Part shown: one piece after another, positions 1-32,825 of the stretch
Layout of the letters: each line of letters begins with the position of its first letter
Numbering within the stretch: the first letter of the stretch is position 1
Assembly: GCA_043812875.1 (NCBI GenBank)
Contig: JBDRLS010000103.1
Location: forward strand, 1 to 32,825
Length of the DNA: 32,825 nt
DNA from: Nanobdellota archaeon
Lineage (GTDB): Archaea > Nanobdellota > Nanobdellia > Woesearchaeales > JAHIVG01
Direction: 5' to 3'
Program-made: the position numbers and the translations under genes
The notes under the pieces: model-generated
The model's database searches: none
The model's input: the letters and a program-made list of their open reading frames with translations, nothing else
Told to the model about the DNA's origin: nothing

Positions 1-141
1 CGAACAATTTTGTTTCATGGGGGGGAGGCCTCCTAACCACCCCCCTTTGAAACACCTCAAATCTCATTCTCATAAAAGAAGTAAACACACCAAACATATA
101 TACTTCACTATTTATTCGAAAAACTCGAAAACACCTCAATC

Positions 142-149
142 TTTATAAA
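142..149 (+). promoter_or_regulatory. Archaeal TATA box of a leaderless GT2 gene
   Basis: TTTATAAA ends 22 nt before ATG 172; the same spacing recurs at about 20 genes in the window. Confidence 0.7.
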
Positions 150-171
150 TCCGCGGCTCTCTCTTTCAAAG

Positions 172-837
172 ATGTTGTGGGTGGTCATACCCGGATATAA
201 TGAAGGCAGCCGCATCGCCGAGGTCATCAAGCAGGCGAAGCGCTATGCTGAGCATGTTGTCGTGGTCGACGATGGATCGAAGGATGATACAGAAAAGGTG
301 GCGAGGAAGCAAGGAGCGATAGTCTTCCGGCACATCATCAATCTCGGCAAGGGCGCTGCATTGAAGACAGGATGCGATTATGCAGTCGAGCAGGGAGCAG
401 AACAGATCATTGTCATCGACTCAGATGGACAGCATGATCCCAAGGATATTCCCCGTTTTCTCAAGGGATTGCAGAGACATGATATCGTCTTCGGACAGAG
501 GAGATTCGACAAGCACATGCCCTGGCTCCTCAAGTTCGGCAACAGCGCCATTGATTTCATGGTGAAGATCCTTTACGGCCTCGACCTGCAGGATACCCAA
601 TGCGGCTATCGGGCGTTCACCGGAAAGGCGTACAAGAAGGTGAGATGGAAAGCTTCAGATTACAGCATGGAATCAGAGATGATCGCTAACGCGGGCAGGA
701 ACAATCTCAAGTACACAACAGTCAAGATAGCCACTGTTTATACAGACAAGTATAAAGGCACTACAGTGCTTGATGGGATCAAGATCGTCTCCAACATGGT
801 GCTTTGGCGCATGAAAGGCGCCAAGGTGAAACTATGA
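172..837 (+). CDS. Glycosyltransferase family 2 (DPM1-like, polyprenol-phosphate sugar synthase type)
   Basis: Motifs VIPGYNE, VVVDDGSKD, NLGKGAAL, DSDGQHDP and DTQCGYRA. Confidence 0.9.
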   Translation: MLWVVIPGYNEGSRIAEVIKQAKRYAEHVVVVDDGSKDDTEKVARKQGAIVFRHIINLGKGAALKTGCDYAVEQGAEQIIVIDSDGQHDPKDIPRFLKGLQRHDIVFGQRRFDKHMPWLLKFGNSAIDFMVKILYGLDLQDTQCGYRAFTGKAYKKVRWKASDYSMESEMIANAGRNNLKYTTVKIATVYTDKYKGTTVLDGIKIVSNMVLWRMKGAKVKL

Positions 838-1208
838 TCGAGTACATAGCGTTGTTCCTCATTCTATTTGTCCTATTGCTCATCGGCTGGGTCATGCTCC
901 AGCGCATCAAGATGAGGGCGATGAAGCAGCAGCTGAGGGATGCGCTGCATGGCAAGCAGAGCTTAAGTGTCAAATATGGCAAGATGGCAGAACAGTTCAT
1001 GACATTCCTTGACAAATACCCCTATGACCGCCAGCAGTTCCGCTTTCTCGGAAGCCCCATAGATGGTGTCCAGTTTACAGATCAGGAAGTCATTTTCATA
1101 GAATTCAAGGTTGGCACGAGCAAGCTGAGCAGCTCCCAGCGCAAGATCAAAGCGCTCATTGATGAGAAAAAGGTAAGATTTGAAGAGATACGCCTTGAAG
1201 AGCGATAA
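834..1208 (+). CDS. Membrane-anchored PD-(D/E)xK endonuclease related to archaeal Holliday junction resolvase (Endonuc_Holl-like)
   Basis: N-terminal TM helix; GKMAEQ..YPY..RFLGSPIDGVQF..FIEFKVG..LS..QR pattern; ATG 834 overlaps the upstream TGA (ATGA), so it is preferred over the ORF-track start at 804. Confidence 0.8.
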   Translation: MIEYIALFLILFVLLLIGWVMLQRIKMRAMKQQLRDALHGKQSLSVKYGKMAEQFMTFLDKYPYDRQQFRFLGSPIDGVQFTDQEVIFIEFKVGTSKLSSSQRKIKALIDEKKVRFEEIRLEER

Positions 1209-1210
1209 CG

Positions 1211-1483
1211 CTATTTTGTATCCTTCTTTCCATTATAATAGTCTTTCACGAACTTTATATACGCCTCCTCTTTGACCTTCTCTCCCCGCTGTTTGAATGA
1301 GACAGAAGAAAGTTGATCATAGCCAAGGCTGAAGAGGATGAGTGTTCCGAAGAACAATACGAGCACGGGCACGACAAGGATCATCCTTGTGGCGAGGTCG
1401 TCTTGAAGGGCAAGAACAGTCAGGATGATGGCAAAGAGCACTGCAGTCACGAAGTACAGCTTTGAAAGGATGAATTGTCTCAT
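1211..1483 (-). CDS. Small hypothetical membrane protein (2 TM)
   Basis: Two hydrophobic stretches; TATA-like TTATATA at 1509-1515 on the minus strand. Confidence 0.7.
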   Translation of the reverse strand: MRQFILSKLYFVTAVLFAIILTVLALQDDLATRMILVVPVLVLFFGTLILFSLGYDQLSSVSFKQRGEKVKEEAYIKFVKDYYNGKKDTK

Positions 1484-1558
1484 GATAGTGAATGGAGTGG
1501 GCAGTGCCTATATAAGCTTTTCAATACATTTAAATAAAAACAAGGAAACGACAGTTCT

Positions 1559-1891
1559 ATGATAGGAGGAATCCAGATTGTCGGAGTCATTTTTGCACTA
1601 CTCATGTTCTATATTACGTTCCTCCATCAGAAGCGCAAGGAGTTCACGGCAAAGGAATATGTCTTCTGGGCAGGGCTTTGGGCAGTGGTGCTCGCAATAA
1701 CCTTGTTCCCCACATCACTCGATTTCCTCGTCAAAGATATCCTCGACCTGAAACGACCGATAGATTTCTTCATCATCGTCGGCTTCATGTTCGTCATAGG
1801 ACTAATCTTCTATATGTATCTCATCCTCCGGAAGACACAGAACAGGATCGAGGAAGTGGTCAGAGCCATTGCACGGCAAAAGCGCCGCTAG
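1559..1891 (+). CDS. DUF2304-like membrane protein
   Basis: 110 aa, 3 TM, W-x3-W motif, R-P-x-D and a charged C-terminal helix; TATA 1529-1536; this family is usually found near GT2 genes. Confidence 0.75.
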   Translation: MIGGIQIVGVIFALLMFYITFLHQKRKEFTAKEYVFWAGLWAVVLAITLFPTSLDFLVKDILDLKRPIDFFIIVGFMFVIGLIFYMYLILRKTQNRIEEVVRAIARQKRR

Positions 1892-1921
1892 TTTTAAAAA
1901 GAACAACTTCGTTCGGAGACC

Positions 1922-3019
1922 ATGCACATTCCGCTGATCAGGACACTTGATAAGACAACGGGAAGTCTTGCAAGCTTAGGGCTCGGCCTATTCCCAAAGC
2001 GAAAACCAAAGAAACCGAAATCCATCCTGGCCATACAACTTTGGGGATTGGGGGAAACTGTCCTAACGCTCCCAGCGCTCAGGGCCTTGCAAGAGCTCTA
2101 CCCGAAAGCCAAGATCGATATTCTCTGCACTGACCGCAACAAGGATGTCTATGTTCAGCAGCCCTATAATGTACACCCTATTACGCTTGAGCCTGCAAAC
2201 ATCCTGTCATTCATCAGAGCGCATTTGCAGCATTATGATCTCGTCGTGGACTTTGAGGAATACCTGCGAAGCGCTGCAGTGATCGCCAGGTTGACGGGCA
2301 AATATGCAATCGGCTTCAGGACAAATGTGAGAGGAGAGGCATTGGACAGGTCCATCGCTTATGTCGATGGACAGCATACGGCTGAATGCTTCCTCGACCT
2401 CATCCGTGCATTGAGTGCAAAGATCCCCCGGATTAAGACGCTTCTTCCAATAAAGGTTTCAAAGGATGATGAAAAAGGGGCGGCAGCATTTCTCAAAAAA
2501 TATAAGGTGAGGAGCTTTATCGGCATCGCGCCCGGAGCTGCGGAGACGAGCAAGCAGCGCATCTGGCCTTTGGAACGGTTTGCACAGATCGCAGATAGCT
2601 GGGCAAAGACGACCCCAGTCATCCTCTTCGGCGGTGAAGGGGATAGAGCGGTCATCGACCGAGTCGTGAAGCTCATGAAGCGGAAAGCAATCGTCGCTTC
2701 CGGAGAATTAAGCTTACGGGAGAGCATCGCCGCACTTTCAAAGGCGAAGCTTGTCCTTGCGAATGACGCTGGATTCATGCATGTGGCCGCTGCGCAAGGA
2801 GTGAAGACCATCGGGCTTTTCGGACCGAATCTGCCGATCAGATGGAAGCCGTTGAATGAGAAGAGCATTGCAGTTTATGAAGGCTATTCCTGCAGCCCTT
2901 GTATCAACTCCCATAAGGGTGAGTTTCCGGCCTGCAAGTTCGGGAAGGACAACCGATGCATGAAGAAGATCTCAGTCGAGGAAGTGTTCAATGTTGGAAA
3001 GAAGATGATGGAGAGATGA
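1922..3019 (+). CDS. Glycosyltransferase family 9 (ADP-heptose heptosyltransferase-like)
   Basis: GLGETVLTLPAL, APGAA..QRIWP, NDAGFMHVAAA, GLFGPN and C-terminal CSPC; TATA 1892-1899. Confidence 0.88.
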   Translation: MHIPLIRTLDKTTGSLASLGLGLFPKRKPKKPKSILAIQLWGLGETVLTLPALRALQELYPKAKIDILCTDRNKDVYVQQPYNVHPITLEPANILSFIRAHLQHYDLVVDFEEYLRSAAVIARLTGKYAIGFRTNVRGEALDRSIAYVDGQHTAECFLDLIRALSAKIPRIKTLLPIKVSKDDEKGAAAFLKKYKVRSFIGIAPGAAETSKQRIWPLERFAQIADSWAKTTPVILFGGEGDRAVIDRVVKLMKRKAIVASGELSLRESIAALSKAKLVLANDAGFMHVAAAQGVKTIGLFGPNLPIRWKPLNEKSIAVYEGYSCSPCINSHKGEFPACKFGKDNRCMKKISVEEVFNVGKKMMER

Positions 3020-3020
3020 G

Positions 3021-3311
3021 ATGGTTGGATGCTGCGAGAATGCGCTGGCGGATTATGTGGCGTGGGACCTTCCCGGTACACCGGTCATCGTCGAGGTAGT
3101 GGTTCTTGGTTTAATGCCTCATGCCTATGTCCGTTCAAAGAGCCATATCAAAAGCGAAGCCAGCCCTGTATATGCAAAAATTCTGTCTTATGAAGGGCCT
3201 ATCGAAGAAGCGGATCCTGCTCTTTTCGGACCCGGGGCTTACAGAGTGGATGATTTCTTGATGTCTCTTGTGGAGCCTAATCAGTCACATGACGATAGTC
3301 GCCCCGGGTAA
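3021..3311 (+). CDS. Hypothetical protein (ORFan)
   Basis: Starts 1 nt after the GT9 stop with GGAGAG upstream and fills an otherwise empty 257-bp gap; no recognisable motif; overlaps the convergent gene by 35 nt. Confidence 0.45.
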   Translation: MVGCCENALADYVAWDLPGTPVIVEVVVLGLMPHAYVRSKSHIKSEASPVYAKILSYEGPIEEADPALFGPGAYRVDDFLMSLVEPNQSHDDSRPG

Positions 3312-4026
3312 AATAGCCGAGGAGCCGGTGGTCTTTTGCCAGGCGAGGGAAGAGGTCCCGTTCTAGGGAAATGACCTTCTTAAGCATGCTGAATACCTCC
3401 GGAGAGAAGATGTAGATGCCGGCGTTCACGACGTGGGAGGATGCGCTTTTTGTCTTTTCAGCGAAAGAGATGATGCGGTTGCCCTCCATGATGGCAGAGC
3501 CGTATTTCGAAGGTTCTTGCCTATCCATCAGACCCATGGTGGCGATGACCTGTTCCCTGAGATGGGATTGGATCATCCGTTTGAGGTCAAAGCTGTTCAG
3601 GATATCACCGGACATGACGACAAACGGACCTTTGAGCTTCGGCTCTGCAATGGCCAAGGCCTCACCATTTCCCCTGACCTCCGCATCCACGACTTCCACG
3701 GCGATAGGGGCGGCAGATGTCTCGACAAGAAGACGGTTCATCAATGCAGAGAATTGGGTGAGAATAAGGACTTTCTTGATCCCATGCGATGAAAACCAGT
3801 CAAGCTGGTGACCGAGGAGTGGCCTGCCGTCTATAGGACGCAGGGAAATGATTTGATGCCTCTTATGAAGAAGCAATACGGCGGTGGTGATCTCTCTCTC
3901 CCGAAGCCCTTTCCCGAGAAAATATTCAATGGCCTGGCTTCTTGACCTGAGCAGGGTGCCCTTCTTGGCACGGTCAAGCTCCTCAAGAAGGTCCTTGTCA
4001 AGGGAGACAGCGATCTTTTTTTTCAT
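3277..4026 (-). CDS. Ribbon-helix-helix (CopG/NikR-like) domain fused to a degenerate sugar-phosphate nucleotidyltransferase domain; putative regulator
   Basis: KIAVSLDKDLLEELD..RSRSQAIEYFL is RHH-like; the NTase fold retains GRPLL, SGDIL, KYG, VNAGIYIF and SLERDLFP but lacks GGxGTR..PK and WxDIG. Confidence 0.85.
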   Translation of the reverse strand: MKKKIAVSLDKDLLEELDRAKKGTLLRSRSQAIEYFLGKGLREREITTAVLLLHKRHQIISLRPIDGRPLLGHQLDWFSSHGIKKVLILTQFSALMNRLLVETSAAPIAVEVVDAEVRGNGEALAIAEPKLKGPFVVMSGDILNSFDLKRMIQSHLREQVIATMGLMDRQEPSKYGSAIMEGNRIISFAEKTKSASSHVVNAGIYIFSPEVFSMLKKVISLERDLFPRLAKDHRLLGYFTRGDYRHVTD

Positions 4027-4031
4027 TGTTG

Positions 4032-4048
4032 GTATTACTAAGTAATAC
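4032..4048. promoter_or_regulatory. Perfect inverted repeat GTATTACT-A-AGTAATAC; candidate operator
   Basis: 8-bp arms with a 1-nt spacer, lying between the minus-strand TATA (4049-4056) and ATG 4026 of the RHH gene. Confidence 0.65.
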
Positions 4049-4084
4049 TATTTAAATGTTTGTTTTCCGTCTATAATGAGAACA

Positions 4085-4137
4085 TTTAAAAATAGAATCC
4101 GCTTCCGTAGTCATACGAAAAACTACTTTGGTGATAC
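4085..4137 (+). promoter_or_regulatory. Promoter and leader of the gmhA operon with Shine-Dalgarno site
   Basis: TTTAAAAA 4085-4092; GTCATAC 4110-4116; SD GGTGAT 4130-4135 before ATG 4140. Confidence 0.6.
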
Positions 4138-4139
4138 CC

Positions 4140-4733
4140 ATGAAAGATGCCATCCGATCAATGCTGAAAGAAAGTGCACAGGTGAAGCTCAAGACTGCGG
4201 AAACGCTCACTTCTGAGATACAGACGGCTGCTGAAAAGATCATCGGCAGCTATAAGCAGGGCGGCAAGCTCATCATATTCGGAAACGGAGGAAGCGCGGC
4301 GGATGCCCAGCACATCACGACGGAGCTCATGCACCAATTTGAGAAGAACCGGAGATGTCTGCTTGCACTCGCGCTCAATACAAATACATCGATGATCACT
4401 GCCATCGGCAATGACTGGGGATTCGAAGACATATTCTCCAGGCAGGTAGAAGGACTCGCGACCCCAAAGGATGTCATCATCGCGATCAGCACCTCTGGCA
4501 ATTCCAAGAATGTCATCAAGGCAGTGAAGCTGGCAAAAGAGAAAGGAACATACACCATCTGCTTCACGAATCAGGAGGGCGGCATCCTGAAAGACATGGT
4601 CGACCTTTGCCTCTGTGTTCCGCATAAGAACACTGCCCGCGTGCAGGAATGTCATATCACCATAGGCCATATCCTCTGCAAGCTCATCGAAGAAAACCTC
4701 TTCCCCGACGCGGGAACGAGGAGGGGACCATGA
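4140..4733 (+). CDS. gmhA: D-sedoheptulose-7-phosphate isomerase
   Basis: GNGGSAADAQH, TAIGNDWG..IFSRQV, ISTSGNSKN and TARVQECHI; ATG 4140 chosen because of the SD. Confidence 0.95.
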   Translation: MKDAIRSMLKESAQVKLKTAETLTSEIQTAAEKIIGSYKQGGKLIIFGNGGSAADAQHITTELMHQFEKNRRCLLALALNTNTSMITAIGNDWGFEDIFSRQVEGLATPKDVIIAISTSGNSKNVIKAVKLAKEKGTYTICFTNQEGGILKDMVDLCLCVPHKNTARVQECHITIGHILCKLIEENLFPDAGTRRGP

Positions 4734-6163
4734 ACGCTTCGCTTGTCGGGCAGTTCCCGAAAAAGAGCATTCTTGCAATAGGCGACCTTGTCCTGGATAG
4801 CTATCTTGAGGGTGATGTCTCCCGTATTTCCCCTGAAGCGCCCGTTCCCGTGCTCCATGTCGAAAAGGAGCGATTTGTCCTCGGCGGAGCTGCGAATACC
4901 ATAGCAAATTGCGCCCATCTTGGCGCGCATGTCGAGGCGGTCGGAATCATCGGAAACGATGCCCCGGGAAAAAAGCTGCGCGCCCTGTTTTCTTCGATCG
5001 GCGTGGGTCATGGCGGGGTGGTTGTTGATGACAAGCGTCCGACGATAAGGAAGACCAGGCTGGTGACACAGCGGCAGCAGCTTGCCCGCATCGATTATGA
5101 GCATACGAGCGACATACCCTTGTCCCTCGAGAAGAAGATGCTTTCCCAGATCAGGAAAAGGATGACAAAGAGCGATGCGGTCATCATCTCAGATTATCAT
5201 AAGGGAACCATCACCGAGACGCTGGCGAAGGAGGTCATCAGTCTCGCAAGAAAGCAGGGCATCCCCCTCATTGTCGATACCAAACCTGACCACATGCTGT
5301 GGTTTGTGGATGCGACATTGATCACACCCAATAGGAAAGAGGCATCAACATTTGTTGGTTATGACCTTGATGATGAAGAGAGCGTGATCCGTGCAGGGAA
5401 GGAACTTGTTGAGAAAACGAAGAGCAATATCCTCATCACCCTCGGTGAACGGGGCATGGTGTTGATGGAAAAGGAAGGGAAGACAACTGCGGTGCCGACA
5501 CAGGCGAAGGAGGTGTTTGATGTCAGCGGCGCTGGCGATACGGTCGTAGCAGTCATGACACTGGGATTGGCTAGCAATGCATCCTTAAGCGAGGCAGCGA
5601 TCCTCGCGAACCATGCCGCAGGCATCGTCGTCGGAAAAGTCGGCACGGTCGCCATCACCAAAGACGAGCTTGCCCAGGTCATTGCAACAGGATCGACAAA
5701 GGTCAAGAGCCTTCCTGAGCTGAAGAAAACAACCGCTTTTCTGAAGAAGCAAGGGAAGCGGATCGTGTGGACAAATGGGTGCTTCGACATCCTGCACGTC
5801 GGGCATACCCGCTACCTGCAGGAGGCGCATAGGCTGGGTGATGTGCTCATCTTAGGATTGAATACTGATGCATCAGTCCATAGGTTTAAGGGGAAAGGAA
5901 GACCGATCCTCCCCGAGCGTGCGCGGGCAGAGGTGTTATCCGCGCTCAGCTCTGTTGATTATATCCTCTTCTTTGATGAAAGCACCCCGATAAGACAGAT
6001 CAAGGAACTCATGCCTGATATCATTGTCAAAGGAGGGGACTACAAAGCAGAAGATGTCGTCGGCTTTGATGTCATGAAAAAACAGGGAGGGAACGTGGTC
6101 ATCATTCCTCTTATCGAGGGATTTTCAACGACGACGCTGATCAACAAGATCCGAGACCAATGA
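4730..6163 (+). CDS. hldE: Bifunctional heptose-7-phosphate kinase / heptose-1-phosphate adenylyltransferase
   Basis: RISPEAPVPV, GGAAN, SDYHKG and DVSGAGDTV (PfkB kinase) followed by NGCFDILHVGH, KGGDY and GFSTT (nucleotidyltransferase); ATGA overlap at 4730. Confidence 0.95.
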   Translation: MNASLVGQFPKKSILAIGDLVLDSYLEGDVSRISPEAPVPVLHVEKERFVLGGAANTIANCAHLGAHVEAVGIIGNDAPGKKLRALFSSIGVGHGGVVVDDKRPTIRKTRLVTQRQQLARIDYEHTSDIPLSLEKKMLSQIRKRMTKSDAVIISDYHKGTITETLAKEVISLARKQGIPLIVDTKPDHMLWFVDATLITPNRKEASTFVGYDLDDEESVIRAGKELVEKTKSNILITLGERGMVLMEKEGKTTAVPTQAKEVFDVSGAGDTVVAVMTLGLASNASLSEAAILANHAAGIVVGKVGTVAITKDELAQVIATGSTKVKSLPELKKTTAFLKKQGKRIVWTNGCFDILHVGHTRYLQEAHRLGDVLILGLNTDASVHRFKGKGRPILPERARAEVLSALSSVDYILFFDESTPIRQIKELMPDIIVKGGDYKAEDVVGFDVMKKQGGNVVIIPLIEGFSTTTLINKIRDQ

Positions 6164-6726
6164 ACCGCGCGGTATTCCTGGACAGGGATGGGACGATCAA
6201 CCGAGATTCGCTCTATGCATATAAGATTGAGGATTTTGTCTTCTTGCCCGGGGTGAAAGAGGGCTTGAAAAAATTGCAGGCACTCTCTTTCAAGCTTATT
6301 GTGATAACCTCCCAATCAGGGATTGCACGAGGATTCTATACTGAAGAAGATCTTGAAAAAGTCCATGCATACATGCGCTCTGCATTAGAAAAAGAGGGGG
6401 TCCACCTTGATGCGGTCTATTATTGCCCCCATCACCCAGAAGCAGGGAATGAGAGATATAGGAAGGTCTGTGATTGCAGGAAGCCGAAGATAGGCTTGTT
6501 CCTCGAAGCAAAGAAGAGATTTGACATCGACCTTAAGAAAAGTTACATGATAGGCGACCGGAGCAAGGACATGGCTGCTGGAAAAACAGCCGGGTGCACG
6601 ACGATTTATCTGGATGTGCCTAAGCCTGATGATCATGAGCTGAAGGCTGCTCCTGATTACTCTGTGAAGAACTTCCCTGAAGCGGTCCAGGTGATCTTGG
6701 AGCGGGAGTCTTCTTCTGCCTTCTGA
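6160..6726 (+). CDS. gmhB: D-glycero-D-manno-heptose-1,7-bisphosphate phosphatase
   Basis: FLDRDGTIN, TSQSGIARG, YCPHHP..CDCRKP and MIGD..KD; ATGA overlap with hldE. Confidence 0.93.
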   Translation: MNRAVFLDRDGTINRDSLYAYKIEDFVFLPGVKEGLKKLQALSFKLIVITSQSGIARGFYTEEDLEKVHAYMRSALEKEGVHLDAVYYCPHHPEAGNERYRKVCDCRKPKIGLFLEAKKRFDIDLKKSYMIGDRSKDMAAGKTAGCTTIYLDVPKPDDHELKAAPDYSVKNFPEAVQVILERESSSAF

Positions 6727-7027
6727 AGCGCCAGGCGATGCCGATGCCTGCGAGAATAACCCATGTGACAGGGATAGCGATCCTGATCGAATTGAATACG
6801 ATGCCGAGATAATAGACCAGTCCAGAGAAGACGCCGATGCCGATGAAAAACGAGAAGATGAGCTGCTCTCCTGTTTCCAGATCGGTATTGTCGAGGATGA
6901 GATAGAATGGGATGATGAAGAAAAGCACAGCACCGATGAAGGTGAGCGCACCAGCCTGTCCGAGGAGGAAGAACAGGAAGAGCGCCGCCAATCCTGCGAT
7001 GATCCCTAAAATGAGGTATTTATTCAA
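6620..7027 (-). CDS. Hypothetical membrane protein (about 4 TM)
   Basis: Hydrophobic first 100 aa; start overlaps the stop of the GT-C gene; low-complexity tail runs antisense into gmhB. Confidence 0.75.
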   Translation of the reverse strand: MNKYLILGIIAGLAALFLFFLLGQAGALTFIGAVLFFIIPFYLILDNTDLETGEQLIFSFFIGIGVFSGLVYYLGIVFNSIRIAIPVTWVILAGIGIAWRFRRQKKTPAPRSPGPLQGSSSQSNQEQPSAHDHQA

Positions 7028-8597
7028 GCTTAAACACCTTGATTAAGTTTTTATCATACAGAAGGGTTGCCTTGCCTTCTAAAAGCAGTTCTTGTTCTTG
7101 CATGGCGGTGATCTGCGGAGCGTACCGCGGGTCTTGCTGCAGGTAGACGAGATCAGAGTAGTCGAAGAGGAGATGGTCCGGCTCGGTGAGGTCATCATCA
7201 AAATTGATCTTGACGAGGTGGCGGTGCGCGATGAACTGCATGAAGCGCTTTTTCGTGATTGTCAATGTCCCAAAATCCTCAGTGAGCGCATCATCCGCGA
7301 GATGTCCCTTCATCCATTCCGCGACCTCGACTTGTGCGGGAGTGATACGGGAGATTCCTCCGTATGCATTGTGGAGGGTTCCGTATGCGGCCTTTCCGTT
7401 CACCATGATAGCGACGATGATGAATATGATTGCCGCCGCCATCTTCAGGAATGGACGGACCGGTTTGGGCAGCTTCATAATCTTTATGAGATAGGTGATG
7501 AGCCATACAAAGCCGATGGCGATGATCGGGTAAAAGATATGCGCTTCAGCTGCGAGGGAGCGGTGCACCCTGCCCTTTCCGATCACGTCAAGATGGATCA
7601 TGATGTAAAGCGAGAGGAGCCAGCTCAACAGGAGCCAGTCTTGGCGTTTTCTTCTTATGAGGAGGAGGACAATGCCTGCGAGCAGGAAGGGGAGTGTCCA
7701 TATGCCATTCATATCCTTATACGAGAAATATGTGGGTGGAACTGCCCCGTTGAAATCAGCAGCATCAGGATACCATTCAAAAAGCCTGCTGATCTTGCCG
7801 AGGTTTTTCGCATCGGCCTTCTCTGTCTGCGTCAATTTGATGACGCTCATGGTCTGGAAGGGGAAGGCTGCTGCCATGACGATGAAAATGAAGGCTGCAA
7901 TGGCCAGGTGTTTCCATCTGAAGGGTATCTTTCGTTCTTTGATGAGCAGAACCAGGGTGAAGACGCCGAGCGCGGCAAGGGTGTGGAATAATCCTCCAGG
8001 ATGGAGATAAAAGTTGACTCCGATGAGGATGCCCATGACAGAAAGGTAGTATGCCTTTGGTTTTCCTGCGAAATACCCTTCAGTGTACTTGAAGTATGCA
8101 TACAGGATGATCGGGATGAAGGCATAGCTTATCCTTTCGGGCCACTGACCCCAGAGGAAGACCATGTAATCCCTTCCTGAGAAGATCAATAAGATGCTGG
8201 AGAGGATCGCCGGCAAGAGGCCGAATAGTTTACGCATGAAGAAATAGGTTCCCAAGACCATTATTGTGCAAAGGATGGCATTGAAGAGATAGATGGGAAG
8301 GAATCTGGATCCTGAGAAGATCTGCAGGAGGGCGAAGTTCATGTGATAGGGCGGATGATACCAGAGGGTGTGCGGCCTGAACTGGTTGTCCCAGCCGTAG
8401 CGGACGTCTATATAGTAAGGAAGCGTCGTTAGAGAATGGTCTGAGCTGGACTGGGCATCGGCAACAACAAAGTGGGAGGCGGCATCTGCCTCGCCATAGG
8501 GCAATTGATTTTCTTGAATCGGCTGTGTCCAGAGCCAGAGGGCACCAAGATATATGGCTAGGATGATGAATAGCTCAACTTTTGAAACACCCCTCAT
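7020..8597 (-). CDS. Multi-pass membrane protein, probable GT-C-fold glycosyltransferase (ArnT/PMT-like)
   Basis: N-terminal TM, acidic loop motif GEAD..H, YHPP motif, more than 10 TM segments and a soluble C-terminal domain. Confidence 0.65.
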   Translation of the reverse strand: MRGVSKVELFIILAIYLGALWLWTQPIQENQLPYGEADAASHFVVADAQSSSDHSLTTLPYYIDVRYGWDNQFRPHTLWYHPPYHMNFALLQIFSGSRFLPIYLFNAILCTIMVLGTYFFMRKLFGLLPAILSSILLIFSGRDYMVFLWGQWPERISYAFIPIILYAYFKYTEGYFAGKPKAYYLSVMGILIGVNFYLHPGGLFHTLAALGVFTLVLLIKERKIPFRWKHLAIAAFIFIVMAAAFPFQTMSVIKLTQTEKADAKNLGKISRLFEWYPDAADFNGAVPPTYFSYKDMNGIWTLPFLLAGIVLLLIRRKRQDWLLLSWLLSLYIMIHLDVIGKGRVHRSLAAEAHIFYPIIAIGFVWLITYLIKIMKLPKPVRPFLKMAAAIIFIIVAIMVNGKAAYGTLHNAYGGISRITPAQVEVAEWMKGHLADDALTEDFGTLTITKKRFMQFIAHRHLVKINFDDDLTEPDHLLFDYSDLVYLQQDPRYAPQITAMQEQELLLEGKATLLYDKNLIKVFKLE

Positions 8598-8669
8598 GAA
8601 GATGATGGTAGAGGGGGATTATAAAAAGGTTTGGATACATTTATATAGGAACCTGTCGCTCTTTATCGT

Positions 8670-9629
8670 ATGAAAACCGCTCTCATCACGGGAATAACAG
8701 GCCAGGACGGCAGCTATCTCGCAGAGTTCCTGCTCAAAAAAGGCTATAAGGTCTTTGGGATGATCCGCAGGGCGTCCACGGAAAAGTTTGACCGCATTGC
8801 GCATATCAAGCATGAGATCGAGTTCGTGCAAGCAGACCTTTTAGATCAGCTCTCACTTATCACGGCATTGAATGAAAGTTCCCCAGATGAAGTGTATAAT
8901 CTTGCAGCCATGAGCTTTGTGCCGACGTCTTGGTCACAGCCCGTGTTGACAGGAGAGTTCACCGCATTAGGCGTCACTCGGATGCTGGAAGCGATCCGGC
9001 TCGTGAATAAAGACATCAAGTTCTATCAGGCGAGCAGCTCAGAGATGTTCGGAAAGGTCAAAACGTCGCCCCAGAATGAGGAAACGCCGTTCCATCCGCG
9101 AAGCCCGTACGGGGTCGCGAAGACGTATGGACATTTCATCACGGTCAATTATCGGGAGAGCTTCGATATCTTCGGTTGTTCTGGAATCCTTTTTAACCAT
9201 GAAAGCCAGCGACGCGGCCTCGAGTTCGTGACCAGGAAGATCAGCAATGGCGCAGCTATGATCAAGCTCGGATTGGACAATGAATTGAAACTGGGCAATC
9301 TTGAAGCCCAGCGGGACTGGGGCTTTGCCGGAGATTATGTCAAGGCCATGTGGGCGATGCTCCAGCAGAAGGAAGCGGAGGATTTTGTCGTCGGCACAGG
9401 GAAGATGCATTCAGTGCAGGACGCTGTTGACATCGCCTTCAAGCATGTTGACCTTGATCCTGCGAAATATGTGAAGGTCGACAAGAAGTTCATGAGGCCT
9501 GCTGAAGTGGATATGCTCTGCGCTGACTCGAGCAAGGCGAAGAAGAAGCTCGGATGGCAGCCAGAGACCTCCTTTGAGAAGCTCATGAAGATGATGGTTG
9601 ACAACGATCTTAAGATGTTGAAACAATGA
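8670..9629 (+). CDS. gmd: GDP-mannose 4,6-dehydratase
   Basis: ALITGITGQDGSYLAE, YQASSSEMFG, PRSPYGVAK, LFNHES, FVTRKI and RDWG; TATA 8640-8647. Confidence 0.96.
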   Translation: MKTALITGITGQDGSYLAEFLLKKGYKVFGMIRRASTEKFDRIAHIKHEIEFVQADLLDQLSLITALNESSPDEVYNLAAMSFVPTSWSQPVLTGEFTALGVTRMLEAIRLVNKDIKFYQASSSEMFGKVKTSPQNEETPFHPRSPYGVAKTYGHFITVNYRESFDIFGCSGILFNHESQRRGLEFVTRKISNGAAMIKLGLDNELKLGNLEAQRDWGFAGDYVKAMWAMLQQKEAEDFVVGTGKMHSVQDAVDIAFKHVDLDPAKYVKVDKKFMRPAEVDMLCADSSKAKKKLGWQPETSFEKLMKMMVDNDLKMLKQ

Positions 9630-10510
9630 AGGTCATCATAACAGGCAGCAGCGGGTTTGTCGGACCGTGGCTGCGGAGGGCATTTTCTGAACATGATGTA
9701 GTAGGCATTGACCGGCATGATGCTGAGCATGTTGCCGATATCCTTGATTTCGGAGAAATGAAAGCCGTCTTTTCTCAGGAGAAGCCGGAGTGGGTGGTGC
9801 ATCTCGCTGCGCAGAGCTCTGTCGCCCGGAGCTGGGAACATCCAGAAGAGACGATGAATGTGAATGTCGAGGGGACGAGGAATGTCCTCGACGCTGCCGG
9901 AGATGCGAAAGTCCTTGTCATCGGCTCGGCAGAGGTTTACGGCATCCCCCAGATCCTGCCGATTACAGAAGATCACACATTGACTCCCATCTCCCCCTAC
10001 GGGCAGTCCCGAAAGGCGCAGGAAAAGCTGGTGCAGGAATATATTCATAGGGGAAAGAACATCGTCATATCCAGGAGTTTTTCCCATACTGGACCTGGGC
10101 AGTTGCCCCAGTTTGTGTGCTCTGAATTCGCAAAAGCGATCGCAGAGATCGAGAACGGAGATCGAGAAGAGATCATCAAGACTGGTGATGGAAGCATCAA
10201 GCGCGACTTCACTGATGTCAGAGACATAGTCGTGGCATACCGCCTTGCGCTGGAGAAGGCGAGGCCTGGAGTTTACAATATCTGCTCAGGCAGGTCTTAC
10301 AGCATCCGGGATATCTTGGATAGGCTGCTCGAACACAGTTCTGCCGATGTGAAGATTGTCGAGGATGAGACCAAGATTAGGAAAGCGGACATCCCTGATC
10401 TTTGCGGGGATGCAGGGAAGTTCAATAAAGAGACAGGATGGAAACCAGAGATACGCTTTTCCCAAACATTAAAGGATCTCCTCGAGTACTGGAGACAGCA
10501 TCTTAGCTGA
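9626..10510 (+). CDS. rmd: GDP-4-keto-6-deoxy-D-mannose reductase-like extended SDR (GDP-D-rhamnose or 6-deoxy-talose)
   Basis: GSSGFVG, HLAAQSSV..SW, GSAEVYG, HTGPGQ and RDFTDVRD; coupled to gmd by ATGA. Confidence 0.75.
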   Translation: MKVIITGSSGFVGPWLRRAFSEHDVVGIDRHDAEHVADILDFGEMKAVFSQEKPEWVVHLAAQSSVARSWEHPEETMNVNVEGTRNVLDAAGDAKVLVIGSAEVYGIPQILPITEDHTLTPISPYGQSRKAQEKLVQEYIHRGKNIVISRSFSHTGPGQLPQFVCSEFAKAIAEIENGDREEIIKTGDGSIKRDFTDVRDIVVAYRLALEKARPGVYNICSGRSYSIRDILDRLLEHSSADVKIVEDETKIRKADIPDLCGDAGKFNKETGWKPEIRFSQTLKDLLEYWRQHLS

Positions 10511-11198
10511 ATCTCAGTTTAAGGATCCTCCACAGGTTACTCAGCAAGATTTTCCCATCGAGTTTAGATGTTCCAGCAATACGTTGGTGGAAGAGGATAG
10601 GCACTTCCTTGATCTTTATCCTCCGTCGATGGGCACGATATAATACTTCAGTGATGATGAACGGATCAGGCGCTTTCAGGCTGTAAGGATCGATGGCTTG
10701 AAGCCCTGCCCGGGTAAAGCATCGGTAACCTGATGTCGGATCCTTGATCGTGATGCCCAGAACAAAAAAGATGTATGCGCGCGCGAGTTCAGTCAGAAGA
10801 TGGCGTCCGATTCCCCGCTCAATGTCCTTGCCGCCGCACACGTTTCTTGAGCCGACCGCTAGATCTGCTGATTCTGCAGCTTTCAGCAATCGAGGGATGT
10901 ATCGGGGATCATGACTGAAGTCCGCGTCCATCTCGATTATCCTTTCTGCTCCATGCTCAAGGCAATAGAGAAAGCCATCTCTCCCGGCATGCCCCCTCCC
11001 ACGGTTTTTTTTCCTAAGGAGGAGATGGACATTCCGATGTTTCTTGGCAAGGTCTTGAACGATTTTCCAGGTTTGATCAGGACTGTTATCATCAAGAACG
11101 ACGATGTGGAGCTTAGGAATGTTCAATGCGAGAATGACTTCAATCAGCTTAGCAATATTTTCCTTCTCATTATAGGTAGGAAGCATGACATAAATCAT
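10503..11198 (-). CDS. Polyprenol-monophosphomannose synthase-like GT2
   Basis: LPTYNEKENI, DDNSPDQT, EMDADFSHDP, DPTSGYR and R..GTSKL; ATG 11198 lies 23 nt from TATA 11222-11229. Confidence 0.88.
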   Translation of the reverse strand: MIYVMLPTYNEKENIAKLIEVILALNIPKLHIVVLDDNSPDQTWKIVQDLAKKHRNVHLLLRKKNRGRGHAGRDGFLYCLEHGAERIIEMDADFSHDPRYIPRLLKAAESADLAVGSRNVCGGKDIERGIGRHLLTELARAYIFFVLGITIKDPTSGYRCFTRAGLQAIDPYSLKAPDPFIITEVLYRAHRRRIKIKEVPILFHQRIAGTSKLDGKILLSNLWRILKLRFS

Positions 11199-11224
11199 GG
11201 GTTGAATGGAAAAGAAAGGCATAT

Positions 11225-12229
11225 TTAAAGGTTTGGAACGATGGTGTGTAATGTATCGATGATCATATCTATCGTGATGGCGTCGCTGCAGTTCGGGGAA
11301 TGGCTTTCTTTCTTGTAGCAGCAGTAACAGTCGATGTCTGGGAAGATTTTCTCGCCGAGCCCATAGAGCTCGATCTCTGAAGCAGATGTGGGGCCGAAGA
11401 AGGCGATGATCTTTCGCTTGAGCGCAATAGCTATGTGGAGGGCGAGGCTGTCGCTCGTTATGAGAAGATCGACTGCAGCGAGTTTTGCTGCGAATATTCT
11501 TACTGGGTTGTTTGTACCAGCGTCGATGATTGTGCAGGTGGCTTTTTCCATGATCTCTTGATTTCGCTCTTTCTCTTCTGGGCCGCCGAAGAGGACAATC
11601 TTTGCTTTTGGCGCGAGGAGTTCTGCTAGCTCCACTGTTTTTTCAATGCTGAGGCGTTTGAGGGGCCAGCGCTTGCCCGCACCGGTATTCAATCCTAGGG
11701 TGAACTTGTCTTCAAGAGCATGTTCTTTTTTGAATGATTGTGTGATCCCCTTTTCATCGTCGGTGAGATTGAAAATAGTCTCGCTCTTCACTGGCTTGAT
11801 GCCGATGATCTTCAGGATGTGCTGCTGATAGGTGAGCGTGTTCTGTTTCTTTAGGACATCATTCATTGGTTTCGGGCCTAACGCGGACATGCGATAGTAT
11901 TGCTCTGCGTCAGGGGTATAGGCAACGCCGTCATCCCAATAGAAACCTTTGAACAAGATCGCATCGGCTTTGAGTTCTGCGGCTATCTTGCAGGCTTGCT
12001 CGTCCTCATCAAGGCTGATGACAAAATCGAACTTTTTAGGGGAGAAGTTCTCTACAGCAATGAGTTCATGGATGAATGGATTGTGTTCGAGGAGGGGGAT
12101 TGCAGTCTCCTTTGTTATCCAGGTGATTTTAGCAGTGGGATGGATCTCTTTGAGGCCTTGGAGAATGCATGTCGTTCTCAGTACATCACCTGCCGCGCCG
12201 AGCTTGATGATGGCTATGCTCTGGATCAT
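11225..12229 (-). CDS. Glycosyltransferase family 9 (ADP-heptose heptosyltransferase-like)
   Basis: IKLGAAGDVLRTT, NTGAGKRWP, GGPEE, TSDSLALHIAIAL, FFGPT and CYCC. Confidence 0.88.
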   Translation of the reverse strand: MIQSIAIIKLGAAGDVLRTTCILQGLKEIHPTAKITWITKETAIPLLEHNPFIHELIAVENFSPKKFDFVISLDEDEQACKIAAELKADAILFKGFYWDDGVAYTPDAEQYYRMSALGPKPMNDVLKKQNTLTYQQHILKIIGIKPVKSETIFNLTDDEKGITQSFKKEHALEDKFTLGLNTGAGKRWPLKRLSIEKTVELAELLAPKAKIVLFGGPEEKERNQEIMEKATCTIIDAGTNNPVRIFAAKLAAVDLLITSDSLALHIAIALKRKIIAFFGPTSASEIELYGLGEKIFPDIDCYCCYKKESHSPNCSDAITIDMIIDTLHTIVPNL

Positions 12230-12304
12230 GCATAGACGAGCGGGGGAGGAGATAAAAAGGTTTCGCTCGTAAACCTTAAATAGTCACAGATGATTTTTCT
12301 GTGC

Positions 12305-13327
12305 ATGAAGATCGCCTTGCTTACGCCGACGTTCTTGTTCTACTCAGGAATAGATAGGCTTGTAGAGGGGAATGCACAGGAGCTCATGAAGAAAGGACAT
12401 GAGGTCATGATCATGACCTTGCATGCAGAGATGAAGAGCAATGCGAATGTGGTCGAGTTGGGTATGCCGAAGGATGCCACTCTTCAAAGGATATTTCGTC
12501 TGTTCTTCTATGATCGAGGCAAGATCATCCAGGCAGCGAAAATGCTGAAGGGATATGACAAGGTCGTGTCCTATTTTTATCCCATGAATCTCATTGCGAA
12601 AGAGGCGAAGAAACGCTATGGGTGCCATTATCAATATTATAATGCAGGAGTCACGTGGCCCTATCTGTTTTCGAATCCGTTTGAAAGAGCCTACATGTGG
12701 CTTTTCACGAAATTCACGAATCGGTCGGTGAAAGGATGTGATAGCGCAGTATCCATCAGTGAGTTCCTTCGGGGAGTGCTAAAGAGAGAGACTGGAGTTG
12801 ACAGTGAGGTAAGGTATATTCCTGTGGACAAGAAACGGTTCAACAGGAAAGTGAGGGACAAGGAGATCAGGTATAGGCTGCTCCTCGGGAAGGATCCTGT
12901 ACTGTTGTATGTCGGCCGGATATCACCACATAAGGGCATCCATGATCTGATTGGTGCATATAAAATTGCGAAAAAAAGGATTCCGAACCTTTGGCTTGTT
13001 CTTGTGGGCAAGCATACGTTTCCAGAGTATTCGAAGAGATTGAAGGCAATGGCAGATAAGCAAGTGCTGTTCGAGGATTTCGTGCCTGATCGGCTGCTGC
13101 CAGAGTATTATGCTGCCTCGACGCTGTATGTTACTGCCTCTTATTGGGAGGGGTATGACATTCCGGTTGTCGAGGCGCAATCGTGTGGTAAGAGAGTTGT
13201 CGCCTATGACGCAGGATCGCATCCAGAGGTCGTCAAAGAGGGAACACTTGTCAAGACCGGTGATGTGAATGGGTTTGCGGCGGCTATTGTGGAAGAGGTC
13301 GGCGGAACATTTAAAAAAAGGAGTTGA
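12305..13327 (+). CDS. Glycosyltransferase family 4
   Basis: YVGRISPHKG and EGYDIPVVEA (E-x7-E); TATA 12275-12282 supports ATG 12305. Confidence 0.9.
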   Translation: MKIALLTPTFLFYSGIDRLVEGNAQELMKKGHEVMIMTLHAEMKSNANVVELGMPKDATLQRIFRLFFYDRGKIIQAAKMLKGYDKVVSYFYPMNLIAKEAKKRYGCHYQYYNAGVTWPYLFSNPFERAYMWLFTKFTNRSVKGCDSAVSISEFLRGVLKRETGVDSEVRYIPVDKKRFNRKVRDKEIRYRLLLGKDPVLLYVGRISPHKGIHDLIGAYKIAKKRIPNLWLVLVGKHTFPEYSKRLKAMADKQVLFEDFVPDRLLPEYYAASTLYVTASYWEGYDIPVVEAQSCGKRVVAYDAGSHPEVVKEGTLVKTGDVNGFAAAIVEEVGGTFKKRS

Positions 13328-13339
13328 GTTCTTGGTTTC

Positions 13340-14329
13340 ATGGCAACATGCTTGGTGACAGGCGGCGCAGGCTTCATGGGAAGCCATGTGGTAGATGAAC
13401 TCCTGAAGATGGGACACAAGGTTGTGGCCCTTGATGACCTCAGCGGGGGATATAAGGAGAATGTCAATCCTAAAGCAAGGTTTGTTGAAGGAAGCATCAC
13501 TGATTATGAGCTGATCAAGAAGCTCTTTGAGGAGCACAAGTTCGATTATGTCTATCATCTTGCAGCGTACGCTGCAGAAGGGCTTTCTCATTTCATCAAG
13601 CGGTTCAACTATGATAATAACCTGATCGGCAGCGTGAATCTGATCAATTGTGCCGTCAATCATGATGTGAAATGTTTTGTGTTCACCTCTTCCATTGCTG
13701 TGTATGGCAAAGGACAAGTCCCTTATACGGAAGAGGTTGTGCCGAAGCCTGAAGACAGCTATGGTATTGCAAAGTATGCTGTTGAATTGGATTTGAAGGA
13801 GAGCTTCCAGATGTTTGGATTACCTTATATTATTTTTAGACCGCATAATGTGTACGGTGAAAAACAGAATACAGGGGATAAATATCGGAATGTCATTGGG
13901 ATCTTCATGAATAACATCATGCTGAAGAAGCCATTGGTTGTGTTTGGCGATGGAGAACAAACGCGGGCGTTTACCCATATTGAGGATATTGCTCCGATCA
14001 TCGCGAAATCTCCATTTGTCAAGGAAGCGTACAATCAAGTGTTCAATGTCGGTGCGGACAAGCCGTACTCGGTGAATGAACTTGCCAAGGAAGTGTGTTC
14101 TGCATTCGGGGTTGATGCCAAGATCAAGCATGTCGAGGCGCGGAATGAAGTGGTGGATGCCTATTCATCCCATGATAAGGTGAGGAAGGTGTTCGGCAGC
14201 AAGGAACCGCTTTCTCTCAAGGAAGGCATCCAGAAGATGTCCGCCTGGGCGAAGGAAGTCGGGCCTCGGCAAAGTACTGAGTTTGGTGAGATTGAAATCA
14301 TGAAGAATCTGCCGCCGAGCTGGCTTTGA
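13340..14329 (+). CDS. NAD-dependent nucleotide-sugar epimerase/dehydratase (GalE-like extended SDR)
   Basis: VTGGAGFMGSH, HLAAYAAEG, TSSIAVYG, YGIAK and GDGEQTRAF; TATA 13310-13317 lies inside the upstream gene. Confidence 0.9.
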   Translation: MATCLVTGGAGFMGSHVVDELLKMGHKVVALDDLSGGYKENVNPKARFVEGSITDYELIKKLFEEHKFDYVYHLAAYAAEGLSHFIKRFNYDNNLIGSVNLINCAVNHDVKCFVFTSSIAVYGKGQVPYTEEVVPKPEDSYGIAKYAVELDLKESFQMFGLPYIIFRPHNVYGEKQNTGDKYRNVIGIFMNNIMLKKPLVVFGDGEQTRAFTHIEDIAPIIAKSPFVKEAYNQVFNVGADKPYSVNELAKEVCSAFGVDAKIKHVEARNEVVDAYSSHDKVRKVFGSKEPLSLKEGIQKMSAWAKEVGPRQSTEFGEIEIMKNLPPSWL

Positions 14330-14369
14330 GAAACGGCGGCGTTGGAATTCAAGAGAAGGTCTTTCTGCA

Positions 14370-17300
14370 TTAGGTATGTCCTATAGGAAAATCTGGGTTC
14401 TCCATACAAGATCCGTCTGGCATGCACATTGAAAAGGGAGGACAACCACAGACCTCACAATCCTGAATATATTCTCCGTCAAGACAAAAATCAGGCTTGT
14501 TCCCTGAACAGGAACCATGGAATGCCTCCGGACAATTGGATGAATAATAACCAGTGTGACCGGCATCATAAACATATTGGGACCACTCTACGTCATGAGG
14601 ATCATAATCATCAGCAATTATAAAGGCATAGGTAGCGTCTCTGGTCACGACAATCATTTCCAACGCCCCATTCCGATCAATATCGCCTATTGCTGGAGTG
14701 TAGACTCGGCTATCAAACTCAAAGTCATGAAGGAGGCTGCCTTCTGCCGAATAGACCTGGATCCCCTCATAAACGGCCGTAACAAGCTCAAGTCGACCAT
14801 CATTAGTGATGTCAACGAGGAGGCCGCTCGAAGTACTGTCAGTTAGAGGATTGTCAAATTCAATGGGCCAACCTGGTATAATTGAACCATCATTTTCCCA
14901 GGCAAACGTCTTTGTCCTGCTTCCTCCTATGATCTCAAGATCCCCGTCATCGTCGATATCACCAATCGAGGGAGAGGATAATACGGCTTCACCGACCAGT
15001 TTTGGCCAGCCCTCGAGAAGCGTCCCGTCAGAGCGGAATGCATAGAAGTTTTGGTCATAGCTCCCGATGAAAATCTCACGCAGACCATCATCATCTATGT
15101 CTGCGATAGCTGCTGGTGCGTGGGTACCACCGAATTCCTGAGGCCACCCATCCATCACTGAGCCATCATGATGGTATACGATGATTTCTCCTTGATCCTC
15201 GCTCGCAAAAACTATTTCAGAAAGACCGTCACCATCAATATCGCCAATTGATGGAAAGTAGTAACGATCAACAAAAAAATCAATCTCTTGCGGCCAACCG
15301 GATACTTCGCTACCATCAGCGTTGAATACGGTCACATACATCTGATCAGTAAGTTTATAGGCCAAAACAAGCTCATCATAACCATCATGGTCAACGTCAC
15401 CCAACGAGGGAGCTGAATGTACATACCCAATGAATAGAGGCCAACCCTCAACAATCGTGCCATTTGTGTAGTAAGCGTTTAATCCTCCAGCCCCATAACC
15501 CACCAATTCAGTGCGCTCATCCCCGATGATGTTGCCCGCATCCATAATAGATAGGTAATTTGTTTCAGGCCAACCGTCAAGCACTGATCCATTCAATTCG
15601 TAAATATAGCTAAATATATCTGGGGCAATGATCTCATCAACCCCATCGGCATCGACATCGACAAGAAGAGGAGGAAAACCTGCCCCCGCGACAGGCCAAC
15701 CTATCGATACAGAAGGATCGATGAAAATATTTGCCATGTCTATCACGCTGCCGAAGCGCTTATCAGCCGAGGAGTAAACAATAAGTCGGATCGTGTTGCT
15801 CGCACTCACTTCAAGCTCTGAGGGGTCTAGGGTACCAAGCACACCATCAATCACTGGTGCACTTGATGAAGCGAATATATGCCACTGGTCAGGGTAGGGA
15901 CCGAGGCCATACTCAAGTGTATATTGCAGAAAGGGATTGCTGAATGCTGATCCCCTTATCTCTATGGGTTCTGAGCCAAAATAAGATTGATCATCAAGGG
16001 AAGCATCAATTCTCGCGACAGGCACTAAATCATAGGACAATGCCTTAAAGGCATTGATCCTTCCCGTGCCAAAATAATAATCAGACGTCACAGGATCGAC
16101 CGCAGAATGCACCAAAGTCATAATCTGATCAACTGAAAACTCAGGATGCCTTGACTTGACCAGCCCGATGATTCCCGAAACGAGCGGAGTCGCGATGGAA
16201 GTCCCCGCCCCATCCTCATACACATCTCCCGGCTGCGTTGATCTAATCGAGACCCCTGGCGCAGCGACATCCACCCAAGAACCAAAATTAGACCCCCACA
16301 TCCCCCCATAACCATTCACCCGCGAATCATCAACCTCTGTGGCACCAACGGCGATGACTTCAGGATACGCAGCAGGATACCGTCTATAATTGAGGTTTTC
16401 ATTCCCCGCAGCCGAAACCTGGACCCTCCCCAGATTATAAGCATAAAGCACAGCCGCATGCATCACATCCGTTTCAGGTGTATTAACACTCATGCTCAAT
16501 ATGCCAGCGCCATTATCAACCGCATATTCGATTGCAGGAGCAATGACCCAGTGACCACCATAAGACTTGAGCCCCATAATCTGACAATGCATACAAGTAT
16601 TCACCACACCAATGCCATTATCACCAACAGCTGAAGCAGCACCCGCTGACCGAGTGCCATGCCCGACATGATCCGGAGCAATAACATCCACCTGATTGTT
16701 ATCATCAACAAAATTCCAGCCGACAAAGTCATCAGCAAAGCCGTTCCCATCGTCATCAACGCCATTGACGTCATCTTGGTCGAACTGCCATTCACCGACG
16801 ACAAATTCAAGGACAGCACCATCGCCATCCGCATCCTCTCCAAGATTCTGCCACATGTTCTCAACAAGATCCTCATGATGATAAGAGATATCTGTGTCAA
16901 TCACAGCAATGACAACATCAGGAGAACCCCGCTCAACATCCCATGCTAACGCTGACTGCAGATTATTATGATGCCACCGGGGATAGAAGATGTCATCAGG
17001 AGCAAAAGGAACATCGCCGATATAAGCAGGTTCAGCAGAAGCAATATCAGCATCACGGGCATACCCCTCAACAAGTCGCAAAATGTCCGCATCATCACCT
17101 ACCTTAACCTCATAAAAAAGATGCATCCCCAAGCGCCGCTTCTCAGCAACATCACCCTGATCCATGTTGAAGACAGGTCGAGCATCAAGAGGGCTATGGG
17201 CATCAAGAAGAGCATTGCCGGATGCGATAGCGGTCAGCTCATCGAGTGCATCATCGGCAGTATCGATGTCTGAACCTTCAGTAAATTTCACCACAAACAC

Positions 17301-17507
17301 ACCAGGGATAATTTGGTCAGCAGCATTGTACGTCGAGAGCTCCAGTTCACCGGGAGCATCACCCATGATCTCTGGGATCTTGATCCGTTCGCCGACGAGA
17401 TGCTCCTGAGAACTGAAAGAAAGATAGAATAATGAAGAAATGATCACCATAAAGAGCAGGACGATGACAAGACCATGATGCCGATTATTCCCTCCTTTTC
17501 TGGCCAT
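14370..17507 (-). CDS. Membrane-anchored or secreted S8 subtilase with FG-GAP/VCBS-like repeats and a Cys-rich tail
   Basis: N-terminal TM; triad motifs AVIDTD, HGTRSAG and GTSIATP; oxyanion AAGN; DDDGNGFADD loop; repeated GWP and GDxDxDG; ATG 17507 lies 22 nt from TATA 17530-17537. Confidence 0.9.
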   Translation of the reverse strand: MARKGGNNRHHGLVIVLLFMVIISSLFYLSFSSQEHLVGERIKIPEIMGDAPGELELSTYNAADQIIPGVFVVKFTEGSDIDTADDALDELTAIASGNALLDAHSPLDARPVFNMDQGDVAEKRRLGMHLFYEVKVGDDADILRLVEGYARDADIASAEPAYIGDVPFAPDDIFYPRWHHNNLQSALAWDVERGSPDVVIAVIDTDISYHHEDLVENMWQNLGEDADGDGAVLEFVVGEWQFDQDDVNGVDDDGNGFADDFVGWNFVDDNNQVDVIAPDHVGHGTRSAGAASAVGDNGIGVVNTCMHCQIMGLKSYGGHWVIAPAIEYAVDNGAGILSMSVNTPETDVMHAAVLYAYNLGRVQVSAAGNENLNYRRYPAAYPEVIAVGATEVDDSRVNGYGGMWGSNFGSWVDVAAPGVSIRSTQPGDVYEDGAGTSIATPLVSGIIGLVKSRHPEFSVDQIMTLVHSAVDPVTSDYYFGTGRINAFKALSYDLVPVARIDASLDDQSYFGSEPIEIRGSAFSNPFLQYTLEYGLGPYPDQWHIFASSSAPVIDGVLGTLDPSELEVSASNTIRLIVYSSADKRFGSVIDMANIFIDPSVSIGWPVAGAGFPPLLVDVDADGVDEIIAPDIFSYIYELNGSVLDGWPETNYLSIMDAGNIIGDERTELVGYGAGGLNAYYTNGTIVEGWPLFIGYVHSAPSLGDVDHDGYDELVLAYKLTDQMYVTVFNADGSEVSGWPQEIDFFVDRYYFPSIGDIDGDGLSEIVFASEDQGEIIVYHHDGSVMDGWPQEFGGTHAPAAIADIDDDGLREIFIGSYDQNFYAFRSDGTLLEGWPKLVGEAVLSSPSIGDIDDDGDLEIIGGSRTKTFAWENDGSIIPGWPIEFDNPLTDSTSSGLLVDITNDGRLELVTAVYEGIQVYSAEGSLLHDFEFDSRVYTPAIGDIDRNGALEMIVVTRDATYAFIIADDYDPHDVEWSQYVYDAGHTGYYSSNCPEAFHGSCSGNKPDFCLDGEYIQDCEVCGCPPFSMCMPDGSCMENPDFPIGHT
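14620..15710 (-). repeat. About seven protein-level FG-GAP-like repeats (probable beta-propeller); boundaries approximate
   Basis: Seven GWP motifs alternating with DVDADG, DVDHDG, DIDGDG, DIDDDG, DIDDDG, DITNDG and DIDRNG. Confidence 0.7.
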
Positions 17508-17632
17508 GGCGGTGATATGACCAATATTTAATATAAAGGTTGCGAAAAAAAGCAAAGGCACATTCCATTCATTCAAAAGGAACAGGTTATTAACAGGGAG
17601 ATTAAAATGGTTCGTGCTGCTCGGAAAATGAG

Positions 17633-18547
17633 CTATGCAAATAAATGCCGCCATTCTCTCACTGAGAGACGCTGTTTTCTCAGAAGTTTTCTGCGCTTTT
17701 CATAGATGACGAAGCGCTTTTTGTATGCAGCTTTCCATGCGTTTAGGATGACCCCTGCTTTCCCTTTGAGCAGGTATTTGAAGAAGATCGCTGCTTGGAG
17801 CGCGATGATAGGGATGCTGTATCTTATAAGGATGGCTGTTGGATAGTTCTTCCTGATGGTCCAGATACGGTTTCTCGTGCCGAGGAAGATGCTCTTGTCT
17901 GATCGCTTCATTGTGGCGCCGTGATCATGATGGACAATGGCCCTTGGCTGGGAGGCGCACTTCCACAGTCTTGAACGGGCTCGCAGACCGAGGTCGAGGT
18001 CTTCATAGTAGATGAAGAAGTCGCTGTCAAAATAGTCCCCGCCAAATTTGATCTCTTCGAGCACCTTCTTCCGGTAGAATGCAGCGCCGCCGCAGGGGCA
18101 TAGCGGCTTGTCCCGCGTCGTCTTGATGTCAGAAGAGAGCCCTGACGCCTTAAGCTTGATGCCATAGGTGTCGATGTCGCCATCGGGGAGAAGCATCTTC
18201 GGGGCGACCATGCCGACTCTTGTTTTCCCCTCGACTGACTGCATGAGATAGGTTAAGCATTCTGGATCGAGCATGGTGTCATTGTTGAGGATGAAGACGA
18301 AATCCCCTTTCGCTGCCTCGATGCCCTTGTTGTTCCCGGCGGCAAAGCCGAGGTTCTTCTGGAGCTGGATGATCCTGATGTTGGGAAAGGTGTTCTTGAC
18401 ATAATCCGAGGACCTGTCGACAGAGCCGTTGTCGACGAGGATGGTCTCGAAATTAGTATAGGTCTGGGCAAGGACTGAGGGGAGGCATCTCTCCAGAAGA
18501 TGCTTGCCGTTCCAATTCAAGACGATGACAGAGATTCGGGGACGCAT
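17633..18547 (-). CDS. Glycosyltransferase family 2 (WbbL/rhamnosyltransferase-like)
   Basis: IVLNWNG, VDNGSVD, NLGFAAGNN, LNNDT and FFIYYEDLDL; ATG 18547 lies 22 nt from TATA 18570-18577. Confidence 0.88.
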   Translation of the reverse strand: MRPRISVIVLNWNGKHLLERCLPSVLAQTYTNFETILVDNGSVDRSSDYVKNTFPNIRIIQLQKNLGFAAGNNKGIEAAKGDFVFILNNDTMLDPECLTYLMQSVEGKTRVGMVAPKMLLPDGDIDTYGIKLKASGLSSDIKTTRDKPLCPCGGAAFYRKKVLEEIKFGGDYFDSDFFIYYEDLDLGLRARSRLWKCASQPRAIVHHDHGATMKRSDKSIFLGTRNRIWTIRKNYPTAILIRYSIPIIALQAAIFFKYLLKGKAGVILNAWKAAYKKRFVIYEKRRKLLRKQRLSVREWRHLFA

Positions 18548-18621
18548 GACCACTTCAGAGGAGTAGGTGTATTAATACTTTTGGAAAAAGGTTTTTAAAC
18601 ATGTCATTTCTCTGTAATAGC

Positions 18622-19779
18622 ATGAAGATCCTTTTTTCCGCTGAAGACCTCTGGCCGTATGTCGGCGGGGCAGAAGTCGGCCTAGATGAGCTGCTTGAGG
18701 AATTAAGCAAGAAGCATGAAGTACATGCTGTCTGGGTGGGGGAGAAGAAAAAGAAGAATGCAGGCTATCATCAGCATCCACAGCCGCTGTCTACTGTTTA
18801 TCGTAATATCCCGGTCTTCAATCGGACATTGATAAGGCAGTATGCTGCTAATTTCAAATGGGAGAAGGTGCTGCAGAAGTATATTGATGAGATCAAGCCG
18901 GATTTGATCTTGACGCAGCTGCAGTTCATGCCTGGCTCTGTGAAGGCCGCGGTGAAGAATAGGATCAAGAGCGTGGCTTTTATCCAGAACTGGGAGCACT
19001 TCTGTCCGTATCTGTTCATGAACCATGATCCTGAACAGTGCCAGAAGGATTGCTTTTCGTATTGCCCGCCGGCGTATAAGATCCAGTGGCCTGTGGTGCA
19101 GCGGATCAGGAAGCTGCATACGTGGGGCTTCCGGCATTTGGACATGGTGTTCGGTGATTCGCAGTACTGCTGTGATGTGCTAAAAGAGTATACCGGAGTT
19201 ACTGGTCTGCCGTTCCATCCCATTGTGCATCTTGACAAATTTAAAATTGAGAAGAACAGCAAAGAGTTTGTCACCTTCATCAATCCCATCCTGACAAAGG
19301 GAATCACCACGGTGCTGAAGCTTGTCCGTCTCATGCCTGAAACAAAGTTCTTGGTCGTCGGCGGGGGGAATGTTACCGCTCAACCGTGGATCGAGAAAGT
19401 CCGGAAAGAGAAGAATGTAAGCTATATCCCTTGGGAGGATGACATGCGAAAGGTGTATGCCAAGACAAAGGTTTTGATCGTCCCTTCGACATGGCCTGAG
19501 CCTTTCGGCAGGATCTGCCTTGAAGCGCAGATCAATAGGATTCCGGTTGTTGCTTCAAAGCGAGGTGGATTGCCGGAAGCGGTTGGCGAAGGAGGAATCT
19601 TGGTTGAAGATTATAAGGATGCAAAGGCGTGGAAAGAAGCACTTGTTTCTCTTGATGATCCGAAAGTGTATCAGGAGATGAGCATGCTCGCGGCGTTGCA
19701 TGCTGAAGGATTCACCTTTGCAAAGCAGTTCTCTTATTTCACGAAGACGTTGAAGGATCGTGGATTGTATCGAGAATAG
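18622..19779 (+). CDS. Glycosyltransferase family 4
   Basis: GGAE, INP..TKG, PEPFGRICLEA (E-x7-E) and GGLPE; TATA 18592-18599. Confidence 0.9.
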   Translation: MKILFSAEDLWPYVGGAEVGLDELLEELSKKHEVHAVWVGEKKKKNAGYHQHPQPLSTVYRNIPVFNRTLIRQYAANFKWEKVLQKYIDEIKPDLILTQLQFMPGSVKAAVKNRIKSVAFIQNWEHFCPYLFMNHDPEQCQKDCFSYCPPAYKIQWPVVQRIRKLHTWGFRHLDMVFGDSQYCCDVLKEYTGVTGLPFHPIVHLDKFKIEKNSKEFVTFINPILTKGITTVLKLVRLMPETKFLVVGGGNVTAQPWIEKVRKEKNVSYIPWEDDMRKVYAKTKVLIVPSTWPEPFGRICLEAQINRIPVVASKRGGLPEAVGEGGILVEDYKDAKAWKEALVSLDDPKVYQEMSMLAALHAEGFTFAKQFSYFTKTLKDRGLYRE

Positions 19780-19819
19780 ATTCCCAAGTTTTATAAATCC
19801 AAAAGATACATGAGAAGCC

Positions 19820-20623
19820 ATGGCATCCCGCTTCGGTTCTGCAAGGAATGCATATGAAAAGAATGATCTTGAGCTTTCTCGCCGTGCGCATACTTCAGGA
19901 GTAATCAAGAAACATGTCCACCCAGAGGAGCATGGGGATGAGAAGAGCCAGTATCTGGGCGAGTTTGTCTACGGGGCGATCGATGGTGCGGTCACAACGT
20001 TTGCAGTGGTTGCTGGGGCGACGGGAGCGGCGCTCTCTTCAGGTGTGGTCATCATCCTCGGCTTCGCCAACCTGATTGCAGATGGTTTCTCCATGGCTGT
20101 GGGCAATTTCATAAGCGAGCGCACCCAGAGGGATTTTATCAGGAAGGAACGTACTCGGGAAGAATGGGAGGTCGACCATGTGCCCGAAGGGGAACGGGAG
20201 GAGATAAGGGAGATCTTCCGGAAGAAAGGATTCAAGGGAAAAGAGTTAGAGCGTGTTGTTGAGGTTATCACTTCGGATAAGAAAGTGTGGGTCGATACCA
20301 TGATGGTGGACGAGCTTGGATTATTAGAGAGCCAGAAGAGCCCGTGGAAGAGTGCAGGGGCGACTTATTTCGGATTCATCCTGATCGGTCTTATCCCGCT
20401 GCTGTCTTATGTTGTTTCCGCTTTTTTTCCTCTGCCGAATCCATTCTTTATAGCGATCATCTTGACAGGGATTGCGCTGTTTGCAGTGGGCGCAGTGAAA
20501 CGGTTTGTCACCAAGACCAGCTTGTGGAAGTCAGCGTTTGAGACAGTGTTCATCGGAGGGGCGGCTGCGGTCATTGCGTATTACGTCGGGTTCTTCCTGA
20601 GATGGGTCGTGACAGTAGCTTAA
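19820..20623 (+). CDS. VIT1/CCC1 family Fe/Mn transporter
   Basis: VYGAIDGAVTTFAVVAG, GFANLIADGFSMA, Glu-rich insert (REEWE..EGEREE) and MMVDELG; TATA 19790-19797. Confidence 0.92.
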   Translation: MASRFGSARNAYEKNDLELSRRAHTSGVIKKHVHPEEHGDEKSQYLGEFVYGAIDGAVTTFAVVAGATGAALSSGVVIILGFANLIADGFSMAVGNFISERTQRDFIRKERTREEWEVDHVPEGEREEIREIFRKKGFKGKELERVVEVITSDKKVWVDTMMVDELGLLESQKSPWKSAGATYFGFILIGLIPLLSYVVSAFFPLPNPFFIAIILTGIALFAVGAVKRFVTKTSLWKSAFETVFIGGAAAVIAYYVGFFLRWVVTVA

Positions 20624-20700
20624 TTGATATGAGTCCACGATTTAGTTAGACAGGGAACTTGATAGAAAAGTTTATAATTTTCTAAATATTATCATGGCTT

Positions 20701-21129
20701 ATGATAACCTTTCAGTCATTGAATCTAGAAAAATATCAATATGAACCACAATATATATCCTATCTGTCCTCACTTAATAAATTTTTAACAAACTTCTTGC
20801 CCAAAATTAAACATACTCATGTGTTTTTGACTGGGTCGTTTATTAAAGGAAAGTTGCATGAAGGTTCTGATTTGGATTTAGATATTGTTCATCCGGATAT
20901 CAAAGAAACAGAAGTAATAAAAATAAATATTGACGGTGTCAATATTGAATATGCGACCTTTTCTTTAAAAATGATTGAAAAAAAAATTAGTGGAGAAATT
21001 CATTATGATCATCCGGACTTATTGGCTAATGCAGTTTCTCATTGGAAAATGATTGCAGGAGATTATTTCCCAAGTGAATTGGTTGATAAAGAGAGAAGAT
21101 TTAAAAAAATAAGTTCTCTGTGTCCCTAG
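20701..21129 (+). CDS. Pol-beta superfamily nucleotidyltransferase domain protein (MNT-like)
   Basis: FLTGSFIKG..EGSDLDL matches hGS..SDxD; TATA 20671-20678; visibly AT-rich compared with flanks. Confidence 0.75.
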   Translation: MITFQSLNLEKYQYEPQYISYLSSLNKFLTNFLPKIKHTHVFLTGSFIKGKLHEGSDLDLDIVHPDIKETEVIKINIDGVNIEYATFSLKMIEKKISGEIHYDHPDLLANAVSHWKMIAGDYFPSELVDKERRFKKISSLCP

Positions 21130-21265
21130 TGATATTGGATATGTCATCGGTTACACAAGATTATATAGGTAAGAATGACGCAGTTCCCCTTTGACGTAAA
21201 TGATGAATGTATTCTCTGAAAGAACAGGTGTGTTGAATGATAGGGGTTCGCGGAAGCTGTGAAAC

Positions 21266-22678
21266 TCACACTTTCGCCATTGATTCAAACACAGACTTTG
21301 CCATGCCCGGGCCGCGGACGAAGACAAGCTTTGCTAGGCCTTTGATGCCGGACTCTTGGTAGATCATGCGGATATACTTCTTGTATTCCCCTGAGGTGAT
21401 CGCCTTTCGGTAGGTGGAGATCTGGCCGAGATCATAGATCTCTTTGAGGTCTTCGAATTTGACACCGGGATAATTCAAGGTCGCATTCTGCAGGCCATCA
21501 AACGTGTCCCAGTTCTGGGCTTCGAGCCAGCCTTCCTGCACAGCCTCGTCATAAAGCGGGGTTCCTGGGAAAGGTATCGTCAGCGAGATTTGGTAAGAAT
21601 CACCATGTTTCAATGCGAAGCGAAGGGTGTCTCTTGCAGATTCCAAGGTCTCCCCTGGAAGGCCAATTGTGTAGGTGCAATGGGTCCGGATGCCGAGTTC
21701 CTTGCACGCCTTGAGTGTTTTCGTGATGAGCTTGACATTGGTGCCCTTCTGCAACCGCTTGAGGACTTCATCATTCGGGCTTTCGACGCCGAATTTGAGG
21801 GCGACGAGGTTTGATTTCTTCAGGAGCTCGAGGGTCTCCCTAGTTATCGCAGTATGGCCCATGGCAGACCACTCTAGGTCTGGAAGCTGTGCTGCTTTGA
21901 GGCGGGCCAGCTCTTGAAGCATCAGCGGCTTGCCATTGATCATATCATCATCAAAGTAGGCTTCCTTTGGATTGTATTTCTCGACCACGAATTTCATCTC
22001 GTCGATGATGTTCTGCGGATTTCGGAACCTATAGTTCCTGCCGTTGAACATGCGGAAGATATTGCAGAATGAGCAGCGGAACATGCAACCCCTTGATGCC
22101 TGGAACTGGACATTCGGATAGTTGTCGCAGAATGACTCATTATACTTGCTCATGTCGAAGAGATGCCGGGCTGGCCAGGGGATGGAGTCAATGGGCGCGA
22201 GCTTTTCCTGGCGGATGATCTTTTCATTTCGTCTCCCCTGCAAAAGATCAAGAAGCGTGAACTCGAATTCTGCAACCAGGACATGATCTATGAAAGCATT
22301 CTTCGCCACGTGTTCGGGAAGAGCAGAGGGGTGTTGCCCTGTTGCAATGATCCTGCATCCAAGCTGGGCCTTGAGGTCTTTGAGAATTTGGATGTCATTC
22401 GCGTAAGAAGGAGTGGAGATCTCGCAGACCAGTACATCTGGATGGAATGCTTTGAGTTGCCGCAAGAACTCTTCCTCAGTGAGATGATGGGTAAGCGCAT
22501 CAATGACCTTGACAGGATGGCCTGCGGCCTCAACAGCGGCAGCGGCAGTGGCCATGAAGAAAGGGAATGGTCGAAAGCTCACGATAGGGATCTTGTCTGA
22601 GGTATGTGCCCAACGCACTCCTGCGCGAGCGGCATAACGTTTCCCTCTCCAAGGCAGATCTACGAAGACGACACGCAT
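21266..22678 (-). CDS. Cobalamin-binding radical SAM protein
   Basis: SRGCMFRCSFC (CxxxCxxC), YFDDD, GVES, IGLPGET and PFPGT; N-terminal B12-binding-like domain with GQHPS; TATA 22701-22708. Confidence 0.88.
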   Translation of the reverse strand: MRVVFVDLPWRGKRYAARAGVRWAHTSDKIPIVSFRPFPFFMATAAAAVEAAGHPVKVIDALTHHLTEEEFLRQLKAFHPDVLVCEISTPSYANDIQILKDLKAQLGCRIIATGQHPSALPEHVAKNAFIDHVLVAEFEFTLLDLLQGRRNEKIIRQEKLAPIDSIPWPARHLFDMSKYNESFCDNYPNVQFQASRGCMFRCSFCNIFRMFNGRNYRFRNPQNIIDEMKFVVEKYNPKEAYFDDDMINGKPLMLQELARLKAAQLPDLEWSAMGHTAITRETLELLKKSNLVALKFGVESPNDEVLKRLQKGTNVKLITKTLKACKELGIRTHCTYTIGLPGETLESARDTLRFALKHGDSYQISLTIPFPGTPLYDEAVQEGWLEAQNWDTFDGLQNATLNYPGVKFEDLKEIYDLGQISTYRKAITSGEYKKYIRMIYQESGIKGLAKLVFVRGPGMAKSVFESMAKV

Positions 22679-22777
22679 ATGATGACCAACTTCAGGGGGT
22701 TATTTAAAGGTTTCTGCTCAAACATGCCCTGTCCGGCGCCCATAGATTTTTAAATCAAGCAAGAATTATGAAAACAC

Positions 22778-24583
22778 ATGCATGTCGTCCTTATCACGCC
22801 AAAAGGGAATATCAAGATAGCGCTTGATCAAGATGCACAAGGGAAATCAATCGGTGATTATGCGACCGCACAATTGAATGATGAATGCGTCGCTGCATTC
22901 AAGGAGCTCTCGCGTACCGCTGTTGAGGGAAAGCAGATACGGGAGAAATTCTGTATTGATGGCTTGTCCTTCTGGTGGATCATGGAGGACTGGCTCTGGG
23001 ATAGCTTTGCCTTTCGCCATCGATTCAAGGATGTCTTCCAAGCCATTGCGCTCTTCGACGAGATGATCAAATGTGAGAAGCCTTCAGCGATCACCTACTT
23101 CGGACAGGATAGCATGCATCATGCTGTTCTCAAAGAAGTGTGCAAATCAAATGGGATCACGTTCAAGGCCAAGCTCTCCATAAAAGAGGGGCCACGGCAA
23201 AGGATGTTGATGATCTCGGCGTTCTTTACATTGCGCTTCATTCTCAGAAAGAGCTACAGCTTCTTCCTTCCTGATAAACGCATCACCAAGGGAGGGGTCA
23301 TGGCATTTCCGCCCCATCATTGGAAAAAGGTCTTCGATCCAGGGAAGAAAGCGTTCATTACCGGAGACCCTTATACAACTCCGACCATGAACATCATCAG
23401 CAAGACCACTCCTGCGATATCTGTGGAGTTTCCGGCTGAGCATTCCAAGGAATTCGGATTTTGGCGGATGAAAACAAAATCCCGGCTTGATGGACATCTC
23501 CTCTTTGAACGCCATCTGAGATGGAATGACTTCCTTGAAGCGCACGCGAAGGCACGTTTACTGGAGAAAGAGGCACTCACTGTCTCAAAGGCGCAAAAAA
23601 ACGCGCGCTTCAAAGGAGTCCATTACTGGGCAATCTGTGTACCTCAGTTCATCTCCTACTTCCGCTACCGCCTCCCCAGCCATGTCCTGATGTTCCTCGG
23701 GATCCGCAGGCTTCTCAATGCATACAATCCTCGTGCGGTCTTCTTCTCAGCAGAAACAGGAGACCTTGGGAAAATCATCTTCTTCCTCTCTTCAAGGAAA
23801 GGAATCCCCAGCATCGCTATGCAGCACGGCATCATCACAGATTCCATGAGGGTCATGAGGGAGAAGAATGATGGATGCCCCCTTCCTGAGATGACTTGCC
23901 TGTACGGTGACCAGGATAAGGAATACCTTGTCAGATCATGCCATTATCCTCCTGGAAAAGTCAAGGTCATCGGCAATCAACGCAATGATGTCTTCGCTTT
24001 CAAGGAACTGTTCGACATCCCCAAGATAAAGGAAGAACTTGGTGTCAAAGGAAAGACGGTTGTTCTCGCCACACAAGAGATCCCTGATGAACAACTGCGT
24101 CGTGCGTATATCCTTGAAACGTGCAAGGCATTAGCACCGTTTCCGGTCGAGGTCATCATCAAGGTGCATCCTGCTGAAGATATAAGTTATTATCAAGAGC
24201 TGGTGTCGGCAAGCCCTTTGAAGAACGTCAAGATAATCAAAGAGTATGATATCACTCAGGCTATCGCAGCCTCAGATCTGGTCATCATCTACACATCGAC
24301 CGTGGGGATGGATGCCCTCATTCTCGACAAGGCATTGCTTGTGGTGAATCTTTCTGGAATGCCAGATCATGTCGGATATGCAAAAGAAGAGGCTGCTCTT
24401 GGTGCAAGGACTCCTGAAGAGATCAGTTTGCAGCTCAAGCGATGGATGAAGGGACTGCCTCCTGAGTTTGCAGAACAGAGAAAAGCCTTTGTTGCCAAGA
24501 GCTGCCATAAGATTGATGGGAAATCCACTGAAAGACTTGCTGAAACAATCCTTCACTATGTAAAACAGAAGAAAGTACGGTAA
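22778..24583 (+). CDS. Surface-carbohydrate biosynthesis protein, GT-B fold; candidate ulosonic-acid transferase
   Basis: MQHG, GNQRND, IKVHPAE, STVGMDA and DGKSTER, as in TagF/capsule-synthesis/sialyltransferase-like proteins; directly upstream of neuB. Confidence 0.6.
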   Translation: MHVVLITPKGNIKIALDQDAQGKSIGDYATAQLNDECVAAFKELSRTAVEGKQIREKFCIDGLSFWWIMEDWLWDSFAFRHRFKDVFQAIALFDEMIKCEKPSAITYFGQDSMHHAVLKEVCKSNGITFKAKLSIKEGPRQRMLMISAFFTLRFILRKSYSFFLPDKRITKGGVMAFPPHHWKKVFDPGKKAFITGDPYTTPTMNIISKTTPAISVEFPAEHSKEFGFWRMKTKSRLDGHLLFERHLRWNDFLEAHAKARLLEKEALTVSKAQKNARFKGVHYWAICVPQFISYFRYRLPSHVLMFLGIRRLLNAYNPRAVFFSAETGDLGKIIFFLSSRKGIPSIAMQHGIITDSMRVMREKNDGCPLPEMTCLYGDQDKEYLVRSCHYPPGKVKVIGNQRNDVFAFKELFDIPKIKEELGVKGKTVVLATQEIPDEQLRRAYILETCKALAPFPVEVIIKVHPAEDISYYQELVSASPLKNVKIIKEYDITQAIAASDLVIIYTSTVGMDALILDKALLVVNLSGMPDHVGYAKEEAALGARTPEEISLQLKRWMKGLPPEFAEQRKAFVAKSCHKIDGKSTERLAETILHYVKQKKVR

Positions 24584-24626
24584 TTCCAGTAAATTTGCCT
24601 AAAAATCATTAAAAAAAATAGATAAT

Positions 24627-24674
24627 CTTAAATATGGCATACAAATTGTACGGTACAATCGATCATGAGGTGAT
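24627..24674 (+). promoter_or_regulatory. Promoter of the neuB operon with overlapping palindromes (candidate operator) and SD
   Basis: TATA CTTAAATA 24627-24634; TACAA-A-TTGTA 24640-24650; ATTGTAC-G-GTACAAT 24645-24659; SD GAGGTGAT 24667-24674. Confidence 0.65.
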
Positions 24675-24678
24675 CACC

Positions 24679-25707
24679 ATGCCAAAAGAAGGATTTGACT
24701 CAATAACCATATCTGAAGAGCTCAGCACAAAGATCTCTCAATATCTCGGGGAAAACGAAGGCATAATACCCAATAAGTCACAGGCCATTGCGCATGCATG
24801 GCAGCTATTCGAGCACATCTCCCAGCAGGAGAAGAACCCGAAACCCGTCAGGATCGGAAACCGGCTTGTCGGACCGAATGAAGCGCCATTCCTTATCGCT
24901 GAAGTGGGGATCAACCACAATGGCGATGTTGAACTTGCGAAGAAGCTGATAGACCTCGCGGCAAAATATGGATGGGATGCAGTCAAGTTCCAGAAGCGGA
25001 CCATTGATAAGGTATACACCAAGGAAGAGCTTGCAAAGCCAAGGGAAAATCCTTTTGGCGCCACGAACGGCGACCTGAAGAGAGGACTTGAATTTGATGA
25101 GAAAGCATACAAAGAGATCGATATGTACTGCAAGGAGAAGGGTGTCATGTGGTTTGCCTCACCGTGGGACCTGGATAGTGTCGACTTCCTTGAAAAGTTC
25201 CAAGTGCCGTGCTATAAAGTGGGATCACCTAGCCTTACTGACATAAAGCTTCTCCTGAAGATCAAGGAGACGGGAAAGCCTGTCGTCCTCTCGACAGGCA
25301 TGAGCACCATGAAACAGATTCATGAAGCGGTCAGGATCCTCGGAGAGGAGAACGTCATCTTGATGCAATGCACTTCGACATATCCATGTGAACCGCACGA
25401 ACTTGACCTCCATGTGATTACCACATTCAGGAAGACCTTCAACTGCCCGATCGGCTACAGCGGACATGAAATAAACCCCTATCCGAGCATCGTCGCTGTA
25501 GGTCTTGGAGCATGCGCCATTGAGAGGCACATCACCCTTGACAGGTCCATGTTCGGCAGCGACCAGGCAGCGAGCCTTGAAGCGAGGGGCATGGAGCTCG
25601 TCGCCAAGTGCAGACAAGTGCCATCTTTCATGGGCAGCAAGAAGAAAAGGGTCTTCGACAGTGAGATCCCTATCATGAAAAAGCTCAGGAAGGTGACTGA
25701 CTTTTGA
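24679..25707 (+). CDS. neuB: NeuB-family ulosonic acid (9-phosphate) synthase with an N-terminal RHH-like extension and no C-terminal SAF domain
   Basis: IAEVGINHNGD, AVKFQKRT, LSTGMST, GYSGHE and IERHITLDR..GSD; N-terminus MPKEGFDSITISEEL..NKSQAI; start fixed by the SD. Confidence 0.9.
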   Translation: MPKEGFDSITISEELSTKISQYLGENEGIIPNKSQAIAHAWQLFEHISQQEKNPKPVRIGNRLVGPNEAPFLIAEVGINHNGDVELAKKLIDLAAKYGWDAVKFQKRTIDKVYTKEELAKPRENPFGATNGDLKRGLEFDEKAYKEIDMYCKEKGVMWFASPWDLDSVDFLEKFQVPCYKVGSPSLTDIKLLLKIKETGKPVVLSTGMSTMKQIHEAVRILGEENVILMQCTSTYPCEPHELDLHVITTFRKTFNCPIGYSGHEINPYPSIVAVGLGACAIERHITLDRSMFGSDQAASLEARGMELVAKCRQVPSFMGSKKKRVFDSEIPIMKKLRKVTDF

Positions 25708-26522
25708 TCCCGATCGGCATCATGCAAGGCAGGCTCTCCAAGCCGAAGGATAGGTTCCAGTGCTTTCCGTGGAACAGCTGGCGAGAGGAGTTCCCGCTGG
25801 CAGCTGAAGCAGGGTTCTCATGCATCGAATGGATCTATGAGCAGCCGCATGAGGAAGAGAACCCTCTGGGAACTGATGAGGGCTGTGAAGAGATAAGACA
25901 GCTATCCGTCCAGCATGGAGTGAAGATCCAATCGATCTGCGCAGACTATTACATGACCAATCTCCTCCTGGATAAGGAAGGTAAGGTCGATGAAGAGATG
26001 AAGAAGCACCTCATCTGGCTCATCGGCCGTGCAAGCAAGCTGAAGATGAAGTATATCATCCTTCCGTTCGTGGACCCCTCTTCGGTTGTCGGGCTCCCGC
26101 TGGAAGGCTTGATAGAACTCCTTTTCTCGCTCAAGGACATCCTTGAGCAGCATTCGCTTGAGATCCATCTCGAGACAGATCTTCCGCCGAAAGAGCTCGC
26201 AGCAGTCCTCCAGAAGGTTGATCATCCTCTCATCAAAGCAAACTTAGATACGGGCAACAGTGCATCTCTGGGTTTTGACGCTGAAGAAGAACTCAATGCC
26301 ATCGGACCTCACCTGGGGAGTGTGCATATCAAGGACAGGATCCTCAATGGAGGGACTGTCCCGCTCGGCAAGGGAGACACGGATTTCAAGACGTATTTCA
26401 GGCTGTTGAAGGATATCGGCTTCCCAGGACCGCTGATCCTCCAGACAGCCCGGGATGAGACATGCAGCGAGCTTGAACTCGCTCAGCAGAACATCGCCTT
26501 CGTCAGGAAGGGATGGGGGTAG
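25704..26522 (+). CDS. Sugar-phosphate isomerase/epimerase (xylose-isomerase-like TIM barrel)
   Basis: GIMQGRLS, LETD, DTGNSAS and VHIKDR..GGTVPLGKGD; TTG start overlaps the neuB stop. Confidence 0.8.
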   Translation: MIPIGIMQGRLSKPKDRFQCFPWNSWREEFPLAAEAGFSCIEWIYEQPHEEENPLGTDEGCEEIRQLSVQHGVKIQSICADYYMTNLLLDKEGKVDEEMKKHLIWLIGRASKLKMKYIILPFVDPSSVVGLPLEGLIELLFSLKDILEQHSLEIHLETDLPPKELAAVLQKVDHPLIKANLDTGNSASLGFDAEEELNAIGPHLGSVHIKDRILNGGTVPLGKGDTDFKTYFRLLKDIGFPGPLILQTARDETCSELELAQQNIAFVRKGWG

Positions 26523-26526
26523 ACCT

Positions 26527-27285
26527 ATGGATCTCAAGCTTAATGGAAAGGTGGCATTCATCGCAGGTGCGAGCCAGGGCATCGGCTTAGCCATCGCCGA
26601 AACACTGCAGAATGAAGGCGCCAGAGTCATCATCACAGGAAGAGATGAACAACGCCTCGCTGATGCAGAGAGACAACTAGGAAAGGACTGCGTCGCGATC
26701 CTTGGAGACCTTACTCAAGAAGATATCATTGCTCCGACGCTGGCAGAGGCTGTAAAGCGCTGCGGGCGTATCGACATCCTCATCGCCAATGTCGGAAGCG
26801 GCGTCATGCCTGTCAAGACAGCCTATACACCTGAAGAATGGCTTGAATGCTTCCAGAAGAACTTTCTTGGGAGCATGCTTCTCACCGGAGAATTCATCCC
26901 TTATCTTGAGAAGACCAAAGGATCGATCATCTTCATCGCGTCCATCGCAGGCATTGAAGGGATAAAAGCCCCAATGCCCTACGCAGCGGCAAAGGCCTCG
27001 CTCCTCAGCGCCATGAAGAGCCTCGCCCATCAGCTCGGGAAGAAAGGGATACGGGTCAATGCCATCTCACCTGGAAACATCCTCTTTCCCGGAGGCCGTT
27101 GGGAAGAAAAGTTAAAAAAGGACAAGACCGCGATTGAAGAATATATTGCATGCGAGGTTCCCCTCAACAGGTTCGGGACAGCGCAAGAGATTGCCGATGT
27201 TGCTGCATTCCTTGCGTCATCGAAGGCAGCATTCATCACCGGCGCAAATATCGTGGTCGACGGAGGACAGACACGCTCATGGTAA
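26527..27285 (+). CDS. Short-chain dehydrogenase/reductase (classical SDR)
   Basis: GASQGIG, YAAAK, RVNAISPGNI and ITGANIVVDGGQ; start moved from 26455 to ATG 26527. Confidence 0.9.
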   Translation: MDLKLNGKVAFIAGASQGIGLAIAETLQNEGARVIITGRDEQRLADAERQLGKDCVAILGDLTQEDIIAPTLAEAVKRCGRIDILIANVGSGVMPVKTAYTPEEWLECFQKNFLGSMLLTGEFIPYLEKTKGSIIFIASIAGIEGIKAPMPYAAAKASLLSAMKSLAHQLGKKGIRVNAISPGNILFPGGRWEEKLKKDKTAIEEYIACEVPLNRFGTAQEIADVAAFLASSKAAFITGANIVVDGGQTRSW

Positions 27286-28112
27286 ACACATCAGTGGCTG
27301 GACGATTTAGGTTAGATGGGAAGGTCATCATCATCACAGGAGGAGCCGGGCTTCTCGGCAGGAAGCATGCTGAAGCAGTCGCAGAGATGGGTGCTATCCC
27401 GGTCATCTGGGATGTTGATGAAAAAGCAGCAAAGGACGCTGCTGATGGAATAAGGCATGCCTTCAAAGGAAAAGCGCTAGGCATGGGCTGCGACATCACC
27501 GACGAGAGATCAATCCTGAAGGCGTTTGCGCGTGTTCTTAAAACGTTCAAGAAGGTTGAAGTCCTCATCAACAATGCTGCTAATAACTATAAAGTAGAGG
27601 GGGGGAAGAAGCAATTCTCTAGACTTGAAAACTTTCCTCGGGAAGCATGGGATCAGGACATTGCCGTCGGGCTGACGGGAGCATTTCTTTGCAGCAGGGT
27701 CATCGGAGCGCATATGGCACAGCACGGTGGAGGAGTCATCCTCAACATTGCCTCTGATCTCGGGATCATCGCCCCTGATCAAAGAATTTACCGCGAAGAA
27801 GGAAAAGCTGAGGAAGAACAGCCGGTGAAGCCGGTAACCTATTCTGCGGTCAAGGCAGGGCTTCTCGGCCTTTCTAAGTATCTTGCTACATACTGGGCGG
27901 ATAAAGGCGTTCGCGTGAATGCAGTCTCATTCGGCGGAGTGTCCAATAATCAGGATGAAGCATTCGTAAAAAAACTCACTAATCTCATCCCATTGGGCAG
28001 GATGGCGGACAAGGATGAGTATAAGGCAGTGGTGGTGTTCTTGGTGTCCGATGCGTCGTCGTATATGACTGGATCCAATCTGGTCATCGACGGAGGGAGA
28101 ACCACATGGTAA
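27279..28112 (+). CDS. Short-chain dehydrogenase/reductase (PtmA-like, nonulosonate-cluster type)
   Basis: TGGAGLLG, INNAA, APDQRIY, YSAVK and YMTGSNLVIDGG; start moved to ATG 27279. Confidence 0.88.
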   Translation: MVNTSVAGRFRLDGKVIIITGGAGLLGRKHAEAVAEMGAIPVIWDVDEKAAKDAADGIRHAFKGKALGMGCDITDERSILKAFARVLKTFKKVEVLINNAANNYKVEGGKKQFSRLENFPREAWDQDIAVGLTGAFLCSRVIGAHMAQHGGGVILNIASDLGIIAPDQRIYREEGKAEEEQPVKPVTYSAVKAGLLGLSKYLATYWADKGVRVNAVSFGGVSNNQDEAFVKKLTNLIPLGRMADKDEYKAVVVFLVSDASSYMTGSNLVIDGGRTTW

Positions 28113-28582
28113 ATCCTGACTTTTGTAAGATAAAGCTGTTGGTCTGTGATTTTGACGGAGTCATGACTGATAACAAAGTGATCTTCAGAGAAGACGGCAT
28201 GGAATCAGTGGTCTGCAACAGAGGAGATGGGCTCGGTATAGAGATGCTCGAGAAAAAAGGGATTCCCACCTTGATCATCTCGAAGGAGCGCAACAAAGTG
28301 GTGATGGCGCGCGCAAAGAAGATCAGAGCTGAAGTCTTACAAGGAGTCGATGATAAGATATCCTTGTTCAAGGAAGAGATAAAGCGTAGAGGCCTCGACA
28401 AAAAAGAGGTCTGCTTCATCGGCAACGACATCACAGATATCGACTGCATGAAAGAAGCAGGCATCGGTGTTGCGGTTGCGGATTCATATCATGCAGCCCT
28501 CAGGGCAGCGGATCATGTCACCAACAGAAAGGGCGGCGAAGGAGCTGTGCGGGAAGTCTGCGATCTTATTCTTGGAAATTGA
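28106..28582 (+). CDS. KdsC/YrbI-family HAD phosphatase (ulosonate-phosphate phosphatase)
   Basis: DFDGVMTD, DGLGI, GNDITD and GGEGAVREVCD. Confidence 0.88.
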   Translation: MVNPDFCKIKLLVCDFDGVMTDNKVIFREDGMESVVCNRGDGLGIEMLEKKGIPTLIISKERNKVVMARAKKIRAEVLQGVDDKISLFKEEIKRRGLDKKEVCFIGNDITDIDCMKEAGIGVAVADSYHAALRAADHVTNRKGGEGAVREVCDLILGN

Positions 28583-29267
28583 CCATGCCTTCCTTGAGGA
28601 CACATTCTGCAAGCATCCAGTCCAGGGGATCATTGATGTCCAAGTCATGAGGCCGCTCCAAGAGGAGACCGACATTGTCTTCTGCCTGCATCTTCCCGGT
28701 CTTCAGCAGGACCTCTGGCTTGAATATGTATGCAGCTGAGTTCTCGACATAGCGCGGGGCAAGCTTGTCCATTGCGATAGGAAGGCTTTGCGGGTCATAG
28801 GAGAAATGGTCATCGAAAAGGGTTCCTGTCCTCAGCTTCCGCTTGCTGATCGTCTGGCCGCTCCCTGCCTTGCGCCTCTTCACGAGCGCAACCAATGCGT
28901 CGATATGTAAGGCAGCACGGAACGGGGTGGTCGGTGGAAGCAGGATGACAAAGTCTGGGTTGATGCCTTGTTTCTTCAGCACCTTTATTGCATCGATCAA
29001 GACATCTTCTGTCGTAGTATTATCCTTTGCGAGGGAAAGCGGCCTGTCCAGGATGGTCAAAGGCTTCGATGCGTGCCGGGAGAAGGCCTCCACCTGTTCC
29101 TTGATGGCCCTGTCTTCGGTGGAGACAAAGAGCTGGTCAACGGAATGACTCGAGTCTGCTGCCTTGAGGGTGTAATGGATCAGGGGGATGCCCTGCAGGG
29201 GCTTGATATTCTTCCCAGGAATCCTCTTGCTCCCTCCACGGGCAGGGATGATGGCGATGATTTCCAT
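28566..29267 (-). CDS. neuA: Acylneuraminate cytidylyltransferase (CMP-ulosonate synthetase)
   Basis: IIPARGGSKRIPGKN, VSTED, PTTPFR, YVENSA and DINDPLD; ATG 29267 lies 22 nt from TATA 29290-29297. Confidence 0.9.
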   Translation of the reverse strand: MEIIAIIPARGGSKRIPGKNIKPLQGIPLIHYTLKAADSSHSVDQLFVSTEDRAIKEQVEAFSRHASKPLTILDRPLSLAKDNTTTEDVLIDAIKVLKKQGINPDFVILLPPTTPFRAALHIDALVALVKRRKAGSGQTISKRKLRTGTLFDDHFSYDPQSLPIAMDKLAPRYVENSAAYIFKPEVLLKTGKMQAEDNVGLLLERPHDLDINDPLDWMLAECVLKEGMVNFQE

Positions 29268-29322
29268 GGTGAGAAGGAACAATACTGGATTTATAAATGT
29301 TGGGGAATACACGACTTCGACT

Positions 29323-30801
29323 TCATGAAGCATGAATACGCATAAGACTTTTCAAGAACCCTTTGAGCATCTCCAGCTCGTTCTTGTCAAATACCTTGAG
29401 GAAGAAGAGGAGAAGGATATAGATGATGCCGGCGACAATGAGCGCCCCGATCTTCAATGACGCAGATGAGGTATTGATGAAGAGGAAGAGAATGCTGATG
29501 ATGACTGATGCGGCAAGGATGCGCTCGAGCTTCAAGAAACGCCAATGCCAAGCAAAGAATCCCCGGCAGAAATACCATGCCGCGCCATAGATGGCGAGAT
29601 AGCTCAGCAAGGTTGAAATTGCCGCACCGACCATGGCAAATGGTGGGATGAGGATGAGGTTCAAGATGATATTGAGGATGGCTCCCCCGGCAAAAATCAG
29701 GCCCATGAGCTTGGTCCTATTGCGCAATAAGAGCTGCTGGCGGAAGAGATAGATGAGGACAAAGATGACCGGAAACCACACGAGATAGGGGAGGACCGCC
29801 GCAGCAGGGGCATACCGCACTCCAGAGATCATGGTGATGATCTGTTCCCCGAAGGAAAGGAGGATGAAGGTGCCGGGCAAGACGATCACCATGGCGTACT
29901 TGAGGGCGCTGTTGAAAAGGAAATTGGCGTCCTTCTTCTGGTTCCAACGCTCAGCGATATGAGGGTAGAGCACATTGGTCACCGCGTTTCCGACGGTGTT
30001 CACTATCATCACCAATGCGTATGCGAGCGCGAAGAGCGCGACGGTCTCGGCGCCGTGCCATGCGTTGAGGAAGAACCGGTTGACGAGGATGACGCTCCAT
30101 TCGCCGACGATGGCGGGAAGGAGGGGCAGGGAAAAGAGATAGCCGTTCTTCGCATCATTGAAGCTGAGGGAGGAGAACCTGAATTCGTTCCTCATCCTGA
30201 GATAAACAACGCCGAGGACAGCTGCTGTGAGGAAGCCGAAAAGCCAGATGACCATGAGTGAGATGACAGTCAGAGAATTGAAGAGGATGTAGATGAAAGT
30301 CAGCATGACCGCGAGAACCATGTTCGGAAGGATATCAGTTAGGGCCTTGAACTCGAGACGCTTGTTCGCAATGAGGAAGGAGTTGCATACCCGGAAGATG
30401 ATGCTGCCTGCAGCGACGAACAAAGCAAAGGAAAACTCGGTCTCATAACCTTGTATCTTGATCACACTGATGAGGAAATTGAACAGTGATGGAGTGAAGG
30501 AAAAGACGAGGAGCACGAGGACGAATATGAGATGGAGATAGAGGATGGATGCCTGGATGCGCCACTTCGTCTTCTGTTTCATGCCCGGCAGCTTGGTGAT
30601 GAGGTATTGGGAGATCCCGAGATCGAAGATGACACCGGATAGTGTGACGACGCTCGCCAACAGGGTGTAGACGCCATACTCTGTCAGTGAGAGGGTGCGG
30701 GTCATGAGGAAGATCAAGAAAGGGCCGAGGATGAGAGAGATGCCAAGCGAGAGATAAGATAATCCCAGCTGTCTGGGCAAAGTGAGATGGTCTGCGGGCA
30801 T
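29323..30801 (-). CDS. Wzx/MurJ-superfamily oligosaccharide flippase
   Basis: About 14 TM; TRTL...EYG.Y, DLGI and NIILNLILIP.F.MVGAAISTL; TATA 30824-30831. Confidence 0.88.
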   Translation of the reverse strand: MPADHLTLPRQLGLSYLSLGISLILGPFLIFLMTRTLSLTEYGVYTLLASVVTLSGVIFDLGISQYLITKLPGMKQKTKWRIQASILYLHLIFVLVLLVFSFTPSLFNFLISVIKIQGYETEFSFALFVAAGSIIFRVCNSFLIANKRLEFKALTDILPNMVLAVMLTFIYILFNSLTVISLMVIWLFGFLTAAVLGVVYLRMRNEFRFSSLSFNDAKNGYLFSLPLLPAIVGEWSVILVNRFFLNAWHGAETVALFALAYALVMIVNTVGNAVTNVLYPHIAERWNQKKDANFLFNSALKYAMVIVLPGTFILLSFGEQIITMISGVRYAPAAAVLPYLVWFPVIFVLIYLFRQQLLLRNRTKLMGLIFAGGAILNIILNLILIPPFAMVGAAISTLLSYLAIYGAAWYFCRGFFAWHWRFLKLERILAASVIISILFLFINTSSASLKIGALIVAGIIYILLLFFLKVFDKNELEMLKGFLKSLMRIHAS

Positions 30802-30880
30802 TGGAGGATTGCATGTGTTCGAATTTATAAGGGTTTAGGTTCGGGAAAGCTTTATATATGGCGATTTCTAATAAGGGTCC

Positions 30881-31162
30881 ATGCTTAAAAAAAGAGGACA
30901 AGGCCTGCCTATGAACACCATCGTCGTTGCAGCACTTGTGCTGATCGTCCTCGTGGTGCTGCTTCTCGCTTTCACTGGAAGAATCGATCTCTTCAAGAAG
31001 AGCGTGAACAGCTGCGGGATATTGGCAGGGGGGTCTTGCAAGACCCCTGTTTCGCAAGATAAACCCTGCGAAGAAGGATGGGGTGCAGTGCCAGATGTTG
31101 GAGAATGCGGAGCGGACAAGGTGTGCTGCATCCCGCTGAAGGTGGAACTTGGGAACGGCTGA
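30881..31162 (+). CDS. Class III signal peptide (pilin-like) protein with a six-cysteine C-terminal domain
   Basis: MLKKRG|QGLPMNTIVVAALVLIVLVVLL; TATA 30851-30858. Confidence 0.8.
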   Translation: MLKKRGQGLPMNTIVVAALVLIVLVVLLLAFTGRIDLFKKSVNSCGILAGGSCKTPVSQDKPCEEGWGAVPDVGECGADKVCCIPLKVELGNG

Positions 31163-31295
31163 TGGCAAAAAAGGCGGAATGACCGCCTACCAGCTCCTTA
31201 TGTGGGCAATATTCCTGCTCACCATATTTTTCATGCTAAGTGTCACCAATGTCATCAATTTCAGTATTGATAAAGGACTGAATTATACACAATGA
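31149..31295 (+). CDS. Small class III signal peptide protein (48 aa), absent from the ORF track
   Basis: TTG 31149 after AGGTG gives MGTADGKKG|GMTAYQLLMWAIFLLTIFFMLSVTNVINFSIDKGLNYTQ; its stop overlaps the next ATG (ATGA); start uncertain. Confidence 0.6.
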   Translation: MGTADGKKGGMTAYQLLMWAIFLLTIFFMLSVTNVINFSIDKGLNYTQ

Positions 31296-32227
31296 AAAGA
31301 GGCGTCACTGAAACTGTGCCCATGCTGGTCATACTGCTTGTTGTTGTAGCCTTGCTCATGCTTTTTACCGGGGAATTGACAAAATTGCTGTCAAAGGCAG
31401 GCATTGGCCAGGAGCGGAGCATCGCGCCGTTCGTCAGTGCCTATCTCCGCGATCCTATTACTCAGATCGAGGTGTTGAAGTTAGAGTTCCCGATCCGCGA
31501 TGTCCTCATTGACAAGGATGCGATGAAGAACATAAGGGAACGCCAGCTCATTGAAGCGGTGAAGCTCGACTATTTCCCTCTCACTGTCCACGAAAGCGAC
31601 GAATACATAAGCATTAAGAAGACGATCGCCAAACTCCAGGATGAAAAGGATCAGAAGCAGATTGTCGAGTGGAAAGCGAACCAGATGATCGCGGATGAGC
31701 TTGAAGACTGCTGGCATGACATGGGAGAAGGGAAACTGCTGCTGTTCAGCAAATGGTGGGAACGGGTCGGCGGCGGTTTGAAGGAAAGCGAGTTGGATGA
31801 CGAATGGGAACAGTACCTCAATGAGAATCATCTGCCGCAAATGCCTCCTATCTTCTGTGTCATCTGCGCGCGCATCGAGTTTGACAAGGAGTTGCAGGGG
31901 ATCCTCGATCCGGTGGTTTCTAAAAGGTTCATGGATTATTTAAGGAGGTATCCGACTAGGGGAGATGATGAGATGAGCATCCTGAATTACCTTCGGGACC
32001 CCCTTGTGTCAAATCTGTATACAAAAGAATATTCCTACAGCACCACAGAGCCGTATGCGATCGTGTTCGCCAGGGTCAACACCCACAGATTGTATGATTA
32101 TGCGGAATTCATAGGGAACAGGCTTCAGATAACCAGAAAGGAGGGGAATGATGAAGATTTCAGCACATTGGTCATGGCATCCATGGAAGACCTTGACCTC
32201 TATTGCACGACACTTGCGAACTCGTAA
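31292..32227 (+). CDS. Class III signal peptide membrane-anchored protein, function unknown
   Basis: MKRG|VTE followed by a hydrophobic helix; CW..MGEG and CVIC motifs. Confidence 0.75.
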   Translation: MKRGVTETVPMLVILLVVVALLMLFTGELTKLLSKAGIGQERSIAPFVSAYLRDPITQIEVLKLEFPIRDVLIDKDAMKNIRERQLIEAVKLDYFPLTVHESDEYISIKKTIAKLQDEKDQKQIVEWKANQMIADELEDCWHDMGEGKLLLFSKWWERVGGGLKESELDDEWEQYLNENHLPQMPPIFCVICARIEFDKELQGILDPVVSKRFMDYLRRYPTRGDDEMSILNYLRDPLVSNLYTKEYSYSTTEPYAIVFARVNTHRLYDYAEFIGNRLQITRKEGNDEDFSTLVMASMEDLDLYCTTLANS

Positions 32228-32363
32228 AGGGGACGCTGGAGGATGGCAGATCATTGTCTTCCTCATCTTGGGGCTCATGGCGGTGATCATCGCCGTGGCC
32301 TTCGCCTTGAATGCAAAAAATGAGGGGTTTGATATCATTGACAGGATCTCGCGGCTCTTCTAG
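32214..32363 (+). CDS. Small class III signal peptide protein (about 49 aa)
   Basis: MRTRKG|DAGGWQIIVFLILGLMAVIIAVAF; TTG 32214 preferred over ATG 32148 to minimise overlap. Confidence 0.65.
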   Translation: MRTRKGDAGGWQIIVFLILGLMAVIIAVAFALNAKNEGFDIIDRISRLF

Positions 32364-32825
32364 GGGATTCATGGCCGCACCTATCCTTGCGGTCTTGCTC
32401 TTAGCCATCGTGCTCTTGTCAGTGTTCCAGAACCAGGACATGAAATCATCGCTCAAGGATTTCTTGAAAGAGAGCAAGGATATGTTTAAAACGCCAGAAG
32501 AACCTCTGCCCGAGGATGAGTTCACAACAGAAGAACAAAAAGTCATCGACTCAGTGAATGGGCTGGTCTATACTATTAATAGTCTCGCACAGGATAATAT
32601 TGTGACTGAATTCTCTAGCGAGACATTTGATCCGGACACAATAGGATTTGATTCGTATGAGATCATCATGCATGCTGATGTGAAACGTCCAGGTACATTC
32701 TTGGATACATGCGATGGATATAGTCATACGAAAAAAGGACTTGAGTTTAACTCGAAAAAAATCAGGGTGCCTAACATTCCTGTGGTCGACAACTGGATAT
32801 GGGCAGATATACAAAAGCCTTGTGA
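32338..32825 (+). CDS. Partial membrane-anchored protein with probable class III signal peptide; runs off the window end
   Basis: Open frame ..SSRG|FMAAPILAVLLLAIVLLSVFQNQDMKSSLKDF.. with no stop before 32825; possible starts at 32311, 32320, 32338 (TTG) and 32371. Confidence 0.7.
   Translation, partial: MTGSRGSSRGFMAAPILAVLLLAIVLLSVFQNQDMKSSLKDFLKESKDMFKTPEEPLPEDEFTTEEQKVIDSVNGLVYTINSLAQDNIVTEFSSETFDPDTIGFDSYEIIMHADVKRPGTFLDTCDGYSHTKKGLEFNSKKIRVPNIPVVDNWIWADIQKPC

Follow-up and report, generated by a model that had tools for sequence, protein, structure and literature searches.

On balance, the window analysed here (the whole stretch of 32,825 nucleotides, from a small uncultured archaeon) appears to encode a pair of one-component transcription factors dedicated to a cell-surface glycan pathway: a putative sensor-repressor, RHH-NT1, and a putative trigger enzyme, RHH-NeuB. 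Because related genomes conserve the separate operator of each, the two proteins most likely act as switches that turn production of two unusual cell-surface sugars on and off. A preliminary description of this DNA had noted two proteins in which an N-terminal ribbon-helix-helix (RHH)-like segment sharing an SQAI helix is fused to a sugar-enzyme fold, a different perfect palindrome with a 1-nt spacer downstream of the TATA box of each, and clear 5′ leaders at two operons. We confirmed these observations, and their interpretation as modular one-component regulation is partly supported, the larger part of it being backed by comparison with relatives. Literature searches found no description of RHH-NT1, of its paralogue RHH-NT2 or of RHH-NeuB, and turned up no report of an RHH combined with PF00483 or PF03102.

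RHH-NT1 (P0001; 249 amino acids; positions 3277–4026, reverse strand) consists of an RHH domain (approximately residues 1–45; 3892–4026, reverse strand) and a degenerate NDP-sugar-pyrophosphorylase-like domain (residues 48–249) identified by PF00483, AF2 and Foldseek. The isolated N-terminus matches Pfam RHH_1 at 23.2 bits (cut-off 20.5) and carries RSRSQAI at residues 27–33, ahead of a PF00483 match (E = 6e-20) that covers only profile positions 29–198. In an alignment of 29 sequences, K4, A6, S8 and RSRSQA are invariant, and the strand pattern K-x-A-x-[SA] is found in 30/30 orthologues. AF2 monomer models have low confidence for the N-termini of both RHH-NT1 and RHH-NeuB; across residues 48–249 of RHH-NT1, pLDDT exceeds 90. 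The top Foldseek matches of this model are GDP-mannose pyrophosphorylases (TM 0.70), and the GMPPA structures 7d72 and 7d74 are among them.

Two motifs that we take to be catalytic in the pyrophosphorylase fold, GGxGTRL and the PK lysine region, are missing from RHH-NT1: the loop occurs in none of the 30 orthologues, as against 30/30 in the paralogue family RHH-NT2, and a 9-residue deletion takes out the lysine region. The SGD, YG, EKP, NAGIY and E-x-D motifs are invariant or nearly so. Since the catalytic loop is gone in the orthologues, the fold probably serves as a sensor and no longer as an enzyme; the notion of an RHH–enzyme fusion holds for RHH-NeuB, the enzyme of which is apparently intact, but probably not for the heptose-linked protein. 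With its sugar-nucleotide pocket motifs kept, the C-terminal domain would sense a pathway metabolite, for example NDP-heptose, NDP-mannose or a sugar-1-phosphate, and thereby set DNA affinity; which ligand this is, and whether it raises or lowers affinity, is a matter of presumption. It is unlikely that RHH-NT1 is instead a working bifunctional enzyme-regulator, such as a nucleotidyltransferase for heptose- or mannose-1-phosphate whose active site is atypical. The intact fold and most of the pocket motifs are compatible with activity, as are a near-invariant H57 in the replaced loop and the presence of HddC (heptose-1-phosphate guanylyltransferase) among the NCBIfam and Foldseek matches; moreover, RHH-NT2 retains the full catalytic signature, so that enzyme plus RHH is likely the ancestral state. 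However, besides the lost loop and lysine region, NCBIfam enzyme models all score far under their cut-offs (for example, 87 versus 440 bits), and the operon already has a nucleotidyltransferase domain in hldE.

The gene divergent from RHH-NT1 is the first of the heptose operon gmhA-hldE-gmhB (4140–6726, forward strand; Pfam and NCBIfam), which comprises gmhA (4140–4733), hldE with kinase and adenylyltransferase domains (4730–6163) and gmhB (6160–6726), with ATGA overlaps at both junctions. Starts for gmhA at 4128 or 4141 were rejected in favour of 4140, and hldE most likely starts at 4730, its ATGA overlapping the gmhA stop. A GT9 heptosyltransferase-family gene (1922–3019, forward strand; PF01075, E = 1.4e-34) is convergent with RHH-NT1, and a second lies at 11225–12229 (reverse strand).

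Operator O_A, the palindrome GTATTACT-A-AGTAATAC (8+1+8; 4032–4048), adjoins the TATA-like box of RHH-NT1 (ATTTAAATA; 4049–4057, reverse strand) and ends 5 nt before the ATG (4024–4026), a leaderless start. The perfect palindrome with a 1-nt spacer is present as first described, but O_A makes better sense as a pair of 7-bp boxes (GTAWTAC) 10 bp apart, GTATTAC at 4032–4038 and GTAATAC at 4042–4048. No site in the 1.5-Mb genome scores higher with the position weight matrix (PWM): O_A reaches 19.0 bits and the second site 17.0 (18.4 bits for O_A in a leave-one-out PWM). At the gmhA promoter, the TATA-like box TTTAAAAATA (4085–4094, forward strand) is followed at the expected transcription start by a conserved element, GCTTCCGTAGTCATAC (4101–4116, forward strand), that contains one operator box only, GTCATAC (4110–4116). 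Alignment with a genome of the same family (G096), in which the intergenic DNA is 85% identical versus 57% for the regulator proteins, shows GCTTCC-RTAGT-MWTAC kept at this promoter. The strong operator in the window sits on the regulator's own promoter and, because the gmhA promoter has one box only, evidence for control of the heptose operon is weaker here than in relatives, where the best palindrome is at the gmhA promoter.

The leaders were compared across 33 gene starts. A TATA-like box approximately 45 nt upstream occurs together with a GGTGAT Shine-Dalgarno sequence 4 nt before the ATG at gmhA and the NeuB gene alone (4130–4135 for gmhA, with the ATG at 4140, and 24669–24674 for the NeuB gene, both forward strand). 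In most other promoter-proximal genes the TATA-like box ends approximately 22–26 nt before the ATG, and these are therefore leaderless, as had been claimed.

Operators related to O_A were found upstream of RHH-NT1 orthologues at 26 of 30 loci. Proximal sites, defined as a related 17-mer of at least 11 bits located 1–10 nt before the ATG, were present at 24 loci and, after start correction, at two more (L025 and L027); a clear proximal site is absent from L007, L008, L010 and L017. A leave-one-out PWM for which proximal sites alone served as training gave 90 matches of at least 11 bits. Of these, 82 lay no more than 200 nt upstream of the ATG, and they included untrained distal palindromes, GTATGAA-N3-TTCATAC, that adjoin the divergent gmhA or hldE start and form a near-perfect operator copy at this promoter in relatives. 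A gmhA, hldE or GT9 gene lies at most 1.5 kb from the regulator at 25/30 loci (a GT9 gene at 17/30). Perfect GTATGA-N5-TCATAC occurs once per genome in four of five tested genomes and twice in the fifth, which is consistent with a small regulon. The RHH-NT1 gene is 25–35 kb from the palindrome-bearing heptose genes in two genomes (G190 and G102) and on a different contig in two others (G027 and G151); in all four the palindrome precedes hldE, gmhA or an epimerase-hldE operon, suggesting that the operator goes with the heptose operon even where the regulator gene is distant or on another contig. Among 201 genomes, which are related and do not represent independent samples, the palindrome was found in 29/38 with RHH-NT1 versus 18/163 without (reversed-pattern control, 18/201), and among hldE-bearing genomes in 28/35 versus 3/37. 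Several of the nine RHH-NT1 genomes that lack a perfect palindrome have variant boxes.

RHH-NT1 would bind these sites through its N-terminal RHH, probably as a dimer of dimers with one dimer per 7-bp GTAWTAC/TTCATAC box and the boxes 10 bp apart. Since the sites lie between TATA box and transcription start, where a bound protein would block recruitment of RNA polymerase, RHH-NT1 most likely represses both its own leaderless gene and the divergent ADP-heptose operon.

RHH-NeuB (P0123; 342 amino acids; 24679–25707, forward strand) joins an RHH-like module (residues 1–52; 24679–24834, forward strand) carrying PNKSQAI to a NeuB TIM-barrel core (PF03102) that begins at approximately residue 53; an SAF domain is absent. 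The listed start of the open reading frame was rejected, the true start being M16 of that frame (24679), and 4/4 homologues begin with MPKEG. The remainder of the ulosonate operon (25704–28582, forward strand; Pfam and NCBIfam) encodes a xylose-isomerase-like TIM barrel, two SDR genes and a KdsC-like phosphatase (28106–28582). For the N-terminal module, which occurs in 6/401 genomes, there was no direct Pfam or PDB sequence match, and AF2 pLDDT is below 50. Support for homology to RHH is transitive: hhalign against the RHH of the RHH-NT1 family gave 78% probability (E = 1.8e-5), and 4/7 small stand-alone homologues of the module match RHH_1 or RHH_5.

The NeuB operator O_B1, ATTGTAC-G-GTACAAT (7+1+7; 24645–24659), is at the expected transcription start, beginning 9 nt past the TATA-like box TTAAATAT (24628–24635, forward strand), with GGTGAT and the ATG downstream. 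Its core, GTACGGTAC (24648–24656), has the form GTAC-N-GTAC. A relaxed match at −104, O_B2 (GTACGGTAA; 24575–24583), keeps 8/9 positions and overlaps the preceding gene's stop codon. The core recurs in 5/6 fused NeuB homologues, a comparison of six genomes only, usually twice around the TATA box: these five loci have two full or 8-of-9 sites upstream, 52–74 nt apart, and no further site within approximately 3.2 kb. In the sixth genome (G210, unpublished) the motif is missing and the strand is divergent, and none of 24 unfused NeuB loci has the core upstream. Genome-wide, the 9-mer is approximately 10-fold depleted (two copies versus 14–31 in shuffles); the second copy is inside a 442-codon open frame and O_B1 is the only non-coding one. 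The expectation that operators accompany the fused homologues was thus borne out for both proteins, and it is from such co-occurrence only that we infer DNA binding by RHH-NT1 and RHH-NeuB. RHH-NeuB would then be an apparently active ulosonate synthase that binds its operon's promoter at the sites flanking the TATA box, a trigger enzyme in the style of PutA.

We consider it quite unlikely that another factor, such as RHH-NT2, binds the conserved operators and that the RHH of RHH-NT1 or RHH-NeuB serves mainly for dimerisation or protein contacts. RHH-NT2, the widespread intact-enzyme paralogue in the order, is indeed more common (matches including the RHH in ~67/151 genomes), its operators share the TCATAC hexamer with those of RHH-NT1, so that some cross-binding may occur, and a new dimeriser would make sense in a NeuB devoid of the SAF dimerisation domain. 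However, RHH-NT2 sites are arranged differently, as TCATAC direct repeats upstream of the TATA box (approximately −57 to −61), whereas the inverted GTATGA-N5-TCATAC tracks RHH-NT1 in the hldE-bearing genomes above and GTAC-N-GTAC is confined to fused NeuB loci. The strand of RHH-NT1, K-x-A-x-S, is invariant, as expected of base contacts, and that of RHH-NT2 is R-x-T-x-T; across the three RHH classes, different strand residues go with different operators, as the preliminary description had anticipated.

Perfect palindromes are by themselves not beyond chance (12 distinct with arms of at least 7, in 17 entries, versus 10.3 entries on average over 30 first-order simulations of the window), and it is their position and their conservation in other genomes that give them significance. 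Although the NeuB N-terminus lacks a direct family match and reaches protein-atlas scores of only 0.83, often attained by shuffled sequences, it is very improbable that chance or generic promoter features account for the palindromes and that this extension is not an RHH: both operators are kept in different families of the order and belong specifically to fused genes, O_A is the genome's best PWM match (for RHH-NT1 this reading is already contradicted), the depleted GTAC-N-GTAC nevertheless stands at the NeuB promoter, and the extension has its transitive link to RHH.

A DNA-binding domain joined to a sugar-enzyme fold reused as a ligand sensor is known from ROK/NagC-Mlc, RpiR/SIS and SorC, and BirA and NadR are enzyme-repressors. 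The design principle is common to all of these and the fusions described here, but the known regulators bind DNA by helix-turn-helix domains rather than RHH, and their enzyme folds are different ones. PutA, in which an RHH is fused to the proline-catabolic enzymes of the regulated pathway, autoregulates its own promoter and switches via redox state and membrane binding. It is the best analogue of RHH-NeuB in having an RHH on an enzyme of the regulated pathway and autoregulation at its own promoter; the enzymes are unrelated and there is no sign here of redox or membrane switching. It differs from RHH-NT1, which is probably no enzyme.

RHH-NT1 resembles NikR, which likewise unites an N-terminal RHH and a C-terminal ligand-binding domain in a single chain and is the best PDB sequence match of the RHH-NT1 RHH, although not a significant one (E = 0.3). 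In NikR and MetJ the ligand sets DNA affinity, as proposed for RHH-NT1. The sensor of NikR, by contrast, is a nickel-binding ACT-like domain rather than a pyrophosphorylase fold, its ligand is a metal rather than the presumed sugar nucleotide, and its strand, RVTITL, matches the pattern of RHH-NT2 and not that of RHH-NT1. E. coli NikR is reported to bind GTATGA-N16-TCATAC (PMC7055735), with hexamers identical to those of the operators described here, where half-site spacing is instead N5 or a direct repeat of 10-bp period. GMPPA, described as a non-catalytic, GDP-mannose-binding paralogue of GDP-mannose pyrophosphorylase and a product sensor (PMC11228364), parallels RHH-NT1 in its pyrophosphorylase fold and in the lost catalysis and sensor role proposed for the latter. 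GMPPA exerts allosteric control over a catalytic partner by protein contact, whereas RHH-NT1 would signal to its DNA-binding domain.

The 249-residue product of the minus-strand gene at 3277–4026 (RHH-NT1 or protein A, P0001), here called the regulator, joins a ribbon-helix-helix (RHH) domain to a degenerate NDP-sugar-pyrophosphorylase fold and belongs to a conserved family tied to heptose genes. A word-indexed protein search returned 302 relatives, the best 120 of which are 244–289 residues long, align over 98–100% of the query at 48–64% identity and are named nucleotidyltransferase or hypothetical protein at source, with PF00483 as their only precomputed domain. Orthologues were present in 38 of 201 genomes of the same order (E ≤ 4e-53, ≥39% identity; the 201 include the unpublished genome G132, source of locus L014), with a clear gap before the next match (E 7e-39). 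Around the 30 best orthologues, at distances up to 1.5 kb, we found hldE in 13 loci, gmhA in 12 and a GT9 gene in 17, and at least one of the three in 25 of the 30. Across the 201 genomes, hldE is present in 35 of the 38 with RHH-NT1, and RHH-NT1 occurs in only 3 of the 129 without hldE.

The preliminary description had proposed two RHH–sugar-enzyme fusions; both folds are indeed present, but in protein A the enzyme fold lacks its catalytic signature. Residues 1–50 alone scored 23.2 bits against Pfam RHH_1, above the curated cut-off of 20.5 (19.7 bits for the whole protein), which supports the RHH assignment made from the N-terminus. The best PDB sequence match of this segment was NikR, at a non-significant E of 0.3, and the AF2 monomer shows helices at residues 11–21 and 29–38 with low pLDDT (44–62), residues 1–10 being unstructured. 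Residues 48–249 were modeled with pLDDT >90. PF00483 matched at E 6e-20, beginning only at profile position 29, and Foldseek placed GDP-mannose pyrophosphorylases first (VTC1, GMPPB and GMPPA; TM 0.70), with HddC also matched. The signature GGxGTRL was found in 0 of 30 orthologues versus 30 of 30 members of the paralogue family: the enzymes' AGGxGTRLRPxT...PK is replaced in protein A by LLLHKRHQII, followed by a 9-residue deletion. The later pocket motifs (SGD, YG, EKP, NAGIY and E-x-D) are invariant or nearly so in the family. In line with the RmlA/GlmU literature, we take GGxGTRL...PK to be catalytic and the later motifs to be substrate-binding, and from this pattern of loss and retention we read the C-terminal domain as a ligand-binding pseudoenzyme. 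GMPPA, described as a non-catalytic paralogue that binds GDP-mannose (PMC11228364), offers a precedent. Protein A resembles NikR in outline, but its C-terminal domain is PF00483 instead of the nickel-binding regulatory domain, which rules out membership of the NikR family.

Each fusion gene had also been credited with its own palindrome just downstream of the TATA box, and both palindromes are there. For protein A, GTATTACT-A-AGTAATAC occupies 4032–4048, between a TATA-like box (4049–4057) and the ATG (4024–4026) of this minus-strand gene. For protein B, the NeuB fusion that heads the ulosonate operon (RHH-NeuB, 24679–25707, plus strand), ATTGTAC-G-GTACAAT lies at 24645–24659, 9 nt after the TATA-like TTAAATAT (24628–24635), and is followed by GGTGAT (24669–24674) and the ATG at 24679. 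A repeat search set to lengths of 12 or more did not find either, as their arms are only 7–8 nt. By themselves the palindromes are no proof, as such elements are not rarer in the window than in simulated sequence: counting perfect palindromes whose arms reach 7 nt or more, the window gave 17 entries (12 distinct sites) and first-order simulations gave a mean of 10.3.

Comparison across genomes provides stronger discrimination for the protein A site. A position weight matrix (PWM) was built from the 17-mers just before the ATG in protein A upstream regions, and sites of at least 11 bits were present in 24 of the 30 loci, usually 1–7 nt before the ATG; L025 and L027 also carry the site after start correction. 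Whole loci were then scanned on both strands with a leave-one-out PWM trained on proximal sites only, and 82 of 90 matches of at least 11 bits fell within 200 nt upstream of the protein A ATG. Many of these were distal sites absent from training, namely almost perfect GTATGAA-N3-TTCATAC palindromes located around −93 to −135 and adjoining the start of a divergent gmhA, hldE or cupin-epimerase gene. In two loci where the regulator is not adjacent to the heptose promoter (L007 and L010), the sites adjoin the gmhA start instead. The perfect form GTATGA-N5-TCATAC occurs once per genome in four of five genomes tested and twice in the fifth. The regulator lies 25–35 kb away in G190 and G102 and on another contig in G027 and G151, and in all four of these genomes the palindrome precedes hldE, gmhA or an epimerase-hldE operon. 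Overall, the palindrome was found in 29 of 38 genomes with RHH-NT1 and 18 of 163 without it, and a reversed-pattern control was found in 18 of all 201. Among hldE-bearing genomes, 28 of 35 with the regulator carry the palindrome versus 3 of 37 without it, consistent with the proposed association of palindrome and fusion; these tallies are plain counts without P-values because related genomes are not independent. The predicted operator is conserved, and it tracks the regulator as well as the heptose promoter. At L008 and L017 (from G190 and G102), GGGGTATKC-AAAG stands just before the ATG in place of the proximal site and looks like a variant operator class; in both loci a DUF6541 membrane-protein gene comes after the regulator.

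In the window itself, 4032–4048 reads best as a pair of 7-bp boxes, GTATTAC and GTAATAC, whose centres are 10 bp apart and each of which is itself nearly palindromic (GTA-W-TAC). This layout fits a predicted arrangement of one symmetric RHH dimer per box, with two dimers on one helix face. The site is the top PWM hit of the 1.5-Mb genome at 19.0 bits (18.4 when left out of training; runner-up 17.0). Only 9 sites in the genome reach 13 bits, compared with 14–25 in local shuffles, so no other genomic site is credible and a genome-wide RHH-NT1 regulon was dropped. The gmhA promoter carries a single box, GTCATAC (4110–4116), within an element GCTTCCGTAGTCATAC common to the same-family genome G096. 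The divergent intergenic DNA (4020–4145) is 85% identical to that of G096, against 57% identity for the regulator proteins; TTTAAATGTTTGTTTTCCG, between the two promoters, also belongs to the conserved stretch. Because the gmhA promoter retains one box only, we infer RHH-NT1 autoregulation more strongly in this genome than control of the heptose operon, for which the prediction draws mainly on relatives.

A paralogue, RHH-NT2, combines an RHH domain with a pyrophosphorylase domain whose signature is intact (GGKGTRLRPIT...PK). In the window's genome (G000) it is encoded on the minus strand at C113:6438–7271 (P0128; 2936–3772 in locus L031), adjoining a phosphoglucomutase-like gene and divergent from an FBPase gene, and its candidate operator is a direct repeat, TCATAC-N4-TCATAC, at about C113:7314, just upstream of the TATA box. 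RHH-NT2 matches extending over the RHH were counted by hand in about 67 of 151 genomes. The direct repeat TCAYAY-N4-TCAYAY is present in 21 of 30 RHH-NT2 loci, mostly between −57 and −61, immediately before the BRE/TATA region, and at only 3 sites elsewhere in 103 kb. The strand R-x-T-x-T, found in 27 of 30, is matched by RVTITL in NikR. Since the site bound by Escherichia coli NikR is given as GTATGA-N16-TCATAC (PMC7055735), the archaeal RHH domains would appear to use the NikR hexamer with other spacings at their predicted sites. In a phylum-wide sample of 301 genomes, the RHH profile of the protein A family matched 142, among them genomes from other orders of this class. Open frames of 250–300 codons contain most of the matches, of which a genome has up to six.

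Protein B (P0123) has 342 residues and matches PF03102 at 249 bits. Its NeuB core aligns to PDB 6ncs and 1xuu from residue 53–56 on, and the best structural-sequence match is 6ncs, a 290-residue SAF-less synthase. Its GHE and ERH motifs, presumably metal ligands, align with SDH and EKH of the solved enzymes. No SAF domain was found in protein B, which ends about 285 residues after the core start; this, together with a score of 250 bits against a cut-off of 400 for the NeuB equivalog TIGR03569, leaves protein B outside the N-acetylneuraminate synthase equivalog. The 52-residue N-terminus had no relevant match in Pfam, PDB sequence or PDB profile searches. In the AF2 model (five sequences) it forms two helices at low confidence (pLDDT <50), a two-copy complex prediction of residues 1–55 gave no verdict (score 0.35, mark 0.42), and a protein-atlas search reached scores of only 0.83, with CopG/RHH clusters among the matches, which we regard as a lead only. 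By hhalign, the segment aligned with the RHH of protein A at 78% probability (E 1.8e-5), covering the strand and helix 1, with NKSQAI falling on RSRSQAI where helix 2 begins. A profile search of 1.84 billion proteins returned 16 matches, including small stand-alone proteins starting MPKEG-x-x-SIT; 4 of 7 small stand-alone homologues matched RHH_1 or RHH_5 at E 1e-4 to 1e-3, one of them above the cut-off. The N-terminus of protein B is likely, though not proven, to be an RHH. One metagenomic protein of 235 residues (P0132) carries an MPKEG-type RHH module, the first NeuB strand (PKPVRIGNK) and a weak PF00483-like region (E 0.005), and may be a chimera of both fusion types or an assembly artefact.

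The NeuB N-terminal module occurs in 6 of 401 genomes of the order, in six different families, and the fused proteins are the closest NeuB group (59–68% identity versus ≤49% for unfused proteins). Upstream of five of the six fused genes, GTAC-N-GTAC (or an 8-of-9 match) occurs twice, 52–74 nt apart, with none elsewhere in those five 3.2-kb loci; read by eye, the two sites flank a TATA-like box. The sixth fused gene (unpublished genome G210) has a divergent strand, CSIRSD, and no GTAC-N-GTAC site. Upstream sites were found in 0 of 24 unfused NeuB loci, with one relaxed match 2.1 kb inside one locus, so that the suggested co-occurrence of operator and fusion holds for protein B as well. The window's genome contains 2 copies of GTAC-N-GTAC, the other one inside a 442-codon open frame, versus 14–31 in shuffles; this roughly ten-fold depletion suggests general GTAC avoidance, perhaps via restriction-modification. 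Genes for a CMP-transferase and a KdsC-like phosphatase neighbor the fused NeuB genes, and gmhA is also adjacent in G397. In G096 (C8:26361–28239; loci L003/L033/L072), the RHH-NT1 gene is directly followed by the RHH-NeuB gene, with gmhA-hldE divergent upstream, and this adjacency links the two modules to each other.

The window is contig C103 of a 1.50-Mb genome (150 contigs, 93% complete), and the nearest homologues of its proteins carry the source names Woesearchaeota or Nanoarchaeota archaeon, which marks the organism as a DPANN-type archaeon. Glycan synthesis accounts for most of its coding content (Pfam and NCBIfam), with GT2, GT4 and two GT9 (heptosyltransferase-family) glycosyltransferases, the latter at 1922–3019 and 11225–12229, GDP-mannose dehydratase-like and epimerase genes, the gmhA-hldE-gmhB operon (4140–6726), the NeuB-led operon with a KdsC-like phosphatase as its last gene, and CMP-sugar transferase and flippase genes. 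GmhA scored 208.5 bits against an NCBIfam equivalog cut-off of 276 and 188 against 209 for a second model, reaching neither; PfkB and cytidylyltransferase-like domains were identified in HldE, and GmhB matched HAD-family models. This domain set fits the ADP-heptose pathway (GmhA, HldE and GmhB), at scores below the equivalog cut-offs. Predicted ADP-heptose synthesis, two GT9 heptosyltransferase-family genes, a NeuB-like synthase, a KdsC-like phosphatase and a CMP-transferase lie together in one window (1922–3019, 4140–6726, 11225–12229 and 24679–29333). In this archaeon they resemble, as a set, the enzymes that make the Kdo-heptose inner core of bacterial lipopolysaccharide, which suggests that a similar glycan is built by some archaea. 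NDP-heptoses are innate immune agonists, and their cross-kingdom synthesis is of current interest according to a commentary (PMC11461863).

Operators between the TATA box and the start, or flanking the TATA box, are in the usual place for archaeal repressors. As the predicted operators occupy these positions, we propose that both fusion proteins would repress at them, and that the fused domain would respond to a pathway metabolite, which could be a co-repressor (product feedback) or an inducer, by changing the affinity for DNA. Sequence-specific DNA binding by both proteins through the beta-ribbon is inferred from conserved operators that co-occur with their genes. The design is of a known kind, that of RHH one-component regulators such as NikR and PutA, and what is new is the sensor or enzyme partners; the literature searched, with subscription journals and supplementary files outside its scope, yielded nothing on a protein that couples an RHH to a pyrophosphorylase or NeuB fold. 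If true, a pyrophosphorylase pseudoenzyme that serves a DNA-binding protein as its sensor would add a new type of sensor module, parallel to eukaryotic GMPPA, and a NeuB trigger enzyme would be a second PutA-like case. To our knowledge, very little is known about how DPANN archaea control transcription, since the organisms are uncultured; here, two regulators and their predicted operators and target operons are readable from sequence. Public names (nucleotidyltransferase or hypothetical protein) ignore the RHH, so that a whole regulator family is currently hidden. As a joint reading, which we offer tentatively and rate slightly below an even chance, DPANN archaea of the Woesearchaeales type, and the sister orders in their class, would share a large family of one-component regulators that has not been described. 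Its members would couple an RHH resembling that of NikR to an NDP-sugar pyrophosphorylase, either still catalytic (RHH-NT2) or converted to a pseudoenzyme sensor (RHH-NT1), and one genome would encode as many as six of them. Every paralogue would follow an operator grammar of its own, based on TCATAC, and, with RHH-NeuB, the family would wire nucleotide-sugar supply for a GT9-built glycan resembling the lipopolysaccharide inner core (Kdo-like ulosonate plus heptose), the operators and sensor pockets being defined enough to read networks of uncultured archaea from sequence and to test them in vitro.

Reexamination of gene starts refined the transcription units. The listed NeuB open reading frame starts at 24634, but its residue 16 corresponds to the MPKEG start of all four close homologues, placing the true start at 24679; the gene is therefore leadered, as the preliminary description had it. 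Also in agreement with that description, among 33 starts only gmhA and the NeuB gene combine a TATA-like box about 45 nt upstream with GGTGAT 4 nt before the ATG, and at most of the remaining promoter-proximal genes, which are therefore leaderless, the TATA-like box ends about 22–26 nt before the ATG. The gmhA start was corrected to 4140, and the hldE start is most likely 4730, in an ATGA overlap with the gmhA stop. An inverted repeat, GATCA-N5-TGATC (24661–24675), takes in the GGTGAT Shine-Dalgarno sequence of the NeuB gene, and a 5-bp leader hairpin there could mask its ribosome site. Further perfect palindromes lie at 31030–31047 (GGGGTCTTGCAAGACCCC), inside the intergenic gap 30802–31291, and at 17655–17669 (TCTCTCACTGAGAGA), immediately before the ATG of a gene for a 1094-residue S8 protease.

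Follow-up and report, generated by a model that had tools for sequence, protein, structure and literature searches.

Gene regulation is almost unexplored in DPANN archaea, which do not grow alone. In the window analysed here (the whole stretch of 32,825 nucleotides), the sequence allows a putative regulator to be recognised together with its operator and target operon. The locus raises the question of what is encoded by a gene that lies divergent from heptose-synthesis genes and whose homologues are named 'sugar phosphate nucleotidyltransferase' or 'mannose-1-phosphate guanylyltransferase' in databases. Although its name in databases is that of a sugar-activating enzyme, the gene most likely encodes a DNA-binding switch, which probably controls its own gene and the neighbouring heptose-synthesis genes.

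Genomic context

The gene (3277..4026, minus strand) is an open reading frame of 249 codons plus a stop codon. Its product is composed of an N-terminal ribbon-helix-helix (RHH) domain (residues 1-45; 3892..4026, minus strand) and a sugar-1-phosphate nucleotidyltransferase (NTase)-like domain, probably non-catalytic (residues 46-249; 3280..3891, minus strand). It is separated by an intergenic region of 113 bp (4027-4139) from the divergent gmhA gene (4140-4733), which is followed by hldE (4727-6163) and gmhB (6160-6726), all on the plus strand and identified by NCBIfam models (1.4e-61, 2.6e-144 and 3.1e-54, respectively). These three genes of the ADP-heptose pathway (4140..6726) are the presumed target operon of the regulator. 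On its other side, a GT9 heptosyltransferase gene (1922..3019, plus strand; Pfam Glyco_transf_9, E 1.4e-34) is a conserved convergent neighbour.

In most of the 80 related loci, the regulator gene and the heptose genes were divergently oriented. Its neighbours in these loci included a heptose kinase (62 loci), an adenylyltransferase (54), gmhB (55), gmhA (33) and GT9 (62). Since the cluster has a separate adenylyltransferase, the RHH-NTase protein is dispensable for making ADP-heptose. Among 101 sampled genomes from the order, a heptose kinase was present in 20 of the 21 genomes with a strong orthologue of the regulator, on the same contig in 15 of them, versus 17 of the 80 genomes without one; a strong orthologue was defined by E <= 1e-74, a threshold chosen after the score gap was seen.

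The N-terminal RHH domain

A beta-alpha-alpha RHH motif was recognisable in the sequence of the 249-aa protein, with a Pfam RHH_1 match at E 8.4e-4 and 19.7 bits, slightly below the 20.5-bit cut-off; RHH_1 matched 9 of 29 family members (E <= 0.01). When a profile built from 26 N-termini was compared with the PDB, the top match was E. coli NikR (residues 2-43, E 9.5e-4), followed by an RHH antitoxin (E 3.5e-3), with no further PDB matches. The AlphaFold model exhibited helices at residues 11-21 and 29-42 after an extended N-terminus, in which the predicted reading strand is K4-x-A6-x-S8. The RSRSQA motif (residues 27-32) was invariant across the RHH-NTase family and, in the alignment of 29 sequences, the RHH was the most conserved region of the protein. 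Prediction of a homodimer from two copies and alignment A3 gave a score of 0.15 against a threshold of 0.42, which speaks neither for nor against a dimer.

The NTase-like domain

Residues 46-249 adopted a Rossmann-like NTase fold in the AlphaFold model of the protein (pLDDT 95.6), and this assignment was consistent with Pfam, Foldseek and PDB profile matches. The Pfam NTP_transferase profile (PF00483) matched at E 6.2e-20 over positions 29-198 of 245, so that the G-loop part of the profile (positions 1-28) was left unmatched. The top Foldseek matches were GDP-mannose pyrophosphorylases (7x8k_A, E 7.4e-20, TM 0.72), with VTC1, GMPPB and GMPPA among the matches (E ~1e-19, TM 0.72).

The first-pass annotation had reported that the G-loop signature is replaced by LLLHKRHQIISL and the distal WxDIG by YRHVTD, with SGD, VNAGIY and SLERDLFP kept, and each of these elements could be located. 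The G-loop remnant LLLHKRHQIISL occupies residues 51-62 (3841..3876, minus strand), with H57 and Q58 kept within the clade. In alignments, the loop was about nine residues shorter than in canonical NTases, GGxGTR and PK being deleted; the NTP/PPi-binding G-loop GGxGTR(L)xPLT...PK is thus missing. SGD, VNAGIY and SLERDLFP lie at residues 139-141, 200-205 and 220-227, respectively, and the C-terminal YRHVTD at residues 244-249, where the canonical WxD(I)G reads Y-R-H. Of the two acidic metal ligands (xGD and WxDxG), the first is kept as D141, and the position of the second, the distal metal-binding Asp, is occupied by H246 in 29 of the 29 aligned members.

The active site was mapped by counting along the VTC1 alignment, using the residues named in PMC9168903. 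The PPi site of VTC1 consists of G9, T12, R13 and K23, all of which fall in the loop deleted here; because the loop is about nine residues shorter, the VTC1 residues that hold PPi/NTP have no counterpart in this protein. VTC1 D219 corresponds to the invariant H246 and W217 to Y244, whereas position 80 corresponds to D114 (E in the family), G85 to G119 and D111 to D141. Moreover, the sugar and phosphate contacts are present: Y145-G146 of VTC1 aligns with Y175-G176, E162-K163 with E190-K191 (E162 being named in the paper and K163 taken from the alignment only), N173 with N201 and E195-K196 with E222-R223.

Scores against all NCBIfam enzyme models were far below the cut-offs. Among the two origins put forward earlier for this domain, mannose-1-phosphate guanylyltransferase was the closest (man1P_GTase NF052502, 87.3 bits versus a cut-off of 440), and HddC the more distant (NF049965, 34.2 bits versus 300). 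Overall, the view that the fold is kept and catalysis probably lost gained support from the model confidence, the structural matches and the missing PPi/NTP loop. The conserved His-Gln of the remnant, the counterparts of both Glu-Lys pairs and D141 nevertheless leave some chance of a non-canonical catalysis.

Conservation across DPANN archaea

The homologue search yielded 302 full-length homologues in DPANN archaea; the 120 of them that were listed measured 244-289 aa, with 48-64% identity and a query coverage of 98-100%. The shortened loop and the His at the distal Asp position were common to the family, and both GxGTR and PK were kept in only 6 of the 150 sequences of alignment A3. Among 29 aligned sequences, 48 columns were invariant, including RSRSQA, SGD, N201 and H246. 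As had been suspected from the single sequence, this is conserved degeneracy, not decay, judging from the aligned homologues.

A second RHH-NTase, which keeps intact catalytic motifs, is encoded in the same genome (contig C113, 6435-7271). Its reading strand is R-x-T-x-T and its upstream region contains ATCATAC-TTT-ATCATAC; a pair of this ATCATAC type was present in 6 of 6 loci of intact-loop relatives, the paralogue's own locus included. In the intact-paralogue clade, the heptads are located upstream, not downstream, of both TATA boxes. In this one genome, the intact member sits before FBPase/GAPDH and a mutase, and the degenerate member before the ADP-heptose genes.

The intergenic region

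Four GTNATAC sites had been noted in the 113-bp region shared by the two promoters, a count that we confirmed and that was reached in none of 20,000 dinucleotide-preserving shuffles; the whole window contains 10 such sites versus 4.56 expected. Two of them form the predicted own-promoter operator (4032..4048, GTATTACTAAGTAATAC), which reads GTATTAC-TTA-GTAATAC and lies downstream of the TATA box and ahead of the ATG of the regulator gene. No second match to it was found in the window, even with 3 mismatches, and the heptad pair occurred once in the 1.5-Mb genome; beyond this site, a genome scan for heptad pairs returned nothing above 12 of 14 positions, with ten weaker pairs (for example at C54:578). 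The position given in the first-pass annotation was confirmed. Instead of a single palindrome, the operator is better described as a pair of heptads (GTA-W-TAC), each self-complementary, with a 10-bp period, and orthologous loci carry heptad arrays at the same position.

The TATA box of the regulator gene, TTTAAATA (4049..4056, minus strand), identified from the sequence and from the TATA-heptad-ATG consensus of 36 loci, is immediately adjacent to the first heptad, with the ATG starting 22 nt past the box. Archaeal promoters follow a TATA-to-start spacing rule, and this distance suggests that the regulator mRNA may be leaderless or near-leaderless.

On the other side, a TATA-like box of the gmhA-hldE-gmhB operon, TTTAAAAATA (4085..4094, plus strand), aligns with the TATATAAAT element of locus L070. 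The heptad GTCATAC is located at the predicted transcription start of gmhA (4110..4116, plus strand), where L070 exhibits GTATTAC (reverse complement GTAATAC). Ten bp past it, a weak heptad, AAACTAC (4120..4126, plus strand), resembles the middle TTACTAC box of the three-heptad operator of the family. The spaced pattern GTA-N7/8-GTA-N7/8-GTA arose in 192 of 20,000 shuffles of the intergenic region.

The fourth site, GTGATAC (4131-4137), lies 21 bp from GTCATAC, as reported earlier, and overlaps a Shine-Dalgarno element, GGTGAT (4130-4135; the combined feature spans 4130..4137, plus strand), at the place where L070 has GGTGATCACC. Counted by eye, 21 of the 63 intergenic regions from orthologous loci, the window included, have an element of the GGTG/AGTG type in the corresponding position. 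Because it sits outside the operator in those regions, the fourth site is most simply taken as a putative Shine-Dalgarno element, a caveat already attached to it. The gmhA-side boxes of the window are thus degenerate: GTCATAC is a good heptad and AAACTAC a weak one, whereas GTGATAC is probably a Shine-Dalgarno element. An Rfam search of positions 3000-4400 gave no match at E <= 1, and the leader is therefore not explained by a known riboswitch or sRNA.

Operator boxes in the family

The family-wide box was GTATGAA/TTCATAC, 7 bp in length with a 10-bp period. It occurred in 148 copies versus 1.7 expected in 76 upstream regions and was present in 58 of them; on both promoter sides, the boxes follow the TATA box and precede the start codon. 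The palindrome GTATGAA-N3-TTCATAC, with up to 2 substitutions, was detected at 56 of 75 loci versus 9 of 2212 control windows; the spacer is N3, a version with N4 being found in 0 of 76 regions. With the patterns used, the proximal TAC pair was missing in 29 of 75 loci, and both this pair and the distal palindrome in 16 of 75. The consensus operator of the family is TAGTATGAA-N3-TTCATACTTT; TATA-GTAATAC-TTT-TTACTAC-TTA-TTCATAC.

When at most 1 substitution was allowed, 71 palindromes were found in the 80 loci (~800 kb), none of them away from the regulator or a heptose promoter: 61 were within 300 nt upstream of the regulator and 6 at gmhA, and the others corresponded to a second site in locus L055 (1), to sites upstream of the regulator despite missed starts (2) and to a site before a gene of unnamed function (1). 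A single copy of the exact palindrome was found in each of 13 genomes out of 401 from the phylum, versus 4 of 401 genomes with a reversed control pattern, and 9 of the 11 sites examined adjoin the regulator or heptose genes. It was absent from the present 1.5-Mb genome, which indicates that this lineage uses variant boxes.

The earlier proposal that the protein regulates itself and the heptose operon is supported by these data, as the gene is divergent from the operon in most loci and enriched, positioned heptads are found at both promoters, from which such control would be predicted.

Proposed mechanism and alternative explanations

We consider it probable that the protein is a NikR-like one-component repressor, equipped with a pseudo-enzyme that would sense a sugar nucleotide, and exerting feedback control over its own gene and the heptose operon. 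Its binding to the boxes, repression, the loss of catalysis and the identity of the ligand are all inferred from sequence. The RHH domain would dimerise and read the 7-bp boxes of the GTA-N-TAC or GTATGAA type, with several dimers on adjacent boxes, one helical turn apart. These boxes would be placed downstream of the TATA box and ahead of the transcription start, at 4032-4048 in the own promoter and at 4110-4126, perhaps to 4137, in the gmhA-hldE-gmhB promoter, and their occupancy would block recruitment of the basal machinery. The former NTase domain would keep a pocket able to hold either a sugar nucleotide or a sugar phosphate; as the loop holding NTP and pyrophosphate is lost, we propose that this domain senses and does not catalyse. 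Ligand binding may then change the oligomer or its DNA affinity, resulting in feedback on the ADP-heptose supply for the surrounding glycosylation island.

The protein might instead be a bifunctional trigger enzyme, combining DNA binding with NTase activity, for example towards mannose or towards a heptose activated as its GDP or another NDP derivative. Conservation of D141 and of the sugar, base and phosphate contacts, as mapped on VTC1, would fit such an activity, as would the His-Gln kept in the loop remnant; RHH fusions with canonical motifs exist, both in alignment A3 and as the paralogue in this genome, and a GDP-mannose 4,6-dehydratase homologue (8670-9629) could use a GDP-sugar. We nevertheless regard this activity as unlikely, given that the PPi/NTP residues named for VTC1 in PMC9168903 have no counterpart, the distal Asp is a His in all aligned members, the enzyme-model scores are far too low and the cluster already has its own adenylyltransferase. 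It is likewise quite improbable that the protein, once bound to the boxes, works as an activator, or switches between activation and repression according to its ligand state: at both promoters of this clade, the boxes come after the TATA box and before the start codon, which is where archaeal repressor sites are usually found. The heptads upstream of both TATA boxes in the intact-paralogue clade would fit activation, and they suggest that the family may use more than one mode.

The boxes could also be read by the intact paralogue or another factor, or be promoter elements, the RHH serving only for oligomerisation or being a chance resemblance. The weak Pfam RHH match would allow this, and box binding by this protein is a prediction. 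We find it very hard to reconcile with boxes that travel with the regulator gene or operon and occur nowhere else in ~800 kb, once per genome, with the related boxes of the paralogous RHH-NTase group, with an RHH that is the best conserved part of the protein, or with its match to NikR, which reads the same hexamers (PMC7055735). Finally, missing catalytic motifs are what a decaying NTase pseudogene would exhibit, but this explanation is scarcely credible and was rejected on conservation: open frames of about 250 aa were present in 80 of 80 loci, with matches spanning residues 1 to 8 through 246-249, the mean column identity was 70% in 29 sequences, and the degenerate state was still observed at 35-41% identity.

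The repressor reading points to feedback control of the ADP-heptose supply for an archaeal surface-glycosylation island, and would bring one more fold, that of the NDP-sugar pyrophosphorylases, into the set of domains with which transcription factors sense ligands; annotation as an enzyme would mislead metabolic reconstructions. The transition from enzyme to sensor would be represented by both states in one genome. More broadly, and with about equal chances of being right or wrong, these proteins may form a large, hitherto undescribed RHH-NTase superfamily in ultra-small archaea, ranging from active DNA-binding enzymes to pure pseudo-enzyme sensors, in which each branch reads GTATGA-type heptads and tunes a different sugar-nucleotide pathway. 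If true, no class of archaeal transcription factors responsive to sugar nucleotides would precede this one, and the conversion of an enzyme into a ligand sensor would be clearly exemplified. A search of titles, abstract starts and term counts, with subscription journals outside its coverage, found no description in print of an RHH-sugar-nucleotidyltransferase regulator.

Comparison with known systems

NikR (PDB 1q5v, 2hzv), a nickel-responsive repressor and the top PDB match of the N-terminal profile, likewise combines an N-terminal RHH and a C-terminal ligand-binding domain in one chain, and autoregulates or regulates a local operon. Its C-terminus, however, is an ACT-like, nickel-binding tetramerisation domain, whereas an NTase fold is found here, and its ligand is a metal, whereas a sugar nucleotide would be sensed by the present protein, which resembles NikR in layout without being a member of that family. 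The DNA-contact residues of NikR are R-x-T-x-T, versus a K-x-A-x-S reading strand here. The NikR operator, given as GTATGA-N16-TCATAC in PMC7055735, contains the same hexamers as the GTATGAA/TTCATAC boxes of the family; these are 5 bp apart here, with a 10-bp period and in arrays of two or three, unlike the N16 spacing of NikR.

The arrangement of boxes recalls Arc, MetJ, CopG and omega, in which several RHH dimers occupy adjacent short repeats about one helical turn apart; these proteins, however, are either small themselves or depend on a small co-repressor, as MetJ does on SAM, and have no enzyme-derived sensor domain. GMPPA and the plant protein KONJAC, paralogues of GDP-mannose pyrophosphorylase, resemble the present protein in having an NTase fold without catalysis, and GMPPA binds the product GDP-mannose, regulating the pathway. 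GMPPA is termed 'catalytically inactive' (PMC9168903), and it 'can bind GDP-mannose' and regulates GMPPB (PMC11228364). GMPPA structures were matched by Foldseek (7d72_B, E 8.3e-18) and by the PDB profile search (7d72_A, E 1.9e-9), with alignments restricted to their N-domain; the present protein ends at residue 249, straight after the NTase. Unlike it, GMPPA and KONJAC have no DNA-binding domain, and the target of their allosteric action is a catalytic partner subunit instead of DNA.

The active NTases (GMPP/ManC, VTC1, HddC, RmlA and the GlmU N-domain) share the fold (HddC 5xhw, E 9.6e-15, TM 0.69/0.76) and most ligand contacts; the present protein differs from them by the deletion of GGxGTR...PK, the His at the distal Asp position, the fused RHH and NCBIfam scores below the cut-offs. 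In trigger enzymes such as PutA (with an RHH), BirA and NadR, a DNA-binding domain is combined with an enzyme domain and the ligand state sets repression; to our knowledge, the NTase fold is not among these cases. The C113 paralogue, with its intact motifs, may belong with the trigger enzymes, whereas the enzyme part of the protein described here seems to be a pure sensor.

Protein architecture and conservation

The putative regulator is encoded by an ORF of 249 aa at 3277..4026 on the minus strand. Pfam assigned it an NTP_transferase domain (E 6.2e-20), which matched just profile positions 29-198 of 245, and placed the ribbon-helix-helix (RHH) family RHH_1 at residues 7-34 (E 8.4e-4; 19.7 bits, below the 20.5 cut-off). 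All motifs named in the first-pass annotation were found at numbered residues of the protein: LLLHKRHQIISL (51-62), SGD (139-141), VNAGIY (200-205), SLERDLFP (220-227), and YRHVTD (244-249). The AlphaFold2 model (150 sequences; pLDDT 95.6, pTM 0.87) was characterized, from the N-terminus, by an extended strand, helices 11-21 and 29-42, and an alpha/beta domain. Its best structural matches by Foldseek were the GDP-mannose pyrophosphorylase VTC1 of Arabidopsis (7x8k_A, E 7.4e-20, TM 0.72) and human GMPPB and GMPPA; HddC (5xhw) was matched with an E-value of 9.6e-15, and the family profile matched the same PDB entries. By the curated NCBIfam cut-offs, the regulator is neither an HddC nor a ManC.

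The residues named for VTC1 in PMC9168903 were mapped to the regulator by counting along the family-profile alignment to PDB. The PPi site (G9, T12, R13, and K23) falls within a segment deleted in the regulator. Among the GDP-mannose contacts, D219, W217, and N109 are changed to H246, Y244, and S139, respectively; residue 80 corresponds to D114, G85 to G119, D111 to D141, Y145-G146 to Y175-G176, N173 to N201, E195-K196 to E222-R223, and E162-K163 to E190-K191, where K163 comes from the alignment and only E162 is named in that paper. By this mapping, the regulator retains a pocket that would accommodate base, sugar, and alpha-phosphate, and the part that holds NTP and PPi is gone; from knowledge of this enzyme class, we infer that the regulator would be incapable of catalysis.

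A word-index search returned 302 homologues. The 120 listed of these were 244-289 aa long and 48-64% identical at 98-100% query coverage; those with a named source came from Woesearchaeota or Nanoarchaeota and were labelled 'nucleotidyltransferase family protein' or 'hypothetical'. An exhaustive search gave 8656 relatives at E <= 1e-3 (52 at E <= 1e-30); among the best 150, the alignment began at query residue 1-4 in 129, which therefore include the RHH. Both GxGTR and PK were kept in just 6 of 150 aligned RHH-fused relatives; many of the 150 retained 'GG' alone, and the loop is deleted in the Woesearchaeota clade. Invariant in 29 aligned members were the RHH core R27-S-R-S-Q-A32, G119-N120, S139-G-D141, G176, E190, N201, E222, and Y244-x-H246, with the loop region reading AVLLLKGEHQxxAL. 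Judged from its sequence, the protein is conserved, with no decay. Two family matches (G276:C62:41-784 and G013:C9:140130-140876) each contained one in-frame TGA: the gene may be broken, the stop may be recoded, or the TGA may be a sequencing error.

Genomic context

Divergent from the regulator lie gmhA (4140-4733), a bifunctional hldE (4727-6163), and gmhB (6160-6726), and a GT9 heptosyltransferase gene (1922-3019) converges on its 3' end. The gap between GT9 and regulator is occupied by a 96-aa ORF (3021-3311, plus strand) with no family match in Pfam, which overlaps the final 35 bases of the regulator; it may be a chance ORF, since in most related loci GT9 directly follows the regulator. 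The remainder of the window forms a glycan-synthesis island, with a GDP-mannose 4,6-dehydratase (Gmd) homologue, epimerases, GT2, GT4, a second GT9 enzyme, NeuB, a cytidylyltransferase, and a flippase-type protein. Positions 172-32227 are in their entirety a surface-glycan island; the archaeon carries an ADP-heptose pathway of bacterial type together with two GT9 heptosyltransferases. Gmd is found in this island with a reductase-like gene and NeuB with the cytidylyltransferase, alongside a B12-radical-SAM protein, a DUF6541 membrane protein, and a 1094-aa subtilase with FG-GAP repeats.

Synteny was scored by tblastn with the window's proteins at 80 loci from one-per-species genomes, some of whose records are titled 'uncultured Methanosarcinales', a label taken as given. 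Neighbours included a heptose kinase (62 loci), an adenylyltransferase domain or gene (54), gmhB (55), gmhA (33), GT9 (62), GT2 (63), and DUF2304 (48); contig ends cut many of the loci that miss a neighbour. Wherever gmhA did not come first on the divergent side, a small cupin did (118-138 aa, Cupin_2; L005, L015, L017, and other related loci). Its weak matches were to D-lyxose or mannose-6-P isomerases, and the pathway may use it as an alternative sugar-phosphate isomerase. The heptose kinase is separated from gmhA or the cupin by a conserved 300-aa gene (L003, 4402-5304, and L017, 4540-5451, both minus strand); its sole Pfam match is sub-threshold and deoxyhypusine-synthase-like, and an NAD-dependent epimerase stands in its place in L015. 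In L003, AglB/STT3 adjoins the heptose cluster.

A strong orthologue (E <= 1e-74, a threshold chosen after seeing the score gap) was present in 21 of 101 sampled genomes of the order. A heptose kinase (TIGR02198, E <= 1e-40) was found in 20 of these 21, on the same contig in 15, with G276 as the sole miss, and in 17 of the 80 sampled genomes without a strong orthologue. Any match to an RHH fused to a nucleotidyltransferase (RHH-NTase) at E <= 1e-35 was found in 62 of the 101.

Candidate operators

In the regulator sense, its own promoter reads TTTAAATA-GTATTAC-TTA-GTAATAC-CAACA-ATG, with two 7-bp boxes (heptads) at a 10-bp period immediately 3' of the TATA box. This heptad pair occurs once in the window and once in the genome; the nearest relatives have TTTAWATA-GTAWTAC-N3-TTCATAC at this place. 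The second-best pair of the genome, GTTATACGTATTAATAC, lies at C54:578-594 (12 of 14 matches). Towards gmhA, TTTAAAAATA (4085-4094) precedes GTCATAC (4110-4116) by 15 nt, and the related locus L070 also has a heptad at the position aligned with GTCATAC. The 10/11-bp period then runs on through AAACTAC (4120-4126) and GTGATAC (4131-4137). The four GTNATAC copies reported earlier for the gmhA-regulator intergenic region are indeed present, and none of 20,000 shuffles reached four in the 113 bp. The accompanying caveat, that the last copy might be a Shine-Dalgarno element, agrees with our reading: GGTGAT (4130-4135) lies 4 nt ahead of the gmhA ATG, L070 has GGTGATCACC at this place, and a like element lies outside the operator in 21 of 63 intergenic regions (counted by eye), all of which argue for a Shine-Dalgarno role. 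The protein may or may not contact this site too.

Related intergenic regions follow a common plan: on the divergent side, the start codon, often a GGTG-type element, AGTATGAA-N3-TTCATACT, and a reverse TATA; on the regulator side, TATA and GTAATAC-TTT-TTACTAC-TTA-TTCATAC-C-ATG. The distal (divergent-gene side) consensus is TAGTATGAAnnnTTCATACTTT (70 sites) and the proximal one TATAaAaA-GTAatAC-TTT-tTACTAC-Ttt-TTCATAC-C-ATG (36 loci). In 76 upstream stretches of 150 nt, GTATGAA/TTCATAC was observed 148 times versus 1.7 expected (58 stretches) and GTAATAC/GTATTAC 41 times versus 0.8 (34 stretches), with expectations derived from the rest of the loci; these counts overstate independence, as related genomes are kin. 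The distal palindrome (<=2 substitutions) was found in 56 of 75 loci versus 9 of 2212 control windows. Of these 75 loci, 25 had three TACs spaced at a 10-nt period no more than 60 nt from the ATG and another 21 had two, versus 1 and 7 of 2212 control windows, respectively; 16 of the 75 had neither the palindrome nor the proximal TAC pattern.

All 71 palindromes with <=1 substitution in the 80 loci sit at these promoters: 61 precede the regulator by <=300 nt and 6 precede gmhA by 2-32 nt at loci with an intervening gene; 2 are upstream of regulators with mis-called starts, L055 contributes 1 as its second site, and 1 precedes an unidentified gene. Of 401 genomes from the phylum, 13 (including the unpublished G359 and G244, whose sites are absent from the 11 fetched) each had a single copy of the exact palindrome, and 4 had a reversed control. 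Eight of the 11 fetched sites lay beside a regulator orthologue (35-51% identity) and 1 beside heptose genes; five distant orthologues at such sites (35-41% identity) all had no G-loop and ended in Y/F/R-x-H. A further element, nearly palindromic and conserved, TATATACTnTAGAATATA, was observed between the two promoters in 18 of 75 loci (e.g. L014, L015, L024, L026, and L047) versus 5 of 1841 control windows, lying 20-40 nt upstream of the TATA box that serves the regulator. The window lacks this element; another factor may bind it, or it may belong to a BRE/TATA.

An intact paralogue

The window's own genome (1.5 Mb in 150 contigs, 93% complete) contains an intact RHH-NTase paralogue of 278 aa on contig C113 (6435-7271, minus strand). 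Its motifs are canonical (GGKGTRLRP...PK, GTAG, NGD, EKP, and WFDTG), Pfam aligned it over profile positions 2-240 (E 3.8e-48), and its reading strand is R-x-T-x-T, NikR-like. The gene precedes a phosphoglucomutase-like gene (724 aa); FBPase and a GAPDH-like gene are encoded divergently from it, and PEPCK is close by. The paralogue may be bifunctional, combining enzyme activity with regulation of gluconeogenic and sugar-nucleotide genes. Upstream, in intergenic 7272-7371, ATCATAC-TTT-ATCATAC lies between two TATA-like boxes, and the same element is upstream in all six intact-loop relative loci matched by the pattern (the C113 locus included; 30 loci fetched). Two paralogous groups thus each have related boxes beside their own genes, the best indirect evidence that RHH-NTases read these boxes.

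Proposed mechanism and comparison with known systems

We propose that each RHH dimer would bind one heptad, and that at both promoters two or three dimers, one turn apart on the same DNA face, would span the TATA box to the predicted transcription start. In archaea, covering this stretch is the usual means of excluding TBP/TFB or RNA polymerase. The ex-enzyme domain would bind one of the pathway's sugar nucleotides or sugar phosphates, altering oligomerisation or DNA affinity, and ADP-heptose synthesis and the amount of regulator would thereby be set to the product pool. In our alignment, an acidic residue is retained at the guanine-reading position of VTC1 (D114, E in the family), which, together with the nearby Gmd homologue, hints at a GDP-sugar as the ligand; ADP-heptose, the pathway product, is the obvious alternative.

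Source databases name members of this family as enzymes, and a literature search at title and abstract level found no account of such an RHH-nucleotidyltransferase regulator. NikR, an RHH nickel repressor, was the best PDB match of the N-terminus as a profile (E 9.5e-4; single sequence, E 0.33), and the regulator is like it in layout and in half-site, the NikR operator being given as GTATGA-N16-TCATAC (PMC7055735); a different C-terminal domain rules out that it is a NikR. GMPPA and KONJAC are inactive pyrophosphorylase paralogues that regulate their pathway; GMPPA is called catalytically inactive in PMC9168903 and a regulator of GMPPB in PMC11228364. Both act on a partner enzyme, and their beta-helix domain is missing from the regulator, but its putative sensor is similar to theirs.

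Follow-up and report, generated by a model that had tools for sequence, protein, structure and literature searches.

A predicted ribbon-helix-helix domain fused to a NeuB-family synthase, and a conserved two-site putative operator at its promoter, in a Nanobdellota archaeon

Results

Organization of the locus

The locus lies on a contig of 32,825 nucleotides from a Nanobdellota archaeon (JBDRLS010000103.1), which is referred to below as the window. It is centered on a gene for a NeuB-family synthase with an N-terminal extension, the first of five genes in a predicted operon (Table 1). The convergent gene that follows encodes a cytidylyltransferase of the CTP_transf_3 family, and members of this family are found directly 3' of the fused gene in several related loci.

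Table 1. Genes and DNA elements at the locus, in window coordinates
Feature	Position	Strand	Remarks
Upstream gene, 601-aa surface-carbohydrate biosynthesis or transferase-like protein	22778..24583	+	Last codons contain the distal site
Distal putative operator, GTACGGTAA	24575..24583	.	7 of the 8 specified bases of GTACNGTAC; overlaps the upstream stop codon
TATA-like octamer, CTTAAATA	24627..24634	+	1 mismatch to TTTAWATA
Proximal putative operator, ATTGTACGGTACAAT	24645..24659	.	15-bp palindrome with 7-nt arms; core GTACGGTAC at 24648-24656
Shine-Dalgarno sequence, GAGGTGAT	24667..24674	+	4 nt ahead of ATG 24679
Whole gene, RHH domain plus short NeuB-family synthase, without SAF	24679..25707	+	342 aa
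N-terminal RHH-fold domain plus linker (predicted)	24679..24849	+	Residues 1-57; AF2 models, fold matches, hhalign
Operon gene 2, xylose-isomerase-like TIM barrel (sugar-phosphate epimerase-like)	25704..26522	+	Overlaps the NeuB stop codon
Operon gene 3, short-chain dehydrogenase	26455..27285	+	Longest-ORF coordinates; start probably further downstream
Operon gene 4, second short-chain dehydrogenase	27150..28112	+	Longest-ORF coordinates; start probably further downstream
Operon gene 5, KdsC/YrbI-family sugar-acid phosphate phosphatase	28106..28582	+	TIGR01670, 112.2 bits (cut-off 106.95)
Convergent cytidylyltransferase (CTP_transf_3)	28566..29333	-	Opposite strand to the operon

Within the ORF listed at 24634-25707, the ATG at position 24679 is in frame. 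In at least 46 of 50 domain-bearing homologues the N-terminal domain begins inside the first 12 residues, which places the start of the gene at 24679, as the original prediction had assumed. The coordinate 24575, with which the range given in that prediction begins, is the distal DNA site and not the gene. In most of the related loci, GGTGAT is found ahead of the ATG. The alternative start codon, ATG 24634, was rejected, as it coincides with the TATA-like octamer and is missing in the homologues; the database gene call (P0001), with 357 aa, begins 15 codons too early.

The Pfam NeuB model (PF03102) matches residues 90-323 over its entire length (model positions 1-241 of 241; E 4e-74; 249.6 bits, cut-off 22.1). 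Position 2 of TIGR03569 pairs with residue 71, and residue 3 of the NeuB from N. meningitidis pairs with residue 53. About 52-55 residues at the N-terminus are therefore extra, the original proposal having been 50 or so.

The catalytic half

The 342-aa protein differs from canonical NeuB, which has a C-terminal SAF domain: no match to SAF was obtained in a Pfam search, and the alignment to NeuB proteins of 349-351 aa stops at chain residue 284-286. Nine residues do not vary across an alignment of 42 sequences (E75, N79, H80, K103, Q105, H263, E282, H284 and D295), and from the NeuB literature we take these to have metal-binding or catalytic roles. In N. meningitidis NeuB, the counterparts of H263 and H284 are the two histidines of the SGH and ERH motifs. 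The early description of a NeuB with intact catalytic motifs and a missing SAF domain was therefore accurate.

Two more specific families score below threshold: TIGR03569 (N-acetylneuraminate synthase equivalog) gives 250.6 bits, against a cut-off of 399.65, and TIGR03586 (pseudaminate synthase) gives 199.1, against 340.25. The TIGR03569 score indicates that the substrate is probably not ManNAc. A sugar phosphate is suggested as substrate by the phosphatase gene of the operon and by the missing SAF domain. Judged by its sequence, the protein is a NeuB-family enzyme and not a proven Neu5Ac synthase, and the label Neu5Ac synthase should be avoided.

The barrel is much like that of 6ncs, a short NeuB-family synthase from Leptospira that also lacks SAF (285-290 residues; Foldseek E 1.5e-27, phmmer E 2e-35), and the next-ranked barrel matches are NeuB 1xuu and PseI 8h2c. 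Unlike the 342-aa protein, none of these solved chains carries an N-terminal extension.

The N-terminal domain

AF2 models of the full protein (pLDDT 93) and of the isolated domain (pLDDT 86) predict that residues 1-12 are extended, followed by a helix at residues 13-25 and another at residues 33-49/52, i.e., a strand-helix-helix arrangement. In the full-length monomer, both the domain and its linker are modelled with high confidence. In a Foldseek search with the domain, ranks 1-9 were taken by chains of ParD, HicB, omega, PrpA and NikR, with TM scores of 0.51-0.65; the E values of the RHH-type matches are 0.6 or more, and none reaches E 0.001. A wide VIA search returned ParD2 (Z 6.3), NikR (1q5v, Z 5.6), the PutA RHH-operator complex (2rbf, Z 5.1) and Arc (Z 4.0), all Z scores being at most 6.3, where the tool warns that values under 8 can reflect a common arrangement. 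The superposition on 2rbf has an rmsd of 2.0 over 44 of 44 residues. The top 40 rows of this search are mostly RHH proteins, judged from the titles of the entries. These structural scores are modest for so small a domain, and it is the homogeneity of the match list that carries weight.

At the level of sequence, hhalign matched the domain to four stand-alone archaeal RHH-like proteins of 46-65 aa with a probability of 95.9%, a comparison that is partly circular because these four were chosen with the same domain profile. They score 16-19.5 bits on Pfam RHH_1, just below its cut-off of 20.5. The Pfam RHH models gave no match to the domain or to its 19 aligned relatives, and HicB_lk_antitox matches two of the 19 domain members weakly (E 0.061). 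A profile of the extension compared with PDB sequences found nothing under E 0.35. A sub-threshold match of the extension to Phage_ABA_S in the Pfam/NCBIfam search (E 0.007) was taken as chance. The ESM Atlas feature clusters DUF5371, RHH_1, RHH_3 and RHH_6 appear at 0.77-0.80, which is under the 0.9 line and serves as a lead only. Taken together, the strand-helix-helix model, the RHH-dominated fold matches and the hhalign probability support a ribbon-helix-helix fold for the extension, and in this sense the RHH-like domain that was first suspected is borne out.

Distribution of the fusion

The N-terminal domain is present in 50 of the 120 best homologues of the window protein, and the proteins that bear it are 45-66% identical to the latter. 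Domain profile A2 found the domain on NeuB proteins only. Among proteins of 117-2000 aa, this profile found 38, all of which have PF03102; among those of 30-116 aa it found one 48-aa fragment only. In a maximum-likelihood tree of 119 cores, the domain label requires 2 changes, versus a mean of 38.3 when labels are shuffled, and none of 500 shuffles was as low. In 50 proteins from many samples, domain and synthase share a single open frame and are joined by a conserved linker; most of the records are metagenome assemblies. The fusion was found in 4 of 401 genomes sampled within the phylum. These sequence comparisons indicate that the fusion of the domain to NeuB is genuine and conserved.

When the first 70 residues were compared with 1.84 billion representatives using phmmer, five matches were obtained. 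Two giant A/P/E-rich proteins (P0121 and P0122) are spurious, as the domain profile misses both; of the remaining three, one is a fragment, another a truncated call and the third a chimera. An apparent match from residue 6 in a Terriglobia locus (L072) proved to be a translation without such a domain. A full-text literature search found no paper on an RHH-NeuB fusion.

The promoter and its two putative operator sites

In the window, 21 bp separate the beginning of the TATA-like octamer from that of the proximal core. Given the distance that is usual in archaea between TATA box and start point, transcription presumably starts at about 24657, and the proximal site should therefore cover the transcription start. 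The distal site sits 52 bp 5' of the octamer and is the counterpart of distal sites in all 12 other loci described below. The sequence GTACGGTA occurs at both sites, i.e., at 24575-24582 and 24648-24655; two copies in the window compare with 0.09 expected, and none of 100 shuffles contained two or more. When the 95-bp spacer was dinucleotide-shuffled 5000 times, 186 shuffles produced a gap-1 palindrome with arms of at least 6, and 49 produced two such palindromes with arms of at least 5. Sites with at most one mismatch to GTACNGTAC number three in the window, which is not above chance (28 of 100 shuffles reach three). Given these counts, the window alone is just mildly unusual, and the weight rests on the comparison with other loci. 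The remaining near-site of the window, at 31808, lies inside an ORF.

That comparison covered 13 non-redundant fused loci, including the window. Within 250 bp 5' of the ATG, every one of them has two sites with at most one mismatch to GTACNGTAC (three in L015), 20 of which are exact and 7 of which have one mismatch. GTACnGTAC is the sole 4-N-4 word common to all 13 upstream regions; motif and TATA box apart, 9 of them is the most that have any 4-N-4 word in common. The conserved unit is the 9-bp palindrome GTACNGTAC, with one whole palindrome per site, a size that suits one RHH dimer. The original prediction had read three TACAA half-sites between the TATA box and the Shine-Dalgarno sequence, where TACAAATTGTA is found at 24640-24650. 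This reading did not survive, as none of the other 12 loci has an equivalent of the first TACAA (24640-24644). Two further features that had been pointed out, the palindrome at 24645-24659 and the repeat at 24575, both belong to the two-site element that all 13 loci have round the TATA box.

In each of the 13, the two sites enclose a TATA-like octamer, which is exact in 10. The distance from its start to the proximal site is 21-23 bp in ten loci, 10-11 bp in two and 31 bp in one; on the upstream side, 31-52 bp separate it from the distal site. The spacings between sites are 51, 51, 53, 54, 62, 62, 62, 62, 63, 63, 64, 64 and 73 bp, or approximately 5, 6 or 7 helical turns. For a period of 10.5 bp, the Rayleigh p is about 1e-4 with all 13 spacings and 0.008 with the 7 distinct values, figures that overstate independence because the 13 loci are mutually related. 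In L084, the sites are 103 and 167 bp ahead of the ATG. A role of the motif at the RNA level was rejected: the distal copy precedes the TATA box, and the spacing of the sites is maintained relative to this box and not relative to the ATG.

The motif is rare elsewhere. Exact GTACNGTAC sites number zero in 27 same-order archaeal loci with a domain-less NeuB, and one in 635 kb of other short-form loci. The 1.50-Mb genome to which the window belongs has two exact sites, the second of which is inside an argininosuccinate-lyase-like coding frame. Two further genomes have three motif sites each, of which two (G096) and one (G072) are at the promoter of the fused gene. A wider regulon was considered and rejected, since both the sole other exact genomic site and the other near-site of the window are inside reading frames. 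In one locus (L127, genome G355), the strand and first helix of the domain have decayed, and the 300 bp upstream contain no site with at most one mismatch to GTACNGTAC. In the 12 other loci, 49 flanking ORFs were covered, and none matched a Pfam regulator family. Across the loci compared, the architecture of the putative operator is thus shown to be conserved and strictly associated with the domain.

Discussion

Our preferred reading, to which we assign a probability of about 0.7, is that the protein is an autorepressing enzyme-regulator of the PutA/RbkR kind, built on a new enzyme. The first 50 or so residues would form an RHH domain, and paired chains would read the 9-bp palindrome GTACNGTAC. 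Two such sites flank the TATA box of the fused gene, with the proximal one over the predicted transcription start. Their spacing, a whole number of helical turns, makes joint occupancy probable, whether by a single oligomer or by two dimers that cooperate, and the TATA box would be enclosed between them. Recruitment of TBP/TFB or of the polymerase would then be blocked, and the five-gene operon, whose product may be a CMP-activated ulosonic (sialic-acid-like) sugar, would be repressed. We infer that the RHH-NeuB protein itself, rather than another, binds the sites, and that binding at the two sites represses; more weakly, we infer that the state of the catalytic domain, i.e., whether substrate, product or CMP-sugar is bound, tunes DNA binding. 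A catalytic domain and an RHH-fold, predicted DNA-binding domain are combined in one modelled chain, and a putative operator is located at the promoter of the protein's own pathway genes; both are characteristic of a trigger-enzyme architecture. More tentatively, an oligomer, e.g., a tetramer with an RHH dimer at each end, may clamp the TATA box, with the clamp being set by the contents of the barrel.

The fused protein could also bind the two sites in order to act as an activator or dual regulator, or as a ligand-blind autoregulator that buffers its own level. The distal site, 31-52 bp ahead of the TATA box, is in a position from which archaeal activators can act, but in all loci the proximal site follows the TATA start by 10-31 bp, which puts it at or near the predicted start point. 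A site at or next to the transcription start is the usual place of archaeal repressors, and we regard this alternative as unlikely.

It is less probable still that the N-terminal domain serves the barrel as a structural or allosteric add-on, either replacing SAF in oligomerisation or acting as a regulatory lid, while a separate regulator binds GTACNGTAC. The DAH7PS of T. maritima and a chorismate-mutase-fused DAH7PS, which belong to the same barrel superfamily and have N-terminal domains, are among the fold matches, and the add-on domains of DAH7PS enzymes are regulatory. The confident placement of domain and linker in the monomer model and the lack of a sequence-level RHH match in the searches above are likewise compatible with an add-on. 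Against it, the fold matches of the domain itself are DNA-binding RHH proteins and not ACT or CM domains, and no conserved regulator gene was found nearby among the 49 flanking ORFs. In addition, the motif tracks the domain, being present at 13 of 13 fused loci and in exact form at none of the 27 same-order short-form loci, and it is missing from the locus in which the domain has decayed. A functionless arrangement, in which the fusion is an artefact of gene calling or assembly and the motif is common by descent alone, could be suspected from the metagenomic origin of most records and from the misplaced start of the database call, but is already close to excluded by the single open frame and conserved linker in 50 proteins from many samples, by the divergence of these proteins (45-66% identity) and of their upstream regions outside the motif and TATA box, and by site positions that shift by whole helical turns.

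The autorepressing enzyme-regulator that we favor has counterparts among known systems. In PutA of enteric bacteria, an RHH domain is found at the N-terminus of a metabolic enzyme (proline dehydrogenase/P5C dehydrogenase), as is predicted for RHH-NeuB, and this domain (2rbf) is among the best fold matches. PutA acts as repressor of its own operon, at several operator copies that lie in a single control region, and its switch is membrane association upon flavin reduction. PutA is, however, a bacterial, catabolic flavoenzyme, whereas RHH-NeuB is archaeal, has a TATA-type promoter and comprises a biosynthetic, PEP-condensing TIM barrel. No sequence similarity was detected between PutA and the RHH-NeuB domain, and the putative operator differs from that of PutA, consisting of the palindrome GTACNGTAC in two phased copies round the TATA box. 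NikR shares the predicted RHH fold (1q5v, Z 5.6). In NikR, two RHH dimers on a core that does not bind DNA read a two-part operator, a geometry that we also propose for the two phased sites; the NikR core, however, is a nickel-binding regulatory domain and not an enzyme, and its half-sites are much closer together. RbkR, the riboflavin kinase/regulator, is an archaeal enzyme fused to a DNA-binding domain, as is proposed for RHH-NeuB; its operators, that of its own gene among them, were identified through comparative genomics, and substrate and product of the enzyme modulate its binding to DNA (PMC5397151). The present fusion differs from RbkR in that an RHH domain is joined to a NeuB synthase, and in that few of the sampled genomes carry it.

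Enzyme-regulator fusions are rare, and each shows metabolism talking to transcription without a separate sensor. If our reading is true, a NeuB-type synthase, a pathway for surface glycan precursors and a new group of hosts would join the set formed by PutA, BirA and RbkR. Small-genome archaea of the DPANN type have few regulators, and the sites described here are among very few predicted cis-regulatory elements for uncultivated small-genome archaea. An operator candidate, a promoter geometry and a natural case of loss are already defined. Were the clamp reading to hold, the protein would be the first known enzyme-repressor that couples cell-surface sugar-acid flux directly to transcription, and the first RHH-type trigger enzyme in archaea, in a small-genome host of the DPANN type.

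The fused NeuB-family synthase

The N-terminal domain of the fused protein is present on 50 of its 120 best homologues, mostly 341-351 residues long, and absent from the remaining 70, mostly of 288-299 residues. A profile of the domain matched 38 longer proteins, each of which also carries PF03102; among proteins of 30-116 residues its single match was a 48-residue fragment. A maximum-likelihood tree was built from 119 catalytic cores, the homologue P0020 being left out for want of the anchor motif. The domain label requires two changes on this tree (bootstrap range 2-2; mean of shuffled labels, 38.3), each readable as gain or as loss since the tree is unrooted. We conclude that the fusion is genuine, and that it is both conserved and specific.

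Its occurrence is sporadic. A NeuB-like match was found in 43 of 201 sampled genomes of the order and extended from residue 1 in only 3; a strong domain match was found in 4 of 401 sampled genomes of the phylum; and among the best 80 loci of a species-level genome collection, mostly bacterial, one locus alone (L015) has the fusion. The closest proteins with a named source trace to metagenome bins of Pacearchaeota, Woesearchaeota and Nanoarchaeota. Two proteins are built differently. P0031 (535 aa) has a second architecture, with SIS_2, a degenerate version of the N-terminal domain (residues 193-248) and NeuB in one frame, so placed that the RHH-like part is internal; this part looks decayed. 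In P0123 (235 aa), the N-terminal domain plus the first strand of NeuB runs into the rear half of a nucleotidyltransferase-like sequence (Pfam E 0.0047), probably through a deletion or as an assembly chimera.

The enzyme part was predicted to be a NeuB with intact catalytic motifs and no C-terminal SAF domain, and both points are borne out. PF03102 matches at full length (residues 90-323, E 4e-74), and comparison with solved NeuB chains places the start of the barrel at about residue 53-56. The top structural match is the short NeuB of Leptospira (6ncs, 285 residues, E 1.5e-27), followed by N. meningitidis NeuB and C. jejuni PseI. Neither the Pfam search nor alignment to solved NeuB found a SAF domain. 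Positions aligned to the metal-binding histidines and other active-site residues are invariant in 42 sequences, and thus the enzyme looks functional. The protein scores far under the cut-offs of both the NeuB and the PseI equivalog models; the adjoining phosphatase gene suggests that the substrate is a sugar phosphate.

Fold of the N-terminal extension

The extension had been described as strand-helix-helix and RHH-like, and structural modeling supports this description. Modeled with AlphaFold, the full-length protein (pLDDT 93) and an isolated segment of residues 1-57 (pLDDT 86) show the same arrangement, with residues 1-12 extended, a helix at 13-25, a short loop and a second helix at 33-49/52. 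Foldseek gave no significant match for the small extension model; its rows 1-9 comprise ParD2, HicB3, omega repressor, ParD1, PrpA and NikR. An independent, wide VIA fold search ranked highest ParD2 (Z 6.3), NikR (5.6), PrpA (5.5), TacA (5.4), MazE (5.3) and the PutA RHH-operator complex (5.1; rmsd 2.0 over 44/44 residues), all at Z values below 8, which may reflect a common arrangement; CopA, TraM, omega, ORF56, AmrZ, SvtR and Arc follow in lower rows. The fold scores are modest, and the weight lies in a VIA list that is nearly pure RHH, from which we conclude that the modeled extension has the RHH fold.

No direct match was obtained between the extension and the Pfam and PDB RHH sequence models. 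The domain profile weakly matches stand-alone ORFs of 46-65 residues in four further genomes from the phylum, and these score 16-19.5 bits against RHH_1 (cut-off 20.5). An hhalign comparison of the extension alignment with that of the stand-alone ORFs gave 95.9% probability over 40 columns, a test that is partly circular because the ORFs were chosen by the domain profile.

Genomic context and start of the fused gene

The window, from a genome of 1.50 Mb (93% complete), is a surface-glycan island encoding GT2, GT4 and GT9 transferases, a GDP-mannose dehydratase, epimerases, a flippase and an HldE-like kinase/nucleotidyltransferase. Two GT9 heptosyltransferase-like genes lie near the last of these, and the gene set there amounts to a pathway of heptose type, which is unusual in an archaeon. 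The fused gene heads a run of five same-strand genes that overlap or adjoin one another.

Features of the glycan island and of the promoter of the fused gene, in window coordinates
Feature	Position	Strand	Remark
NeuB-family synthase (operon gene 1)	24679-25707	+	
Xylose-isomerase-like TIM barrel (gene 2)		same	directly after the NeuB-family gene
Two short-chain dehydrogenases (genes 3 and 4)		same	
KdsC/YrbI-type phosphatase (gene 5)		same	
Cytidylyltransferase	28566-29333	minus	converges on the five-gene run
Distal site	24575-24583		one mismatch; overlaps the upstream gene's stop codon
TATA-like octamer CTTAAATA	24627-24634		
Proximal site	24648-24656		within a 15-bp palindrome, 24645-24659
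Shine-Dalgarno sequence GAGGTGAT	24667-24674		precedes the ATG at 24679
Palindrome GGTGATCACC	24669-24678		perfect, 10 bp; across the Shine-Dalgarno sequence
PfkB kinase fused to cytidylyltransferase-like domain (HldE-like), then HAD phosphatase	4649-6723		
1093-aa protein, subtilase S8 domain and FG-GAP repeats	14370-17654	minus	within the glycan island

The longest ORF of the fused gene starts at 24634, with an in-frame ATG at 24679. The domain starts at most 12 residues from the N-terminus in at least 46 of the 50 domain-bearing proteins, which begin where the ATG at 24679 would place them. Together with the Shine-Dalgarno sequence and the location of 24634 at the end of the TATA-like octamer, this favors 24679, so the public call P0001 (357 aa, from 24634) probably includes 15 codons too many. 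The palindrome GGTGATCACC is probably a chance occurrence, since GGTGAT is the only portion of this region common to other loci.

Candidate operators at the promoter

Thirteen loci were compared: the window, G096 (L083), G072 (L084), L015 and nine metagenome loci (L112-L120). These are every reachable locus with the fused gene, a small and related sample; L121 and L122, duplicates of L015, and L123, not a relative, were left out. In all 13, the 9-bp palindrome GTACNGTAC, allowing one mismatch, occurs twice (three times in L015) within 250 bp upstream of the ATG, giving 20 exact and 7 one-mismatch sites. In an unbiased enumeration of all 4-N(0-7)-4 words, GTACnGTAC was the sole word found in 13/13 upstream regions; the next unrelated words were TATA-box words, in 8-9 of 13.

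The motif is rare. The window's own genome has 2 exact copies, the second inside an argininosuccinate-lyase-like frame. G096 has 3 copies, 2 of them at the fused-gene promoter, and G072 has 3, with 1 at that promoter; counts for the reversed control word in these two genomes are 30 and 18, respectively. Exact copies numbered 0 in 27 same-order loci with a domain-less NeuB (including L111, from the unpublished genome G183) and 1 in 635 kb of other short-form loci. The own genome contains only 1494 GTAC tetramers in 1.50 Mb, and GTAC may be avoided in these genomes, perhaps through restriction.

In 13/13 loci the two sites flank a TATA-like octamer (TTTAWATA, at most one mismatch). The proximal site is 21-23 bp from the TATA start in 10 loci, 10-11 bp in 2 and 31 bp in 1; the distal site precedes the TATA start by 40-41 bp in 9 loci, 31-33 bp in 3 and 52 bp in the window; and the sites are 51-54, 62-64 or 73 bp apart. 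Each of the three distances shifts by increments close to one helical turn. For the site-to-site spacing, a Rayleigh test at 10.5 bp gives p ~1e-4 for 13 values and 0.008 for 7 distinct values, figures that are generous because the loci are related. The proximal site lies anywhere from 21 to 103 bp before the ATG, and the sites are therefore positioned by reference to the promoter rather than to the ribosome-binding site. Given the usual archaeal TATA-to-start distance, the proximal site would cover the transcription start, which in the window falls at ~24657.

The original prediction had placed three TACAA half-sites here, forming two overlapping palindromes. Of these elements, the 24645-24659 palindrome does belong to a two-site system, as does the repeat at 24575, and this system is present in 13/13 loci. 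The TACAA at 24640-24644, and with it the first palindrome (24640-24650), has no counterpart in the other loci and is thus probably due to chance. The three-half-site arrangement was rejected on this ground and is replaced by two phased sites, each a 9-bp palindrome for one predicted dimer.

Individual loci depart from the common pattern. L015 has two distal sites 11 bp apart (-94, -83; L015:3907-3926, also in L121 and L122) plus the proximal one, i.e., three candidate operators in helical register. At L115 (1569-2594), the fused gene is broken after codon 142 and resumes in another ORF (2004-2594), by frameshift, pseudogene formation or sequencing error, and both candidate sites are kept despite the break. 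In L127 (unpublished genome G355, whose publication requires the depositors' permission), an orthologous fused gene lies on the reverse strand at ~1258-2508. Decay has affected its N-terminal strand and first helix, leaving helix 2 and the barrel in place, and no GTACNGTAC site with up to one mismatch occurs in the 300 bp upstream; L127 fits the domain-motif association as a natural loss case.

Proposed mechanism and relation to known systems

A 9-bp palindrome is the site size for one RHH dimer, e.g., the MetJ metbox, which implies one dimer at each of the two phased sites. Two chains would pair their N-terminal strands into a DNA-reading ribbon. In the homologue alignment K3, G5 and T10 are nearly invariant, and Y/F6 and S8 mostly conserved; residues of this kind in the ribbon would fit the invariant GTAC core. 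Two dimers, either parts of one oligomer or cooperating, would sit at the distal and proximal sites on one face of the helix with the TATA box between them, and in both cases the promoter would be shut. By analogy with PutA, BirA and RbkR, it may be speculated that ligands of the catalytic barrel modulate DNA binding.

A search of 49 ORFs flanking the fused gene in the 12 other loci found no Pfam regulator family and no other candidate binder. Gene content around the fused gene varies from locus to locus, a frequent exception being a cytidylyltransferase directly downstream. At L083:3288-3787 (minus strand, G096), ~0.8 kb downstream of the fused gene, a ParE-toxin-family ORF lies beside a DUF7557 ORF; this likely toxin-antitoxin pair is not conserved in the other loci.

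PutA is an enzyme with an RHH domain at its N-terminus and acts as the repressor of its own operon. The fused NeuB resembles it in having an N-terminal RHH-fold domain on an enzyme and candidate operators at its own promoter. NikR, in which two RHH dimers sit on one core, offers a geometry for the two phased sites. PutA and, in archaea, RbkR are the closest known systems. RbkR is an archaeal riboflavin kinase fused to a winged-helix domain, rather than one of RHH fold; its operators, like the candidate sites of the fused NeuB, were located through comparative genomics, and they were later validated (PMC5397151). A full-text literature search found no paper describing an RHH-NeuB fusion, and none on nonulosonic-acid regulation in these archaea. 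The fusion and its candidate operators are well supported by the comparative evidence, and the reading of the protein as a NeuB-family enzyme that probably represses its own operon is directly testable.
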